Source: Eledone cirrhosa (taxonomy: Eukaryota). From it: a stretch of 64,000 nt of DNA. Under the pieces are notes generated by a model. The model was not told the DNA's origin, made no database searches, and worked only from the letters and a program-made list of their open reading frames with translations. Shown one piece after another: positions 1 through 64,000 of the stretch (the first letter of the stretch is position 1; every line of letters begins with the position of its first letter). Made by a program: the position numbers and the translations under genes. The stretch spans positions 239,878,001 through 239,942,000 of the forward strand of contig OZ024741.1 of the NCBI GenBank assembly GCA_964016885.1. Direction: 5' to 3'.

Positions 1-1539
1 AAGGGAGATATTTATTTAAATAGTTAAACTATAACAATATGTAGATTTTCTTAGCAGAAATACTAGGTACACTTTGGGAAATAGATTGCAATTATTAAAC
101 AGAGTTAATATATGGGAGGAAGAGGACTCTCCAGTTTGGACAAGCTTACAATGACCTTTCATGTGCTGGTGCCACAATAAAATACACCCAGTACACTCTG
201 TAAAGTGGGTGGCATTAAGAAGAGCATCCAGTCATAGAAACCATGCCAATGGAATGTATGAGGAAGATGAGGCCTCTTCAACCTGTCTTATCTTTGACCA
301 TAACAACATATTCAGCTGCTGTCAGCATGAAAAGTGGATGTAAAATGGTGATGATGATGATAATCTGTTTTGGATCAAAATTTCATTAGGGAAGGATGGA
401 GGAAAAAGAATAAACACAGATAATTTTGATTTGTATTTTATTAAAAAAAAATTAAATAGGAAAGACACCACAGGTAATATTTCGTTTTCATATAAGGACA
501 CATAAAAACTTGGCTAAAACAATTATGTGTTTCTCTGTATGTAACACCACTATAATTCAACAGAACATTTACAGACTACATCCAGTGCAATATATTTACA
601 GTGTCTGAGTACCAATTAAGTAAATTTGATATGAAAATATTTAAATATAAATGAATGGTAGTAACTTAAGAATAATTTGAGGTAATCTCAAATTTGAGGC
701 AAGAGATCATTTGAAATAAGGAAAATAAATCATAAATCTGTAGAAGATAAGGTTTAAAAAATGTTAATATACCAACTGGGTTTAAATCAATACATTTACC
801 TTATTATTTTGAATTTGTATGCCAGAGAAAAAAAAATCAAAAACAAAAAACAAACATCCAGTGTCGGCTAAATATGATTAGCTCTAAGTAGAATACATTT
901 TCTATTAAAGTATACATATCAAGAACAATTTAGAATGTTTTATGTAAAATATGTATATTGTTTAGAAATCAAAACAAAAGAAAAACAGCAACAAAAGTAA
1001 TTAAAAGAATGTCAGTAAATGTAATTCATGAATCATCTAAAATTATTCTGGTCGCAGTTTCTTTTCATACTTAATGACCAATGAGATTTTCTCTGAAATG
1101 AAAAGGATTTGTACACAAAATCCCCAGGTTATTTTGAAGATTAATCTGGGGTTTTTTTTAAAACATGAAGCAACACACACACACACATACACACACACAC
1201 ACACACACAAATAAAACTAGGATGCCACATAGCTTCTTCGTTTAGTGTCTGTTATTGAAAAAAAATTAAGCGTTCTATCTATTAAGCTGATAACTCAAAG
1301 CTTTAAATTTATCAGGAATGGCATATTCCAAATTTAAATTTTACATAGTGGAACAAATAATCTAAAAGATTATATTTCATTGGATGAATTTATAAGCAAC
1401 CACCCCAATAAAAAAAAAACACTGCAAGGAAGAAGTTTTATAGCAGAATAGACTAACCATAAGATGGTTCTTATCGCAAATACGATCATGTAACACATGA
1501 ATCATTGCTGGAGGAAAGTATAGTCTATCAATCAATCAT

Positions 1540-2780
1540 TCTAGTATCATCTGCGTCAAAGGTCAGCTTGAGATGACATATCACTTCTTTTTGTTGTTCA
1601 CATAACTATGTTGCCTTTTATTGGCATTTTGACAAAATTCTTATTAGTCTTCCACATATATATTTGTATTCTCTTTGTCCTCTGCCTCTTTCCTTTTGAA
1701 ATGGTTTTCATCTTAGTGTTGTCTCTTTTGGTATATTCAAAGATTTATATTTTCTTAGGTGTAACATAAAAAAAAAAAAAAATTTTTTTTCCATCCATTT
1801 TATACAATCTGATTATCCAAATACCGATAATCCAAATGATTCCATGTCTTTCCATTTCTTTATTAGATAAAAAGTTTTTTTAACTCTTTACAAAACTTTA
1901 TTTAGTGAAAAATATCAAGAATATTTTTCTCCACTAACAATTCTCAATCATGTATAGATCATGATATTTAAATTTTATTCTTTGGTCTATGATATTCAAA
2001 ATGATGTCTGCTTCTTTCTCCATACCTGGATATTACCAATGTTTGCATTTTCTTTTACATTCATATCTAGTTGAAATATTTTGCTTTTATCCTATACTGT
2101 GTTAACTGATTATATTTTCTTTTTCATTTACTAATAGTTTCATTTATGTACCTCAGAGGATATCAATATTTCTACCTTCAATGTTTATGCCATTAAGAGT
2201 TATATTTTCGCTGAAATTCAGTGTAGTTTTTGAAGAAATAAGAAGAGAATATGCAGCCTTGTCTTACACCTCACTATTGAGCAAGGTGTGAGGCTTCTTA
2301 CAGAATTCTCATAGCTTTCTTTTGTTCACAGTTGAAGTGCATCATTGGTCTGATCTTCACTCAGCATTTCCACATTTGAACTTATCACACTTTATCAAGA
2401 GTCATTGTATGATGTTTCAGTTGACTACAACTTCTTCTGTACTGTCTGCTTGAATTTCACATTATCCTTCAATAACTCACACAATTCTTTTTTGTATTTT
2501 CATGTTCCACTACTAGTTTAAAAATAATTTGATATGTATAATTTAAGACTGAAAGTTCTGATGTTTGGGCATTCCACTGTTTTTGGTTTCTTGCAATCAT
2601 GTATGAGACTTCATAATTTTTTTTCATGTGTGTCTGGCATAAACATTTTCTTCAACAGGTTTATCATTTTTGTGAAATATTGAAATCTTTTAATCCTATG
2701 TTCTCATTTCATCCTCACCAAGTATATTTTTTACTTTCATTGTCTTGAATATTTCCTCCAGCAGCCTTCATAACAATAAG
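1540..2780 (-). mobile_element. Very degenerate non-LTR RT remnant
   Basis: Antisense GVRQG (agccttgtcttacacc ~2256) and YxYL-like motifs; no ORF. Confidence 0.45.
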
Positions 2781-3419
2781 CATATTTGTTTTGTTTAAAA
2801 AGATTACACTATATATAATATAATAAAGTTACCACAGCTGAGTGTGTAATTAGAATTCTGGAATTCTTGTGAATGAATGTTAATTCCACTCAGACATTCC
2901 ACTGGGGAGCAGTTTGACTTTCTAAGATAGGGAGCATTTTCTGCTGAAATATATAAAAAAATAAAATAAATACACACACACAAACATGTGTGGTGTCAAC
3001 TGTCACAATTGAAATGAAAAAAGAAAATTAAAATATACTGTCATACTAGAAACAAATTATATATAATTCAGTTTATTCATTGTGTAACTTATTGAATAAT
3101 GTGTTTCACCTTATAATAGATATGAATGATAGATTTCAGTGTTGTTCTTGTCTGACAAGTGATTTGATTTGTGGTAATATGGTGAAACTGAAAGAATCAT
3201 TTCAGCCATTTAAGAACAGACAAAAACTGTTACATTTACTTTTCATTAATTTCTTAATAGTGCTGTCTACTATGAATATCCCAAAATTTGGTTGTACTCC
3301 TGCAACCTGGTCACTGACACAAGTATTGTCAGTGACCAGGCAGCAGAACTATGATGAAACTATTTGACACAAAAAGGCTGAGTGTGTCCTAGCATTACTC
3401 AATAAGACCTTTGTCAGCC

Positions 3420-3518
3420 ACTTTCCTGACATTTGTACATTATTCTATGTACTATATATATACAACTTTGATGAGTTGTAGTGCACCTGTGCACTGTACA
3501 CAATTTTCATTATTATAA
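3420..3518 (+). mobile_element. 3' UTR fragment of the same CR1/L2-group element
   Basis: cctgacatttgtacattattctatgtactata...gatgagttgtagtgcacct..gcactgtacacaa matches 43028-43048 plus 43247-43320. Confidence 0.7.
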
Positions 3519-5025
3519 TAGACAGTACAGTTAAAAAATAAATGAGAAGTGAATTTAACAGTTTTTGTGTCTTCTTACATGGCTAAAATGACTCTTCCAT
3601 TACATTATAGATGTTAAAAGAAAATATAGTGAAGAATAAGAATATTTTACATCCGATATCAGGTGCCTCTGATATGGTTATCATGGGATAGTCAAGCAGC
3701 ACAGGTCGGTTCTAGAAGAGTAAGCCTCAATAAGAATCCTGCTTGTCTCATAATAAGTAATAGTTCATGCAGTGACCATCAGTTTAATTAGATGACCTCA
3801 GCATCATGAAGACCAGTGGTTTTGCAGATGATTGACTATTAATTTGAAAATGGGTTGGCACAACTGCTCCAATTAGCAGAGATCTTTAGGAGAGATGTGT
3901 TAAACAAACAATTTTCAATTTCGTTATTTTTGCATAGTTGCAAGAAATAAAATATTAGTTTTGTCAATTTTTTTTTTCTATGTTTCTCTAGAAGTTTTTA
4001 GAAGTCTTTTTTAGAAGGCTGCGTTGTTTTACGATTTAGAAGGGAGTTCGTTTCCCTAGCTTGGCTGCTAGAACATCTCTTCTATTTGTTGTTAGGTGTA
4101 AGTAAACAATTAAGCAAAAAGAACATACCTCGAGATTATATGTACATGAGCATTTTAATCAGAGCAATAAACAAAACAGGTTATCATATCAGTTGCTCCT
4201 TGATTGGTAATTCGTAATTATCATTAAGTGGCAGTGTTCAAATATCCCGTGACCGCATGGTGTGATATCGCTGTTTCGCCACAGTGAAATGCGTCTGCTT
4301 GCATCAACACACAAAGTTGAAAAGAGAATGTATTCAGCTACTGACGTCAGAACTAAGGGCAGTTAATTGACTGCCTCCAAAGTCAAAGCCAGGTGGCGTG
4401 ATCTTCTACAGATCTATGAGTATGCAGGTGTGGCACACCACAATATACTAGCAATTAGAAAAAGCAAAATACGCTTCACCTTCGATAGAGGGATGATTCA
4501 AGAAGAAAAAGACATCTAATATGTAAATTTCATATATATGTAGATAAAATGTGTATCTGATTTAGAAAAGGTACACCGATGCCTGATTGTCATAAATGGT
4601 GAATAAAAGGGTTAGTGTCAGGAAGGACATCCAGTTGTAAAATATTGCCTCAAAATAAGTACTGACCAACCCATGCCAGCATGAAGGAAACACCACAGAA
4701 ACAATGATAGATATGGACTGGGCCAATACTGGCTGAAACCTATCAAAGTTATATTGCTTTAAAAATAAGTGATTTGTTGCAAACCATCTCATTAATTTTT
4801 TATTGAAGAAAAACAGATGTAAAGAGTAAAAGGAAAGTAGTGTATCAATAATTTCTAATATATAAACTACAAATAAATAAAAGTTAAACGGTTTTAACAT
4901 AGTTGTTAATTTTAGTATTGCCTAAATGTTGCATATTCTGTCTGCCATTCTGTTTTCAATATTACACTCATGATGGATTGTTAGGAATGCTAGAGAGCTG
5001 TGTCTGCTTAAGTATACTTCTGTAG

Positions 5026-5058
<33 letters not shown>

Positions 5059-6734
5059 TCATTAGTAGTGTTGGTACCACAAAAAACACTCAGTTCAACC
5101 TGTAGGTTGGTAGTGCTGGAGTCACAATAAAATGCTTCCAGTACGCACTGTAAAGTGGTAGGCGATAAGAAGGGCATCCAACTGTAGAAGCCAAGCCAAA
5201 AATGAAGCATACAAGCAGGAAATGGTGACCTGACCAGTCTAGCTTCAGTATACAACCTTTCTAACCCATGCAAGCATGGAAAAAAACATATGTTGCATTT
5301 GCATAACTATATTTCTGTAGAAATAGATTAACTGATAGACAGATAGGTTAATAGAGAAATAGATAGATCAAATGATTGATAAACAACTTGATAAATATGA
5401 AAAAGGTGTACATTAAAAAATTTAAGTTTTGACTGTTCAATGTTATTACTATAAAACAGCAGAGCTAGACATATTGATTAGAAATGTGCATTAAAAGATG
5501 GTCTCTTCTTACTATGAATGAAAAGAAGTACAATTCCAATGTGATAACAGCCACCCACCACTTATTTGAAAAAAATAATTTTATTTAACTCATGCAAGCA
5601 TGGCAAAAGCAGACATAAAAAATGATGATCATCTTTGTAACATTGTTTTCTCTGCAAGGATTGATTTTCTTTCTTACTATAGGCACTACACTTCTTTCAC
5701 ATATTTACTCATTTATGATTCTTAATCCTTATTTCAGATTAAATGTTACTCAGATTATTACTGCTTTTATGCTTCTATAATATTTTCATTCAATTCCAAT
5801 CACCTAGTCTTTTTATTCTTTCCTTTTTCAATTTTTTTTTTGCGTGCACATATCCAACCACCCACCTACTCACCCACAAACAGCATGCACTACTGTTGTT
5901 ACATCTGTTTTACTTTATTGATTACTTCTATGATGTCTGCCTGAGATGACAGTAATAATCAATGATGAAAAAAAAACATTTTTTTTCTTCGTTTTTCAAA
6001 ATTTTGCATTTTTTATCAAGTTATTTTAATATTTAGTATATAGCCTAACTCTATTCAGCATGCCATATGTTCAGTGAGCTACATTTTATGGAAAATGAAA
6101 TAAGTTACATGAAAATAAAATGCAGTAGAAATATGTACACATGCAGTTACATAGCAACATAACTTCTTTTAGATATTGATGGTTTTAATAATACTGGTAA
6201 CAATAGTTGTTGTTTAACACCAGTTCAAATCAGATTGAGCAGACCTATGATCAAAAGTATTTTAGCCAGGAACATCTTTTAGGGAGTATCTCGGAATACA
6301 TTGGCTGATGCATTTTTTTCTTTGACGAGGTAGGATGTGATTTGAGGGAGCTTTGGCACCTGCACTAGTGAAATTGCTTAGTCTCTGGTAAGACTAAAGA
6401 TTCCTCTCTGCTTTATGCTGTTGTTCAAGTCAATGTAACCCATAGAAAAACGAAGCAGTTATACACTAAAGGCTGCATCACTTACTTGTCATGTATGGCT
6501 AGAATGACTTTGAGCATAGGTCTGCATGATCTAGCCTATCCTCAATATATACAACAACTGGCAACTTCATTCTATCACAATGTGTTTTGACACAGTTATC
6601 AGATTCAATGTACATTAATGTTATCTTTCTCACATCTTCCCTCAACTTTTCATTATGTTACTTCACTACTAATTACATCCTCCAACACATTACTCTACTT
6701 TTACAGCCTTAATACAACTAAAAACTACACTCAT

Positions 6735-8370
6735 CATCGTTATCATTTAACATCTGCTTTCCCTGCTAGCAAAGGCTGGACGGGTATTCATAGACCAAGT
6801 CAGTACTGAAGCGGGGCTACTGATCTCCCAGTCAGACTGAGGGGTCTGCATCCTGCTTATGTATGGTCATATCGATTGCAGAGAAGTTGTCTTTTGACAC
6901 AAACTGAAGGGTCCTCTCAAACCTTTGTTTGGTAAGCTTTCTATGTCTGAATGCCCTTTCTATCACCAACCACAGTACAGCATGTACTAGATGTGTTTAT
7001 CTTGTTGATCACCAATACTAAAGAGGTTGTTGTGTTTTTGACACAACTAAAAGGTCCTCTCAACCCTTTTATACATGGATTCTACAGCAGGGTGCCCTTC
7101 TTATTGCCATCCACTCTTACAGAGAGTACAGAGTGCACCATCACTAGAGAGGTTGTTAGTCTTAGACCCAACTGTAGAGCCCTCTCTTCTCTGGAGAGGG
7201 AGTTAGTTATGAAGTTAAAGGTGTAAGTGGTGTGAGGGATGTGGTCAACAGGGTGGGAGGCATGGTAGAGAGATGGGTAAGGGGTAGCTGATTAGTGTAT
7301 GGGGAGATAGGATGTAGTGGTGTGGTCGATAGAGAGGTAAGGGAGGATGAATAAGAGATAGAGAGAATAACTACTAGGGTGCAATAGCAATTATATTTAA
7401 GGGATTTAGAGAGGAGTAGTAGTTAAGGAGTGGTTCTGGGTGGTCGGTGCAGTAATGATGAGGATAGGGTGTAGGGAGTGCTAGTGGTAGGGAGGGGGGA
7501 CAGGCTCATGGCTAATGCAGGTCATTTTGTATACTTCTGGCTGGTCTTCACCACAGCATAGTGCCAGCCCTCGCGATTCTTGTTATCTCAGTTGTGAGGC
7601 TTAGTTTCTTAAGGTCGCTCTTCACTACCTCATCCCATCTCTTCCTGGGTCTGTCTTTTCCTCAGATTCCTGTCACAGGGATTGCCCTGCATTTCTTTAT
7701 GCAGCTGCTATCCTCCATATGCATCACATATTCATACCAGTTCAGTGTTCTTTCTTGCACATTACATCCCATTTTTCTTATATCAAGTCTTCCTCTCAGT
7801 TCACTTATGCTATATCGTTCATGCATGCTAACATTACACATTCATTGGAGCATACCCGCTCCAATTATTTCCAGCCTTCGCAGCTCTTCTGCAGTTAAGG
7901 CCCATGTTCCACTGCCATGTAGTATTGCAGTTGGCATGCAAGCATCATATAGTTTCTCCCTCACCCCGAGTGAGAAGCCCTTTGTTGTCAGCAGAGGTAT
8001 CAGCTCTTTAAACTTCTTCCAGTCTGTTCTGATCCTGGCTATCACACTTTCAGTGCATACTGCATACTCTCCCACTGCTAATTTGATCACCTAAATAAAA
8101 AAAGCTTTTGACAACTTCTAAGGAGCCTCCCCGGCAGCCAAAGGAATCTACTTCACATGTGTTTTCAGTGCTTACTTCTCCTGAGCATCTGCCACATACC
8201 CAAGTCTATCTTTTCAGTTAATCTACCTGCAATAGATTGCACTGTATGCACCTACAATTTCTGCCCACCCCTTTCTGACATATCAAACAAAGCCATTTGC
8301 CTGATAGAACTATCCCCTATACTCTTTTCTACTCATTAACACTTTGTCTTTGCTAAGTTTAGTTTTAGGC
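6735..8370 (-). mobile_element. Older RTE LINE 3' fragment with long 3' UTR
   Basis: ORF 7842..8090 has ARIRTDWKKFKELIPLL..ILHGSGTW; RTE-type tail near 6735-6790. Confidence 0.75.
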
Positions 8371-8869
8371 CTAAAAATATTAGACTTAACAATAACTAAT
8401 AATCATTCATATGATCAAACATATTTTGCATAATGAAAATTGTCTTACAAATACTGGGTTTTCTTTGAAGATTGAAAACAAAAATATTTTATCTTTTGAT
8501 TGATATTATTTACCTTGGGGTTTGGTTTTTGGGTATTTAAATTCTCACCACATTTTGTTAGCCTTTATCTTGGCAAAAATCTCAGAAATTTTAGAACTGA
8601 TAGTAACAATATTACAATTATTAAAATTCTGTTAAGCACATAAATGGCAAGCACTTACAGTTATATACAATAAACTCAAAGTTCTTTACCTGTGATAATT
8701 TGAGGTGTATTTTTCTTCGAAATAAGATTTCATATTTGTTGATATCAAGACAATTTAGTGTGAACATTTAAAATTTCTTTTGAAATTCTTGATGTTTGGA
8801 CTGTATCTTTTGTCTGGTAAAACAATTGAAAATGAGAGTGAGCTACATCATTGATGTACACTAGTAATA

Positions 8870-9646
8870 AACACAATTCTTCAGTATTCACCTTTATAAT
8901 AAAAATATGGATGAGAAAGATATATATATTGATGACAGAGGAAAATTTTGACTTAGAGTCATTGAATTTGCTTTAAAAAAAAACAAAGCAATTGTGCAAG
9001 GTCTAGGAAATTTGTTGAGAAAAATATTAAGTTTGGAGAAAAGACAAAGCCTATCTGGAGAACATACTCAGCAGTAAACAATTTCTAAGGGAAAAGTAAC
9101 CTCACTATCCAAAACTGGTAGAATGGGTGGAGGATAAGAGAAAAGATATTTTGGTTATACTACATATAATGTTACAAGTAAATAAAATGCTAAATGATGA
9201 TTTTCAAAAAGACTCTTTAGTCCTCATGTTAAAATGCAAAATTTTCACAGAAGATTCTCTCTGAGCTGGATAAGATTGTATAGTTTCATAACTTTGTAAT
9301 AAAAATGAGAAAGCAGCATAGCTCTGAGCTGAGTAAAATTGGAAACATGGATGAGATACCCATAACTTTTCACATACCAAGAAACAGAGCACCGAATAAA
9401 GCTGCCTATATTAAAACAACAGGATATAGAAAAAACAATTTACTGCAGTTTTTGTTTCGTTTAGTACAGGCATGTCAAACTGAGGGTCCCCTGAAGGCCA
9501 CATCAGTCACATATGTGTTGTCTGAGGGCCACACATTATATATATATATATATATATATTACACACACAGAAATGTATATATATTTCTGTGTGTGTATAT
9601 ATATATATATATATATTACACACACACAGAAATGTATATATATTTC

Positions 9647-9677
<31 letters not shown>

Positions 9678-10500
9678 TACACACACACAGAAATGTATAT
9701 GTTTCTGTAGCACTCCTCAATTCCCCCCTCTCTCCCCCTCTTGTAGTCTGTCTCTTTCTTTCACTCTCACTCTCTCTCTCTACACGTGCGCAAAAAACAT
9801 TCGCACGCGCGCACGTGTTTTAGCGTCTATTCACTCTCTCTCTCTCTCCCACTCTCCCTCCCGCTATCCCCCTCTCGTAGTCTGTCTCTTTCTTTCACTC
9901 TCACTCTCTCTCTACGCGTGCGCAAAAAACATTCGCACGCGCGCACGTGTTTCCACTGTTGGACAGATAGACAAACAGAAATTGCTGGTTATATATTATA
10001 AGGAGATAAAACATGCTTGCACTGCAAAAATCTTTGTGTGGACCGCAGGTGTGCTTATAAAGGGCCGCATGATTGACATGCCTGGTTTAGTAAATGGAAC
10101 CAAACTAAATCTTATGGTCATTTTAAAAAGAAAGTCAATTCTAAAAAGTAAAAATATCTGTAGTTATTGTTTACAGCCATCCTAAAAGCTAGATGGATAA
10201 AGAAGGCACAGATTTATGGCTGAAAAGTTTGGGATAAACAATCTGAAGACTTGTTGATGTGGGATCAGTTTAGAGCTCACATTACTGAACTACTGAAACA
10301 CATTGAGAAATATGAAAAAAAAACAAATCATCAAGCTGTAATACCATGTGGTTTGACATGTTCTTCAGCCTCTTGTTTTAAATAAACCATTTAAGGGTAA
10401 GTTAGCAAGCACTGGATATCATAGATTTCAGTTGATGGATCGAAAAAATAGCAGGGGGCAATTTAAAATGTGCCTGAAATTACTATTGGAATTATAGTAG
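8870..10500 (+). mobile_element. pogo/Tigger-like DDE transposase remnant, split by the MITE
   Basis: IGNMDEIPITFHIP..IKTTG | NGTKLNLMVILKRK...WDQFRAH...NKPFK across frames. Confidence 0.7.
9467..10084. mobile_element. hAT-type MITE expanded by internal tandem repeats
   Basis: TIR caggcatgtcaa/ttgacatgcctg; 8-bp TSD gtttagta at 9459-9466 and 10085-10092. Confidence 0.9.
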
Positions 10501-12898
10501 AATATAGTTTAATAGTTCCAATATATTAGAAAAAACATCAACCAGTATATATTAGCATAATTCAAGTTGTAGTTCAGCCAAAGGGCACTAATAATGATAT
10601 ACATTGAATAAAACCATAAAATAAGTTTGTAAGCTCTGAGGAACGGGTTTTTCTGACATTTTGGAGACAGGCTCTCCTTAAAAAAATGCAGAGATATATT
10701 GAGAGGCTGTAAGTAAATTTTACAGCTTTCCAATAGAGTTCAAAGTTTATTTAATTACATTACAATATTATCTTCTATGTTAATATTGTACATCCAAAGG
10801 ACTCTGCAAAAGTTATTCTTCTCTAATTACTGTATATAAACCAAAGATTTATTACCAATGTTTTACTGCTGTGCTGCAGCACACAGTTACACATAACTCA
10901 GATTATTAATTTGTTTTTCAAAAGGAGAAAAAATAAAAACATGTATCATCAAAGAAAATAACAATTTTCTAAACAACTTCCTAACCACTATGTGACCATT
11001 AGAGTTTTCCTCCCTTACATTAATTAATACTACTAAGTTAAAATTGCAAAATATACAAAAACTACTGAGATGATAAAATCACTTGTGTTTTTATTGTTTA
11101 TCTTGGTTACTGGATCATTTAATAATTTATGTGTAGTTGTTATCCTATTGAAATGAAAATATATCAAGTACATGTATGTGCATTCATAATTATAGTACAT
11201 TGCTTTCACACACACACACATTTCACCTATTTTTCTCTATCCTCCCACCTTCTCTCTCTGAAAATGGAGATGTGAAGTTCTCAAAATGTTAATAGACTTT
11301 TGGATTTAACCCTTTTGTATTTACATTACTCTATATATACTATTGTATTTTCACAGAAAAGGCTTTACTTTACATAATTATGTCACATAATATTGAAAAT
11401 ATGAGGTTTTGATATTATTTATTTTGAGAACAATACCTTGACATAAGTATGAGCAGCCGATTATGACTGGTTTAAGCAGAAAAAGGTAAGAGAATTCTGG
11501 CCGGATATGGGCAGTTTAAATGTTAAAGGGTTAAGAATGCAATTGTTCCAAACCAAACATAATGAACTATTAAGGGAATATGTAAAATCCTTGATAAAAA
11601 GGATCAAACTTAAACACCGTTGTCTTCAATATAACACACATACACACATATATATATAATCAGAATAAATGAAATAATTATACAGAGTAAAATGAAATAA
11701 GAATTAAATGTTAAAGAAAATTAAGTGTAATGTGTATAATTTCATACTGATCATTTAGAATATTGCTTATGTTGTAAATGCTAGGATTCAAGTAACAATT
11801 ATTGAACTTCAAGTAGTTTACTGAAGTGTACCACATATAATGGAACAATAGAGATTTCACTGCTTTGAATCTTATACAATACAACTGATATCTGCTACCC
11901 CCAACTCATAGATATCTTTCTTTCTGTCATCATACTGTACACTCTATTCAGTCCCCTTCCTAATACCTTAAGGTGTAGTGAACAGAATTAAATGTATTTT
12001 CCTTTGGCAGAAGAATGATGTCACAGAGGTAAATTGGCTGAGGTGTGAGCCAATCAAGGCCCTCAGTGGATCGAGACAAGTTGCTGGACAACTTGGACGA
12101 GAGACACAGTCAGCTGACCGAGCAGAAACACAGTTTGCTGAACGACATCGTAGCGTCAAGACGTCCGACCTTTGATGCGCCACATTCTTTCACATCTCCA
12201 CTGGAAGATGCAGCCAACACGACTGGCCCCGATGTGAAGACTCTTCAACCTTTTCTTGTTACTATTTCGATTCCACATTTGTACAACCAATAAAAGGGAA
12301 TTTTTGTTATAATGGATTATGTCGTTTTCGTCATTGCCTTCTGAGTCGATAACTATATTAATATCTCCAGCGACACCTAATCTACGTTATAAAGGCTTCT
12401 AACTTTGTACCGAAAATACTACTACCACCTAAAGAAAATGTCATTTCCCACAGAGAAACATATATAAAAGTAAATAATGTCAGCTTTTATTGCAAAGTTA
12501 ATTGTATTTGGACCTGTATAGGGTTTTTAAATAATCCAATGTAGCTATATTATTGAAGAATAGATTGACAATAGATTGATGTTAATGCAGCATAGGGTTA
12601 TGTGCCTGCTGCTGTAGTAGGCATGTTAGTGCCTTCTTTATACTTCTTCACCTTATCCTATTAGTATTGGCTTGTGAAAGGCTGGGGCGATATCTATTGT
12701 TCAGAGTTTCTTTTGAAACTAGGCTTTATGCTTTGAATGACAAATAAATTTATGTCAACAGACCCCTTCAATCCCAACATCTTTTTCAACATGTCATTGT
12801 GTTTTAGAATATATATATATAGTCCCCCCACCACTCAAGCATGAACCTAATACTAACACTTTGTACTGCACTCTTTGTTATTGTTTTCTGTTTTAACT

Positions 12899-12929
<31 letters not shown>

Positions 12930-13222
12930 TCTATAACATCTAGGCACACATCTCAGCGTGTATGTACATAATCGAATAAATATTACTAGTCATTTATTTG
13001 AATTATAGATACTATATTTTATCTGAAACAAATAAAAAATATTCCTTACAGTTTAATAATAAAATAACAATCAGAATTGCTTTAAATTCAGGGATTGGTA
13101 GTAGTACAATGAAGCAGATTCAAATATTGTTATAAAAATTGAATTTATCTAAATATATTTCTTGGTTTCTGATAAAACTTCAACGTAAACATAAATAATA
13201 TTAAAAAAAAGAGTAATGAAAT

Positions 13223-13224
<2 letters not shown>

Positions 13225-13285
<61 letters not shown>

Positions 13286-13297
13286 GTGTGTGTGTGT
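13225..13297. repeat. (TA)n/(TG)n microsatellite
   Basis: Direct inspection; similar tracts at 25707-25832, 49302-49363 and 45122-45167. Confidence 0.95.
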
Positions 13298-14771
13298 TTA
13301 AATAAAAGGAAATTAATGGAGTCGATCATCACATTGGACCAAGGAAACAATACAATATTTCCATTAGTCTTTCTATTGATGTGACCATCTTCTTAATATG
13401 ACCATATAATTTCCTTGTGATGCTAAGTAATATAAATGTTTATTTGTTATATGAATTTATCTTTTTATATCTGACACAGAGAAAATAGCAAACATGGAAA
13501 AATCAAACTAATCAGCAATGTATATTAATATTAGAATCCTAGTTTAAAAAAGTAGATAATTTTTGTATGCTGTCTGTCAATGTCCAGTTTCTGACAGCAG
13601 TCAAGGAAGGGATGGATTCTATTCACTATCCCTCAATGTTTCACTAAATCAAGGACTATAATTACCAAGCAGTTTTCTCAATTCACAAAACTTTTTACCA
13701 GCATAAAATATATTTTTGGATCGTATTATAGTGATTGATACAAGTAACTATATTTATTTTATTTTCAAAATATTTTTCCTCTACCATTATTATTTTAAGA
13801 ATTTTAACAGAAAAACAAAAAGAATAGAATTTGAATGTTTCTTTATATGTATATATTCATGTATAAGCTACACCTTTTCCCATGAAATACATGAAAAACT
13901 ATTAACTAGCATGTAACTTATCTACTGGATCTACAAAACATCAATTCAATATATATGATACATTGTAATTGCTAGATACAAGAAAAAGGTGTGACTTATC
14001 TATTGCTGTGACATATACACAAGTATATATGGTATATATTTGTAATAATTGAAAAATAAAAAAATAGCATTATTCAATATTTCTAATGAATTATAAAATT
14101 ATTTCTTCTTAGATTTTATAGTTATATTGTAATTAAATAAAATATTTACTCCATCTTTAAGTACTTTATTCATAATATTTTTAATATAAACAGAAAATAT
14201 CTAGGGAACCAAGTGAATCTAATACAGAAATTAAAACTTTTAGGAGTTAAATTTATTAATATATTCAATTATTACTGTTTACATTAATTTGTTTTCTCTT
14301 ATTATAAATACAGTGTGTATTTAATAATCACCATTGCCTAATGTAAATATGCTACATTGTGCATATTATACTTTTTACTGTAATGTCCTGTTTATAATAA
14401 TACTTTACTTACAAGAGTAAAGAAATACATTTTATTAGCTATGTTGTTATTGCTATTTACTCCCAGCTCAACCCTATTCAAACAGATTTACGATAAAAGG
14501 CTCTCCAGCAATGACTAACTCAGTTTTAAAGGTTATCTAAGACTGCATTATCTAGTAGGTTGTGATACGAAAGTGTGATTTTTAGCAAATCAAGACCATT
14601 GGATCATATTAGCTTTGTTGCCAATATACTCTTAACAAAAGCTTCTAAATGATTACTTTTTTTACCTTATAAAATTTGTAAGTAATAGAGTCACACTGTT
14701 CTGTATTTGTTTTTAAAAAAAATCGTAGTTTTTAGATGTTTAAATAAATATATTCTTTTTAGAATTATATT

Positions 14772-15310
14772 GTTGGAAGAAGTTTAGGGAGCTGCTTCCT
14801 CTGCTGACGAAGAAGGGTTTCTCCCTGTGTACAAAAGGCCGGTTATATGATGCCTGTGTGAGGAGCGCGATGCTGCATGGTAGTGAGACATAGGCAGCAA
14901 CGGCAGAGGATATGCGACGGCTGGAGAGAAATGAGGCAAGCATGCTCCGTTGGATGTGCAATGTCAATCTGCGTGAACGACCCAGCATGAATGTGTTGAG
15001 AGAGAAACTGTGTCTGAGAGGGATAGAATGTAGTGTGCGAGAGAGGAGACTGAGGTGGTATGGACATGTGATGCGCATGGAGGATGACCGATGGGTGAAG
15101 AAGTGCCAGGAAATGCCAGTTGAAGGAAGACGTGGTAGACGTAGACCACGAAAACCATGGGCGGGAGTGGTAAGAACAGACCTCAGATCGCTGAAGCTCA
15201 CAGTGAAGATGACGAAGGACCGTGACAAGTGGAGAGATGCTGTGCTGAATAAGACCCGTCCCACCCTTGCAAGCAGGGAAAAGCAGACATAAAATGATGA
15301 TGATGATGAT
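14772..15310 (+). mobile_element. RTE LINE 3' fragment
   Basis: ORF 14912..15292 has RRLRWYGHVMR..GRRRPRKPW; (TGA)n tail. Confidence 0.85.
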
Positions 15311-15806
15311 ATCCTGGTTTTTAGAATAAGTACATTGTATGTTGTAAGAGGTGACTAAAAGGGTTGGCATCAGGAAGAGTACCCAGCCATAAAAACATAA
15401 TCTGAAACCATCCTAGTCAAACCATGCTAACTTGGAAATGAGGATGTAAAAAACGATGATGGTGAATACATTTTTAATGAATTATAAACTTATAGTCAAC
15501 TACTTTCATGTCTGTGACTGTGAAGGATTTTGTTATGAAGGGATCAATGTAATTCTCAGAGAAGAATTACAGTAGTGGAATCATCATAGTTTTACACTTG
15601 CAATCAATTCTTATTCAGAGTTGCTGCCCTTCTAGATAGGTTTGGAGGATTACATGGTTTTTATTCCCGAATGTCTTTCCTAAGTCCAACCACTTTACAG
15701 GGTGAATGGAGTGCATTTTATCATAAAACCACTGCCTTGTCCTCGACAAGACTAATGAGCACTTTGTAACTTACAATATCTCTGTTCCTTTATCAACTGT
15801 TTACAC

Positions 15807-15959
15807 CAGGCATGTCAAACTGAGGGTCCCCGAGGGCCACATAGGTCACATATGCGTACATTGCAACTAATTTTACCAAGATAGAACATGCTTGAGCTGT
15901 AAAAACCTTTGTGCAGGCCGCAGGTGTGTTTGTAACGGGCCGCATGTTTGACATGCCTG
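15807..15959. mobile_element. hAT-type MITE, short copy
   Basis: Same TIRs; 8-bp TSD gtttacac. Confidence 0.9.
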
Positions 15960-16544
15960 GTTTACACCATTTACCAAGTGTATTTTATTGTGACACCAGC
16001 ACAAGAGAGATTGTCTTACTCCCTGCAAGTTTAAAGAGTTCTCTCCACGTTGTCTCTTTTTTTCAAGTCAAACATGACTGAGTGACTAGAATAAAGTGGT
16101 GACCAAGAGAGTGAAAAGAGAAAATATGAGGATGTGCATGACAAGGAAAACAGAGTGATAGTCATAGGGGCACCTTTGTTACATAGGCATGTCTTCGGCA
16201 TTTAAACCTGGCAGAGCTCAAGCCTCTCCAAGTCTGAACACAGCCAATGTCTTCTTATATATATATACGGCTTAATACAGGATGTTTGTTTACAAACACA
16301 CCGAGCATTATAATAAATGTTCAGTGAATCCATACATACATATATATATGTGTGCATGTATGTATATATATATACATACTACTGTACGTCTGTATACATA
16401 TATGTATGTACGTGTACATACTTATATTTAAGTAACAGCCGTACTAAGAGTGGGAAATGAAATTTCGTTTCATTTTTTCCATTTATATATATAATGTAGA
16501 ACTATGTTATCAATTTTCGAAAGAGAGTAGTGAAATAGAGTTAT

Positions 16545-16613
16545 AGAGTGTGTTCTGTTATTATTTCTGGCAATATTATTACAACAATATGATCCTCCTC
16601 AAGTATAACAATA
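16545..16613 (+). mobile_element. Penelope-like terminal fragment
   Basis: Reverse complement of 24019-24090. Confidence 0.55.
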
Positions 16614-17012
16614 TCATCATCACCGTTTTACGTCCGTTCTTCCACGCTAGCATGGGTTAGACGGATCATCCTGTTGTGGGCAGTGTCTGGTTGGCTGACC
16701 ATGCCTTGCTCAGACAGGAACTGATTTTGGCTTGATTTCTACAGCTGGATGCCCTTCCTAACACCAACTTCATTTACAGTGAGTGCTGGGTGCTTTTTCA
16801 TGGCGCCTACACGTCCACTTTACAGTGTGGGCTGGGTGCTTTTTCGCCGTGGCACCTCTACGACCACCTTGCAGTGGGAGGGTGTAGGGGCATATTGTCT
16901 ATATGCTTCAGCTTGTACCCATGGAAGGTCGGGTACTCTGTATTACTGCGTGACGCCAGAGGTCACGGTCGTGTGTCATCGCCTTTGAGAGGTGTAATTG
17001 GGTAAGGTCGGC

Positions 17013-17050
<38 letters not shown>

Positions 17051-17752
17051 TATATAAATATATATAAAATAAGAATTTTATTTCTTGGTTTAGCGGCACA
17101 GCTTCTAATCGGGTTTGTTTGTTTACAAACAAATCAAACATTATTATTAATGTTCGACATAACCTATACGTACATATGTAAAATCCCGGAGAGCTCAATT
17201 TGCTGGCCACTGTCACCGTGCCAGCAATGAAATCATATCCGCTCTCTTGCTCTGGAACCCTGACTCCAGCCTGACTAGGAGTAGGAAGCTGTCATTCCCT
17301 GACGTTATCTCTAGGGATACGGGAATCAGTAGACAGGGCCTGGGGCAGTGATGGGGGACAGGGAATTCTGGGGCATGAGAGTGAGATCCATCATCTCAAC
17401 AGTAGTCGATGAATGATGATGATGATGTATATATAGGTGTGTGTGTGTATATATATCCAGGGAGTGTAACTTGGAGTTACTGTAGGTTCACTCGGGTGAG
17501 CACTCGATGTTTCGGTTCACTTCAGTGTCGAGGTGTAGAGCTAGACAGAGTGTATTATAGTGAAAAGATAACAAGGACGATTGGTTACTCCTTCATTACA
17601 TTTATTGGTTGGTGACGCGCGTTTCGCCACTGATCAGCTCAAGGTTTGATCTGTATCGATCTTACCCGACTCTGTAATCTGCCGTTGAGCCGCAGCAACC
17701 AATAAATGTAATGAAGGAGTAACCAATTGTCCTTGTTATCTTTTCACTATAT

Positions 17753-18350
17753 ATATTGTTATACTTTGGGAGGGTCATGTTGCCAATAAGAAACACATGC
17801 ATCAGTTGCTTTCACTTCAATTTATTATAATAAATTTATAAATTTCCGGTTGGTTGGTTGGTTCCGCAACCAGATGGTTGTTCATATATTGTCAACGTTC
17901 TTTCGTGACACATTCTGTGACCTCTTCAGTGACTGGGGGTTCTTTTCTTTGTTTTTTGTGCCTCTCCTTTGTTCTGTCCTACGCCATCTTGTTTTTGTGT
18001 GTGTGTTGTGTGCTTAGTTTGCGCATGTGTTACATCCGGGTGTCTGTGTGTGTTTATATTCGTTTATTTATTTGTTTATTTACATGTTACTAGTTGATTG
18101 TTTGTTCTATGTGTGTGTGTGTTTTCATTTTGTCCTTAATTGTAAGTTGTGATGTTGCTGTTCCACTCATGTTTTCTATTTAATTTTGGTTGTAATTCAT
18201 TTATGTTTATTGCCTCTGTGATTTGTCTAAACATTGCGTCTTTTCTGTGTGTAGATTCTATTTTTATTTCTATGTTCTCTAATTTACCCTTATGTTCTAT
18301 TTTAGCATGTTGGTAGAGTACAGATGATTCTTTACTATCTTGAAGGTCTC
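17753..18350 (-). mobile_element. Penelope-like 3' fragment (related family)
   Basis: SVLYQHAKIEHKG...RQITEAININELQPKLNRKHEW; terminus atattgttatactt-gggagggtcat is shared with 24019. Confidence 0.8.
17891..17933 (-). ncRNA. Degenerate hammerhead motif in the second Penelope copy
   Basis: Minus strand reads gtca CTGAAGA ggtcacagaatgtgtcac GAAA gaac GT tgac; the conserved U16.1 is replaced by G. Confidence 0.45.
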
Positions 18351-18351
18351 G

Positions 18352-19400
18352 CAGCCCGCTCTTGTTCATTATAGTCCTCCAAGCCATAACAGAGGAATTT
18401 AAGACTGGCTGTCCATGGGAACTTCTCTATACTGACGATCTGATACTTATAGCAGAATCAGTAGAGGAGCTAGAGAATAAATTCTGGCTATGGAAACAGA
18501 AGTTGGAATCAAGAGGACTGATAGTTAACCTAGCTAAGACTAAAGTGTTGATAAGTAGAAAAGAGGACAAAACTCTGATTTCATCAGGCAAATGGCCATG
18601 TTCGATATGTAGAAAAGGAGTTGGCATAAATTCTATAAAATGTACACAATGCAGATCTTAGTTACACAAGAGATGTAGTGGGATAGCAGGCAAACTAAGA
18701 GGTAGGGAAAACTACATATGCAGTAGATGTACAAGGAAATTTGACAGTAGAAGTCCCATTGATAGACACATTTTTCAAATGCAGGTAGGATCTATAGAGG
18801 TGGTTGATAGCTTCTGATACCTAGGTGTTCAGATTACCAAGGGAGGAGGGTGCTCTGAGGCCATAGTATCTAGAATAAGGATGGGTTGGAAGAAGTTTAG
18901 GGAGCTGCTTCCTCTGTTGACAAAGAAGGGTTTCTCCCGACGAACGAAAGGCCGGTTATATGATGCCTGTGTGAGATGCACAATGTTGCATGGTAGTGAG
19001 ACATGGGCAGCAACTGCGGAGGATATGTGACAGCTGGAGAGAAATGAAGCAAGCATGCTCCGTTGGATGTGCAATGTCAATGTGCGTGAACGACCAAGCA
19101 TAGATGAGTTAAGAGAGAAACTGTATAAGAGCGATAAGCTGTAGTGTGTGGGAGAGAAGACTGCACTGGTATGGACATGTGATGCGTATGGAGGATGACC
19201 TCTGAGTAAAGAAGTGCCAAGAAATCCCAGTAGAAGGAAGACTATGAAAATCATGGGCGGAGGTGCTGAGAGCTGATCACAGATCGCTGAAGCTCACGGA
19301 GGAGATGACGAAGGACCGTGACGAATGGAGAGAAGCTGTGCTGAAAAGGACCCATCCCACCCTTGCAAGCAGGCAAAAGCTGACATAAAATGATGATGAA
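18352..19400 (+). mobile_element. RTE LINE 3' fragment
   Basis: LFIIVLQAITEEFKTGCPWELLYTDDL...WPCSICRKG; ends cccacccttgcaagcagg...(TGA)n. Confidence 0.85.
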
Positions 19401-19529
19401 AAATCCAATGTAGATATATGATACATCCAACACAACACTATTTTAATGACTGTTTTGTTGTGTTTACACTGGTGGGTGTTCTCCAGTACTACATGTCACC
19501 ACTCATCAGGGTTTTTTCTCATTTTCATG

Positions 19530-20010
19530 TGGTTCAGCTTCTTGAGATTACTTTTCATCATTTTGTCTCATGCCTTTTGAAGTCTCCTTCCACAGGTTCT
19601 ATCTACCTCAAACACTCAGCACTTCTTTAAACAACTGACATCCTTTATGTGCATTACTTGCCAACATCACTGCAGTTTTCTCTCTTGCACACAAAACCAA
19701 ATTCCTTTTTATATCTATCTTTACTCTCAGTTCATTTGTGCTTTGTCACTCATGCACAACATTAGCATTACATGTTCAGCTTCATTTCTTTTTAACCATT
19801 GTAAATCTTCTGCATTCAAGGCCCATGTCTCACTACCATACATCATGCAATCTGCTCTTTACTCTAAAAGACAAGCTCTTCATTGCCAGTAGAGGTAAAA
19901 ATGCCCTGAATTTTTTCCATGTGCTTTTACTTTCAGTACACCAACCCCCAATACTAATTAAATAACTTAGGTAACAAAAGCTATCTAATACTTCAAGTGA
20001 ACCAGGTCTA
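19530..20010 (-). mobile_element. Degenerate RTE fragment
   Basis: ggcccatgtctcactacca (GSETWA antisense) and related RTE DNA motifs. Confidence 0.55.
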
Positions 20011-20287
20011 AATAATTTGTTAATTGTAATTTTTTTTTATATTCCAGTAATAATTGTAACAATTCTTAGTAATAATTATTTTTTTAGTGTCCTTTCAATA
20101 ATTTCTAATTTTTAATCCTGCGAACAAATAAAAATGTCTATTTTAATACAACACTACAAGCATCTTATATATTACAGAGAAATTATTTTAAAACATTTAT
20201 AATAAGATACATACAATATGATTTAAAGAATGAATTTACATTTACTCCATTATAGTTAATTAATAGAAATGTAAAATTAAAGCTTAC

Positions 20288-20400
20288 CTTAAGATATATA
20301 TTCATGTTGATAAGAATTTAGATGATCTAAACTGTTCCATGATCTTTTATCAATAGCATTTTGTTGGTGCAACAGAAATTTAAGTCAGACAGTCATTTGA
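20288..20400 (-). other. Candidate non-coding first exon of the next unit (E)
   Basis: TTAAG|GTAAGC donor 959 nt past the unit D stop, matching the spacing at 41420. Confidence 0.3.
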
Positions 20401-21246
20401 TGTAATGTTTCTATGTTGCTTTTTCTTGCTTTCCATGGTGACCATGCATTTTAAATGTAATCATGTATTTTAAATATAATTACTTAATTAAATATTGTCT
20501 TTATGAAATATTACCTAATGATTATTTTTTATGTATGTGTATGCAATACCTGTCTTGTAATCTAGACTAAACAAAATAACATTTTCTTTATTATCTTTCG
20601 AAGAAAACATTTCATTTATATTGACATTATTTATTTTTTGAAAGAAATATTTCTTAAGTAGCAAGAATTTAATGGTGAATCATGTAAAAAATAAGTTTTA
20701 TTACAACTAAATTTGCTCTTGTAACTGTATTAAAACATCCAGTGTCCAAAATTTTGAGTTAAGTTTCTTTCCTTAGTAAATGTAAACATGTATAGTTACA
20801 ATTATACAATTAACAAAACAGTTGTAAACTTTTAGGGGAATTAATGTCACAATATCAACAAATACAAATCATTTTATATTCCCCTTTTAATCAAAAGGAA
20901 TAATTTAAACAAGAAAGTTATGTCATTATTCAATAACAGTTCTTAATGAGATAAAACAGTTACAAGAAAATACAACCCAATGAAAACAACACCGATGTAA
21001 CTGAACATAAAACAACAAACATTAATGGTGTAAAAGTTTTCGTTTTTTAAAGGAGCCATCTTTAAAGCTAAATTGTGTTTTGATATACCTAGTATCTTTG
21101 TAAATTATAGAAGACATCAATATTTACATCTTTTTAGCTGTCATGGTTTAGAAATTAATGTTATTATCAAGTATTCTGCATCAAAATTCTCATTATGTTA
21201 TGTGCATATTGTTGAATGAACTGGAAAAAGATTGTTTTGATAATTG

Positions 21247-21320
21247 CTATATATCTATTTCAAATATGTCTTGTAGCTTTGGTTTTAAGTCATAACTGGT
21301 ATTTATGCATGTCTTGCTCT
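21247..21320 (-). pseudogene. Protocadherin unit D terminal exon remnant
   Basis: tttcatttcag| acceptor; phase 1 gives ESKTCINTSYDLKPKLQDIFEIDI*; DNA caagacatatttgaaa resembles a frameshifted QETYLK of the paralogs. Confidence 0.6.
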
Positions 21321-21573
21321 CTGAAATGAAATATTTTAAAGTATAAATTTTAAAATTAAATCAAAATTTACTGGAAAAAGTTACAAAACAATAAACATTA
21401 TAAAAATTACTAGAAGTTTTGCATTTGAAATTTATTACATAAAGACTTTATTTAGAAATAGTAATAACATGAGATTTGAACAGAACTAGAAAATTTGTGA
21501 ATCATAATTACAAACAACAGTTATTAATAATAGCCTTAAACATCCCTACTTTCTAAAAACAATGACCACAAAC

Positions 21574-21732
21574 CTTGTGTTCTGGTTATTTCTTCAGAGT
21601 ATTTTAAGTATACTTCAGTAGAACTCTTGCTAAGATCCATTTAAGTAGACACCATATCAAACTGGTAGTTAGATGCCAAAGAACTAGAATGCTCCAGAAC
21701 ATCATCAGATGTTACATTACTTCATAAGATAT
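21574..21732 (-). pseudogene. Protocadherin unit D tail exon 1 remnant (VTSDDVLEHSSSLASNYQFDMVST*MDL...YSEEITRTQG)
   Basis: ttttcattag| acceptor and AAG|GTTTGT donor; 159 nt; homology to the VTSNDD and EEI motifs; frameshift near the 5' end and TAA at 21641-21643. Confidence 0.7.
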
Positions 21733-22000
21733 CTAATGAAAATACAGGAAAATATCAAATATTTAGTAAAAAATACTGTCTGTTTAAAAAAAAAAGATAT
21801 TTTCATTTTGTCAATTTTCCTTTGCTATTGAATATTTCAATATAAAATTTCTTTTTATAGTAACCTAATATATATATCATCATCATCATTTTTACATTTG
21901 GTATTTACTCTGCTGATTTCTATCAAACTGTTAAGCTGCAGGACATAAAGAAATGGCACTGTTTGCTTAAAAGATGTCAACATGAATATATATATATATA

Positions 22001-22435
22001 GTAGCAGAGGTACCCGGCGTTGCTCGGGTATTAAATAGCAGTTGTGTAAACCATTTATGCCAATACTTCAGTGCTGTTTCGAAAACTATACTTTTACAAA
22101 ATCATCGGCTTTTTCCAAAAGGGGGTTCCTGCCCCCAAGGGTCCCCTACTCAATATGTGCCAATTCTGTGAGTTCACATTCATCTGTAGAACACAAACGT
22201 AGCCCATGTGTCAAGTTTTGTGAAAATCGGTTGCGAAATCCAGAAGTTTTGACGTTTTGTTGCATTGCACTGCAGTGCTTCAGTCGACTCCAAGGAAGTG
22301 GTTAAAGGGGGTTATCTGCTGGGAGGCCCTATAATCAATATCTGGAAAAATGAAAGTGCCCATGACCATCCAGAGTACATAAGTAACATATGTCTTAAGT
22401 TTGGTGAAAATACTGTAGAAATGCATAAGGTTTAC
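22001..22435 (-). mobile_element. Non-autonomous Helitron (3' end clear, 5' edge approximate)
   Basis: gtagcagaggtacccggcgttgctcggg matches the 39805 terminus. Confidence 0.65.
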
Positions 22436-22927
22436 ACACATACGCGCGTGCATGTTTGTGGGTGTGTATGTATTTGTGTGTGCATATGTATGTGTATGTC
22501 CGTCGGGGCATACGTATGTACTGGCCTAAATCTTCACTATTTACTTTTACTATTTTAATAATCTGTCATTTTCGTTTTCAATTTTATTTCATCATTCTTA
22601 AACTCCGGGGCTGGAAATCATTGTTATTTTAAATAGAATATTAGTCTAACGACTCCATTTATACCATAAACTTGGTCTTGTCTTTGCATGAAATTGTTCT
22701 TCTCGGTTCACATAATGACGTATTATCCTCGCTTTTTTTCCGTTCATTACCAGGGAAGTCTTCACGAACCAAAATATTGTCTTCCTGTTTTCCTTCGGTT
22801 GCAACGTTTCTCGAAATATTTACTTCTGCGTTCACAGATTAAATTTTTTAGTTTCAGAAGATCCCGTTAATGTTGAAAGCAGCGATTCTTTGCTTAAACT
22901 TTAATCTGTTCTTATAACAAATATATA

Positions 22928-23250
22928 TCATTTCATTTTACGTCCGCTTTTCCCTGCTTGCAAGGGTGGGACGGGAACTGATTCTGGCTTGATTTCTACA
23001 GCTGGATACCCTTCCTAACACCAACCTCATTTACAGTCAGTGCTGGGTGCTTTTATGCCGTGGCACCTCCACGACCACTTTGCAGTGGAATGATAGGGAC
23101 CCCAGTCCCTATCATCTCATTTCTACAGCTGAGTAAACTGGAGCAATGTGAAATAAAGTGTCTTGCTCAAGGAAACAACACATCACCCGGTCTGAGAATT
23201 GAACTCACAACCTTTCGATTGCAAGGCCAATGCTCTAACCACTAAGACAT
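22928..23250 (-). mobile_element. tRNA-headed SINE with RTE-type 3' tail
   Basis: B-box GAGTTCAATTC; TCCTTGAGCAAGACACTT core (CORE/V-like); tail cccacccttgcaagcagggaaaagcggacg shared with RTE 3' ends; truncated twin at 54853-55062. Confidence 0.75.
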
Positions 23251-23409
23251 GTGTATGTTATATATATATAAATATGTGTGTGTGTGTATATATATATGTG
23301 TATATGTGTATATTTATATATGTGTATATCTATATATGTGTATGTATATGTCCCACCCTTGCAAGCAGGGAAAAGCGGACGTAAAATGAAATGAAATATA
23401 TATATATAT

Positions 23410-24016
23410 ATATGGACACGTGATGCGCATGAAAGTCAATAGCTGTATAACAAAGTGCAGGGCAATAAAGATAGACGGTAGCCACGGAATAGGCAGACCT
23501 AGAAAAACCTGGGACGAGCTGATAAACTCCGACCTCACACTTCTCCAAGACGATGTCACTGGACCGAGACCTTTGGCGGTACTCAGTAACAGAGAAGACC
23601 CGCCTTACCTAAATACATAGTAAAACCTACTACAGCCAGTAGGCATCTCTAACAAAATACACCCCGTTCCACCACCACCACCCCCACCCCATCCACACCA
23701 CCCCGTTCTATGTAAAGTTATGTTGGTGCCGCGCCATCCAGGCCGAAACAAATGAGATCGTGTAGGTGTCACGACAAAAAAACACACAGTCCACGCTGTA
23801 ATGTGGCCGTGTAGGCAACACGGTAAAAACCTCCCAGACCCACACTGTAAATGTGGTTGGTGTTAGGAAGGGCATCCAACTGTAGAAAACCTGCCAGACA
23901 GTCCTATGCGAGCAAAACAATCACTCTTGCCTCAAGTGGGACTACCCCCGTCCAAACCCATGCAAGCGTGGAACACGGACGTTAAACGTTGATGATGATG
24001 ATGATGATGATGATGA
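23410..24016 (+). mobile_element. RTE LINE 3' end, nearly identical to 61690-62290
   Basis: GHVMRMKVNSCITKCRAIKIDGSHGIGRPRKTW, 3' UTR and (GAT)n. Confidence 0.88.
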
Positions 24017-24018
24017 TA

Positions 24019-25704
24019 TATATTGTTATACTTGGGGAGGGTCATATTTGTGTAATATTGCCAGAATTAATAACAGAACACACTCACTGTTTAGTTGGTT
24101 TTCGCTTCTGTGTCTTTTATATCGGTAATCTAATTTATTCGGTCCTCAATGTTGCCATTGACTGACCGACGGTCAAAAATAATACAGATACAATATAGAC
24201 ACAAACACATATATATAGTTTATCAAAGTTCTTTCGTTGTACATCTGCAACATCGTCAGTGGTGCTATTGTTTCCTCCCGTTACATTGTATGTCTACGCC
24301 ATTTTTATTTAGTCTGTCTATATATTTATTTATTTGTTTGTTTGTTTGTTTATTTTTTTATTTTGTCTTCTTTGCGCATGCGTTTGCGTGTGTATAGTGT
24401 TTTGTTTGATGTGTGTTCGTGATTGTATTCTATGTATTCTATCTTTACTAGTGTGTGTTTATGTGTTTGTTGTTATTGTGCTTGTGTATGTATTTATTTA
24501 TTTATCTATTTATTTATACTTCTCTTAGGTCAGTGTTGTTTGTTTGGGTGTTGTTGTTATTCCATTCATTCTTTCTGTTTAGTATTGGCCTTCTAAGTTC
24601 TATTTCACTGGCCTCTCTGATTTGCCTATCTGCTGGGTCATTTCTATGTTTAGATATTATTCTAATTTCTATGTTGTCTATGTTACCGTCGTGTTGTTGT
24701 CTGGCATGTTCGTATAGTACTGACCCGTTTTTTCGTCCTTTTAGTTCCCCCCAGTGTTGGTCTATCCTTTCACCTATACTACGAGCTGTCTCGCCTATGT
24801 ATGTTGTTGTCATGTTTCTGCAAGTACCCTCTGTATATCTTATGCTATAGACTAAGTTTCTAGTTTTACAGTTTATCCGGGGGTTTACCTTACATATGAT
24901 ACATTTCCTATTAGTACAGTGGGTTTTCTTAAAAGGGTAGGTTTTGCTGATCAGGGATTTTATGGTGGTTCCTGGCTTTTCTACCACCTTAATCTTTAAG
25001 TGGGTCTTTCTCAGGGCCTTTCTACACTGGTTAGCTAATTTCCCTCCAGGGGTAGCGTCCACAAACATGACACTTTGGTATCTCTGGTTGTTGTACCATG
25101 AGGTGGCTTTCCCTATCTTATGTCTAGCCCTATCTAAGCTATTCCATGATTTGCTCCTGTATAATGGGCAAATTCCTTTCATGTCCAGTTCTATGAGGGT
25201 CTTATACTTCTCCATGGCTCCTTCGTATACTCTGACTCTGACTCTTTGGTTGTAGCCAGAGAACTGCATGCGGTTGATGAAGTGTTGGATGTGTCGTTCC
25301 ATTTCTGTTGGGTTGCACATGCGGGACACATTCTTCATCACTCGTACCAAATCTGCGATCAGAATATTAAACTTAGCACTACTGGACATTGCTGAGTTTT
25401 TGAGTATCAGGTATTTGGAGGCCATGGGTTTAGCATAGTGTGAGTGGAGAATTTGGTTTCTCTCGACTATAGTGTTAATCCAGAGTTCCGTGTCTAATAC
25501 AGGTAGTCTATTGTTAGGGTGTTTGGAAGGGAAGTCGATAGTTACAGTTATACTCTGGTGTATGGAATTAGCTATCTGCTGGATGCTTTCCATTGTGCTA
25601 CGTTCTAAATCAAACTTGTTAGTGCTCTCTAGTGGGGATGTTCTTATAACTATATTGATATCGTCTATGTAACGCGAGTACATGATGAGGTCTATGGAGC
25701 TCTC

Positions 25705-25705
<1 letters not shown>
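24019..25705 (-). mobile_element. Penelope-like retroelement, 5'-truncated (RT C-terminus + GIY-YIG endonuclease)
   Basis: ORF 24514..25683 has RYIDDI, LPVLD, CKTRNLVYSI...TYIGETARSIGERIDQH and RQIREA..I...RPILNRKNEW. Confidence 0.88.
24222..24263 (-). ncRNA. Minimal hammerhead motif in the Penelope 3' terminal region
   Basis: Minus strand reads acca CTGACGA t gttg-cagatgta-caac GAAA gaac TT tgat; homologous motif at 17891-17933. Confidence 0.55.
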
Positions 25706-25739
<34 letters not shown>

Positions 25740-25740
25740 G

Positions 25741-25775
<35 letters not shown>

Positions 25776-25866
25776 GTATATATGTGTATGTATATGTATA
25801 TATGTGTATATATATATATATATGTATATATAGAAGAAATTAAAAGATCGTTAAAAAAGTTCTATA

Positions 25867-25937
25867 TATTTTATAATGAGCATTTCAAAAACAAATATCA
25901 TCCTGGGACGATAATTGCGTTCTCATCAGATAAAATA
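25867..25937 (-). ncRNA. Hammerhead ribozyme, diverged copy of the 44010 family
   Basis: Minus strand reads tattttat CTGATGA gaacgcaatt...ttgttttt GAAA tgctca TT ataaaata. Confidence 0.65.
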
Positions 25938-26149
25938 CATATGATGCCTAAAAACACTTGTCAACATATGACAAAAAAATATAAAAGGAGAGAAGATTGG
26001 AAAAAAGAAGGAAGAGGGAAAAGGAAAAAGACATAAAAGAGAAGGGGAAAATAACGGAGGAAAAATTAAGTATATATGTATATATATATGCGTGCGTATG
26101 TGTGTGTGTGTCTGTGTGTGAATGTAGCTAAGATAATACGACAGCAATA

Positions 26150-26388
26150 ACGTTATGTAGACAGCCAGGCATACAGACAGATATTATAAGAGCGCAACCG
26201 AGATGGATAAGCGGCGCCTAACACCCTTTAACAACAGAAAATTGAAAAAAAATAGTGGCAGTTAATATCTTTTGACCGTAAGGAATATATAAATGCAAGT
26301 TTGAAGTCAATTGGAGTAGAAATGTGGATTTGTATAGACTTTGCAAAAATGAGGACACACTGACAACATCAGTTTTATATATAGAGAT
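26150..26388 (-). mobile_element. Helitron 5' portion (39805 family)
   Basis: gacagccaggcatacagacagatattataag and cagttttatatataga are shared with 40030-40384. Confidence 0.6.
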
Positions 26389-26555
26389 TACAAAGAGAAG
26401 ATTTAATGAACTGAAAATTATAACTGACACTTTTATATTTGCATTCAAAATTAATTTTCCTTATATGAAAAATCTTTTTCAGGAAAAAAAAAAAAATCTA
26501 TATTCTAAATGAAAATAATTCTAGAATTTAGTCACTATATTGTTATATAATGGAT

Positions 26556-29500
26556 CATCATCATCATCGTTTAACGTCCATCTTCCACGCTAGCATGGGT
26601 CTGGATGGGAATTGTCCCACTTGAGGCAAGATTGGTTGTCTTGCTCAAAACTGTCTGGCGGGTTGTCTACGGCTGGATGCCCTTCCTAACATCAACCACG
26701 TTTACAGTGTGGACTGGGAGGTTTTTACCGTGTTACCTACACGGCCACATTACAGCGTGGACCGTGTGTTTTTTTTGTTGTGATACCTACACGACCTCAT
26801 TTATTTAGAACTGGATGTTGTGGTACCAACATAGCTTTACATTGAAAGGGGTGGTGTAGATGGTGGTGGGGTAGGGGTAGTGGGACGGGGGTGTATTTTG
26901 GTTAAGAGGTACCTACTGACTGTAGGTTTCGCTTTGTACTTAGGCAAGGCAGGTCTTCTGTATTACTGCGTAGCGCCAAAGATCTCGGTCCAGTGACATT
27001 GTCTTGGAGAGGTGTAAGTGTGTGAGGTCGGAATTTATCAAGTCATCCCAGGTTTTTCTGGGTCTGCCTACTCCGTAGCTACTGTCTATTTTGATCGCCC
27101 TGCACTTTGTTATACAGCTGTCGTCTTTCATGCGCATCACGTGGCCATACCAACGTAGTCTTCTCTCGAGTAAACAGCATCTGATCCCTCTTATTCCTAA
27201 TTTCTCCCTTAGTTCATTTATGCTTTGCCGTTCAAGTATATTACTATTACACATCCAACGGAGCATGCAAGCTTCGTTCCTCTCAAGTGTGCGTATATCC
27301 TCAGCACACAAGGCCCATGTCTGACTGCCATGTAACATCGCTGTTCGTATGCAGGCATCATACAGCCTGCCTTTCATTTTTAGAGAGAAACCTTTAGACG
27401 CCAATAGTGGTATAAGCTCGCTGAACTTTTTCCATCCCGTTCTGACTCTAGCTACAGTACTTTCGGAGCACCCTCCACCACTGCTGATTTTGTCACCCAG
27501 GTAACGGAAGGTGTCCACTATTTCTATAGAACCATCTTGGCAATGGAATGAGCTAGTATCCTGTGGGCATGTGCTGCTACTTAATGCACCTGAGCACCGG
27601 CCACATATAAAATCTATATTCTTAGTTAGCTTACCTGTGATCCCACTACATCTTTTATGCACCCATACTTTGCATTTGGGACATAAAATGGAGTTTCTGC
27701 CTACTCCTTTCCTACACACTGAGCATGGCCACTTCCCAGATGGGACCAGTGCTCTATTTTCCTTCCTACATATTAGAACTTTAGTCTTAGGCAAGTTAAT
27801 TTTAAGGCCTTTTGATTCTAGGCCATGCTTCCATGTTTGGAATTTCTTCTCTAGTTCAACTATTGATTCAGCTATGAGCGTTAGATCATCTGTGTATAGA
27901 AGTTCACATGGGCAGCCGGTCTTGAACTCCTCTGTTATAGCCTGGAGAGCGATAATAAATAGGAGCCCTGATGAACAACTTTTATGCTAAAGTCTTCACT
28001 ATATTCGTTGTTAATTCTAACTTTGCTGACTGTTTCATTATACATGGCTTCTATAGCTCTCACAAGCCATTCATCAACACCTAGTTTTCTGAGAGCCCAC
28101 CAGATAATGGAACGGGGGACTCTGTCAAAGGCTTTCTCCAAGTCAACGAAAGCTAAGTATAGGGGTTTACTTTTAGCTAGGTACTTCTCCTGTAGTTGTC
28201 GTACAATGAAAAGAGCATCTGTGGTACTGTTACCTGACACAAACCCGAACTGCATTTCATCTAGATCAATTCATTCTCTGATTAGTTGCGCTATTACTTT
28301 TTCTGTGACCTTCATGACCTGGTCGATTAATTTAATGCCTCTATAGTTTCCCCTATCTAGGGCATCTCCTTTACCCTTGTAGCAGTTAATGATGATGCTG
28401 CTACGCCAGTCCTTTGGTACAACCCCATTCTGTGACTTGGTTTACTATTCAGCATTTCAGCAACTATTTCCGAAGGCCCAGCTGCCTTGCCTGTCTTCAT
28501 ATCTTTGATTGCCTTACTTATTATACTACCTTCAACTTGCACTGCTGGTCCCTCTATTGGATCGATGTGGAGGAGACTGTCTTTCTCCCATTTATTCTCA
28601 TTTAGTAGCCTTTCGAAGTGACACTTCCAATCTACCTTCTTATCAGCGTCAGTGATCGCAAGTACACCATCACCATTACGGACACACTTCTCTCCGACAA
28701 TATCACGGTTTTCCTTGACACATTGCCTAGCAATCCTGAACACCTCACGTTTTTGGTCCTCGCGTTGTAGAACATGCTTGAACTTTCTTTCCTCTGCTTC
28801 CCTTCTTGCGAAGTACACTTCTCTCTTAGCTTCCCTCCTGGCCACTTGATAGTCTTCTCTTCTTCCCGCAATACTTTCCAAGCCTGCTTTTTGGCCTTGA
28901 TCGACTCCTCCACCTTACTGTTCCACCACCAAGTTACTCTCCTCCTGCCTATAGGTCTGCTCCAGCCACAGATTTCATCTGTCGCCTTCAGCAGGTTAGC
29001 TTTCAGGAATTCCCACTGTTCCTCTATATTGTACGACTCTAATTGCTCTTCCTTACTGTCAAAAGCATCAAGTAATATGCTTTTAAATTTATTACTGGCT
29101 GTGGGGTCCGTTAACTTCCATATTTTTCTCCTAAGGATAGTCCTCCTCTGTTGTCGAGTACGTCTCGTCCTGACTATGAGGTCGCTAACTGTGAGGCTAT
29201 GTTGTGAGGTGCATTCTTCATGGGGGAGGGATTTAGTGTTTACAACAGACACTCTGTCACGTCTTCTGGTAAGGATATAATCTATTTGACTGGCGTGTTC
29301 CCCTGATCTATAGGTGATCAAGTGATTGTCTCGTTTTTTAAAGTTTGTGTTACAGATCATCATCATCGTCATCTTCGTTTAATGTCCATTTTCCATGCTA
29401 GCATGGGTTAGACGGGAGTTGTCCCACTTGAGGCAAGGTTGGTTGGGTGACCGTGTCTTGCTCATATAGGACTATCTGGCAGGTTTTCTACGGCTGGATG

Positions 29501-31500
29501 CCCTTCCTAACACCAACCACATTTAAGTGTGGAACTGGGAACTTTTACCGTGTTACCTACATGGCCACATTACAGTGTGGACTGTGTTTTTTTTTCTCGT
29601 GTCACCTACACGATCTCGATCTCATTATCTCATTTATTTGGACTGGATGTTGTGGTACCAACTTTACAGAGAGAGGGTCGTGTTGGCGGGAGTGGGAGGA
29701 TAGGGTAGGGGCAGTGGATTGGGGTGTATATTTGGTTAAGAGGTGCCTACTGACTGTAGGTTTCGCTTTGTACATAGGCAAGGCGGGTCTTCTGTATTAC
29801 TGCATAGCGCCAAAGATCTCAGTCCAGAGACATTGTCTTGGAGAGGTGTAAGTGTGTAAGGTCGGAATTTATCAAATCATCCCAGGTTTTTCTGGATCTA
29901 TCTACTCCGTAACTACCATTAATTTTGATCGCCCTGCACTTTTTTATACAGCTGTCGTCTTTCATGCACATCACGTGGCCATACCAACGTAGTCTTCTCT
30001 CAAGTAAACAGCATCTGATCCCTCTTATTCCTAATTTCTCACTTAGTTCATTTATGCTTTGCCGTTCACGTATATTACTATTATACATCCAACGGAGCAT
30101 GCATGCTTCATTCCTTTCCAGTCTATGCAGGTCCTCTGCACGTGTTGCCCATGTCTCACTGCCATGTAGCATTGCTGTTCGTATACAAGAATCATACAAT
30201 CTGTCTTTCATTTTTGAGTTAGGTTATTTGCGTCTCAGAATTCCAGGATTCTGGAGTCTCCCTCATTTCTAGTACCAAACCCATAGCCTCCATGGATTCC
30301 ATCATAGCCGTCACAGTGTTGTCCAACGTGACCATTTAGGTCGCCAGCAATAATTATATAGTCAGTGTTGGTTAGTTGGGAGGTAATGAGCATTAACGAC
30401 TCATAGAATTTGTCTTTTATAATGCCAGGCAGTCCGGATTGGGGTGCATACGCAGATATTATTGTCACAGTAGTTCTATTGAGGACAAGTCTTATTTTAA
30501 TTATTCTGTCGTTCACTCAATTTACGTCTATTATCTTATCTACCCATTTTTCTGCTAGCATGATTCCTACTCCACCCAGCCCATTGTCATTTCCCACCCA
30601 GAAAAGCTTATAGTATCGTTTTTTACCCACCCCTCCACCTGGTCTCTTGAATACAGCAAACATCAACCTCCTTACGTTCAAGCATCTCTACAACCTCATT
30701 AGAGTGACCTTTTAAGGTGCCTACATTCATGGTACCAACTCTGAAGTTTTGGATTGCCTTTGGTGGGTGGGAAGGATGGGGCGCAGGGAGGGGTGAGGGA
30801 GATGGGGTTATGTTAGCCATCCGCGGCCGAAATAAAGAGGAGTCCTTGCATTGTCGTCTGGCAGCATGAGGTGAATTTGTCTTTATCTTTGGCATTGTCA
30901 CTGAGTGCCCAGATTTTTCAGACTATTCAGAATTCCGTAGTCCATCCATCATATCGAAAGGCAACCAGGTCTAAACTTAAGAAGTGATAATATAGGCCGC
31001 TAGATTATGATTGGTCCAAATAATAATGGTGGCGAGTGGGGGCGGGGCGGAGGGTTCTGGGGTAGTTAGCGAGAAGGTTATAAAATAAAATCCTCGAAAT
31101 TTGGCCATAATCGAACGAGCATATAACTGTAATAAGAGAAGAATTATGGGATTTTAAAATACAAGAAGATTATTTTGAACGATCAGACAGAATTGCCGAA
31201 TAGCATTGAAAAAGAAAAGATTGGATTCTGGACGATATGATACAGATAGATAAATGGACTGGGGAACATGGAGAGACGAGAAAAATAGGATTTGTACATT
31301 ACATTACACAGAAGAGCGAGCGAGCGAGCGATGTAGCCAAGAATAAAGGGTCGACAAATTCTGAGTTTCGTACCCCGCAACAAGTTTATTTTATATTTGA
31401 AGAGAGAGGGGATGGGATTGTGAGAGAGACAGCAGGTGCGTATACGATGTATGGTGGTGGTGGTGGTGGTGGTGGTGGTGGTGGGAGGGGGGGGGGGGGG
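26556..31500 (-). mobile_element. Near full-length RTE-clade LINE (APE endonuclease, RT, PHD finger), decayed; 5' edge approximate
   Basis: RVGTMNVGTLKG..CCIQETRW, ISAYAPQ, AGDLNGHVG, SQIDYIL, QFGF, AFVDLEKAFDRVP, C4HC3 finger, MLHGSQTW, RRLRWYGHV; (GAT)n tail at 26556. Confidence 0.9.
29357..30215 (-). mobile_element. 5'-truncated RTE copy nested in the endonuclease region of the same family
   Basis: Has its own (GAT)n tail and 3' UTR plus ORF 29819..30211; the host reading NNLT|ICNTNFKK is split around it. Confidence 0.85.
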
Positions 31501-31859
31501 TGAAGAATAGTAGGGAGCAGGAAGGTTATTTTATAAAATCTTAGAATTTCGAACATTATATTTAAATATTTAAAAAGTACTTGAAAATTTGTCTGATCAA
31601 ACTGTTATACATTGAATATTTAAGATTATTCTTTTATCTTTCATATTATTTATTAAAAGTTATATTTCTGAATATGTCAATGTGAAACCAAGAATGATAA
31701 TTTTGTTGCTATCTGGTATATTATGATTTTGTCTGCATTTAAAAAATGAATGGGCTAATATTTCCTAGGTATCAAATTGTAATTTTTTATTTTTCATTTC
31801 CATGTTTCCATATCAAACGCATCATAAGAACGTGATGACTGAAAGTATGTTTCTTTTTT

Positions 31860-31938
31860 CTATAAATGCTTTACGTATGTTTCTTGGCTAGGATCTTTTC
31901 CAGAGTAGAATTGTTGTAAATTTTGAAGGTACCACTTC
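31860..31938 (-). pseudogene. Protocadherin A terminal exon, frameshifted (ancestral frame ...DPSQETYVKHL*)
   Basis: atatttcag|GAAGTGGT acceptor; homologous to 42368-42447 but one A short in the run at 31896-31899; lies downstream of the exon-2 stop. Confidence 0.75.
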
Positions 31939-31960
31939 CTGAAATATATTTAAAAAAGGA

Positions 31961-34012
31961 TATCATCATCATTCTCATCGTTTAACGTCCATCTTCCACG
32001 CTTGCATGGGTTTGGACGGGGGTTTTCCCACTTGAGGCAAGATTGGTTGTCCTGCTCGTATAGAACTGTCTGGCGGGTTTTCTACGGCTGAATGCCCTTC
32101 CTAACACCAACCTCGTTTACAGTGTGGACTGGGAGGTTTTTACCTTTATCTCCTCTCCGGCACACAGCATTTGATTCTTCTTATGCCTAGTTTCTCTCTC
32201 AGTTCATTTATGCTTCGCCGTTCTCGCATATTACTATTACACATCCATCGGAGCATGCAGGCTTCATTTCTTTCCAACATGAGCGGAGGACTATAATGTA
32301 CAAGTCTTCTGCAGGCAGCACCCAAATTTCATGTAACATAGTTGTATGTACACACGCATCATACAGTCTGCCTTTCATTCTGAGGGAGAAGGATTTTGTA
32401 GCCAGCAGTGGTAGCCGCTCCCTGGACTTCCCCCACCCCGTTCTTACTGCACTTTCAGAACACCCACCACCGCTGCTAATTTGGTCACCTAAGTAGCAGA
32501 AGCTATCTACTGTTTCTACAGAGCCCTCTGAGAATTTGGTAGAGCTTGTTTCCTGTTTACTGTTCCAGTGCAACTGCCACACGTAAAGCCTACATTCTTA
32601 GCTAAACTTTCTGAGATCCCACTATATCTCTTGTGTACCCACATTTTGCATATGGGGCAGAGGATGGAATTCTACCAATGCCTCTCCTACATACTGGACA
32701 AGGCCATTTCCCTGAGTGGATCTGGGTTTTGTTTTCTCTTCTACTTACTAGGACCTTCTTTTTAGGCCTTGCTTCCATGTTTGGAATTTCTTTTCTAGTT
32801 CCACCATGGATTCAACTACGAGCGTAAGATGATCCGCGTACAGAAGTTCCCATGGGCAGTCGGTCTTAAACTCCTCTGTTATAGCCGGCAAAATGATAAT
32901 AAACAGGAGCAGGCTAAGGACAGAGCCCTGGTGGATGCCAACTTGTATGCTAAAGTCATTGTTAATCCTGACTTTGTGGACTCCTCCTCTATATATGGCT
33001 TGTACAGCCTTCACAAGCCACTCATCTACTCCTAGTTTTCTAAGAGCCCACCAAATTACGTCATGGGGCACTCTGTTGAAAGCTTTCTCTAGATCAACAA
33101 ATGTTAGGTAGAGAGGCTTACTTTTAGCTAGGTACTTTTCCTGTAACTGTCTCACAAGGAAGAGGGCACCAGTGGACTATTCCTGATGGACTGGCTGCTT
33201 TCCCAGTTTTCATATCCTTAATTGCTTTACTAACTACACTGCTGGGCCTTCAATGGGGTCTGCTTGGGGTAGAGTCTCTTTCTTCCATGCATTCTCCTCA
33301 TTCAGTAATCTTTCATAATGGCTCTTCCATGCTTCTGTCTTCTCAGCATCTGTGAGGACAAGTGCACCTTTATCATCCCAGATACACTTCTCACCGATGA
33401 CATCGCAATTTCCACTAACACACTGCCTCGCAATCTTGAACACCTCTTGTTTCTGGTCCTCATGCTGCAAAATATGCTTGAATTTTTTATCCTCCGCTTC
33501 CCTTCTAGCAAAGTGTACTTGTCAACTAGCTTCCCACCTGGTCTCTATGTAATGTACCCTGCTACCCCCATTCTTCCATTGTTTCCATGCTTGTCTCTTG
33601 GCTTTAATTGCTTCATCTACCATATTGTTCCACCACCAAGTCACTCTCCTTCTCCCTGTAGTCTTGCCCCAACCACAAATCTCGTCTGCCGCTTTTAGTA
33701 GGTTATTTTTTAGGAACTCCCAGTGCTCTTCTACATTGAATGTCACTATCTGTTCTTCTCTACTGTCATAGGCGTCAAGTAAAATATCTCTCAATTTGTT
33801 ACTGGCTGAGGGATCTTTCAGCTTCCAGGTCTTTCTTCTCCAGGTTGCTTTTTGTTTCAAAGTCCGTCTATCTCTGACAGTGAGGTCGCTGACTACTAGG
33901 CTGTGTTAGGAGGTACATTTCTTGCCCAGGAAGGCTTTCGTGTTAACAACCATCCATCTATCTCGTCTTCTGGTAAGGATAAAATCTATCAGGCTAGTAT
34001 GCTTCCCGGATC
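31961..34012 (-). mobile_element. RTE-clade LINE with internal deletions, in the last intron of PcdhA
   Basis: ORFs 33522..33860, 33234..33470, 32748..33155 and 32208..32582 match the RTE family; the same 3' end is at 31961-32145. Confidence 0.85.
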
Positions 34013-34338
34013 TATATATATATATATATAAAGTTCAAAAGACCAAAATTCAAAAAGGATTCAATAAAAGTAATATATAATATGTATAACCTTAGAACAA
34101 ATATTTATCATTTGAACAGATTAAAAGTTTAAGCATAGATTCTTTGCTTTTAACCTTTTTCTGAAGATCCCAAATAAAGTGAAAGTAAAGATTCTCTGCT
34201 TAAACTTTTAATCTGTTCAAATTATATATGCAAGCATGGAAAAGCAGGTGTAAAACCGATGATTATGATGATATATATACACAAGGAATCAACTTTGTAA
34301 TTAACCCTTAATTGTTAATTTCCATTAAAATTACTTAC

Positions 34339-34504
34339 CCAAAATTTCATGTATTTCCTTATAATCTTGTAGTTTTCCTTCCTTTAATGTATGGATGCTG
34401 CCCCTCTAAGTGGAGAGTGTTTCAGATGGGTAGTTAGAAACAAAAGTAGCATTAGCTTCTAAAGCATCATCATTAGAAGTTACTACAACTGGTTGACTGT
34501 TTTT
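34339..34504 (-). CDS. Protocadherin A tail exon 1 with in-frame TAG (KNSQPVVVTSNDDALEA...TLST*RGS...YKEIHEILG)
   Basis: ttttcaaacag| acceptor and TGG|GTAAGT donor; 166 nt, phase 0 to 1; stop at 34406-34408; clear paralog of 45406-45565. Confidence 0.85.
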
Positions 34505-34651
34505 CTGTTTGAAAATATTGTAACTAATTAATAATAAGGAAAATAAATTAGTCTAATTATAGAAAATACGTTGCACGATAAAGCTTAGATAAATATGTTT
34601 GTAAGAATAATTTTGTAGCAATTTAAATGTTTCAAGTAAAAATATTCTTAC

Positions 34652-36928
34652 CAATGAAGGTTTAGGAATGGTTCTGCTTTGGTTAGCAACAGGATTGTTA
34701 GACTGATACAACAATTGTTTCATCTCTGTTCTACCTTGGTATGCTGTAGTGTTTGTTGTAGTAGCTGTGTTATCTCTGTGTTTAATATATTTCATTATAC
34801 ACAGTGTTATAGAAACAATAGCCACTGATACTATTACTGCTGATGATACAATGATAATAACCCTTGTCATATGGACTGTATCTGAAGATTGTAAAGGTTT
34901 TTTTGTCTCATCACTAACAGCCAATACCAAAGTCACACTAGTTGTTGATGACTGAACTGGACTACCACTGTCTTTTACAACAAACTTTAGTTCATAACTT
35001 CCAGTATCATTTAGATAAACTTGTCTGGAGAATGATAAAGCACCACTGGTTGAGTTCATAGTAAACAACTGTGTATCATTTCCTTGTATGATTCCGTATG
35101 TGAGCAAAGCATTGATTCCACTGTCACCATCAAATGCTCTCAAAACTGTGATGTCACTCTTACTCTGGGGATGGTAGTTGACATTTAGGGTGTAAGGGTC
35201 AACACTAGGAAAGGTGAAATATGGAACATTGTCATTTTGATCGAAAATCTCAACAACAACATTAGCTGTATCATTCAGAGATGGACTTCCATTATCTTTG
35301 ACAAAAACTTCAAATTTATACACATCTTGTTTCTCTCTGTCTAATGACATGGTGGCTGAAATAAAGCCATAACTGGTGATCTGAAATGGTAGATTTGATT
35401 TTTCTTTATGTATCAGAGAATATATGAGTTGTCCAGCAGATCTAAGGTCAGGGTCAGTGGCACTGACAAAACCAATAGGGAAGTCTTTATCTTTGTTTTC
35501 ATAGGTCAGGAATTGGAATGTATCTTTGGTAAACTGTGGTTGTACATCATTGATATCAGTCACTTGGATAGAGAGAGTTTTAACACTTTTAAGAGGTGGT
35601 AATCCTTTATCTTGACATGAGACAGGAATGTTATAGTGTCCTTGTGTTTCTCTGTCTACTGGTTTGTTTAGAACTATTTTATATTCTTTAGATCCCATTG
35701 ACTGTAGTTTGAATGTATCATGTTTGATATCACAGCTGACCTCTCCATTTTGTCCAACATCATTGTCAGTGACTATCACATAAGCAATGAAACTACCAAC
35801 TTTAATATCTTCAGAAATGGTAGCTGTGTTGTCATTGATAGCAGAAACATAATCTATATCAATAGATGGAGGGTTGTTGTGTTGGTTTATAACATTTACC
35901 AGAACTGTTGCTATGGAACTGAGTGGAGGGTTGTCTCCTTCTCTAGCTTCTATAAACAGCTCATATACTGTCTTTTCATCCAATTTAGAATATTTAGTAA
36001 AAAATATTTCTCCAGTGTTTTTATTTAAATCAAAATATCTTTTTGATTGGCTAGAGGTTTTCGGGCTGAAATGGTAGGTAATGTTGCCATTTTCTCCAGA
36101 ATAAATGTCTGTCACTGATATAACTACAACTGGTTTCATTTTGTCATAATCTGTTCCGAGGGAAATATTATAAAGAGATTTAGTGAACAAATATTTATCA
36201 TTTACATCTTTGTCATTTAGAATATTGTCATTTACATCTTTTACAGAGATTAGAACATCCAAAGAACTCTCTTTAGGAGGAGATCCTCCATCTGTAGCTA
36301 TAACCTGGGCATTATAACTATCTCTTGCTTCCTTATCTAAGGATTTTTCTAGAACAATTCTTAATGACGATATGCCATCTGCTCTTTTAGAAACTGACAA
36401 AGAAAATGTTTCATCATGATTATTTTGAAGCTTGTATTTAATAAATGAGTTTTGGAATCCTACATCTCTATCTATGGCATTTGGTATTGATATCTTAAAA
36501 CCTTCTCCATCACTTTCTGAAAACTGAATACTAACTTTTTTAACAGGGAACTCAGGTTGATGGTCATTGATGTCTTTTATAATAACCTTTATTTTAAGTA
36601 TTTTTGTAAATGATTTTGTTTTACGCACAACTTTAATATATCTATAACATTCTTTGTTATATATACAAAGTGACTCTGCATCAAGTTTTTGAACAGTGTA
36701 TACTTTTCCTCCTTGGGTGACATTAAATAGTTGAGTAAATTTACGTTTTAGTTGATTGAATGTTATTAATTGTTGTTTGGAAGATTCAATGTTATCCAAG
36801 AGTTTTGAGTCTGCAGCAATGTCTGCTACATAAGTTCCTGGACTTCTCTCTTCTTCAACCTGATAGGTAAGGTCTATGGCATGATATTTTTGTAGGAAAA
36901 ATATTATGAAGGATAATGATAGGAACAT
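34652..36928 (-). CDS. Protocadherin A, large coding exon (signal, 6 EC, TM)
   Basis: ORF 34553..36964 with the same motifs as B. Acceptor ttttcattacag| gives exon edge 36981, ATG at 36928 (MFLSLSFIIFFL), donor TTG|GTAAGA at 34652. Confidence 0.93.
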
Positions 36929-37303
36929 CTTGCTTGCAGTTGTGATAATGATGAAAGGGGTCAATTTATCAAGAATATTACCTGTAATGAAAACAAAACA
37001 ATGTTAGACTATAACATTTTTTTCATTCTCAAGAAATATAAAAGAAAATGCAATTGTAAGCTTTAAGCTTGTTTATTTTACAGCAACTGAAAACCTCATG
37101 CTAAATTGTTGTCAACACTTTCTCAGATAAATACATTCTAGGGATTAATGAGTATGAGCATTATCTGAGCCAAATCTACCCTCAGAAATTTTGTTTAGAA
37201 ATATTGTTGTTGTATGACTTATCTAAGCTTAATTATTCTGTCACAGGGTATGTAAGAGAATAATTAAACTTAAACAAGTCATAGGTAACACAACAGTAAT
37301 AAT

Positions 37304-37491
37304 TGTTTCTACTTTAGGCACAAGGCCAGCAATTACCCAGTGCATTACTGGTACTTTATTTTATCGACCCCGTAAGGATGAAAGGCAAAGTCAACCTCGG
37401 CAGGATTCGAACTCAGATCGCAAAGGGATGCAACTATGCTGGAAAGCATGGCGTCTGACCCTCTACCGATACTGCCAATCCACCGCCTTCC
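37304..37491 (-). mobile_element. tRNA-derived SINE (Meta-domain-like core)
   Basis: B-box GAGTTCGAATCC; core GCCTTTCATCCTTACGGGGTCGATAAAAT..GTACCAG; 16-bp TSD acacaacagtaataat. Confidence 0.85.
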
Positions 37492-39804
37492 ACACAACAG
37501 TAATAATGATTTCTACATATGCATCCCAATCAGTACTGATAGACATATATAAGAATTGTTTCAGTCTCCTTGATAATGAATGACAGTGACCTTGTTATCG
37601 TGACTAATGACTAATAGACATTTTGAGCAATGTCAACATGGCTATTCCAATGTACATATATAGTTTCAATAGTTGTTCTCTTTGATGGGTCTACTTGGGC
37701 TAGTTCCTCCCTATCCCATGCATTTTCCAGAAACCTCTCAAAGTAACATTTTCATATTAGAGCAAATGCACTGCCACCATTCTATACAAACTCCCAACAA
37801 CTTAATTCACATCGACACACTGCTTTCAAATATGTGATGCCTCATACCTCTGATCTCCTCAATGTAAACCTTTTACTTTCAACTTCTCTCTGCACAGGAG
37901 ACAGAAGCATCTCTAAATAATTAACCTTAGTGATTTATCTTTTTCTAAATATGCTTATATTCCATGCCTATATCTAAACTATAATAAAGCAAGGGCTGCG
38001 GGACTGCATACGGTTTATTTCTTTTAATCCAGTTAGTAAAATAAGTTGAATTACTTTGAATAAATAATGAATGAATATTACATAATTTATGTGCTAAATT
38101 TCGTAAACAAATAATTTCATAAAAATAAACAATCTAAAATTGACTTCTTTTCAAAGTTGCACTTCCAGTATATCGTTGCCACCACCACATCAACTACCAT
38201 ATATAGAGAAAGAGAGAGTGTGTGATGAGAGAGATAGAGAGATTATGATTTTCTACACACTAACACGTATGAGTGTGCACATACATACATCTATATGTAT
38301 GAGTATATAATCGCGCAAACACAAACTTATAAAAATATACACTCACAGACATAATTCACACAAATACACATACTTTCACACAAACATACATACATTCACA
38401 CATATACATTTACACAAACACACATATAAAGTCATGATAGCATTCAATTTAATTGGAAATGGGAGGGTGAAACAAGTATAACGTTTTATTTATTTATTAA
38501 CTCTTTTTTTTAAAACTCATTTAATATAACTAGCAGAAAAACCACAATTCGGGTGGTTTTCTGTTAGCTTGTGTATATAATATTGTACATCTACTTATGA
38601 TAATCTTATTCCAAATTTGGCCAGTACAATAAAGTCTATACTTTGAGGAGGAGGTCTACTATGACCCAAAACATGTTGAACGTTATCTCCAGTATTTACC
38701 AAAATGTCTAGATATTAAGATTAGTCACTAAGCCAAGGGTAGTGGATTGGTAGAACATTGAATAAAATGCCATGCAGTATTTGTTCTGGGTCTTTACGCT
38801 GAATTCAAATTTCACCAAGATCAACTTTGCTTTTCATTCTTCCCAGGTTGATAAAATAAAGTACCAGTCAAGAACTGAGTTGACTGAATTAACTTTGCTC
38901 TTTCCTCAGATTTTGCTGACCTTGTGCCTAAATTAAAATTCAATATTAGTCACTAAGTTAATATCTTTTCTTTGCTGCATTATCCAGTTTAATACCCCCA
39001 CCTGACCCTTGGGTGCTTTTAGCAGAGTCCACACCACTGCAAGATTGGGCCAGGTTACTGGTTTGAGGATAAATTCTTCCATTTTCCCCATCAGTCATTC
39101 AGGCCACAAAAAAGCCATGCACACTTCCTTTTCTCCTGACTGAATCACAAAAATTCTAATTTGGTATTTAATTTTCACTATATTAAATATACTAACATTA
39201 ACTTAAATATTATTTTTCAAGCAGATAACATCTCTAATTAACCTCAGTGATTTCTATTTTATAAATAAACCAATTCTAACAGACTACTTCTATTGGTGTC
39301 AACTTTGTAGTAGTGTGAGTAAAAACAATTCTGCTCATAACTGAGATTTCATTTTTGGCTTCATATTCAACCCTTTCATTACCATATTTCTAATGAAATA
39401 CATTGTTTTAATTAATTAATAAAAATTATAATTGTGTTTTAATTAATTAATAAAAATTATAATTTTATTTAGATGGCATTTGTAACATAACAAAACATAG
39501 ATGGCATTTGTAACATAACAAAACATTCTTATATAAAATTGTTGGAAGGATTTAATTTATATTGGAACCCTTTAAAATAGGGGGTTTTGTTTCATAGAAA
39601 CAGGCAGTTTTGTGTCGGTTGGTATCAAAAGAGTTAAGGTTATACTGGTAATAAGGCTGTCTAATAAAAATGTATTACTCTAGATATAAATTTGAAGAAT
39701 TATCCGCTACTCTTCCCTCCATGTATGTAAATGTATAAACACAATTCTCTGACAAATCAGAGCTAATACCTAAATAACAATATTGTATTCAATTTTATAA
39801 TATA

Positions 39805-40384
39805 CTAGCAGTGGTACCCGGCGTTGCACGGGATAAGGTATTGTGAAATATATAACCGCCTTAGTATTGCCACAACCACGGCTGGCAAAGAAGTAAGGGT
39901 CTGGTGGTACGTAAGTAAGCAACACTGTGGCTTAAAACGTGAGGAAGAAGTTGTGTGCACTTACCAACTGTTTGGGGAATGAGTGTGAGATTTGTCTTGA
40001 GCAAGGGTGGCAGAATAACTGGAGGCAGCAGACAGCCAGACATACAGACAGATATTATAAAGGCGCGTTCTGGACGCAGAGCAAATTGTAGGAAGTGACG
40101 TAATGCAGACAGCCAGACATACAGGCAGATATTATAAGGGCGCGACGTTATATGTATCTATCTAAAAAGAGAAAGACTAAGAATTGTAGAGAGAAATTGC
40201 TAAATCGCCTAATGCAGTTCCTAGGGCATTGAAAATTTGAAGTTTTATTTGCTCAGAACACTCCCTGAAACATAAGTATTACATGTGTAAAGTTTGAAAA
40301 CAGTCGGTTGGGTGGTTCTCTAGTTTTAGGGATTCAAACTCACAGACACCGAGACAGACATCCTCAGTTTTATATATATATAGA
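39805..40384 (-). mobile_element. Non-autonomous Helitron
   Basis: 5' TC, 3' hairpin CCCGTGCAACGCCGGG + CTAG, inserted between A and T, no TSD. Confidence 0.8.
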
Positions 40385-41169
40385 TGAAAAATTTTAACTT
40401 ATATTTCAAACTTGCATGGAAAATATAATATTTAAACCTAATTAATTATTATTGTTTTTACATACCTATATACAAACTTGAGAATGTTTAATATATAAAT
40501 GAAAATATGTGAATGAATTAAAACCCATTTATGAGAATAAAATAAAATTTAAATATCAGAGTGGTATTTAAAAAAAATTATAATCAGTAAGAGAATAAAT
40601 CACAACAGATCTAAACATTATTTTAGAATTAAAAGCTTATAGTCCATTAATGTTTTGTCATATTTACAAATAAAAATTGATAATAATTTTTCATGTTCCT
40701 TGTTATAAACAAAATAATTAAAAATATATTTTTTATATTAAATTACATAAAGATAATACTCAGAATATATTCATTGTTAATAACCTGACATCAAGGATTT
40801 AAAAAAAAAACTTAAGTCTAACTATAGGCAAGTACACGTCATCAGATTCTGCCATTTATATTCAATGTCTGATAGCTGAAAATTCTAATCTATTCACAAT
40901 TAAATCTCACAGAAAACTACCAGACGCTTTTCAACATCTGTTATTTAGCTAATATTTAAACTATATCTTGGTATTTTCGTTGGGCATAAACTAGTTTATT
41001 CTGTAAATAAACAGTCAAATTATGAACAGTCAAATTATATGATACTAAAACTGAAAAAGATTCTTCCAAATCCAAAGCAGTAACACACAATAATAGCTAA
41101 ACATCATATTTTCATTACAGAAACAACATACTGAGACATACTTTAGTTTTAACTATCCATCTATCTATC

Positions 41170-41203
<34 letters not shown>

Positions 41204-41419
41204 AGAATATTATTTGTAAGAAACTAGCATAGAAATATGATTTAATAATCTAATTTGCACAATATAATATTTGACATAAAAATAACATAAAAATAAAGTA
41301 CATAAAAATAAGGTACTGTAAATATTTCTTTGTTTATACTTCTTTGTACATATTAAAAATAACTAATCATTTTTTGTGTAAGAAAAATATAAACATTTGA
41401 AAAATGTAAATGGACTTAC

Positions 41420-41560
41420 TTTAATCATAAAATTAGATTTTTGTAACTTGAAATAAACCAGTCAACTGTAACTACTACTGCTGTTATGTCTCTGCTGGTG
41501 CTGTAACAACAGCTCTTTGGTGATAAACTAGATGAGGAGCCTGCTGCAACATTTAATTTG
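41420..41560 (-). other. Candidate non-coding first exon of PcdhA (5' edge unknown)
   Basis: AAA|GTAAGT donor at 41420, 948 nt past the B stop; TG-rich sequence upstream. Confidence 0.4.
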
Positions 41561-42264
41561 GTTACGTATGGGTGTGTCTGTGTGTATGCATATTATATAA
41601 GCAATATCAAATTTAACTTGAGGGGTGGATAAGTGTGTTTGTATATATATTTATATATATATAGAGAGAGTTATACCCTGAATTAAATGCTCTTGTTTTT
41701 CATCCACTCATATTTGTTATTAAAATGCATCTTCAGGTTTTCACGTATTTAACTATATAATAGCAATAACATTTGCCAATATAGTCAGAATACTTGATAA
41801 TCTTATAGAATTCTCTTTTTCAATAATATAAAAATAATCATACTACAAAAACTTGCTTTAAAAATATGACCTACTTAGTAGTTTGAGAGACATCAAAATG
41901 ACAAAATTGGAGCAACAAAAATAGTAGAGTGATGGAGTAAATTCCCTTTAGTTTCAACTTTTCATGTTCTGAGTTCAAATCCTAGAGTAGATTTTGTCTT
42001 TCATTTTTCCAGTGTGGATAACATAATAGTCTGTAATGTACTAAGGTTGTTTTATTCAACTATACTCTTTCCTTACAAATATGTAGCTTTCTTCTAACTA
42101 TTATTGTTATTATTACAACACACTGATTTAATAGAAAACATTTAACTGTCAGACTGACATTTTTTACTGAAGGAAGATTTAACTTCATTCAAATTATCTA
42201 ACATATAAATATGAAGCAGTTATGTTAGAAAGCTATTTCTGAAGAGAATTAATAAATAAAAATG

Positions 42265-42296
<32 letters not shown>

Positions 42297-42367
42297 CAAT
42301 TGTTATTAAATTATCTCTATTCTGAATAATGTTTGCTTCCCTATACGAGATACAGTGTTATATATCA

Positions 42368-42447
42368 TTATGCGTGTTTTAGGTAGGTTTCCTGGCTCTG
42401 ATCTTTTTTCAAAGTACAATCTTCATTGTTCTTGTACGTACTGTTTC
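42368..42447 (-). CDS. Protocadherin B terminal coding exon (GNSTYKNNEDCTLKKDQSQETYLKHA*)
   Basis: ttttctacatttcag| acceptor; phase-1 frame runs open to TAA; 80 nt, same length and ETYxKHA* end as the paralogous exon 51638-51717. Confidence 0.82.
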
Positions 42448-42774
42448 CTGAAATGTAGAAAATAATATATTGTAAAGTTAGAAAAATGAAAATATATTAA
42501 TAAAAAAATTATTGATGCCCAACATATTATTTATTCCAACATACAAGTTACAAAATATTTATATAAAATTTATCAACATCTAATAGTTTTTACTTCATAA
42601 ATATTTTTGATATTATTTGTTTACTTAACACTTAATCTTTTTTTACTCAATTATGTTAAGTAATATCCAATAAGTCATTGTGTTGTTAGATCCCCATTTA
42701 ATGCTTCCTTTTAAATTGGAATGGCAGATTTGAGGCATAACAAAGCAAATTAAAGAAACATTCACAAGCTATAT

Positions 42775-43322
42775 CTCCACATGTCTAACACCAGTGTGCA
42801 TGCCAACAAAGTAAAAAAACAGCACAGCTCCCATGACTTTCGGAAACATTTTTTCACGCTCAGAGTTGTGGAAGCATGGAACAAACTCCCCGCATCAGTT
42901 ATTAGCTGTCGAGACACTGCATCCTTTAAAACCTCCATGCTTCCTGAGATTCGCCAACACTACATGTAATATTCCCCCTCCATACACACGCACACATGTA
43001 TATCATGACTCAAACACTATTCACTTCCCTGACATTTGTACATTATTCGGGTAGTGGATTAGCAGTATCGGTAGAGAGTCGGACGCCATGCTTTCCAGCA
43101 TGGTTACATCCTTTTACGATCTGAGTTCAAATCCCGCCGAGGTTAACTTTGCATTTCATCCTTTCGGGGTCGATAAAATAAAAATAAAGTACCGGTAATG
43201 TACTGGGTAATTGGTGGCCTTGTGCCAAAAGTAGAAACAATTATTCTATGTACTATACATGCACCTTTGATGAGTTGTAGTGCACCTAAGCACTGTACAC
43301 AATAATTTCATTATTATTATTT
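42775..43322 (+). mobile_element. CR1/L2-group LINE 3' end, interrupted by a SINE
   Basis: FRKHFFTLRVVEAWNKLPASVISC..ASFK; 3' UTR ends (ATT)n; uninterrupted copy at 3420-3518. Confidence 0.75.
43049..43239 (+). mobile_element. Same SINE family, inserted in the CR1/L2 3' UTR
   Basis: TSD attattc; empty-site version at ~3439-3450. Older or partial copies at ~38735-38935, ~41930-42090, ~55670-55770 and 60955-61015. Confidence 0.85.
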
Positions 43323-43594
43323 TTTAATTTTTTATTATGAATTAAACTTCATTGTCAGAGACAGTGTGCAACAGCTGTATCAGGATACAAACCATTGATC
43401 TTTTTAGCCAGAATTTTAAGATTGTTTTCATAAAGAAATTTGCAATCCCCAATAATATATTACGAAAATACTTTTAATTTATGGTAGCAAACACATTTTC
43501 TTCTTAGTTAAGTTAAAGTACATTTAATCATCAATTATAACATTTAAAACAGAATAGGCAATATTTGAACAAATAAATATATATAAACACACAC

Positions 43595-43635
<41 letters not shown>

Positions 43636-43725
43636 TATGTAGGAGGTGAGTTTTATTGTAGCACAATAAAGCAATGCAAATATCGAATAACTAGCACTCA
43701 ACAGTTTATAGAACTGGAGTATAAA

Positions 43726-44117
43726 TAATATAAGAACAAAAGATGGTTAAAAGAGTTCCATGTATTTTATTATGCGCATTTCAAAAACAAATATCATCAT
43801 GGGATGATATTTGCGTTCTCATCATATAAAATAGGGAGACATGATATGAAGCTTAAAAAACACTTGCGAGCAGTGAAGAGTTAAATCAACATTGTGTTTT
43901 TTTAAGCTTCATATCATGTCTCCCTATTTTATCTGATGAGAACGCAAATATAATCCCATGATGTGTTAAATCAACATAAGTGTTTTTTAAGCTTCATATC
44001 ATGTCTCCCTATTTTATCTGATGAGAACGCAAATATCATCCCATGATGATATTTGTTTTTGAAATGCGCATAATAAAATACATGGAACTCTTTTAACCAT
44101 CTTTTGATCTTATATTA
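43726..44117. repeat. ~140-bp inverted repeat with an internal partial tandem copy (Penelope pLTR-like foldback)
   Basis: 43726-43865 is the reverse complement of 43978-44117; 43880-43963 is a partial direct copy of the right arm. Confidence 0.85.
44010..44080 (+). ncRNA. Minimal type I hammerhead ribozyme (Penelope pLTR type)
   Basis: Stem I tattttat/ataaaata; core CTGATGA 44018-44024; long stem II; GAAA 44061-44064; palindromic stem III ATGCGCAT; UA cleavage site after 44072. Confidence 0.8.
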
Positions 44118-44143
44118 TATATAAATATATATATATATATATT

Positions 44144-45115
44144 CTAGCATTAAAGCCCGGCGTTGCTCGGGATCAGTAAGTTACCAAAGTTAGGTTGCAG
44201 CACCCATTTTATGGCAGCACTTTTTTGTCTGCCAGGCACTGGGTGAATGAATTGCAGACCTGGACCAGCAGTGACAATTGTAGTTTCGCCTATTGATATT
44301 ATCTCTGTGCAAAGAAGTGTTGAAATTTATTGTTTCACAGTACTTGCGCAACACGCGTGTAGACGATGCCAGCCGAACAACAGAGCTGCGATGGAGTTGT
44401 TCTGCATGACATGTTTTAACGGGGGAGGGGCAGAATGAGGGAACCGCAAACAGGGGCCTGAAACATTGTCGAATTATGAGAACCAAAAAAGAGGAAGAGG
44501 GGTTGTATGGTTGGTGCATCATGTACGTCGGACGTAGAAGATGAACCTGCTGCTGTGCCAACGGAGAGAGGGAAATAGAGCTGAGCGGAGGCCTGGTGTT
44601 GGTGAAGTGTGAAGTAATTGCAGGGAACCGCCTAAAAATGTAAATCCTGTCATTAAAGCATTGATCACCCTTTGAGAGTCGTACGGAGGTGAAAACCCTG
44701 GCAATAATATCATGCCGATGACAGTCCTGCTGCCCTGGGAGAAGTTCCCGCGTAACCTCAACCCACTTGGGATTACACGTAAACGTGATGAATAAATCGG
44801 GGCGCCCATAATGCCGAACGAACGTCATAGCGTCCTGTGTTCGCTCGTGCATGTACCGCGGTCCCCCCATATAGGTTGAGGGGAGAATGCACATTTTGCC
44901 GATGTTCCGGGGGTCAGTATCATTCCTGATGCCGTCATGCAAATGTATGTGGGAGTCTGAGCGCAGCTGCTTCTGATTCAATTTTATGAAGCACAGTCTC
45001 TCTGACTCCATCTTTGCAGTCATATCAACTGCAAACTGGTGAAACAGTTCCCGTGACCTGTGCAGGGTGGTGCTGAAATCGTTAGGCCTCGTCATGAAGC
45101 AGTAGGAGTATAGAG
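44144..45115 (-). mobile_element. Helitron fragment (Rep domain + 3' terminus)
   Basis: LFHQFAVD..ILPSTYMGGPRYMHERTQDAM..YGRPDLFITFTCNPKW..RHDIIARVF; 3' hairpin CCCGAGCAACGCCGGG followed by CTAG at 44144. Confidence 0.9.
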
Positions 45116-45118
45116 TAA

Positions 45119-45159
<41 letters not shown>

Positions 45160-45405
45160 TGTGTGTATTGAATAATGAAAATAAAACAAAAGTCTAAGAC
45201 AGGCTCTTAATTAGTTCATTGAGTTCTAATGTTATAGACCCCACAATATACAGGTAGATATCAATATATTATTAAACATTAAACAGAAAAATAAGAAACG
45301 TCTAACACTAGTATCATATCTAAAATTTACTTTCTATTTAAAATTTTTTCAATAATTAGTCTAAATCATAAGAACTATTTTGATTTAGATATTATTATTA
45401 ATTAC

Positions 45406-45565
45406 CTGACATGTCTGGTATTTCTTCATAATGTTTCATATTTCCTACACTCAATCCATGTCCATTATTTTGTGAAGATAATGTGTTTGTTGGATATGTT
45501 GATGTCAGACTAGTTGCTTCAACAGCATCATCATTAGATGTCACCACAACTGGTTGACTGTACTT
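45406..45565 (-). CDS. Protocadherin B cytoplasmic tail exon 1 (KYSQPVVVTSNDDAVEA...KHYEEIPDMS)
   Basis: ctttctatacag| acceptor and CAG|GTAAT donor; 160 nt, phase 0 to 1, open frame; paralogous to 34339-34504, 52282-52434 and 21574-21732. Confidence 0.88.
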
Positions 45566-45680
45566 CTGTATAGAAAGTAAAGTAAAATAAAACGAATTGA
45601 ATATTGCCGCTTTATATGAAGTTTAAAACTCTTTTCTTACCAGATGTTCAATAAAATGCACAGTATTTGAATTAATTAAT

Positions 45681-45866
45681 TGTTTCTACTTTTGGCACAA
45701 GGCCAGCAATTACCCAGTGCATTACTGGTACTTTATTTTATCGACCCCATAAGGATGAAAGGCAAAGTTAACCTCGGCGGGATTTGAACTCAGAATGGCA
45801 AGGCCGTAACTCTATGCGTCAAAGCATTGTGCCCGATCTTCTACCGATACTGCCAATCCACCGCCC
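45681..45866 (-). mobile_element. Same SINE family, in PcdhB intron
   Basis: 17-bp TSD tatttgaattaattaat at 45664-45680 and 45867-45883. Confidence 0.85.
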
Positions 45867-46119
45867 TATTTGAATTAATTAATGAAGAATTTCAAGTGAT
45901 TTTTGTAACAGAGCAAAATGTTGTTATATAAGATTATGCTGGAAGGTGTTGACTTGAATAGGAACTCTTGAAATGGGCAGCTGTGTTATTAAAGGCAGTT
46001 TGTGGTAGGCTGGTATCAAAAGGGATGACTAAAATGAAATTAGTAATATAAACAAGCACACAAGAGGTTTTGCAGTCTCTAAATTTAAATACATAAGTAT
46101 AAAATATTTTACAACTTAC

Positions 46120-48516
46120 TGCAGTTGGTTTTGGTAAAGTTCTTGACTGAACTGAAGCTTCATATTTATTCTGTAGCTGACCTTCTGAATAACATTCACT
46201 CTTTGATCTCTCAGAATATATATTTCTTTTTATCATCTCTTCTGTATTCCTTGACATAGCAACAGGATTGTTAGACTGATACAACAATTGTTTCATCTCT
46301 GTTCTACCTTGGTATGCTGTAGTGTTTGTTGTAGTAGCTGTGTTATCTCTGTGTTTAATACATTTCATTATACACAGTGTTATAGAAACAACAATAGCCA
46401 CTGATACTATTACTGCTGATGATACAATGATAATAACCCATGTCATATGGACTCTACCTGAAGATTGTATAGGTACACTTTTCAACATTGGTGATGTCTC
46501 ATTACTAACAGCCAATACCAAAGTCACACTAGTTGTTGATGACTGAACTGGACTACCACTGTCTTTTACAACAAACTTTAGTTCATAACTTCCAGCATCA
46601 TTTAGATAAACTTGTCTGGAGAAGGATAAAGCACCACTGTGTGAGTTCATAGTAAACAACTGTTTATTATTTCCTTGTATAATTCCATATGTGAGGAAAG
46701 CATTGTTTCCACTGTCACCATCAGATGCTCTCAAAACTGTGATGTCACTCTTACTCTGGGGATGGTAGTGAACATTTAGGGTGTAAGGGTCAACACTAGG
46801 AAAGGTGAAATATGGGACATTGTCATTTTGATCTAAAATCTCAACAACAACATTGGCTGTGTCATTCAGAGATGGACTTCCATTATCTTTGACAAAAACC
46901 TCAAATTTATACACATCTTGTTTCTCTCTGTCTAATGACATGGTGGCTGAAATAAAGCCATAACTGGTAATCAGAAATGGTAGATTTGATTTTTCTTTAT
47001 GAATCAGAGAATATGTGAGTTGTCCAGCAGATCCAAGGTCAGGGTCAGTGGCATTGACAAAACCAATAGGGAAGTCTTTATCTTTGTTTTCATAGGTCAG
47101 GAATTGGAATGTATCTTTTGTAAGCTGTGGTTGTACATCATTGATATCAGTCACTTGGATAGAGAGAGTTTTAACACTTTTAAGAGGAGGTAATCCTTTA
47201 TCTTGACATGAGACAGAAATGTTATAGTGTCCTTGTGTTTCTCTGTCTACTGGTTTATTTAGAACTATTTTATATTCTTTAGATCCCATTGACTGTAGTT
47301 TGAATGTATCATGTTTGATATCACAGCTGACCTCTCCATTTTGTCCAACATCATTGTCAGTGACCATCACATAAGCAATGAAACTACCAACTTTAATATC
47401 TTCAGAAATGGTAGCTGTGTTGTCATTGATAGCAGAAACATAATCTATATCAATAGATGGAGGGTTGTTGTGTTGGTTGATAACATTTACCAGAACTGTT
47501 GCTATGGAACTGAGTGGAGGGTTGCCTCCATCTCTAGCTTCTATAAACAGCTCATATACTGTCTTTTCATCCAATTTAGAATATTTAGTTGAAAATATTT
47601 CTCCAGTGTTTTTATTTAAATTAAAATATCTCTTTGATTGGCTAGAGGTTTTCGGGCTGAAATGGTAGGTAATGTTGCCATTGGGTCCTGAATCTTTGTC
47701 TGTTACTATCAAAGCAAGAATAGACTTTGTTATGTCATGTGTGGTTCTAATGGAAATATTATAAAGTGGTTGTGAAAATACAGGTGGATTATCATTCTCA
47801 TCTTTCACTACAATCAGAACATTTAACACACATTGTTTAGATGGGGAACCCCCATCTTTAGCAATAACTTCTAAATTGTATTTCTCTTTTATCTCTCTGT
47901 CTAATTTATCTTTTAAAACAATCTTTAATGAGGAAATACCATCAGCTCTTTTAGAAACTGACAGAGAAAATAAATCATCAGATTTTTTAAATTTATATTC
48001 AATAAAAGAATTTTTGAAACTAATATCTTTGTCTATGGCATTTGGGATTGATTTCTTCAAACCTCTTCCACCTATTTCCTCAAATTGTAAAGTGATTTGT
48101 TTTTCTGAAAATTCTGGCTCATGGTCGTTAATGTCTTCTATTACTATTTTGATTTTTAATATTTTTGTAAATGATTTTGTTTTCCGAACAACAATTTTAA
48201 TAGTTCTAGAACATTCTTTGTTATATATACAAAGCGATTCTGCATCTAGTGTCTGAGCAGTGTATAGTTTTCCTGTTTTGGTGACATTAAAATACTGTGT
48301 TAATTTTCTTGTTAGTTGACTAAATGTTACCATTTGCTGTTTAGATGGTTTAACATTGTCTAACAACTTAGAATCAGCAGCAATATCTGCAACATATGTT
48401 CCTGGACTTCTCTCTTCTTCTATATGATAAGTTAGATCTATGCTGCAGCATGTGTGAAACACTGACAAGATGATATATAGTGTGAACCACATAATTATAT
48501 TTGGTTTTTGCAACAT
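46120..48516 (-). CDS. Protocadherin B, large coding exon (signal peptide, 6 cadherin repeats, TM helix, juxtamembrane)
   Basis: ORF 45934..48561. EC1 C-x5-C (LCIYNKEC); linkers DINDHEP, DENDNPP, NQHNNPP, DINDVQP, DQNDNVP; LDRE/VDRE motifs; hydrophobic TM VIIIVSSAVIVSVAIVVSITLCI. Acceptor ttcttgcag| gives exon edge 48547, first ATG at 48516, donor GCA|GTAAGT at 46120 (phase 0). Confidence 0.95.
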
Positions 48517-48773
48517 TTCACAATTATCCGAATAGTTATAATTTAACCTGCAAGAACACAAAAAAAACTTTTGTGAAAATATGAACTGGATAACAACATC
48601 AAAACAAAGGAGGAATCTCCTTAAGACCGCTGTAATTCTTTATCGATAGTTTCTGATAATGTATTTTACTGAGAAACATTTTGAAAACTCTGTGTGTGTG
48701 TGTTTGTGTCTATGCTTGTATACACATGCATGTATGTCTGTGTAGTAGGAGTAGGAATAATAATAATAATAAT

Positions 48774-49013
48774 TAGGCGCACTAGGTACTATCTCAAAGA
48801 GTTTCCAAGGATGGTTAAAGAAAATTGGTCCTGCCCCGCTTTTTGGAACACTTCAAAAGGCATGCTTGCTGGGAACAGCAAGAACCCTCCGATACGTCCC
48901 GAATATCTGAGGCTGCAGGTAGTGGCTTGATATTCATTTCAACAAACTTTCCAGTTAAATAACATCAATGACTGAGACTCAAAGAACAATAATAATAATA
49001 ATAATAATAATAA
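48774..49013 (+). mobile_element. R4/Dong-type (RLE) non-LTR 3' end within an (AAT)n microsatellite
   Basis: Translates IGALGTISK..LQKACLLGTARTLR; flanked on both sides by (AAT)n. Confidence 0.7.
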
Positions 49014-49323
49014 TTGGTGAGAAATAGCTCAGAGGACAATTATAATGAAAACAATGTTTACCATAATTCTATAATGAAAATATTACTAGAAAAAAAACAA
49101 AACAAAAAGAAAAGCTGTAAATTGAAGGAAATATAATATAATGTGTTTAATTAAATTGGGAAAGAAAGATTACCATGAGGGTTTATTGATTTATATTTGT
49201 TTTTAATTTCAGAAAATATAGTAAATAATCTGGTAAATTTATAATGATATATTGATTATTGGTATCATCTTTACATTATTGTTTTGTTAAGAATGACACA
49301 CATATATATATATATATCTGCTA

Positions 49324-49364
<41 letters not shown>

Positions 49365-50093
49365 AAAATTATGTTAAATGTTATTTGTCAAAACAAGAAA
49401 ATCCTTTTTTTCTTTAACTTAAACATTAAATGTAAAATTAATACTACTTAATGAAGATGATGATGATCATTATAATTATAGTAATGTAATTATAAAGGCT
49501 CTATTATTCTTTTTTACTAACATTTACAGACGAATACTCCTTATATGCTGACATTTTAAATTCTCTTTAGCCTGCTATGAATTCTCTCTGACACAAATCA
49601 TAGAAAATCAAAGAACTTCAGCTTCATTTACCCCTAGTTAGCATACAGCTTCAGTTCTTGTTTTCAGTCACATATTATTTTTATTATTTTATTATTTCTA
49701 CACCATTCATCTTTTACTTTCACACATATTCCATATTAATAAACTGAAATTTATATAAAACAGTGACATAATTTAGTAACTAATAGATATCTATAGAGAT
49801 TGTATAATAGCAATAGTATTATTTCTTTTTCTTTTCTTTTATTAGAATAATTTATTCAGTTGGGTGTGAAAATATTCAAAATTTAATCTAAAGCAACATT
49901 TAAGGTCTTAACTACTATAAGCGTAACAAACAATGTATTTAATGGAGAGAAATATGTCTACTCCACTAGCTAATCACTGTTTCCTTTCAGCTTTTCATTA
50001 GGTTGAGAGATTTTTTTCGATAGCATATGTTAAAAAATAAACAATGAAAATTAGCACAAAGAAAACAACAAACAAAAAATATCATAATCTTAC

Positions 50094-50180
50094 CTTAACC
50101 TTTAATACCATTGATATTTAATGTAATAAGGATATGCCTATTTTGTTACAGTTGAAAGGTCCATATTGTAGCTGCTGCTG

Positions 50181-50190
<10 letters not shown>
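50094..50190 (-). other. Candidate non-coding first exon of PcdhB (5' edge unknown)
   Basis: AAG|GTAAGA donor at 50094, 1.5 kb past the unit C stop and upstream of the B acceptor; adjacent (TG)n. The large exon starts at an acceptor, so an upstream exon is required. Confidence 0.45.
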
Positions 50191-50234
<44 letters not shown>

Positions 50235-50241
50235 GTGCGTG

Positions 50242-50280
<39 letters not shown>
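50186..50280. repeat. (TG)n microsatellite in the putative PcdhB promoter
   Basis: Direct inspection. Confidence 0.95.
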
Positions 50281-50281
<1 letters not shown>

Positions 50282-51637
50282 TAATAGCTGTATATTGATG
50301 GACTGGAGCTGTGAGTCAGTATGAACACCTATGCCTATCCCAATACCTCTCAGTCATTGTGTTTATGTGTATGCAAATGTAAACATGGATTTACATATTT
50401 ATAGATGTATAATATGCTTGGATGAGTTTTTCCATTTCCCTTGCTTTCACTCAAGTCCAGAACTCTAATTTACAGGATATTTATTTAAGATTTTTATCAA
50501 AAAAAATTTGCCTATTATGTACAACTAGTCAGTTAGGTAGTCTTAGAGAACGTATAATGTGTAAACATGTAAAAGGCTCCTTGAATGTTTATATAGATTG
50601 AAATTTCATTACAGATTATAGAAAAACAAAGTAAAAACTGAAAATATACCTAACTGAAATTATTTTGATCTGCATAATTGTACTTTAAAATTGAAAAAAA
50701 AAAAATATATATATTTTACTTTATTATTTATAAAATCTTTACAGTTATAATATTAAAGGCTATTAATATGCTTCATAATGTAAATAACCAGGGATTGATA
50801 TGTAATTCTTGTTTTTGCTTTATGCAGGTTTTTAATGGTTGATCTATACATCATTAAAATATGCACAATGTTTGATTTTATATATATATATATACTATGA
50901 CATAATTTCATGTTTTTAATTCTATTATTTCCTTACTATTTAATAAAATATTAACTTCAACAATCCCGAATATTAAAAAAACAAAACAGATTTTTAAACA
51001 AAAAATTTTTGAACTTCAGTTAATAAATGTTAGCTATGAAATTGCTAAAACTTTAACTTCTCTATGCTTCCAAAACAACCCAAAAATATTCACATAGTTT
51101 CAGACATTTTTCTTTACAAAATTAGCAAATGCAGCAATTAAAATGAATATGTAAACTATTTTCATAACTAGACATTCAATCTGGAAAATCTTTTTTAAGA
51201 TAAGGTTTCACATAAACTTCATAGAATTATCTTTTCTAAAAGAAATTATAATATTTTATATTAATATGTTCTTCCCAAATTGAATTCTTTAAAAATATTT
51301 CTAAAAAGAAGATATGACTTCAAGTTATTTTATTTCTTATAGATAATCTTGAAATAATACATACAATAACTATATTGTTGAAAAAAGAAGTGTGAACCCA
51401 GATACTTTAAAAAATAGTTTTCTAAACCGTTTTAATAATGTGTTTAATCTGAAGGATTTAAAATACACTTTTTGTAGTAGATTTTCTATGTAAAAGACAA
51501 ATTTAAGATATAATCCCAAAATATGATAACAGTAAAAATACTGATGACAGTAGATATTTAGTTATGATTTGTTTTTGTTAAGGTTGATATTTGATGTTGA
51601 CAGAAAAATTAAGTATGGATGAATATGTTGGTTATTG

Positions 51638-51717
51638 TTAAGCATGTTTCATATAGGTTTCATGGAGATGGTTCTTTTCTATAGTATTTTCTGCATTGGT
51701 TTGGCATGTATTATCTC
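51638..51717 (-). CDS. Protocadherin unit C terminal exon (GDNTCQTNAENTIEKNHLHETYMKHA*)
   Basis: ctgttttag| acceptor; 80 nt; phase-1 frame intact and ending ETYMKHA*. Confidence 0.78.
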
Positions 51718-52281
51718 CTAAAACAGATAGAGTAAACTAATTTAATATATAGAAAGAAGAGAAAAATATTTTAAAGATAATTGTTAAGAATCTATTACAA
51801 CAATTGTGCTATGACTTATTTAAACTGCCCAAAACAAATGCCAACATTGGTTAAAAATAAATTATTTGAAATTAGGAAGAACCAGAAAACTAATTTTTAA
51901 ATTTCTTTTTATGATCTCCCTATTTATGCCTATAAATATGTCAACCTTCCCCATACTAGTGCCATGATAAATTGCACCCAGTGCACTCTGTAAAGTGGTT
52001 GGTATTAGGAAAGGTATCAAACTATAGAAACCATGTCAAAACAGAACATATTGAGTGAGACATGGTCCACTGAACCATTTAGGACAGTAACTCTGATGAA
52101 GTACTACAGACTTGGGCTGTCCAACCCATGTCAGAATGGAAAAGCAGGTGTAAAAGAAGGAGGGTGAAATATACTTGAAAGGTTTCAAGGAATAATCATT
52201 AAGATAAATGCACTTAGATTAGCAAAATAAATAAAGTTATTTAATGTACTTATATTGTCACAAAAAAAAATCTAATTTTAC

Positions 52282-52434
52282 CTGATATTCCAGGTATTTC
52301 TTCATGTTTTGAATCCCTTCTACTCCACCACTTTTCTGAAAGGATAGCATGTTGAGCTGAGAATTTAACAGAGGAATTGTGCTGTCTTCCAAACTATCAT
52401 AATTAGATGAGACCGCAACTGATTGACTGCATTT
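52282..52434 (-). pseudogene. Protocadherin unit C tail exon 1 (KCSQSVAVSSNYDSLED...HEEIPGIS), 1 nt short
   Basis: ttcttttgattag| acceptor and CAG|GTAAAA donor; paralogous to the B exon; 153 nt rather than 3n+1; frame restored by one more A at 52307-52310 (real frameshift or homopolymer error). Confidence 0.78.
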
Positions 52435-52534
52435 CTAATCAAAAGAAAATAATGACATGATGTAATTTAGAACATAATTTAAATAAAGATAATAATGCAT
52501 CAGATATTTATCATTATTTAAATCATTCACTATC

Positions 52535-53530
52535 ATCACCACAATCATCAGTTTATGCCTGTTTTTCCATGCTTACATGGGTTGGATAGGTCTTTTCCTG
52601 CATAGTTCCCCTCTACTTATTGTGTTCCTTCATCATTTCTGTGAGCTTCAGCAATTTGGGACTGACTCTCACCACCTCTATCCAGATCTTCCTCTAGTGC
52701 AACTTCCTTCCACTGGCATTTCTTCACCCAACAATCATCATCTATGCATCACATGTCCATACCAGTGCAATCTTTCTTGCACACATCTCATTCTTCTTAT
52801 AGCTGTTTTTTTTCTTTCCACCTTCACATATTCTCTGCATTCACTGCCCATGCCTCACTAACATGCAACATCACATACATGCAGGCATCATACAGCCAGC
52901 CTTTTGTTAGTACAAAGAAACATTTTGTTGCCAACAGGGGTAATAGTTCCTTGAACGTTTTCCATCCTGTTCTTATTTTAGCTACTATGCTCTTACAACA
53001 CCTCTTCCATTGCTAATTAGGCCACCTTTAACAACTTATATTGATGCTTTACTATTCAATTAGCTACCTGCTATCCTACTACAACCCTTGTGTACCCAAA
53101 ATTTATTTTGTATACATATTGAGCACAGCCATTTCCCTGATGGAAACAGGGTCTTGTTTTCTTTCATACTACTTGATATTGAATTTTTGTTGCACCCATT
53201 TTCCCTGTATTCCTATGCTGGTTTCTTAGCTTTTAATGACTACCACAAGGTCACCCACCATCTGGCTGGTGCCTTGCTCCAGCCACAGGTCTCCTTAGTA
53301 GCCTGTCCTGTAGAAACTTCCAATTGTCTTCTATGCATCTAATTTCTCCTCTTTCTCCTCATTATGTATCACTAAGAACTTTTCTGAACCTATATTTAGA
53401 AGAGAAGTCCTTTAGCTTCCATACTTTCCTTCTCCAGATTTGCTTGCATATCCTGTTCCATCTTGTGCTTAATCTAATATCATTAATTAACTTATGTTAG
53501 ATGGTGAATTCTTTTCTGGGAAAGGACTTA
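52535..53530 (-). mobile_element. Degenerate RTE fragment
   Basis: Antisense GRLYDAC/ETWA motifs; RTE tail tttttccatgcttacatgggttgga. Confidence 0.6.
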
Positions 53531-53689
53531 TCATTCATACATTTGCTAATTGAATAGGTCATTTTTTTTTTTTACAGATTTAAACTAAAATAAATACCAA
53601 ACTGAACCATAATAGATGTTTATAAAAGTAAGGATGAGTAGTGTATGTCATCATTACTTTTATAAACATCTTTTAAGGTTGAACTTGAG

Positions 53690-54760
53690 TGGTGTATGCA
53701 GTAAGTCTTTGAGAAATTATGGGAGTATTGCCAAGGGATGTCTGTTTGTTTTGTAGACCTTGAAAAGGTATATGAGCATGTTCCATGGGACCTATTGTGG
53801 AAGGTTCAGAAAGAGTATGGGATTGTTGGGTAGCTTTTTGTTGCCCTGATGTCTTTATATGAATGCACTAGTATTTGTGTTTGGATAAATGGTGCGAAAT
53901 TGAAACCATTCAATATGGGTGTCAGACTCTGCCAAGGGTGCATACAGTTACCTCTCCTGTTCATAATCTTTGTGGACAGGATTGACATGTACAGCCAGGC
54001 TGGAAGTGGTATCAAGACTAATGGGTGTAAGATCAGTTCACTGGAATTTGCGGATGACATGGAACTGCTTAACTAGTCAGAAGGTGATCTCTGACATGCA
54101 CATGATAGGTATGCTGCCGAGTGCTGGAATGAAAATCGGTGCTGAAAAGACTGAGACACTCATCCTCTCAAGGAAGCCTACAATGCACTCTACATGTGAG
54201 TGGAGTTCTACTAAAACGAGTGAAGAAGTACAAGTATCTTGGTTCTGTGTCCAGAAGTGATGGAATGTAGGAGGTTGAATTAAGTGCAAGAATTGCAGTA
54301 TTGCGTCAGCTTCAGCAATCAGAAGAAGCAAAGTGGGTGTAAAAGCCAGACTTGTTATCTTCAATTTGGTATCCATACCAACCCTTGCCTATAGCCATGA
54401 TTCTTAGGTAATGACAGAAAGAATACGATCACAAATACAAGTAGCTGAAATGGGGCTCCTTCAAAGGGTCTTTGGAGTAACGTTACTCAATAGAATGCGT
54501 AGCTCAGAGATCAGAGCCGCTCCAGATAGAGCTACTACTTCACTGAATTGAGAGATCACAGTCCCAATACTATGGGCATGTGGTTAGAATGTCTCAGGAA
54601 AGAATCACTGGACTGACTTTTGGTGCAAAACCAACAGGTAGCAGACCGAGAGCAAGATGGAAGGATAACATCCATGAACTTGGTTTGTCTCACTTGGGGA
54701 TCCAGCCAAATCAATTAGAGATGGTTGCCCCAACAACTCTCCCAGGAATATGTGGACAAA
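53690..54760 (+). mobile_element. Degenerate non-LTR RT fragment (different RTE-like family)
   Basis: FVDLEK, GVRLCQGC..PLLFIIFVD, LEFADD, KYLG, YGHVVRM..GSRPRARWKD across frames. Confidence 0.7.
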
Positions 54761-54852
54761 GAAAAAGAGGAGTGGTGTATGTGTTATGTTATATATATAA
54801 GTAAAAGTTGTAATCATGAGTGATAGATAGACAGACAGATATATATATATAT

Positions 54853-55062
54853 CTGTAGAAATGAGATGATAGAGACTGGGGTCCCTATCATTCCACTGTA
54901 AAGTGGTCGTGGAGGTGCCACGGCAAAAAAGCACCCAGCACTCACTGTAAATGAGGTTGGTGTTAGGAAGGGCATCCAGCTGTAGAAATCAAGCCAGAAT
55001 CAGTTCCCGTCCCACCCTTGCAAGCAGGGAAAAGCGGACGTAAAATGAAATGATGAAATGAT
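54853..55062 (+). mobile_element. 5'-truncated copy of the RTE-tailed SINE
   Basis: Near-exact reverse complement of 22928-23127. Older relatives at ~150-362, 4610-4700, 5070-5290, 15355-15465, 16615-16880 and 51950-52155. Confidence 0.75.
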
Positions 55063-55099
55063 GAATAAAGAGATCAATGGATAACAAATTATATGTCAG

Positions 55100-56200
55100 G
55101 TTAACTTAGCTAAAATAGGATAAACACAGAATGAAAACTTCATTACATCTCAAGATGTAATTGAAGAGACAGATGACTTGTATGACTTGGTTCAACATGG
55201 TATGGAAATAAAAAGACAGAGATGACAACATGTGAAATTGTTGATTAAAGAATAATGAATAAGGTAGAGAAAGTTTAAGCCCTGGTGAAATCAAAGGAAA
55301 GGTCACTTGAGGATGGTTAGTAAGATAAATTAGAATATAATATAAAAACTGCAGGCCTCTCAGAGATTATTGCTGAGATGCTTATGAAATTAGATAGGGC
55401 CTTTTTTAATGTTTGATCAGTGCAGTGTCAATAATCCATGAATATGTTGGACGGGAGGGAGGAAGGTACCCTCAAGCCTGAGGTATGGCATGAATGCTTG
55501 CAACAGAGTGGACAACACTAAAGGCATTCAAGGGACAGGTAGTGATATTAAATTGGACAACTGATTAGGATGACCCAAGAAGTCCACAGCAAGATTTGAG
55601 CTGGAACAAATACAAAAAGGCTTTACTAACTTAAGCATTCATTGCTTTAATAACTCCATCAATCCTCTACTCTGGACTGATACTTTATTTTACAGACTCC
55701 TAAAGGCCAAGTTAACCATGGTAGGATTTAAACTCAGATGCTCTAATGACCCTGCCATTTTACTGCCCTTGATGAATCAAGTTATAAAAAGCAGTAGAGT
55801 AAGTCCTTATAAAAGAGTTTGTTTTAAGGCAAACATTGGTTAAACGGGGTGCAGTTTGAATGTAGTAGGATGCAGAAACACAGATGGTATATTTCTGATT
55901 AGACAACTTGCAAGAAAAGTTTTTATTTCAAAACAGACAACTTGATTTTGTATTTGTTGACTGTGCACAACATTCAATAGAACTCCATGCTTTGGAGTTT
56001 AGTGGATATTGAGTAAACCTGATGTAGAGGAATGACTTGAGGACATGAATGAAGGAGCTATAAACAAAGTTAAGATCAAGTGATAATTTTGCATGGAATC
56101 TTATGTACAGCTAAATGTTTATTTAGATTCTACCCTTAGTATTCTTTTCATTATTACAATCCTTGAGGCAATTATTCAGGAATCGAAAATTAGCTATTTT
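55100..56200 (+). mobile_element. Highly degenerate RTE RT remnant
   Basis: DNA motifs gcaggcctctcagagattattgctgagatgctt and tttctgattagacaacttgcaagaaaagt match the family RT. Confidence 0.45.
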
Positions 56201-57201
56201 TAGTAAACTAAACATATAAAGCGATTAGCTGCATGCTGCTAGTTATGAAAGTAACTCGGAGGAGGAAATGTAGTGGATAAGAGAATCAGTATTATCCTTT
56301 GGCATTCTGAGTTCAAAATGTGATATTTGACATTTAAAAAAATATAAAAAGAATTACAATAGAATAACTATAGATTAAATATGGATTAGTTTTACCACAC
56401 AATTCTATGGGAATGTTTTCAATTATATATACAAAGTCTCTATTTCAAATCTAGTGCCAATTAACTTACCAAGTCCAAAGTTTGTTATTTCAAATAATTA
56501 CAGTTTAAGATTAAAAAAAGTTAAATTTAGAAACAAAAGTTTTATATCTGGATCTCTAACCTGTGACTGGTGGAAAAAAACCTGGACAAACAAGCACATT
56601 ATTTATAATATTCATAAACTTAGATAGAGTTTTGTGTTATATGAAGTGAATTAGGACCCTTTCAAGAAATGGGAAGAGGGTGTGAAAAGATTTGAGAGGG
56701 GCAGCAAAAAAATAGAGAGGAGTTGAAATGACTAGGCATTAGGTACACCTAAATTCATCTGTTCCAATAGAAATTCAGTGTTGCAAGCAATTCAAGACAA
56801 TTCAAATTGACATGAGATTTTAAACCTCTGAGGGAAGCTTGTCCATGAAGACTGTACTTTGGGCATTGGGTTAGTAGAGCAACTTACATTACATTTGGAA
56901 TATAGATCTATATTGAAAAGCTACTCCATTGGAGCTCAAATATAAATATCCCTAGTTTTCTCAAGCTAAAGTTTTCTTTTCTTCTACTTTGCAATTTCAT
57001 TTATAAAATTATATATATATATAATAATATATGTAGTAATAAACACAGTAAATCGTGTGTCTAAAATTAGGAGGCTTGAAATACTGTGTTTATTGCTACA
57101 TATATTATTATATAATGCTCAGTATTTATACTTTGAGCTTATTAATTACAGGGTATCAATAGGAGTTATTAACTCTGCCTTTTATTTGTATATATGTATA
57201 T

Positions 57202-60200
57202 TTCGACCTCACTGACAAGGATGGGTGGCACATTTTCTTCCTGTTGGAGTGACGGCAACAGCTGCACATTCCCGGCAGACTTGAAGAGCTTGGTGTAGAA
57301 GTCTTCGCAAACCTTTTCCACCTCACTCTTGTCGCTGACCGGTACTCCAGCTGTGTTTTTAAGAGTCGTCACCTCCGATCTGTACATTGTCATGTCCCTT
57401 TCGCAGTTCTTGAGGCTCTTCTTTTCCTTTGCGGTCTTCAGGAGCTTCTCCATCCGGTATGCCTCGAAGTCTCTCTTCAGTTGACGTATCACTCTGCTGA
57501 GAAGGGAATATTCGAGGTGATCTTCAGGTGTCCTCTTCATATTCTTCCTCTTCTTAAGCAACTTCATAGTTTCCTCCGAGACTCTTCCCTTTCCGCTCCC
57601 TTGGGCACACACCCTTAGCCTTCCTCAAGCACTCCTTCAGTTTCCTTATCAGTGAGTCGTAGTCAGCGTCTATGCCGTCTCCTTGACGCCACTTTTCCTG
57701 CATAATGGCTTCCTGCAACTGCGCCTCGTTGAAGACCCGGACGCATTCTCCCTTCTACGCCAAATGCAGCACCTTCTTCTCGCTCGTCCAGTCGATGACG
57801 ACCCTCGCCCTCACCAGACGATGATCACATCCAGTGTTGAATGGTGTTATGATGGAGACGTCCTGTAGTATGCGTCGCTTGGCGACCAAGATGTAGTCAA
57901 TCTCGTTTCGGTGCTCAGAATTTGGCGATACCCAGGTCCATCTCTTCTCCTTCTTCCTGAATAGGCTGTTTCCGATGTAGAGCCGTCTCGCCTCCACCAT
58001 GGTGAGCAGACGCTCTCCTCTCTCATTTCGCTCTCCGAGGCCGAATCTTCCGACATATTCTTCCCCTTGCCGTCCCTGTCCAACCTTTGTGTTGAAGTCT
58101 CCCATCACGATAGTGTAAGTGGACTTCACAGCTAGCACTTTGTCTAGCTGGCAATAGAATTCTTCCACCTCATCGTCGTCGCTGGCACTTGTGGGAGCGT
58201 AGGTCTGGACGATCTTGAGGGTGGCCTTCCCTGAGAGGTTCACGTTCAGTACACCAATCCGTGATGATATGAACTGGCAAGAAGCGACCTTCGAAGCCCA
58301 TTCCCTGCTTACAATGAACCCTATACCTCCGACCGATCTGGCACCCTCTGCTTTCCCGAGTCTCAAGGCGCATCCATCTTGCCATCGTGAACTCGCCTCC
58401 TTCTTCTGGCGGATCTCGCACAGCCCTAACACGTCGCACCTGATCTTCTTCTTCTCCTCCATTAGGTGGTTCAGTCCTTGCCCCCCCTGCCAAAGATCTG
58501 CAGTTGTAGGTGCATATGGCAAGGTTAGTCCTGTCCCTTGGCGGCCTTCGGGAACCTGTGACTCTTAGCAGCCTCTCGTCGCTCAGGTTGCACTCCGCCG
58601 TCGTGGAGTGGCCCGATTGACGCGCAGGGTACTGAGGCCCTTTTCTTTGTGCTGTTTTAACCATAAGATGACGCCACATCACTGGCTGGGCGGGCAGGCC
58701 GGTACCTCTTGAGTTTAGCTAACTTTTGAACTCTAGAAGATGATGAATCATCTCTAGGACCAATAGTCTGATACCTGTGTAGCATGGTAAAACCTGCCAG
58801 GACATTGAGTCCCGCTACCATAGCTATCAGACAGCCAGGGTCACCCCTGCGCCACTTTTGAGGCACTGAAGTAGGATTTTGCCACCCATCCTTGTCGGTG
58901 AGGTCGAAAGAGCCGTCGGCTTGATGAAAAGCAGAAAGGCGCCAAGGAAAGGCGGCATAACATCGGAGGTGTTGAAGTCAGGCGGAGAGCAGCTCTGGAA
59001 AATCCTCGCCGACCAATTCACACACTATCTGGACGAGGGAAGAATACCCTCACAGTGGAAAGAGTCGAATACCATCCTGCTATACAAGAAGGGCGATAGA
59101 GAAGATCTGAAGAACTACCGACCCATATACCTGCTGTCTCAGGTGTAGAACCTGTTCACAAAAATAATCCTGAACAGGTTATCATGTCATCTGGACGAAC
59201 AGCAACCGAGAGAGCAAGCCGGCTTCCGGAAAAACTACAGCACGATGGACCACATATTTACTCTGACACAACTGCTTGAGCAAGCAAAAGAGTGCAAGAT
59301 GCCTCTTTGCGTCGCGTTCATAGACTACGAGAAGGCCTTCGACAGCGTCGAAATCAACGCAGTGCTGAACTCGCTGCAGAGGCAAGGAGTCGAGGTGCAA
59401 TACGTTCAACTGCTCAGGGGGGCGAGTTTCGGATGCACCACCGACATAGCTCTGCTGTCATCACCCATACGAGTGCTGGTCGAGAAGAGAGTGAAGCAAG
59501 GAGATACGATCTCTCCAAAACTTTTCACCGCGTGTCTCGAGCAGATCATCAGAGGCATTGACTGACAAGGCGGTGTCAACATCAACGGCGAGATACTTAC
59601 CCATCTCCGTTTCTCTGATGACATCGTACTCATCGCTGAAACTACGGATCAGCTTCAGACCATGCTGGTGGAGCTCGACATCAAAAGCTCTGCAGTAGGC
59701 CTCAAGATGAACCGCATGAAAACCAAGTTCATGCAGTCCGACGACGTACCAACAGGTCGAATGGTGGTTGGCGGTGATGAAATAGAGGAGGTGGAGGAAT
59801 ACGTCTACCTGGGACAAGAAGTGAACATGCGCCGAGACATTGAGAGGGAGATCTTACGGAGAGTAAGCGCCAAATGGAAGGCGTTCAACGGCATAAGGGA
59901 TGTGCTCAAGGGGAGGTTGGATAAGACCACCCGCGCCAACCTCTTCAATAGCACAGTTTTACCTGCAATGTTATATGGCAGTGAAACTTGGGCTACAACG
60001 AAGAGAGAAGAGCAGAGGCTGGTAACGGCTCAAAGAGCCATGTAGAGATCAATGCTGGGAATCTCGTTGAGAGAGCACATCAGGAGCGAAGTCATCAGAC
60101 AGAAGTCCGGCGTGATGGACGTCATCACGGAATATATGCGCAGCAAGTTCAGATGGGCTGGACACGTCGCCCGGTTCACCGATAATCGGTAGACCTGCAC

Positions 60201-60396
60201 AGTTGCCGAGTGGTATCCGCGCGAGCAGAAACAAGCACTCGGAAAGCCTCCACGAGGGTGGAGTTACGATTTTAAGAATACGATTGGGAATACATGGATG
60301 AGGAAAGCACGTTCTAGAGAGGAATGGACGGCGTGCTGTGACCAGCGGCGCTGAATGGACGCCCGACAGACTGGTCGGTCAAGGTGATCAAGGTGA
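57202..60396. mobile_element. GC-rich RTE-1/BovB-like LINE, 5' half inverted (57202-58877 minus; 58878-60396 plus)
   Basis: Minus: AICTYNCRSL, VLGLCEIR, QTYAPT, MGDFN, NEIDYIL, DHRLV. Plus: NYRPI, EQAGFR, FIDYEKAFDSV, KQGD, LRFSDD, YVYLG, MLYGSETW. (tcaaggtga)2 tail; 10-bp TSD atatgtatat at 57192-57201 and 60396-60405. Confidence 0.92.
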
Positions 60397-61689
60397 TATG
60401 TATATATACATTTAGATAACTTTAAAAGCTCTATAATGCAGAGAAGATTATATATAATGATAGAATTTTACCTTAGCAAATTTAATTATCTCAAATATTT
60501 TCTGGTTTAAAAAAGATCAGTTGGAAATGAGTTGTTGTTTGGCAGGCAGATTTAATTTAAATGTAAGGAAAAATGTTAAAATTTCAAGCGTGCGTGTAGT
60601 GAAATATGTGAGAATATGTGTTTGATATATGCATGTATGTGCATGAATGTAAGTGTGCTTAGTGAGAGAAGTATGAGAGTATGTTTATGATGTATGTATG
60701 TGTGTGCGTGAGTGTAAGTTGGCATAGCGAAAGACGTGTGCCTTGTTCTTTACTCGATTTCAGACAGGACATTTCTGATAGCAGTGACATCCACTCAGAT
60801 TTCTACCATAAAGCAGCTAGCAGGGAACTGTTTGTGCATTACAAATCTGCCCTCCCCAACAGGTCTAAATGAGGGTACATCTTCAACGAAATAGCTTACA
60901 TACAGAACAGATGCAGCGATGTATTTCCTATTCTACAACACTGATATATATATAATTGTTTCTACTTTTTGGCACAAGGCCAGCAATTACACAGTGCATT
61001 ACTGGTACTTTATTTTGGCAAGAAATCAGATATTTTCAGATAAATACATAAAAATTTAAGAACATATTTCTTCTTAGAAAATTGGGTAAAATACCCTAAG
61101 GGGCGGAAAATACTGTATATACTCAAATATAAGTTGATAAATGGGTAAAAATTTAAACCCTGTGTATAAGCTAAGGCAGCTAATCAACACATCATGTTTA
61201 GATGGTACGGTTTTGAAATTCTAATGAGTGGAGAATATATTTATGAAATTTTAGTATTTTGATAATTAAAATGTTTTAAGTGTTGTTTAGAGTATAGTTT
61301 TTGTTTTACATCTCCATTATGTAATATATTTTTTTTTACCAATTTCTGACCATTTTGAAGACTATATTCATTCAAAACACATCAAAAACGAATTTGACAC
61401 CGAAAGTGAAACTGCTGTAATATTCTCCTCCAAAGCAAAAAATAATTTAGCAGAATTTTGAAGTTGATAAAAATTGGTGCCCCATTTCCCATCATTGGGG
61501 GGCGGCGGCACATATTTCTCAGTTTACATACAGCAACTCGGTATTTGGATATAAACATTTTCAAATCTCAAATCATTTAAGTGCCCCCAGAAATTGTTAC
61601 ATTTATGCATTTTACATTTCGAGTAAAGTAAAATAGTTCTGATTGGGAATTGAAACAGAGCTGCAGACATGGCATATCAGGGAATACCT

Positions 61690-64000
61690 TCATCATCATC
61701 ATCATCATCAACGTTTAACGTCCGTGTTCCACGCTTGCATGGGTTTGGACGGGGGTATTCCCACTTGAGGCAAGAGTGATTGTCTTGCTCGCATAGGACT
61801 GTCTGGCAGGTTTTCTACAGTTGGATGCCCTTCCTAACACCAACCACATTTACAGTGTGGGTCTGGGAGGTTTTTACCGTGTTGCCTACACGGCCACATT
61901 ACAGCGTGGACTGTGTTTTTTTGTTGTGACACCTACATGATCTCATTTGTTTCGGCCTGGATGGTGTGGCACCAACATAACTTTACATAGGAGGGGGTGG
62001 TGTGGATGGGGTGGGGGTGGTGGGACGGGGGTGTATTTTGTTAGAGATGCCTACTAGCTGTAGTAGGTTTTACTATGTATTTAGGTAAGGCGGGTCTTCT
62101 CTATTACTGAGTACCGCCAAAGGTCTCGGTCCAGTGACATTGTCTTGGAGAGGTGTAAGTGCGTGAGGTCGGAGTTTATCAGCTCGTCCCAGGATTTTCT
62201 AGGTCTGCCTATTCCGTGGCTACCGTCTATCTTTATTGCCCTGCACTTTGTTATACAGCTATCGACTTTCATGCGCATCACGTGTCCGTACCAACGTAGC
62301 CTTCTCTCGAGTAAACAACATCTGATCCCTCTTATTTCTAATTTTTTCCTTAGTTCGTTTATGCTTTTCACGTATATTACTATTACACATCCAGCGGAGC
62401 ATGCAAGCTTTGTTCCTCTCTAGTCTGCGTATATCCTCTGCACACAATGCCCAGGTCTCACTGCCATGCAACATTGCTGTTCGTATGCAGGCATCATACA
62501 ACCTGCCTTTCATTTTTAGGGAGAACCCTTTAGCGGCTAATAGTGGTATAAGCTCTCTGAACTTTTTCCATCCAGTTCTGACTCTAGCTACTGTACTTTC
62601 AGAGCACCCTCCCCCACTGCTGATTTTGTCACCCAGGTAACGGAAGCTGTCCACTATTTCTATAGAGCCCTCTGCGCAGTTGTAAGAGCTAGTATTTTGT
62701 GGGCACTCGCTGCTACTTATTGCCCCAGAGCACCGCCCACATGTAAAATCTAAGTTCTTAGTTAGCTTACCTGTGATCCCACTACATCTTTTATGCGCCC
62801 ATACTTTGCATTTGGGACATAAAATGGAGTTTCTACCTACGCCTTTCCTACACACTGAGCATGGCCATTTCCCGGAAGGGACCGCCGCCTTATTTTCTTT
62901 CCTACAAACTAGAACTTTAGTCTTAACCAGGTTAATTTTAAGGCCTTTTAATTCTAGGCCGTGCTTCCATGTTTGGAATTTCTTCTCTAGCTCGGCCATT
63001 GATTCAGCTATGAGTGTCAGGTCGTCTGCGTATAGGAGTTCCCATGGGCAGCCGGTCTTGAACTCCTCTGTTATAGCCTGAAGGGCAATAATAAATAGTA
63101 GGGGGCTGAGAACAGAGCCCTGATGGACGCCAACTTTTACGCTAAACTCTTCACTATATTCGTTGTTAATTCTAACCTTGCTGACTGTTTCTTTATACAT
63201 GGCTTGTATAGCTCTCACAAGCTATTCGTCGACACCTAGTTTTCTAAGGGCCCACCAGATAATGGAACGGGGGACTCTGTCGAAGGCTTTCTCCAAGTCG
63301 ACAAAAGCTAAGTAGAGGGGTTTACCTTTAGCTAGGTACTTCTCCTGTAGTTGACGTACAATAAAAAGAGCGTCTGTGGTACTTTTGCCTGACACAAACC
63401 CGAACTGCATTTCATCTAGGTCAATTCTCTCTCTGATTAGTTGCGCTATTACTTTTTCCGTGACCTTCATGACCTGGTCGATTAATTTAATGCCTCTATA
63501 GTTACTCCTATCTAGGGCATCTCCTTTACCCTTATAACAGTTAACAATGATGCTGCTATGCCAGTCCTTCGGAACAACCCCATTCTGTACGACTTGGTTA
63601 ACTATCCGGGTAATCATGATGTGTCCCACCGTGCCAGATGCCTTCAGCATCTCAGCAACTATTTCCGAAGGCCCAGCCGCCTTATCCGTCTTCATATCCT
63701 TGATTGCCTTACTTATTATACTACCCTCGACTAACACTGCTGGTCCCTCTATTGGGTCGATGTGGGGGAGACTGTCTTTCTCCCATTTATTCTCCTCATT
63801 TAGTAGCCTTTCATAGTGACACTTCCAAGCTACCTTCTTATCAGCGTCGGTGATGGCAAGTACGCCGTCATCATTAGGTACACACTTCTCCCCGACAATA
63901 TCACGGTTTTCCTTGACACATTGCCTAGCAATCCTGAACACCTCACGTTTTTGGTCCTCGCGTTGAAGAACATGCTTGAACTTTCTTTCCTCTGCTTCCC
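61690..64000 (-). mobile_element. Young RTE-clade LINE (RT + PHD), runs off the window
   Basis: ORFs 63222..63941, 62259..63218 (LLYADDL) and 62081..62371; one TGG>TAG stop and one frameshift; (GAT)n tail. Confidence 0.92.

What the first reader, a model, noticed from the sequence alone, without database searches (positions are those of the whole stretch)
21247..52434. 'Headless' protocadherin units: tail-exon cassettes with no ectodomain exon
Seen: four paralogous two-exon tail cassettes (C, B, A, D) but only two ectodomain exons. D's upstream space (21733-31859) is bounded by A's last exon and holds essentially only TEs, so D has no head of its own. C has none in the 11.5 kb upstream, whereas A and B have theirs within 150-560 nt. 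Splice sites of the orphan exons are still recognisable. Inference: either repeated TE-associated deletion of the ~2.4-kb ectodomain exon (birth-and-death), or spare tails that upstream ectodomain exons can splice to. All large-exon donors and tail acceptors are phase 0, so they are interchangeable; this would invert the vertebrate many-heads/one-tail logic.
Basis: partly seen in the sequence, partly recalled or inferred. Interest (0 to 1): 0.75.

Follow-up and report, generated by a model that had tools for sequence, protein, structure and literature searches.

The report
Headless protocadherin pseudogenes in an octopod
At the end of a tandem array of brain-wiring protocadherin genes, two copies lack their large adhesion exon and carry frameshifted tail exons, so they are likely ordinary dying duplicates rather than spare tails that neighbouring genes can swap in.

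Summary
Observation confirmed and extended: the window has four tail cassettes and two ectodomain exons. The next ectodomain exon beyond the window (E) has its own tail, so C and D are truly headless, with no head remnant. Tail swapping is not supported. Of 36 tail-1 exons in 664 kb, 34 follow their own head; a second array pairs 44 of 44. Both orphan tail-1 exons are frameshifted, versus 0 of 33 headed ones measured; D is closed in all three frames within 7 codons. One likely-RNA contig splices C's own 5' leader exon, 16.6 kb upstream, straight onto C's tail: a gene unit minus its head. An Octopus sinensis gene model holds a head fragment at C's position, and E and B keep the same head-tail pairing in Octopus vulgaris and Argonauta. 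A also has a broken tail. Best reading: birth-and-death at array edges. A 70-codon by-product ORF in the C transcript is untested, and D's transcription was not tested.

The parts
52282..52434 (-). C tail exon 1 (orphan): 153 nt, frameshifted near its 3' end; acceptor joined in a likely-RNA contig to C's leader exon outside the window (donor at continued coordinate 69075, L001:5075)
51478..51717 (-). C last exon (family-frame stop at 51640-51638; length preserved; contig cover to 51478), spliced to C1 across a 564-nt GT-AG intron
   Evidence: tail-2 model without C: E 0.002
52435..64000 (.). window part of C's 16.6-kb leader-to-tail intron where a head exon would lie; LINE fragments and other repeats, no cadherin remnant
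50094..50189 (-). probable 5' leader exon of B (weak model hit; B's acceptor carries 120 other letters in a contig, not identified directly)
46120..48547 (-). B ectodomain/TM exon, 799 codons from ATG 48516, phase-0 donor; orthologue of O. vulgaris CAI9733503.1
45406..45565 (-). B tail exon 1, intact, 46 of 54 aligned residues identical to the closest Octopus tail
42368..42447 (-). B tail exon 2, coding part, intact
41420..42183 (-). A leader exon (possibly continuous with B's 3' UTR), spliced to A's head in a likely-RNA contig
34652..36981 (-). A ectodomain/TM exon, 759 codons from ATG 36928, open; no 1:1 orthologue among fetched proteins (best 65% in the N-terminal part)
34339..34504 (-). 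A tail exon 1 with in-frame TAG at codon 33
31860..31938 (-). A tail exon 2 with a 1-nt deletion against paralogues
21733..31859 (.). space upstream of D: repeats (LINE/RT fragments, SINE-like elements, microsatellites), no head remnant, no leader exon
21574..21732 (-). D tail exon 1 (orphan): 159 nt, net 7-nt deletion at its start, stop within 7 codons in all three frames
21247..21320 (-). possible D tail exon 2 relic (AG acceptor at a plausible place; homology not statistically detected)

Best explanation
C and D are likely decaying duplicates of whole protocadherin genes that lost the large ectodomain exon, sitting at the 3' edge of a tandem array in which every intact gene has its own leader, head and two tail exons. 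Shown: both lack any head sequence, both tail-1 exons are frameshifted, D is closed in all frames, and C keeps a leader exon that is spliced directly to its tail in one contig of a run that behaves as RNA. Inferred: units arose by tandem whole-gene duplication; the array core is kept uniform by gene conversion or unequal crossing-over while edge units fall out and decay; C's head was deleted from inside the gene, leaving leader and splice sites, so the spliceosome joins the nearest remaining sites; D also lost its leader and is further gone; A, with a stop in tail exon 1 and a frameshifted exon 2, is probably an earlier stage or a short-tailed gene. The deletion mechanism (recombination between repeats versus other deletion) is not resolved.
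For: No head remnant upstream of C or D. E has its own tail. 34 of 36 tail-1 exons in 664 kb and 44 of 44 in a further 460 kb follow their own head. 33 of 33 headed tail-1 exons measured are 3n+1, 2 of 2 orphans are 3n (the 30 array copies are near-identical, so they count as about one type). Second-codon-position changes from the family consensus: orphans 26 of 79 versus four headed types 20 of 163, Fisher p=2e-4; third positions equal, 17 of 65 versus 31 of 133, p=0.72. X24 contig of 837 nt: 51716<-52281 GT-AG joint, and C1's acceptor continues into 30 letters with a single exact match, at 69075, a GTAAGT donor. That exon shares a motif (28 nt, 89%) with the leader that precedes the array heads. 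O. sinensis model XP_036365284.1 has a ~135-residue head fragment with three private substitutions between the E-type and B-type genes. The 5'-most unit of both arrays has a truncated head, 968 nt with small deletions and 627 nt. Albertin et al. 2022 (PMC9068888, passages read) report fragmentary, possibly pseudogenic protocadherin frames in cephalopod clusters and diversity by full gene duplication.
Against: C is still spliced at both tail exons, its last exon keeps family length and frame, and leader+C1+C2 holds a 70-codon ORF. The direct position-2:position-3 ratio test is not significant (p=0.06). No annotated gene lies between E and B by accession order in O. vulgaris or Argonauta, so C may have been headless or broken for a long time, which makes retained splicing less trivial. 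The RNA evidence is one contig (depth 7.5) from one run whose type is not on record; contigs drop rare variants. The O. sinensis fragment comes from a fused, partly garbled gene model; its DNA was not seen and it shows no C tail. D was not examined with reads.
Confidence: 0.85

Rival explanations
1. Spare tails: upstream heads splice to C or D as regulated alternative 3' ends, inverting the vertebrate many-heads/one-tail design.
For: Head donors and the C1 acceptor are phase 0 and C1's acceptor is used. Distance is no barrier: the gene 50 kb downstream has a 34-kb head-to-tail intron. Head-to-C would give an open tail ending in the last exon.
Against: D1 stops within 7 codons in every frame; C1's frameshift destroys the conserved HYEEIP motif and the frame of exon 2. 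The X24 contig runs unbranched from leader into C1 (weak, one run). None of 222 fetched proteins has a C- or D-type tail (best 15 of 35 and 14 of 42 identical, versus 46 of 54 for B and 42 of 48 for E).
Confidence: 0.04
2. C has been co-opted: the headless transcript makes a 70-residue soluble tail-derived peptide or works as a regulatory RNA.
For: Spliced leader-C1-C2 contig; an ATG 21 nt before the leader donor is in frame with C1. An ATG at the same place exists in the leader of the downstream gene and starts O. vulgaris model CAI9733500.1.
Against: In the intact downstream gene that ATG opens a short upstream ORF that stops before the real start, so the fusion follows automatically from deleting the head. 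Eleven other ATGs precede it in the reconstruction, which assumes the 444 upstream letters are contiguous. C1 has drifted at second codon positions (11 of 40). No matching protein among 222 fetched.
Confidence: 0.07
3. Assembly error dropped the near-identical head exons of C and D.
For: Heads are 94-100% identical over most of their 3' half, which invites collapse. DNA support across 52.5-69 kb and across D was not tested.
Against: No N in the window or the next 200 kb. DNA runs match the C1 region without differences. The leader-to-C1 splice and the decay of both tails are independent of the assembly of the gap. No trace even of the divergent 5' half of a head.
Confidence: 0.04

Closest known systems
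Coleoid cephalopod tandem protocadherin arrays (Albertin et al. 2022, PMC9068888; Styfhals et al. 2019, PMC6339937; passages read)
   Same: Head-to-tail, multi-exon, whole-gene duplicates in one orientation, very similar copies, with fragmentary frames that may be pseudogenes. E, B and the downstream gene have orthologues in O. vulgaris, O. sinensis and Argonauta in the same inferred order.
   Different: The passages I read do not describe tail-only relics or a leader-to-tail spliced transcript; supplements were not read.
Vertebrate clustered protocadherins alpha/gamma (Wu and Jia review, PMC7811963, passages read)
   Same: One large exon encodes signal peptide, six cadherin repeats, TM and juxtamembrane part; small downstream exons encode the tail; 3' halves of heads look homogenised.
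   Different: No shared constant exons: every head has its own tail, and a separate leader exon precedes each head. Vertebrate Pcdh-beta genes are heads without tails; C and D are the reverse but broken.
Transcribed unprocessed pseudogene in a birth-and-death gene family (general knowledge, recalled)
   Same: Internal exon loss, frameshifts, relaxed constraint, residual transcription and splicing.
   Different: Nothing essential; whether C's RNA has a role is untested.

Membership tests
Cephalopod clustered protocadherin (B, A, E and array genes) | Cadherin_2 N-terminal domain plus cadherin repeats and TM in one large exon | tested here: met
   Pfam Cadherin E 6e-74 (B), 4e-66 (A), Cadherin_2 in both; 87-90% identity to Octopus and Argonauta protocadherins over residues 560-799 of B
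Cephalopod clustered protocadherin (B, A, E and array genes) | Tandem whole-gene copies in one orientation, each with its own tail | tested here: met
   34 of 36 and 44 of 44 tail-1 exons follow their own head, all minus strand
Functional protocadherin gene (C, D) | Ectodomain exon present | tested here: not met
   tblastn and blastn of three heads found no remnant
Functional protocadherin gene (C, D) | Tail exon 1 in the family frame (3n+1, open) | tested here: not met
   C1 153 nt, D1 159 nt with stops in all frames
Shared or alternative constant exons (vertebrate-like or inverted) | Heads spliced to a tail other than their own | tested here: inconclusive
Shared or alternative constant exons (vertebrate-like or inverted) | Extra tails under coding constraint | tested here: not met
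   Frameshifts and flat codon-position changes; no like tail in 222 proteins
Unprocessed pseudogene | Intron-containing relic in place, with disabling lesions | tested here: met
   C: leader, two introns, head missing, frameshift; D: head and leader missing, frameshift, stops
Unprocessed pseudogene | No functional product | not testable with these tools
   Needs ribosome profiling, proteomics or perturbation

The most novel reading that the evidence does not exclude
Loss of the ectodomain exon turned C into a stably expressed headless gene: a conserved leader ATG is fused in frame to the tail and makes a 70-residue soluble tail fragment, or C serves as a minor alternative 3' end for upstream heads, modulating protocadherin signalling in octopod neurons.
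Probability: 0.08. Interest if true: 0.6.

Novelty: new member of a known kind. Interest (0 to 1): 0.24.

Why it matters
As it stands, a clean example of how cephalopod protocadherin arrays turn over: uniform cores, broken edge units, and a full unit plan (leader, head, two tail exons) that helps annotation and avoids miscounting. It agrees with the published view that cephalopods diversify protocadherins by whole-gene duplication. It would matter more only if head-to-C junctions or the 70-residue product were shown.

Tried and rejected
E's head as C's missing head: rejected, E has its own tail. Close paralogues of C1 or D1 elsewhere in the genome: DNA searches returned only the exons themselves (near-identity searches). 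Run search: no holder on record as RNA was listed; X24 is taken as RNA only from its GT-AG joints and empty introns. (19.9 kb) was swamped by repeats, with thousands of joints not shown, so it cannot exclude B-to-A-tail or other cross junctions; parts without cover are no evidence. Run X1 (another organism) gave only head pieces among the rows shown. TE enrichment as cause of deletion: not distinguishable from controls. A and D as sister copies because their stops share a column: identity 0.56, no higher than other pairs with D (0.51-0.59), so not supported; stop readthrough or editing was not tested. D2 homology: not detected. In one search the downstream gene's tail was cut one base short, which does not shift the aligned columns. 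The 441-codon ORF at 25839-24517 gave no Pfam hit. Albertin 2015 was not held, nothing read. Four paper searches listed nothing on tail-only relics in cephalopods by title or abstract start; subscription papers such as Wang and Ragsdale 2017, and supplements, were not seen. PMC9795677 passages added only tandem duplication. Earlier-findings look-ups returned nothing.
Full report
Setting. The window is G000:C2:239878001-239942000 of a 3.0-Gb genome. Its two long minus-strand ORFs are protocadherin ectodomain exons (Pfam), 87-90% identical over B's residues 560-799 to Octopus and Argonauta proteins, so the organism is inferred to be an octopod. Coordinates outside 1-64000 below continue the window's numbering along the contig.

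Observation. The window holds heads B (48547-46120) and A (36981-34652) and four tail-1 exons: C 52434-52282, B 45565-45406, A 34504-34339, D 21732-21574. A nucleotide model built without C and D finds them at E 3e-17 and 3e-7 in 664 kb. tblastn and blastn with three heads find no remnant in 21733-31859 or 52435-70100. D's second exon is only a candidate; a tail-2 model does not detect it.

Context. Upstream lies an array of 30 near-identical units (29 whole heads, one truncated). Of 36 tail-1 exons found at E<1e-5 in 664 kb, 34 follow their own head; C and D are the two exceptions. A second array downstream alternates strictly, 44 tails and 44 heads, plus one 120-nt head fragment. In both arrays the 5'-most unit has a truncated head (968 nt with several small deletions; 627 nt). 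Each whole array head is preceded by a conserved leader exon (29 in the array, plus E, A, a weak hit for B, and the gene at -48.6 kb). Heads are 64-84% identical between B, A and the array in the first kilobase and 94-100% over alignment positions 1201-2200, the pattern expected from gene conversion (inference).

The tails are not interchangeable. All 33 headed tail-1 exons measured are 3n+1 long; C1 and D1 are 3n. The 30 array copies are nearly identical, so this is about four independent types against two. C1 reads open from phase 0 but shifts frame before the conserved HYEEIP motif and would read exon 2 out of frame. D1 stops within 7 codons in all three frames. Against the consensus of headed types, orphans differ at 26 of 79 second codon positions versus 20 of 163 for headed types (Fisher p=2e-4), with equal third-position change (p=0.72); the direct ratio test gives p=0.06. 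A's tail is also broken: TAG at codon 33 of exon 1 and a 1-nt deletion in exon 2, although A's head is open and spliced to its leader.

Transcript evidence. No holder on record as RNA was listed, but run X24 behaves as RNA. One 837-nt contig (depth 7.5) covers C1 and C2 exactly, joined across a 564-nt GT-AG intron, and continues beyond C1's acceptor into letters whose only match in 664 kb ends at 69075, a GTAAGT donor 16.6 kb upstream. That exon carries the leader motif. C is therefore leader + missing head + two tail exons, and the leader is spliced to the first acceptor left. No head-to-C junction appeared, but this is one contig from one run and contigs drop rare forms. DNA runs match the C1 region without differences.

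Relatives. E, B and the downstream gene have orthologues with the same head-tail pairing (E: 92% N-terminal identity and 42 of 48 tail residues to O. vulgaris CAI9733504.1; B: 85% to CAI9733503.1, 46 of 54 to the closest tail); none of 222 fetched proteins has a C- or D-type tail. The fused O. sinensis model XP_036365284.1 runs array units, E-type gene, a ~135-residue head fragment with three substitutions not in its six other copies, then the B-type gene: a head relic at C's position, by inference from a flawed gene model. Accession order leaves no annotated gene between E and B in O. vulgaris or Argonauta.

The 70-codon ORF. An ATG 21 nt before C's leader donor is in frame with C1. The same ATG position in the intact downstream gene opens a short upstream ORF that ends before the true start. 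Deleting the head would fuse such an upstream ORF to the tail automatically, so the ORF needs no selection to explain it; translation is untested.

Mechanism. Shown: missing heads, frameshifts, leader-to-tail splice. Inferred: whole-gene tandem duplication, homogenised cores, decay of edge units, internal deletion of C's head, further loss in D. Not shown: a role of transposons; repeat cover is 0.41 for C's intron and 0.64 upstream of D against 0.05-0.97 in nine other intervals.

Known systems. Albertin et al. 2022 (PMC9068888; passages read) state that cephalopods diversify protocadherins by full gene duplication rather than by splicing to shared exons, and note fragmentary frames that may be pseudogenes. 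The vertebrate design is as in PMC7811963 (passages read). Four searches listed no description of tail-only relics, but subscription papers and supplements were not seen.

Verdict. Real feature, ordinary cause: pseudogene relics of a birth-and-death family (0.85). Tail swapping 0.04, co-opted headless product 0.07, assembly error 0.04. Interest 0.24.

Noticed in passing
window 42183-41420 and L001:5075-5518: Leader exons start within a few hundred bases of the upstream gene's stop; A's contig begins 185 nt after B's stop, so leaders may overlap the neighbour's 3' UTR or reflect read-through splicing into the next gene.
   Followed up: partly
window 34408-34406 and D1 (21732-21574): A1 (TAG) and D1 (TAA) have a stop in the same alignment column and both stay open in the family frame for 22 codons after it; coincidence, shared origin or readthrough is unresolved.
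   Followed up: partly
window 36240-36180: A's head has a short tandem duplication that replaces the usual NPPVF after the DxND linker motif, and lacks about 40 juxtamembrane residues present in B.
   Followed up: no
G000:C2:240231748-240232719 and 239672508-239673134: The 5'-most unit of each of two arrays has a 5'-truncated head with a tail-1 exon still present.
   Followed up: partly
continued coordinates 46-354 kb: 3' halves of heads are 94-100% identical across divergent paralogues while 5' halves differ, and the homogenised part differs from that of Octopus and Argonauta orthologues: concerted evolution sparing the N-terminal repeats.
   Followed up: partly
G000:C2:239827049-239792868: The gene 50 kb downstream of the window has a 34-kb intron between head and tail exon 1 and its stop at the end of that exon, as in its Octopus orthologues.
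   Followed up: partly
window 45095-43720: Helitron fragment (Pfam Helitron_like_N, E 1e-34) followed by a 146-nt inverted repeat inside B's last intron.
   Followed up: no
window 25839-24517: 441-codon stop-free frame with no Pfam hit; a YIGET motif suggests a Penelope-like retroelement (recalled, untested).
   Followed up: partly
continued coordinates 214989, 100400; 329478, 320223, 312387, 303915: Short duplicated pieces of tail exon 1 and short matches to the head's 3' part inside array spacers.
   Followed up: no

What the first reader, a model, noticed from the sequence alone, without database searches (positions are those of the whole stretch)
34684..47682. Sharp ~1.4-kb gene-conversion-like tract between PcdhA and PcdhB (mid-EC3 to juxtamembrane)
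Seen: from NGNITYHFSPKT (A 36091, B 47682) to LLYQSNNPVA (A 34684, B 46257) the genes are almost identical, including most synonymous sites. Signal, EC1, EC2, the first half of EC3, introns and tail exons are clearly diverged. Established: vertebrate clustered Pcdhs homogenise membrane-proximal ECs by conversion while keeping the specificity domains (EC2-EC3) divergent. Inference: an independently expanded cephalopod array follows the same rule.
Basis: partly seen in the sequence, partly recalled or inferred. Interest (0 to 1): 0.7.

Follow-up and report, generated by a model that had tools for sequence, protein, structure and literature searches.

The report
Octopus protocadherin overwritten by its neighbours
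Two old, very different octopus-type nerve-cell adhesion genes share an almost identical membrane-side half because the 32 genes of their row most likely keep copying that half onto each other, while the outer half that likely sets binding specificity stays distinct, a pattern known from vertebrate brain protocadherins that seems to have arisen separately here.

Summary
The step is real: A and B differ at 207 of 756 bases before A 36092/B 47683 and at 47 of 1404 after it. It is not one pairwise tract. A and B are the two edge members of a 32-gene protocadherin sub-array whose EC4-to-cytoplasmic half is homogenised array-wide. B keeps an orthologous 5' half and tail exon around a species-typed middle. 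That is concerted evolution, most likely by recurrent gene conversion, as in fugu protocadherins but without raised GC3. A then diverged: 17 replacement against 2 silent private codons, three new EC6 glycosylation sequons and a truncated tail. Conversion was already suggested for whole cephalopod genes. I found no domain-level report, but three key papers were not held. This scan noted the array pattern before on neighbouring DNA.

The parts
34652..36981 (-). Gene A large exon (ATG 36928; signal, EC1 from 36877, EC2 36550, EC3 36187, EC4 35863, EC5 35533, EC6 35218, TM about 34861-34796, donor at 34651)
   Evidence: ORF; Pfam Cadherin_2 + 5 Cadherin; boundaries; contig loose end at 36981 and splice joint
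46120..48547 (-). Gene B large exon (ATG 48516; EC1 48441, EC2 48111, EC3 47781, EC4 47454, EC5 47124, EC6 46809, TM about 46437-46369, donor at 46119)
   Evidence: orthologues P0001 (O. vulgaris) and P0003 (Argonauta)
34684..36091 (-).
46120..47682 (-). Homogenised half of B; shared with A down to 46257 and with the rest of the array to the splice donor
35966..36086 (-). The only A/B-specific patch: 18 minority alleles shared with B, 12 with B alone (B counterpart 47557-47677); inferred direction B to A
   Evidence: EC3b distance 0.031 to B, next 0.193; B orthologues carry this EC3b type at 83-87% aa
36092..36928 (-). A's unconverted 5' half: an old lineage with no close copy found
   Evidence: best other own-genome match 74% nt among 40 scored; best protein match 66% among 120 listed of 168
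34652..34684 (-). Net 35-codon in-frame deletion point in A, followed by an exon end sharing 10 alleles only with paralog g59 (G000:C2:239.95 Mb)
36191..36241 (-). A-specific small tandem duplication (+9 codons net) that disturbs the EC2-EC3 calcium-linker motif
   Evidence: motif role is established cadherin knowledge, recalled
35009..35080 (-). Three N-glycosylation sequons in A's EC6 (Asn codons at 35080, 35056, 35011), each in 1 of 80 sub-array proteins from four species
34339..34504 (-). A tail exon after a 147-nt intron; stop at 34408-34406 removes the HYEE[IL]P motif kept by 31 of 31 other sub-array genes
45406..45565 (-). B tail exon after a 554-nt intron; orthologous type (28 of 32 identical to P0001, 18 of 33 to the core type P0008)
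47344..47394 (-). 51-nt EC4 patch (A: 35753-35803, one difference) identical in 71 of 82 genes across sub-arrays

Best explanation
A and B are old paralogous protocadherin genes at the edge of a 32-gene tandem sub-array, and their shared half is most likely the sum of recurrent germline gene-conversion events that keep EC4 to the cytoplasmic start nearly identical within a species, while EC1(end)-EC3 keep older lineages that likely carry binding specificity. Shown: the synonymous step; the same step in three sub-arrays; species-specific 3' halves against trans-species 5' halves; B's orthologue-paralogue-orthologue sandwich; A's mosaic of a B-type EC3 patch, array-type EC4-EC6 and a g59-type exon end. 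Inferred: the exchange is conversion (non-reciprocal copying or double crossover); the EC3 patch went from B to A; tracts that would break matched EC1:EC4 and EC2:EC3 contacts are selected against, which keeps the middle diverse. After it was overwritten A left the homogenising pool and was remodelled (relaxed or changed selection).
For: Mean pS within sub-array S3 (32 genes): EC2 0.44, EC3 0.37-0.41, EC4 0.07, EC5 0.06, EC6 0.03. S2 (43 genes): 0.49, 0.40-0.46, 0.07, 0.05, 0.06. S1 (8 genes fetched): 0.37, 0.18-0.38, 0.12, 0.04, 0.06. Between sub-arrays EC5/EC6 pS is 0.32-0.60, so these silent sites are free to change. EC4-cytoplasmic aa identity is 0.974-0.984 within species and 0.886-0.913 between, whereas EC2-3 is 0.72-0.80 within and 0.73-0.79 between (32 own, 10 O. 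vulgaris, 15 O. sinensis, 23 Argonauta units). On 31 rows the EC4-cytoplasmic tree needs 2 species-label changes (the minimum) and rejects a clade of B with its orthologues (p-AU 1.4e-4); the EC1-3 tree needs 10 and rejects an own-species clade (p-AU 4e-9). B's EC1 is 0.91 to P0001 against 0.84 to its best paralog, its EC4-cytoplasmic part 0.99 to a paralog against 0.93, and its tail exon is again orthologous. Only 5 of 496 S3 pairs share 1 kb or more upstream at 88% or better. The single-copy neighbour g56 matches its orthologues at 0.90-0.99 (Octopus) in every domain. The top long-range covarying pairs are EC1 89/EC4 348 and EC2 173/EC3 310, in the own set and in Argonauta (permutation p 2e-4 each). 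That is the pairing of the vertebrate antiparallel dimer (PMC8901172 passages).
Against: GC3 is not raised in the homogenised half: EC4-6 0.278 in S3 and 0.289 in S2 against 0.293 in three single genes, unlike fugu. A PHI-like test was significant for S3 whole exon and EC2-3 (p 0.001) but not for EC4-cytoplasmic (0.06, 0.08) nor for S2 EC2-3 or whole exon (0.28, 0.54). The own-species clade in the EC4-cytoplasmic tree has only 86/69 support. The 31 tree rows were picked by me after seeing a first tree (11 of 32 own, 8 of 10 O. vulgaris, 9 of 23 Argonauta, 3 outgroup). Cross-species data are protein only. The covariation permutation ignores relatedness of the genes, is weaker in O. vulgaris/sinensis (p about 0.01), and the pairs map near, not onto, the known vertebrate salt bridges. 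Conversion cannot be told from repeated unequal crossover within the core by these data. No binding data exist for these proteins in the papers I could search.
Confidence: 0.87

Rival explanations
1. Recent whole-gene duplications followed by fast divergence of EC1-EC3; no conversion needed.
For: Some recent whole-unit duplicates exist (5 of 496 pairs; g84-g87 and g64/g67 share intergenic DNA at about 96%). A recent burst at 8-14 Ma is published (PMC9795677 passages).
Against: Silent sites in EC1-3 are near saturation for A vs B. EC1-3 lineages are shared with Octopus and Argonauta. A and B flanks do not align. B has orthologous sequence on both sides of the homogenised part.
Confidence: 0.03
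2. Assembly or polishing collapse made the 3' halves look alike.
For: In runs X3 and X4 the contig over A's junction carries five letters that are B's (my reading), so short-read contigs do confuse the two copies, or a second allele exists.
Against: A and B differ at 47 of 1404 bases, and every gene has its own set of differences. A contig of run X1 spans 35940-37100 with 0 differences, 151 nt into the tract (may be the assembly's own sample). The same pattern appears in separately assembled Argonauta and Octopus proteins.
Confidence: 0.02
3. Nucleotide-level purifying selection (for example RNA structures for A-to-I editing) keeps EC4-EC6 alike.
For: A 51-nt EC4 patch is identical in 71 of 82 genes across sub-arrays and folds as a hairpin (z -3.1). 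Editing is reported as enriched in octopus protocadherins (10.1101/714394 passages).
Against: Constraint would make orthologues alike across species, but the 3' half is species-typed and differs between sub-arrays at pS 0.32-0.60. The hairpin is not kept in S1 or in most distant protocadherins, and the patch is not a family-wide outlier.
Confidence: 0.03
4. Conversion is real but the diverse middle is passive: EC2-EC3 diverged past the similarity needed for exchange, and no selection on recognition is involved.
For: pN/pS in EC2-EC3 is 0.2-0.5, not above 1. The deepest EC1-3 lineages are about 30% apart in DNA.
Against: EC2-3 of S3 is itself recombined (p 0.001), yet distant residue pairs stay matched: acidic 89 with basic 348 in 15 genes, neither in 13, mismatched in 4 of 32. 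The same boundary recurs in three sub-arrays and in other octopods.
Confidence: 0.2
5. A arose by a single unequal crossover joining an old 5' half to B's 3' half.
For: One very sharp breakpoint at 36092; A and B are neighbours.
Against: A's intron, tail exon and downstream DNA are not B's. B-diagnostic alleles stop at 35966, EC4 is nearest g59 (0.003), and the exon end is g59-type.
Confidence: 0.05

Closest known systems
Regional gene conversion in vertebrate clustered protocadherins (fugu Pcdh2 alpha/gamma subclusters, PMC1852091 section 7 read; Xenopus/mouse/zebrafish dS by domain, PMC4978886 passages; Noonan et al. 2004 seen only as cited)
   Same: Sub-clusters with a divergent 5' part and a nearly identical 3' part, a discrete boundary near EC4, converted parts divergent between sub-clusters, and highest dS in EC2-EC3.
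   Different: Whole genes, each with its own tail exons, and no shared constant exons. GC3 is not raised (fugu 54-69% vs 38-45%). Identity is 97-98%, not over 99%. The 5' part of EC1, the short intron and the tail exon are also homogenised in the core. The expansion is independent of the vertebrate one according to the literature.
Coleoid cephalopod protocadherin sub-arrays (Albertin 2022 PMC9068888, Styfhals 2019 PMC6339937, Jiang 2022 PMC9795677; passages read)
   Same: [quoted passage not shown]
   Different: The passages read give no domain-level analysis. Jiang 2022 has 0 occurrences of 'conversion' and dates a recent burst from pairwise gene distances.
Antiparallel EC1-4 trans dimer of clustered and delta-2 protocadherins (PMC8901172, PMC5115871; passages)
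   Same: Covarying pairs here link EC1 with EC4 and EC2 with EC3, and include a charge swap.
   Different: By sequence alignment to gamma-B4 (my count) the pairs fall several residues from the published salt bridges. No structure or binding assay for a cephalopod protein turned up (0 papers).

Membership tests
Protocadherin (6 EC, TM, large exon) | Cadherin_2 EC1 plus five cadherin repeats, TM, ectodomain on one exon | tested here: met
Coleoid clustered protocadherin sub-array | Head-to-tail full genes with close octopod relatives | tested here: met
   32 same-strand genes in 0.31 Mb; 91% to O. vulgaris, 84% to Argonauta over residues 60-560
Regional concerted evolution / gene conversion | Sharp drop of synonymous divergence within the exon | tested here: met
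Regional concerted evolution / gene conversion | Paralogs closer than orthologs in the tract, reverse outside it | tested here: met
   (protein level)
Regional concerted evolution / gene conversion | Raised GC3 in the converted part (supporting sign used in fugu, not defining) | tested here: not met
Regional concerted evolution / gene conversion | Recombination signal among copies | tested here: inconclusive
   significant in 2 of 6 region-by-array tests
Regional concerted evolution / gene conversion | Non-reciprocal transfer seen in pedigrees or populations | not testable with these tools
   needs phased long reads of several animals
Vertebrate clustered Pcdh alpha/gamma | Variable exons spliced to shared constant exons | tested here: not met
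   each of 32 genes has its own tail exon; A splices to its own
Vertebrate clustered Pcdh recognition system | Strict homophilic antiparallel EC1-4 trans binding | tested here: inconclusive
   covariation fits; binding untested
Vertebrate clustered Pcdh recognition system | Promiscuous EC5-6/EC6 cis dimers and stochastic expression | not testable with these tools
   needs biophysics and single-cell expression

The most novel reading that the evidence does not exclude
Octopods independently evolved a two-key recognition code (matched EC1:EC4 and EC2:EC3 patches shuffled by conversion on a constant EC4-tail chassis). Gene A is an old outsider that was captured onto that chassis with matching keys and then turned into a modifier: three new glycans on EC6, a disturbed EC2-EC3 calcium linker and a tail without the conserved tyrosine motif would make it a non-signalling, chain-terminating or decoy protocadherin.
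Probability: 0.2. Interest if true: 0.78.

Novelty: new variant of a known kind. Interest (0 to 1): 0.5.

Why it matters
It shows that a separately expanded invertebrate protocadherin cluster follows the same domain rule as vertebrate clusters. That points to EC1-EC4 homophilic recognition in octopus neurons and names residue pairs and natural chimeras (A, g59, g89) with which to test it. It also warns that whole-gene trees and dates for cephalopod protocadherins, such as the published 8-14 Ma burst, are likely biased young, and that orthology should be read from EC1-EC3 and tail exons. A shows how a divergent neighbour is drawn into, and then leaves, a homogenising array.

Tried and rejected
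Complex prediction of two copies of B's EC5-EC6 gave no answer (score 0.00, alignment not used); it is not used either way. An EC1-4 dimer was not predicted. GC3 test negative. A GENECONV-like run test (236 of 465 pairs at p<0.01) is not relied on, because rate differences along the exon inflate it. The idea that the 51-nt EC4 patch is a family-wide RNA-editing hairpin was followed and not supported: z near 0 in S1 and most distant genes, rank 7 of 143 windows, and no Ser-to-Gly variant of the motif among the stored proteins. No RNA holder is listed on record; run X2 behaves like spliced RNA but is unlabelled. Contigs over A's deletion point and over B's junction have only 30 letters on one side, under the tool's mark of 31, so they are not counted as bridging. 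Contig depth was not used as copy number. No orthologue of A's 5' half was found; P0002 is two fused distant genes. Not held and not read: Albertin 2015, Wang and Ragsdale 2017, Noonan 2004; they or their supplements may already describe part of the domain pattern. No supplements were opened. Searches for a prior domain-level report in cephalopods: 13 papers; 9; 0; 2; 0; none seen in listings or in the passages read.
Full report
Observation. Both genes are six-EC protocadherins on the minus strand. Their DNA alignment switches from about 27% to about 3% difference at A 36092 / B 47683 (207 of 756 vs 47 of 1404; chi-square 273.5 vs at most 21.1 in 2000 permutations). Silent sites follow the step (pS 0.56-0.60 before, 0.03-0.10 after). 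Introns, tail exons and 2-kb flanks differ or do not align.

Context. A protein search of the own genome with the tract scored 90 of 2124 candidates. 32 of them, all on one strand in G000:C2:239.91-240.23 Mb, are 92-100% identical to it, and A and B are the last two of that row. I fetched all 90 exons and aligned them by codon. They include sub-array S3 (32 genes), S2 (43 used) and S1 (8 fetched; more were seen later and were not added to the dS table). In each, pS is high in EC2-EC3 and falls at the EC3/EC4 border, while between sub-arrays EC5-EC6 pS is 0.32-0.60. In the S3 core the first two-thirds of EC1, the roughly 180-nt intron and the tail exon are also near-identical. So the array rule is 'EC4 onward', and the mid-EC3 border is particular to A and B.

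Anatomy of A. A's 5' half has no close copy: 74% nt at best among 40 scored own-genome matches and 66% aa among 120 listed proteins. Its EC3 second part is 0.031 from B and at least 0.193 from all 88 others; its EC4 is nearest g59 (0.003). Alleles shared with B (18, of which 12 with B alone) lie only at 36086-35966; ten alleles at 34679-34652 are shared only with g59. The tract is therefore a patchwork from several donors or times.

Cross-species test. B has orthologues in O. vulgaris, O. sinensis and Argonauta. Among 80 S3-type units, EC4-cytoplasmic identity is 0.974-0.984 within and 0.886-0.913 between species, while EC2-3 identity is alike within and between. In 742 of 992 own-genome comparisons for EC2-3, but only 22 of 992 for EC4-cytoplasmic, the paralog is less alike than the gene's best Octopus match. 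With 31 rows that I chose after a first tree, the EC4-cytoplasmic tree gives one group per species (2 label changes; own group only 86/69) and rejects B-plus-orthologues (p-AU 1.4e-4). The EC1-3 tree needs 10 changes and rejects an own-species clade (p-AU 4e-9). B's and g59's tail exons are again orthologous types (28 of 32 and 30 of 32 identical to P0001 and P0122). Orthologue-paralogue-orthologue along one gene needs two switches, which is what conversion gives and what duplication or a single crossover does not. The single-copy neighbour g56 shows no such pattern.

Artefact check. A contig of run X1 spans A's junction (35940-37100) without a difference. A contig of run X2 skips exactly the predicted intron 34505-34651, so A appears to be transcribed and spliced, though the run is not on record as RNA. 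X3 and X4 show B's letters at five sites in A's EC3, which may be contig merging or a second allele. All four runs come from one study and may include the assembly's sample. Other junctions were not bridged by the tool's standard. The independent assemblies of other species are the stronger argument.

Results against. GC3 is not raised. The recombination test was significant in 2 of 6 cases. pN/pS in the variable domains is below 1.

Why the middle stays diverse. Following a lead from an earlier scan note, I tested covariation. The top long-range pairs are EC2 173/EC3 310 and EC1 89/EC4 348, in 30 own genes and in 23 Argonauta units; permutation p is 2e-4 there and about 0.01 in 25 Octopus units (relatedness not modelled). 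Acidic 89 goes with basic 348 in 15 genes, neither in 13, mismatched in 4 of 32. A and B both carry a basic 89 with Asp348 and a basic 173 with Leu310, so the patch that A received left its pairs matched. EC1:EC4 and EC2:EC3 are the contacts of the vertebrate antiparallel dimer (PMC8901172, PMC5115871 passages), but by alignment the pairs sit near, not on, the published salt bridges. Selection for matched recognition surfaces is thus likely but unproven.

Fate of A. In EC4 to the deletion A has 17 replacement and 2 silent private codons, against 34 and 29 in the other 31 genes (Fisher p 0.006, two codons beside a deletion left out). It has five in-frame indels of its own, an altered EC2-EC3 linker, and a tail stop that removes a motif kept by 31 of 31 neighbours. 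It gained three EC6 sequons found in 1 of 80 proteins and lost two found in 77 and 79 of 80. Three or more gains arose in 12 of 20000 simulations for EC6 and 37 of 20000 for EC4-stalk, a test chosen after seeing the data. EC6 is the cis interface in vertebrates (PMC12337331 passages). The kept frame argues against a dead gene; decay under relaxed selection and remodelling both remain open.

Known and new. The pattern matches fugu sub-clusters closely (PMC1852091 section 7) and the dS ranking in Xenopus and mouse. These genes are not members of the vertebrate clusters (no constant exons). Conversion has been suggested for whole cephalopod genes. A domain-level, cross-species demonstration was not seen in five searches, but Albertin 2015, Wang and Ragsdale 2017 and Noonan 2004 were not available. 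A published recent burst rests on pairwise gene distances without mention of conversion. The organism is an octopod by protein similarity only. Earlier notes of this scan describe the same array pattern on neighbouring DNA; they are not counted as support.

Verdict. Real, well supported, a convergent variant of a known process; interest 0.5.

Noticed in passing
window 47344-47394 (B), 35753-35803 (A); L032, L033, L034, L080, L190: A 51-nt EC4 patch is identical in 71 of 82 genes over 1.6 Mb, including lineages about 30% apart; the longest shared run is 52 nt and the next 12. It folds as a hairpin (z -3.1). A gene 94 Mb away (L190) differs by 6% there against 34% overall. It may be a swept short conversion tract or a local RNA constraint.
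   Followed up: partly
L034 (G000:C2:240.28 Mb), L197, L202: Short tracts cross sub-array borders: g89 has an S2-type EC4 (about 5% nt) in an otherwise 20-35% distant gene; L197 shares about 60 nt of EC1 and L202 about 90 nt of EC6 with an S2 gene.
   Followed up: partly
window 35009-35080 and 34339-34504: Gene A has three unique EC6 glycosylation sequons and a stop 67 nt before a further intron, which could invite nonsense-mediated decay (rule recalled).
   Followed up: partly
window 35939-36041: Contigs of runs X3 and X4 join A's 5' half to B-type letters at five sites; either contig merging or a polymorphic, more recently converted allele.
   Followed up: no
G000:C2:240231724-240232718 (L117-L118): A 3'-only, frameshifted protocadherin fragment at the 5' end of sub-array S3, 100% identical to g63 over about 200 codons.
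   Followed up: no
L164, L166, L168, L193, L206, L207 (contig C7) and C2:251-253 Mb, 331-339 Mb: Further protocadherin groups lie far from this cluster, some on another large contig. Across 43 diverged representatives, EC6 windows have the highest silent identity, suggesting older homogenisation of EC6.
   Followed up: no
window 44193-45206 and 43720-44123: Between A and B lie a 338-codon ORF that looks like a Helitron helicase fragment (label recalled, not tested) and a 146-nt inverted repeat pair, 98% complementary.
   Followed up: no
window 24517-25839, 26943-29378, 57172-60042, 62262-63998: Retrotransposon-like ORF fragments (RTE/LINE- and Penelope-like by recalled motifs, not tested); several copies repeat within the window.
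   Followed up: no
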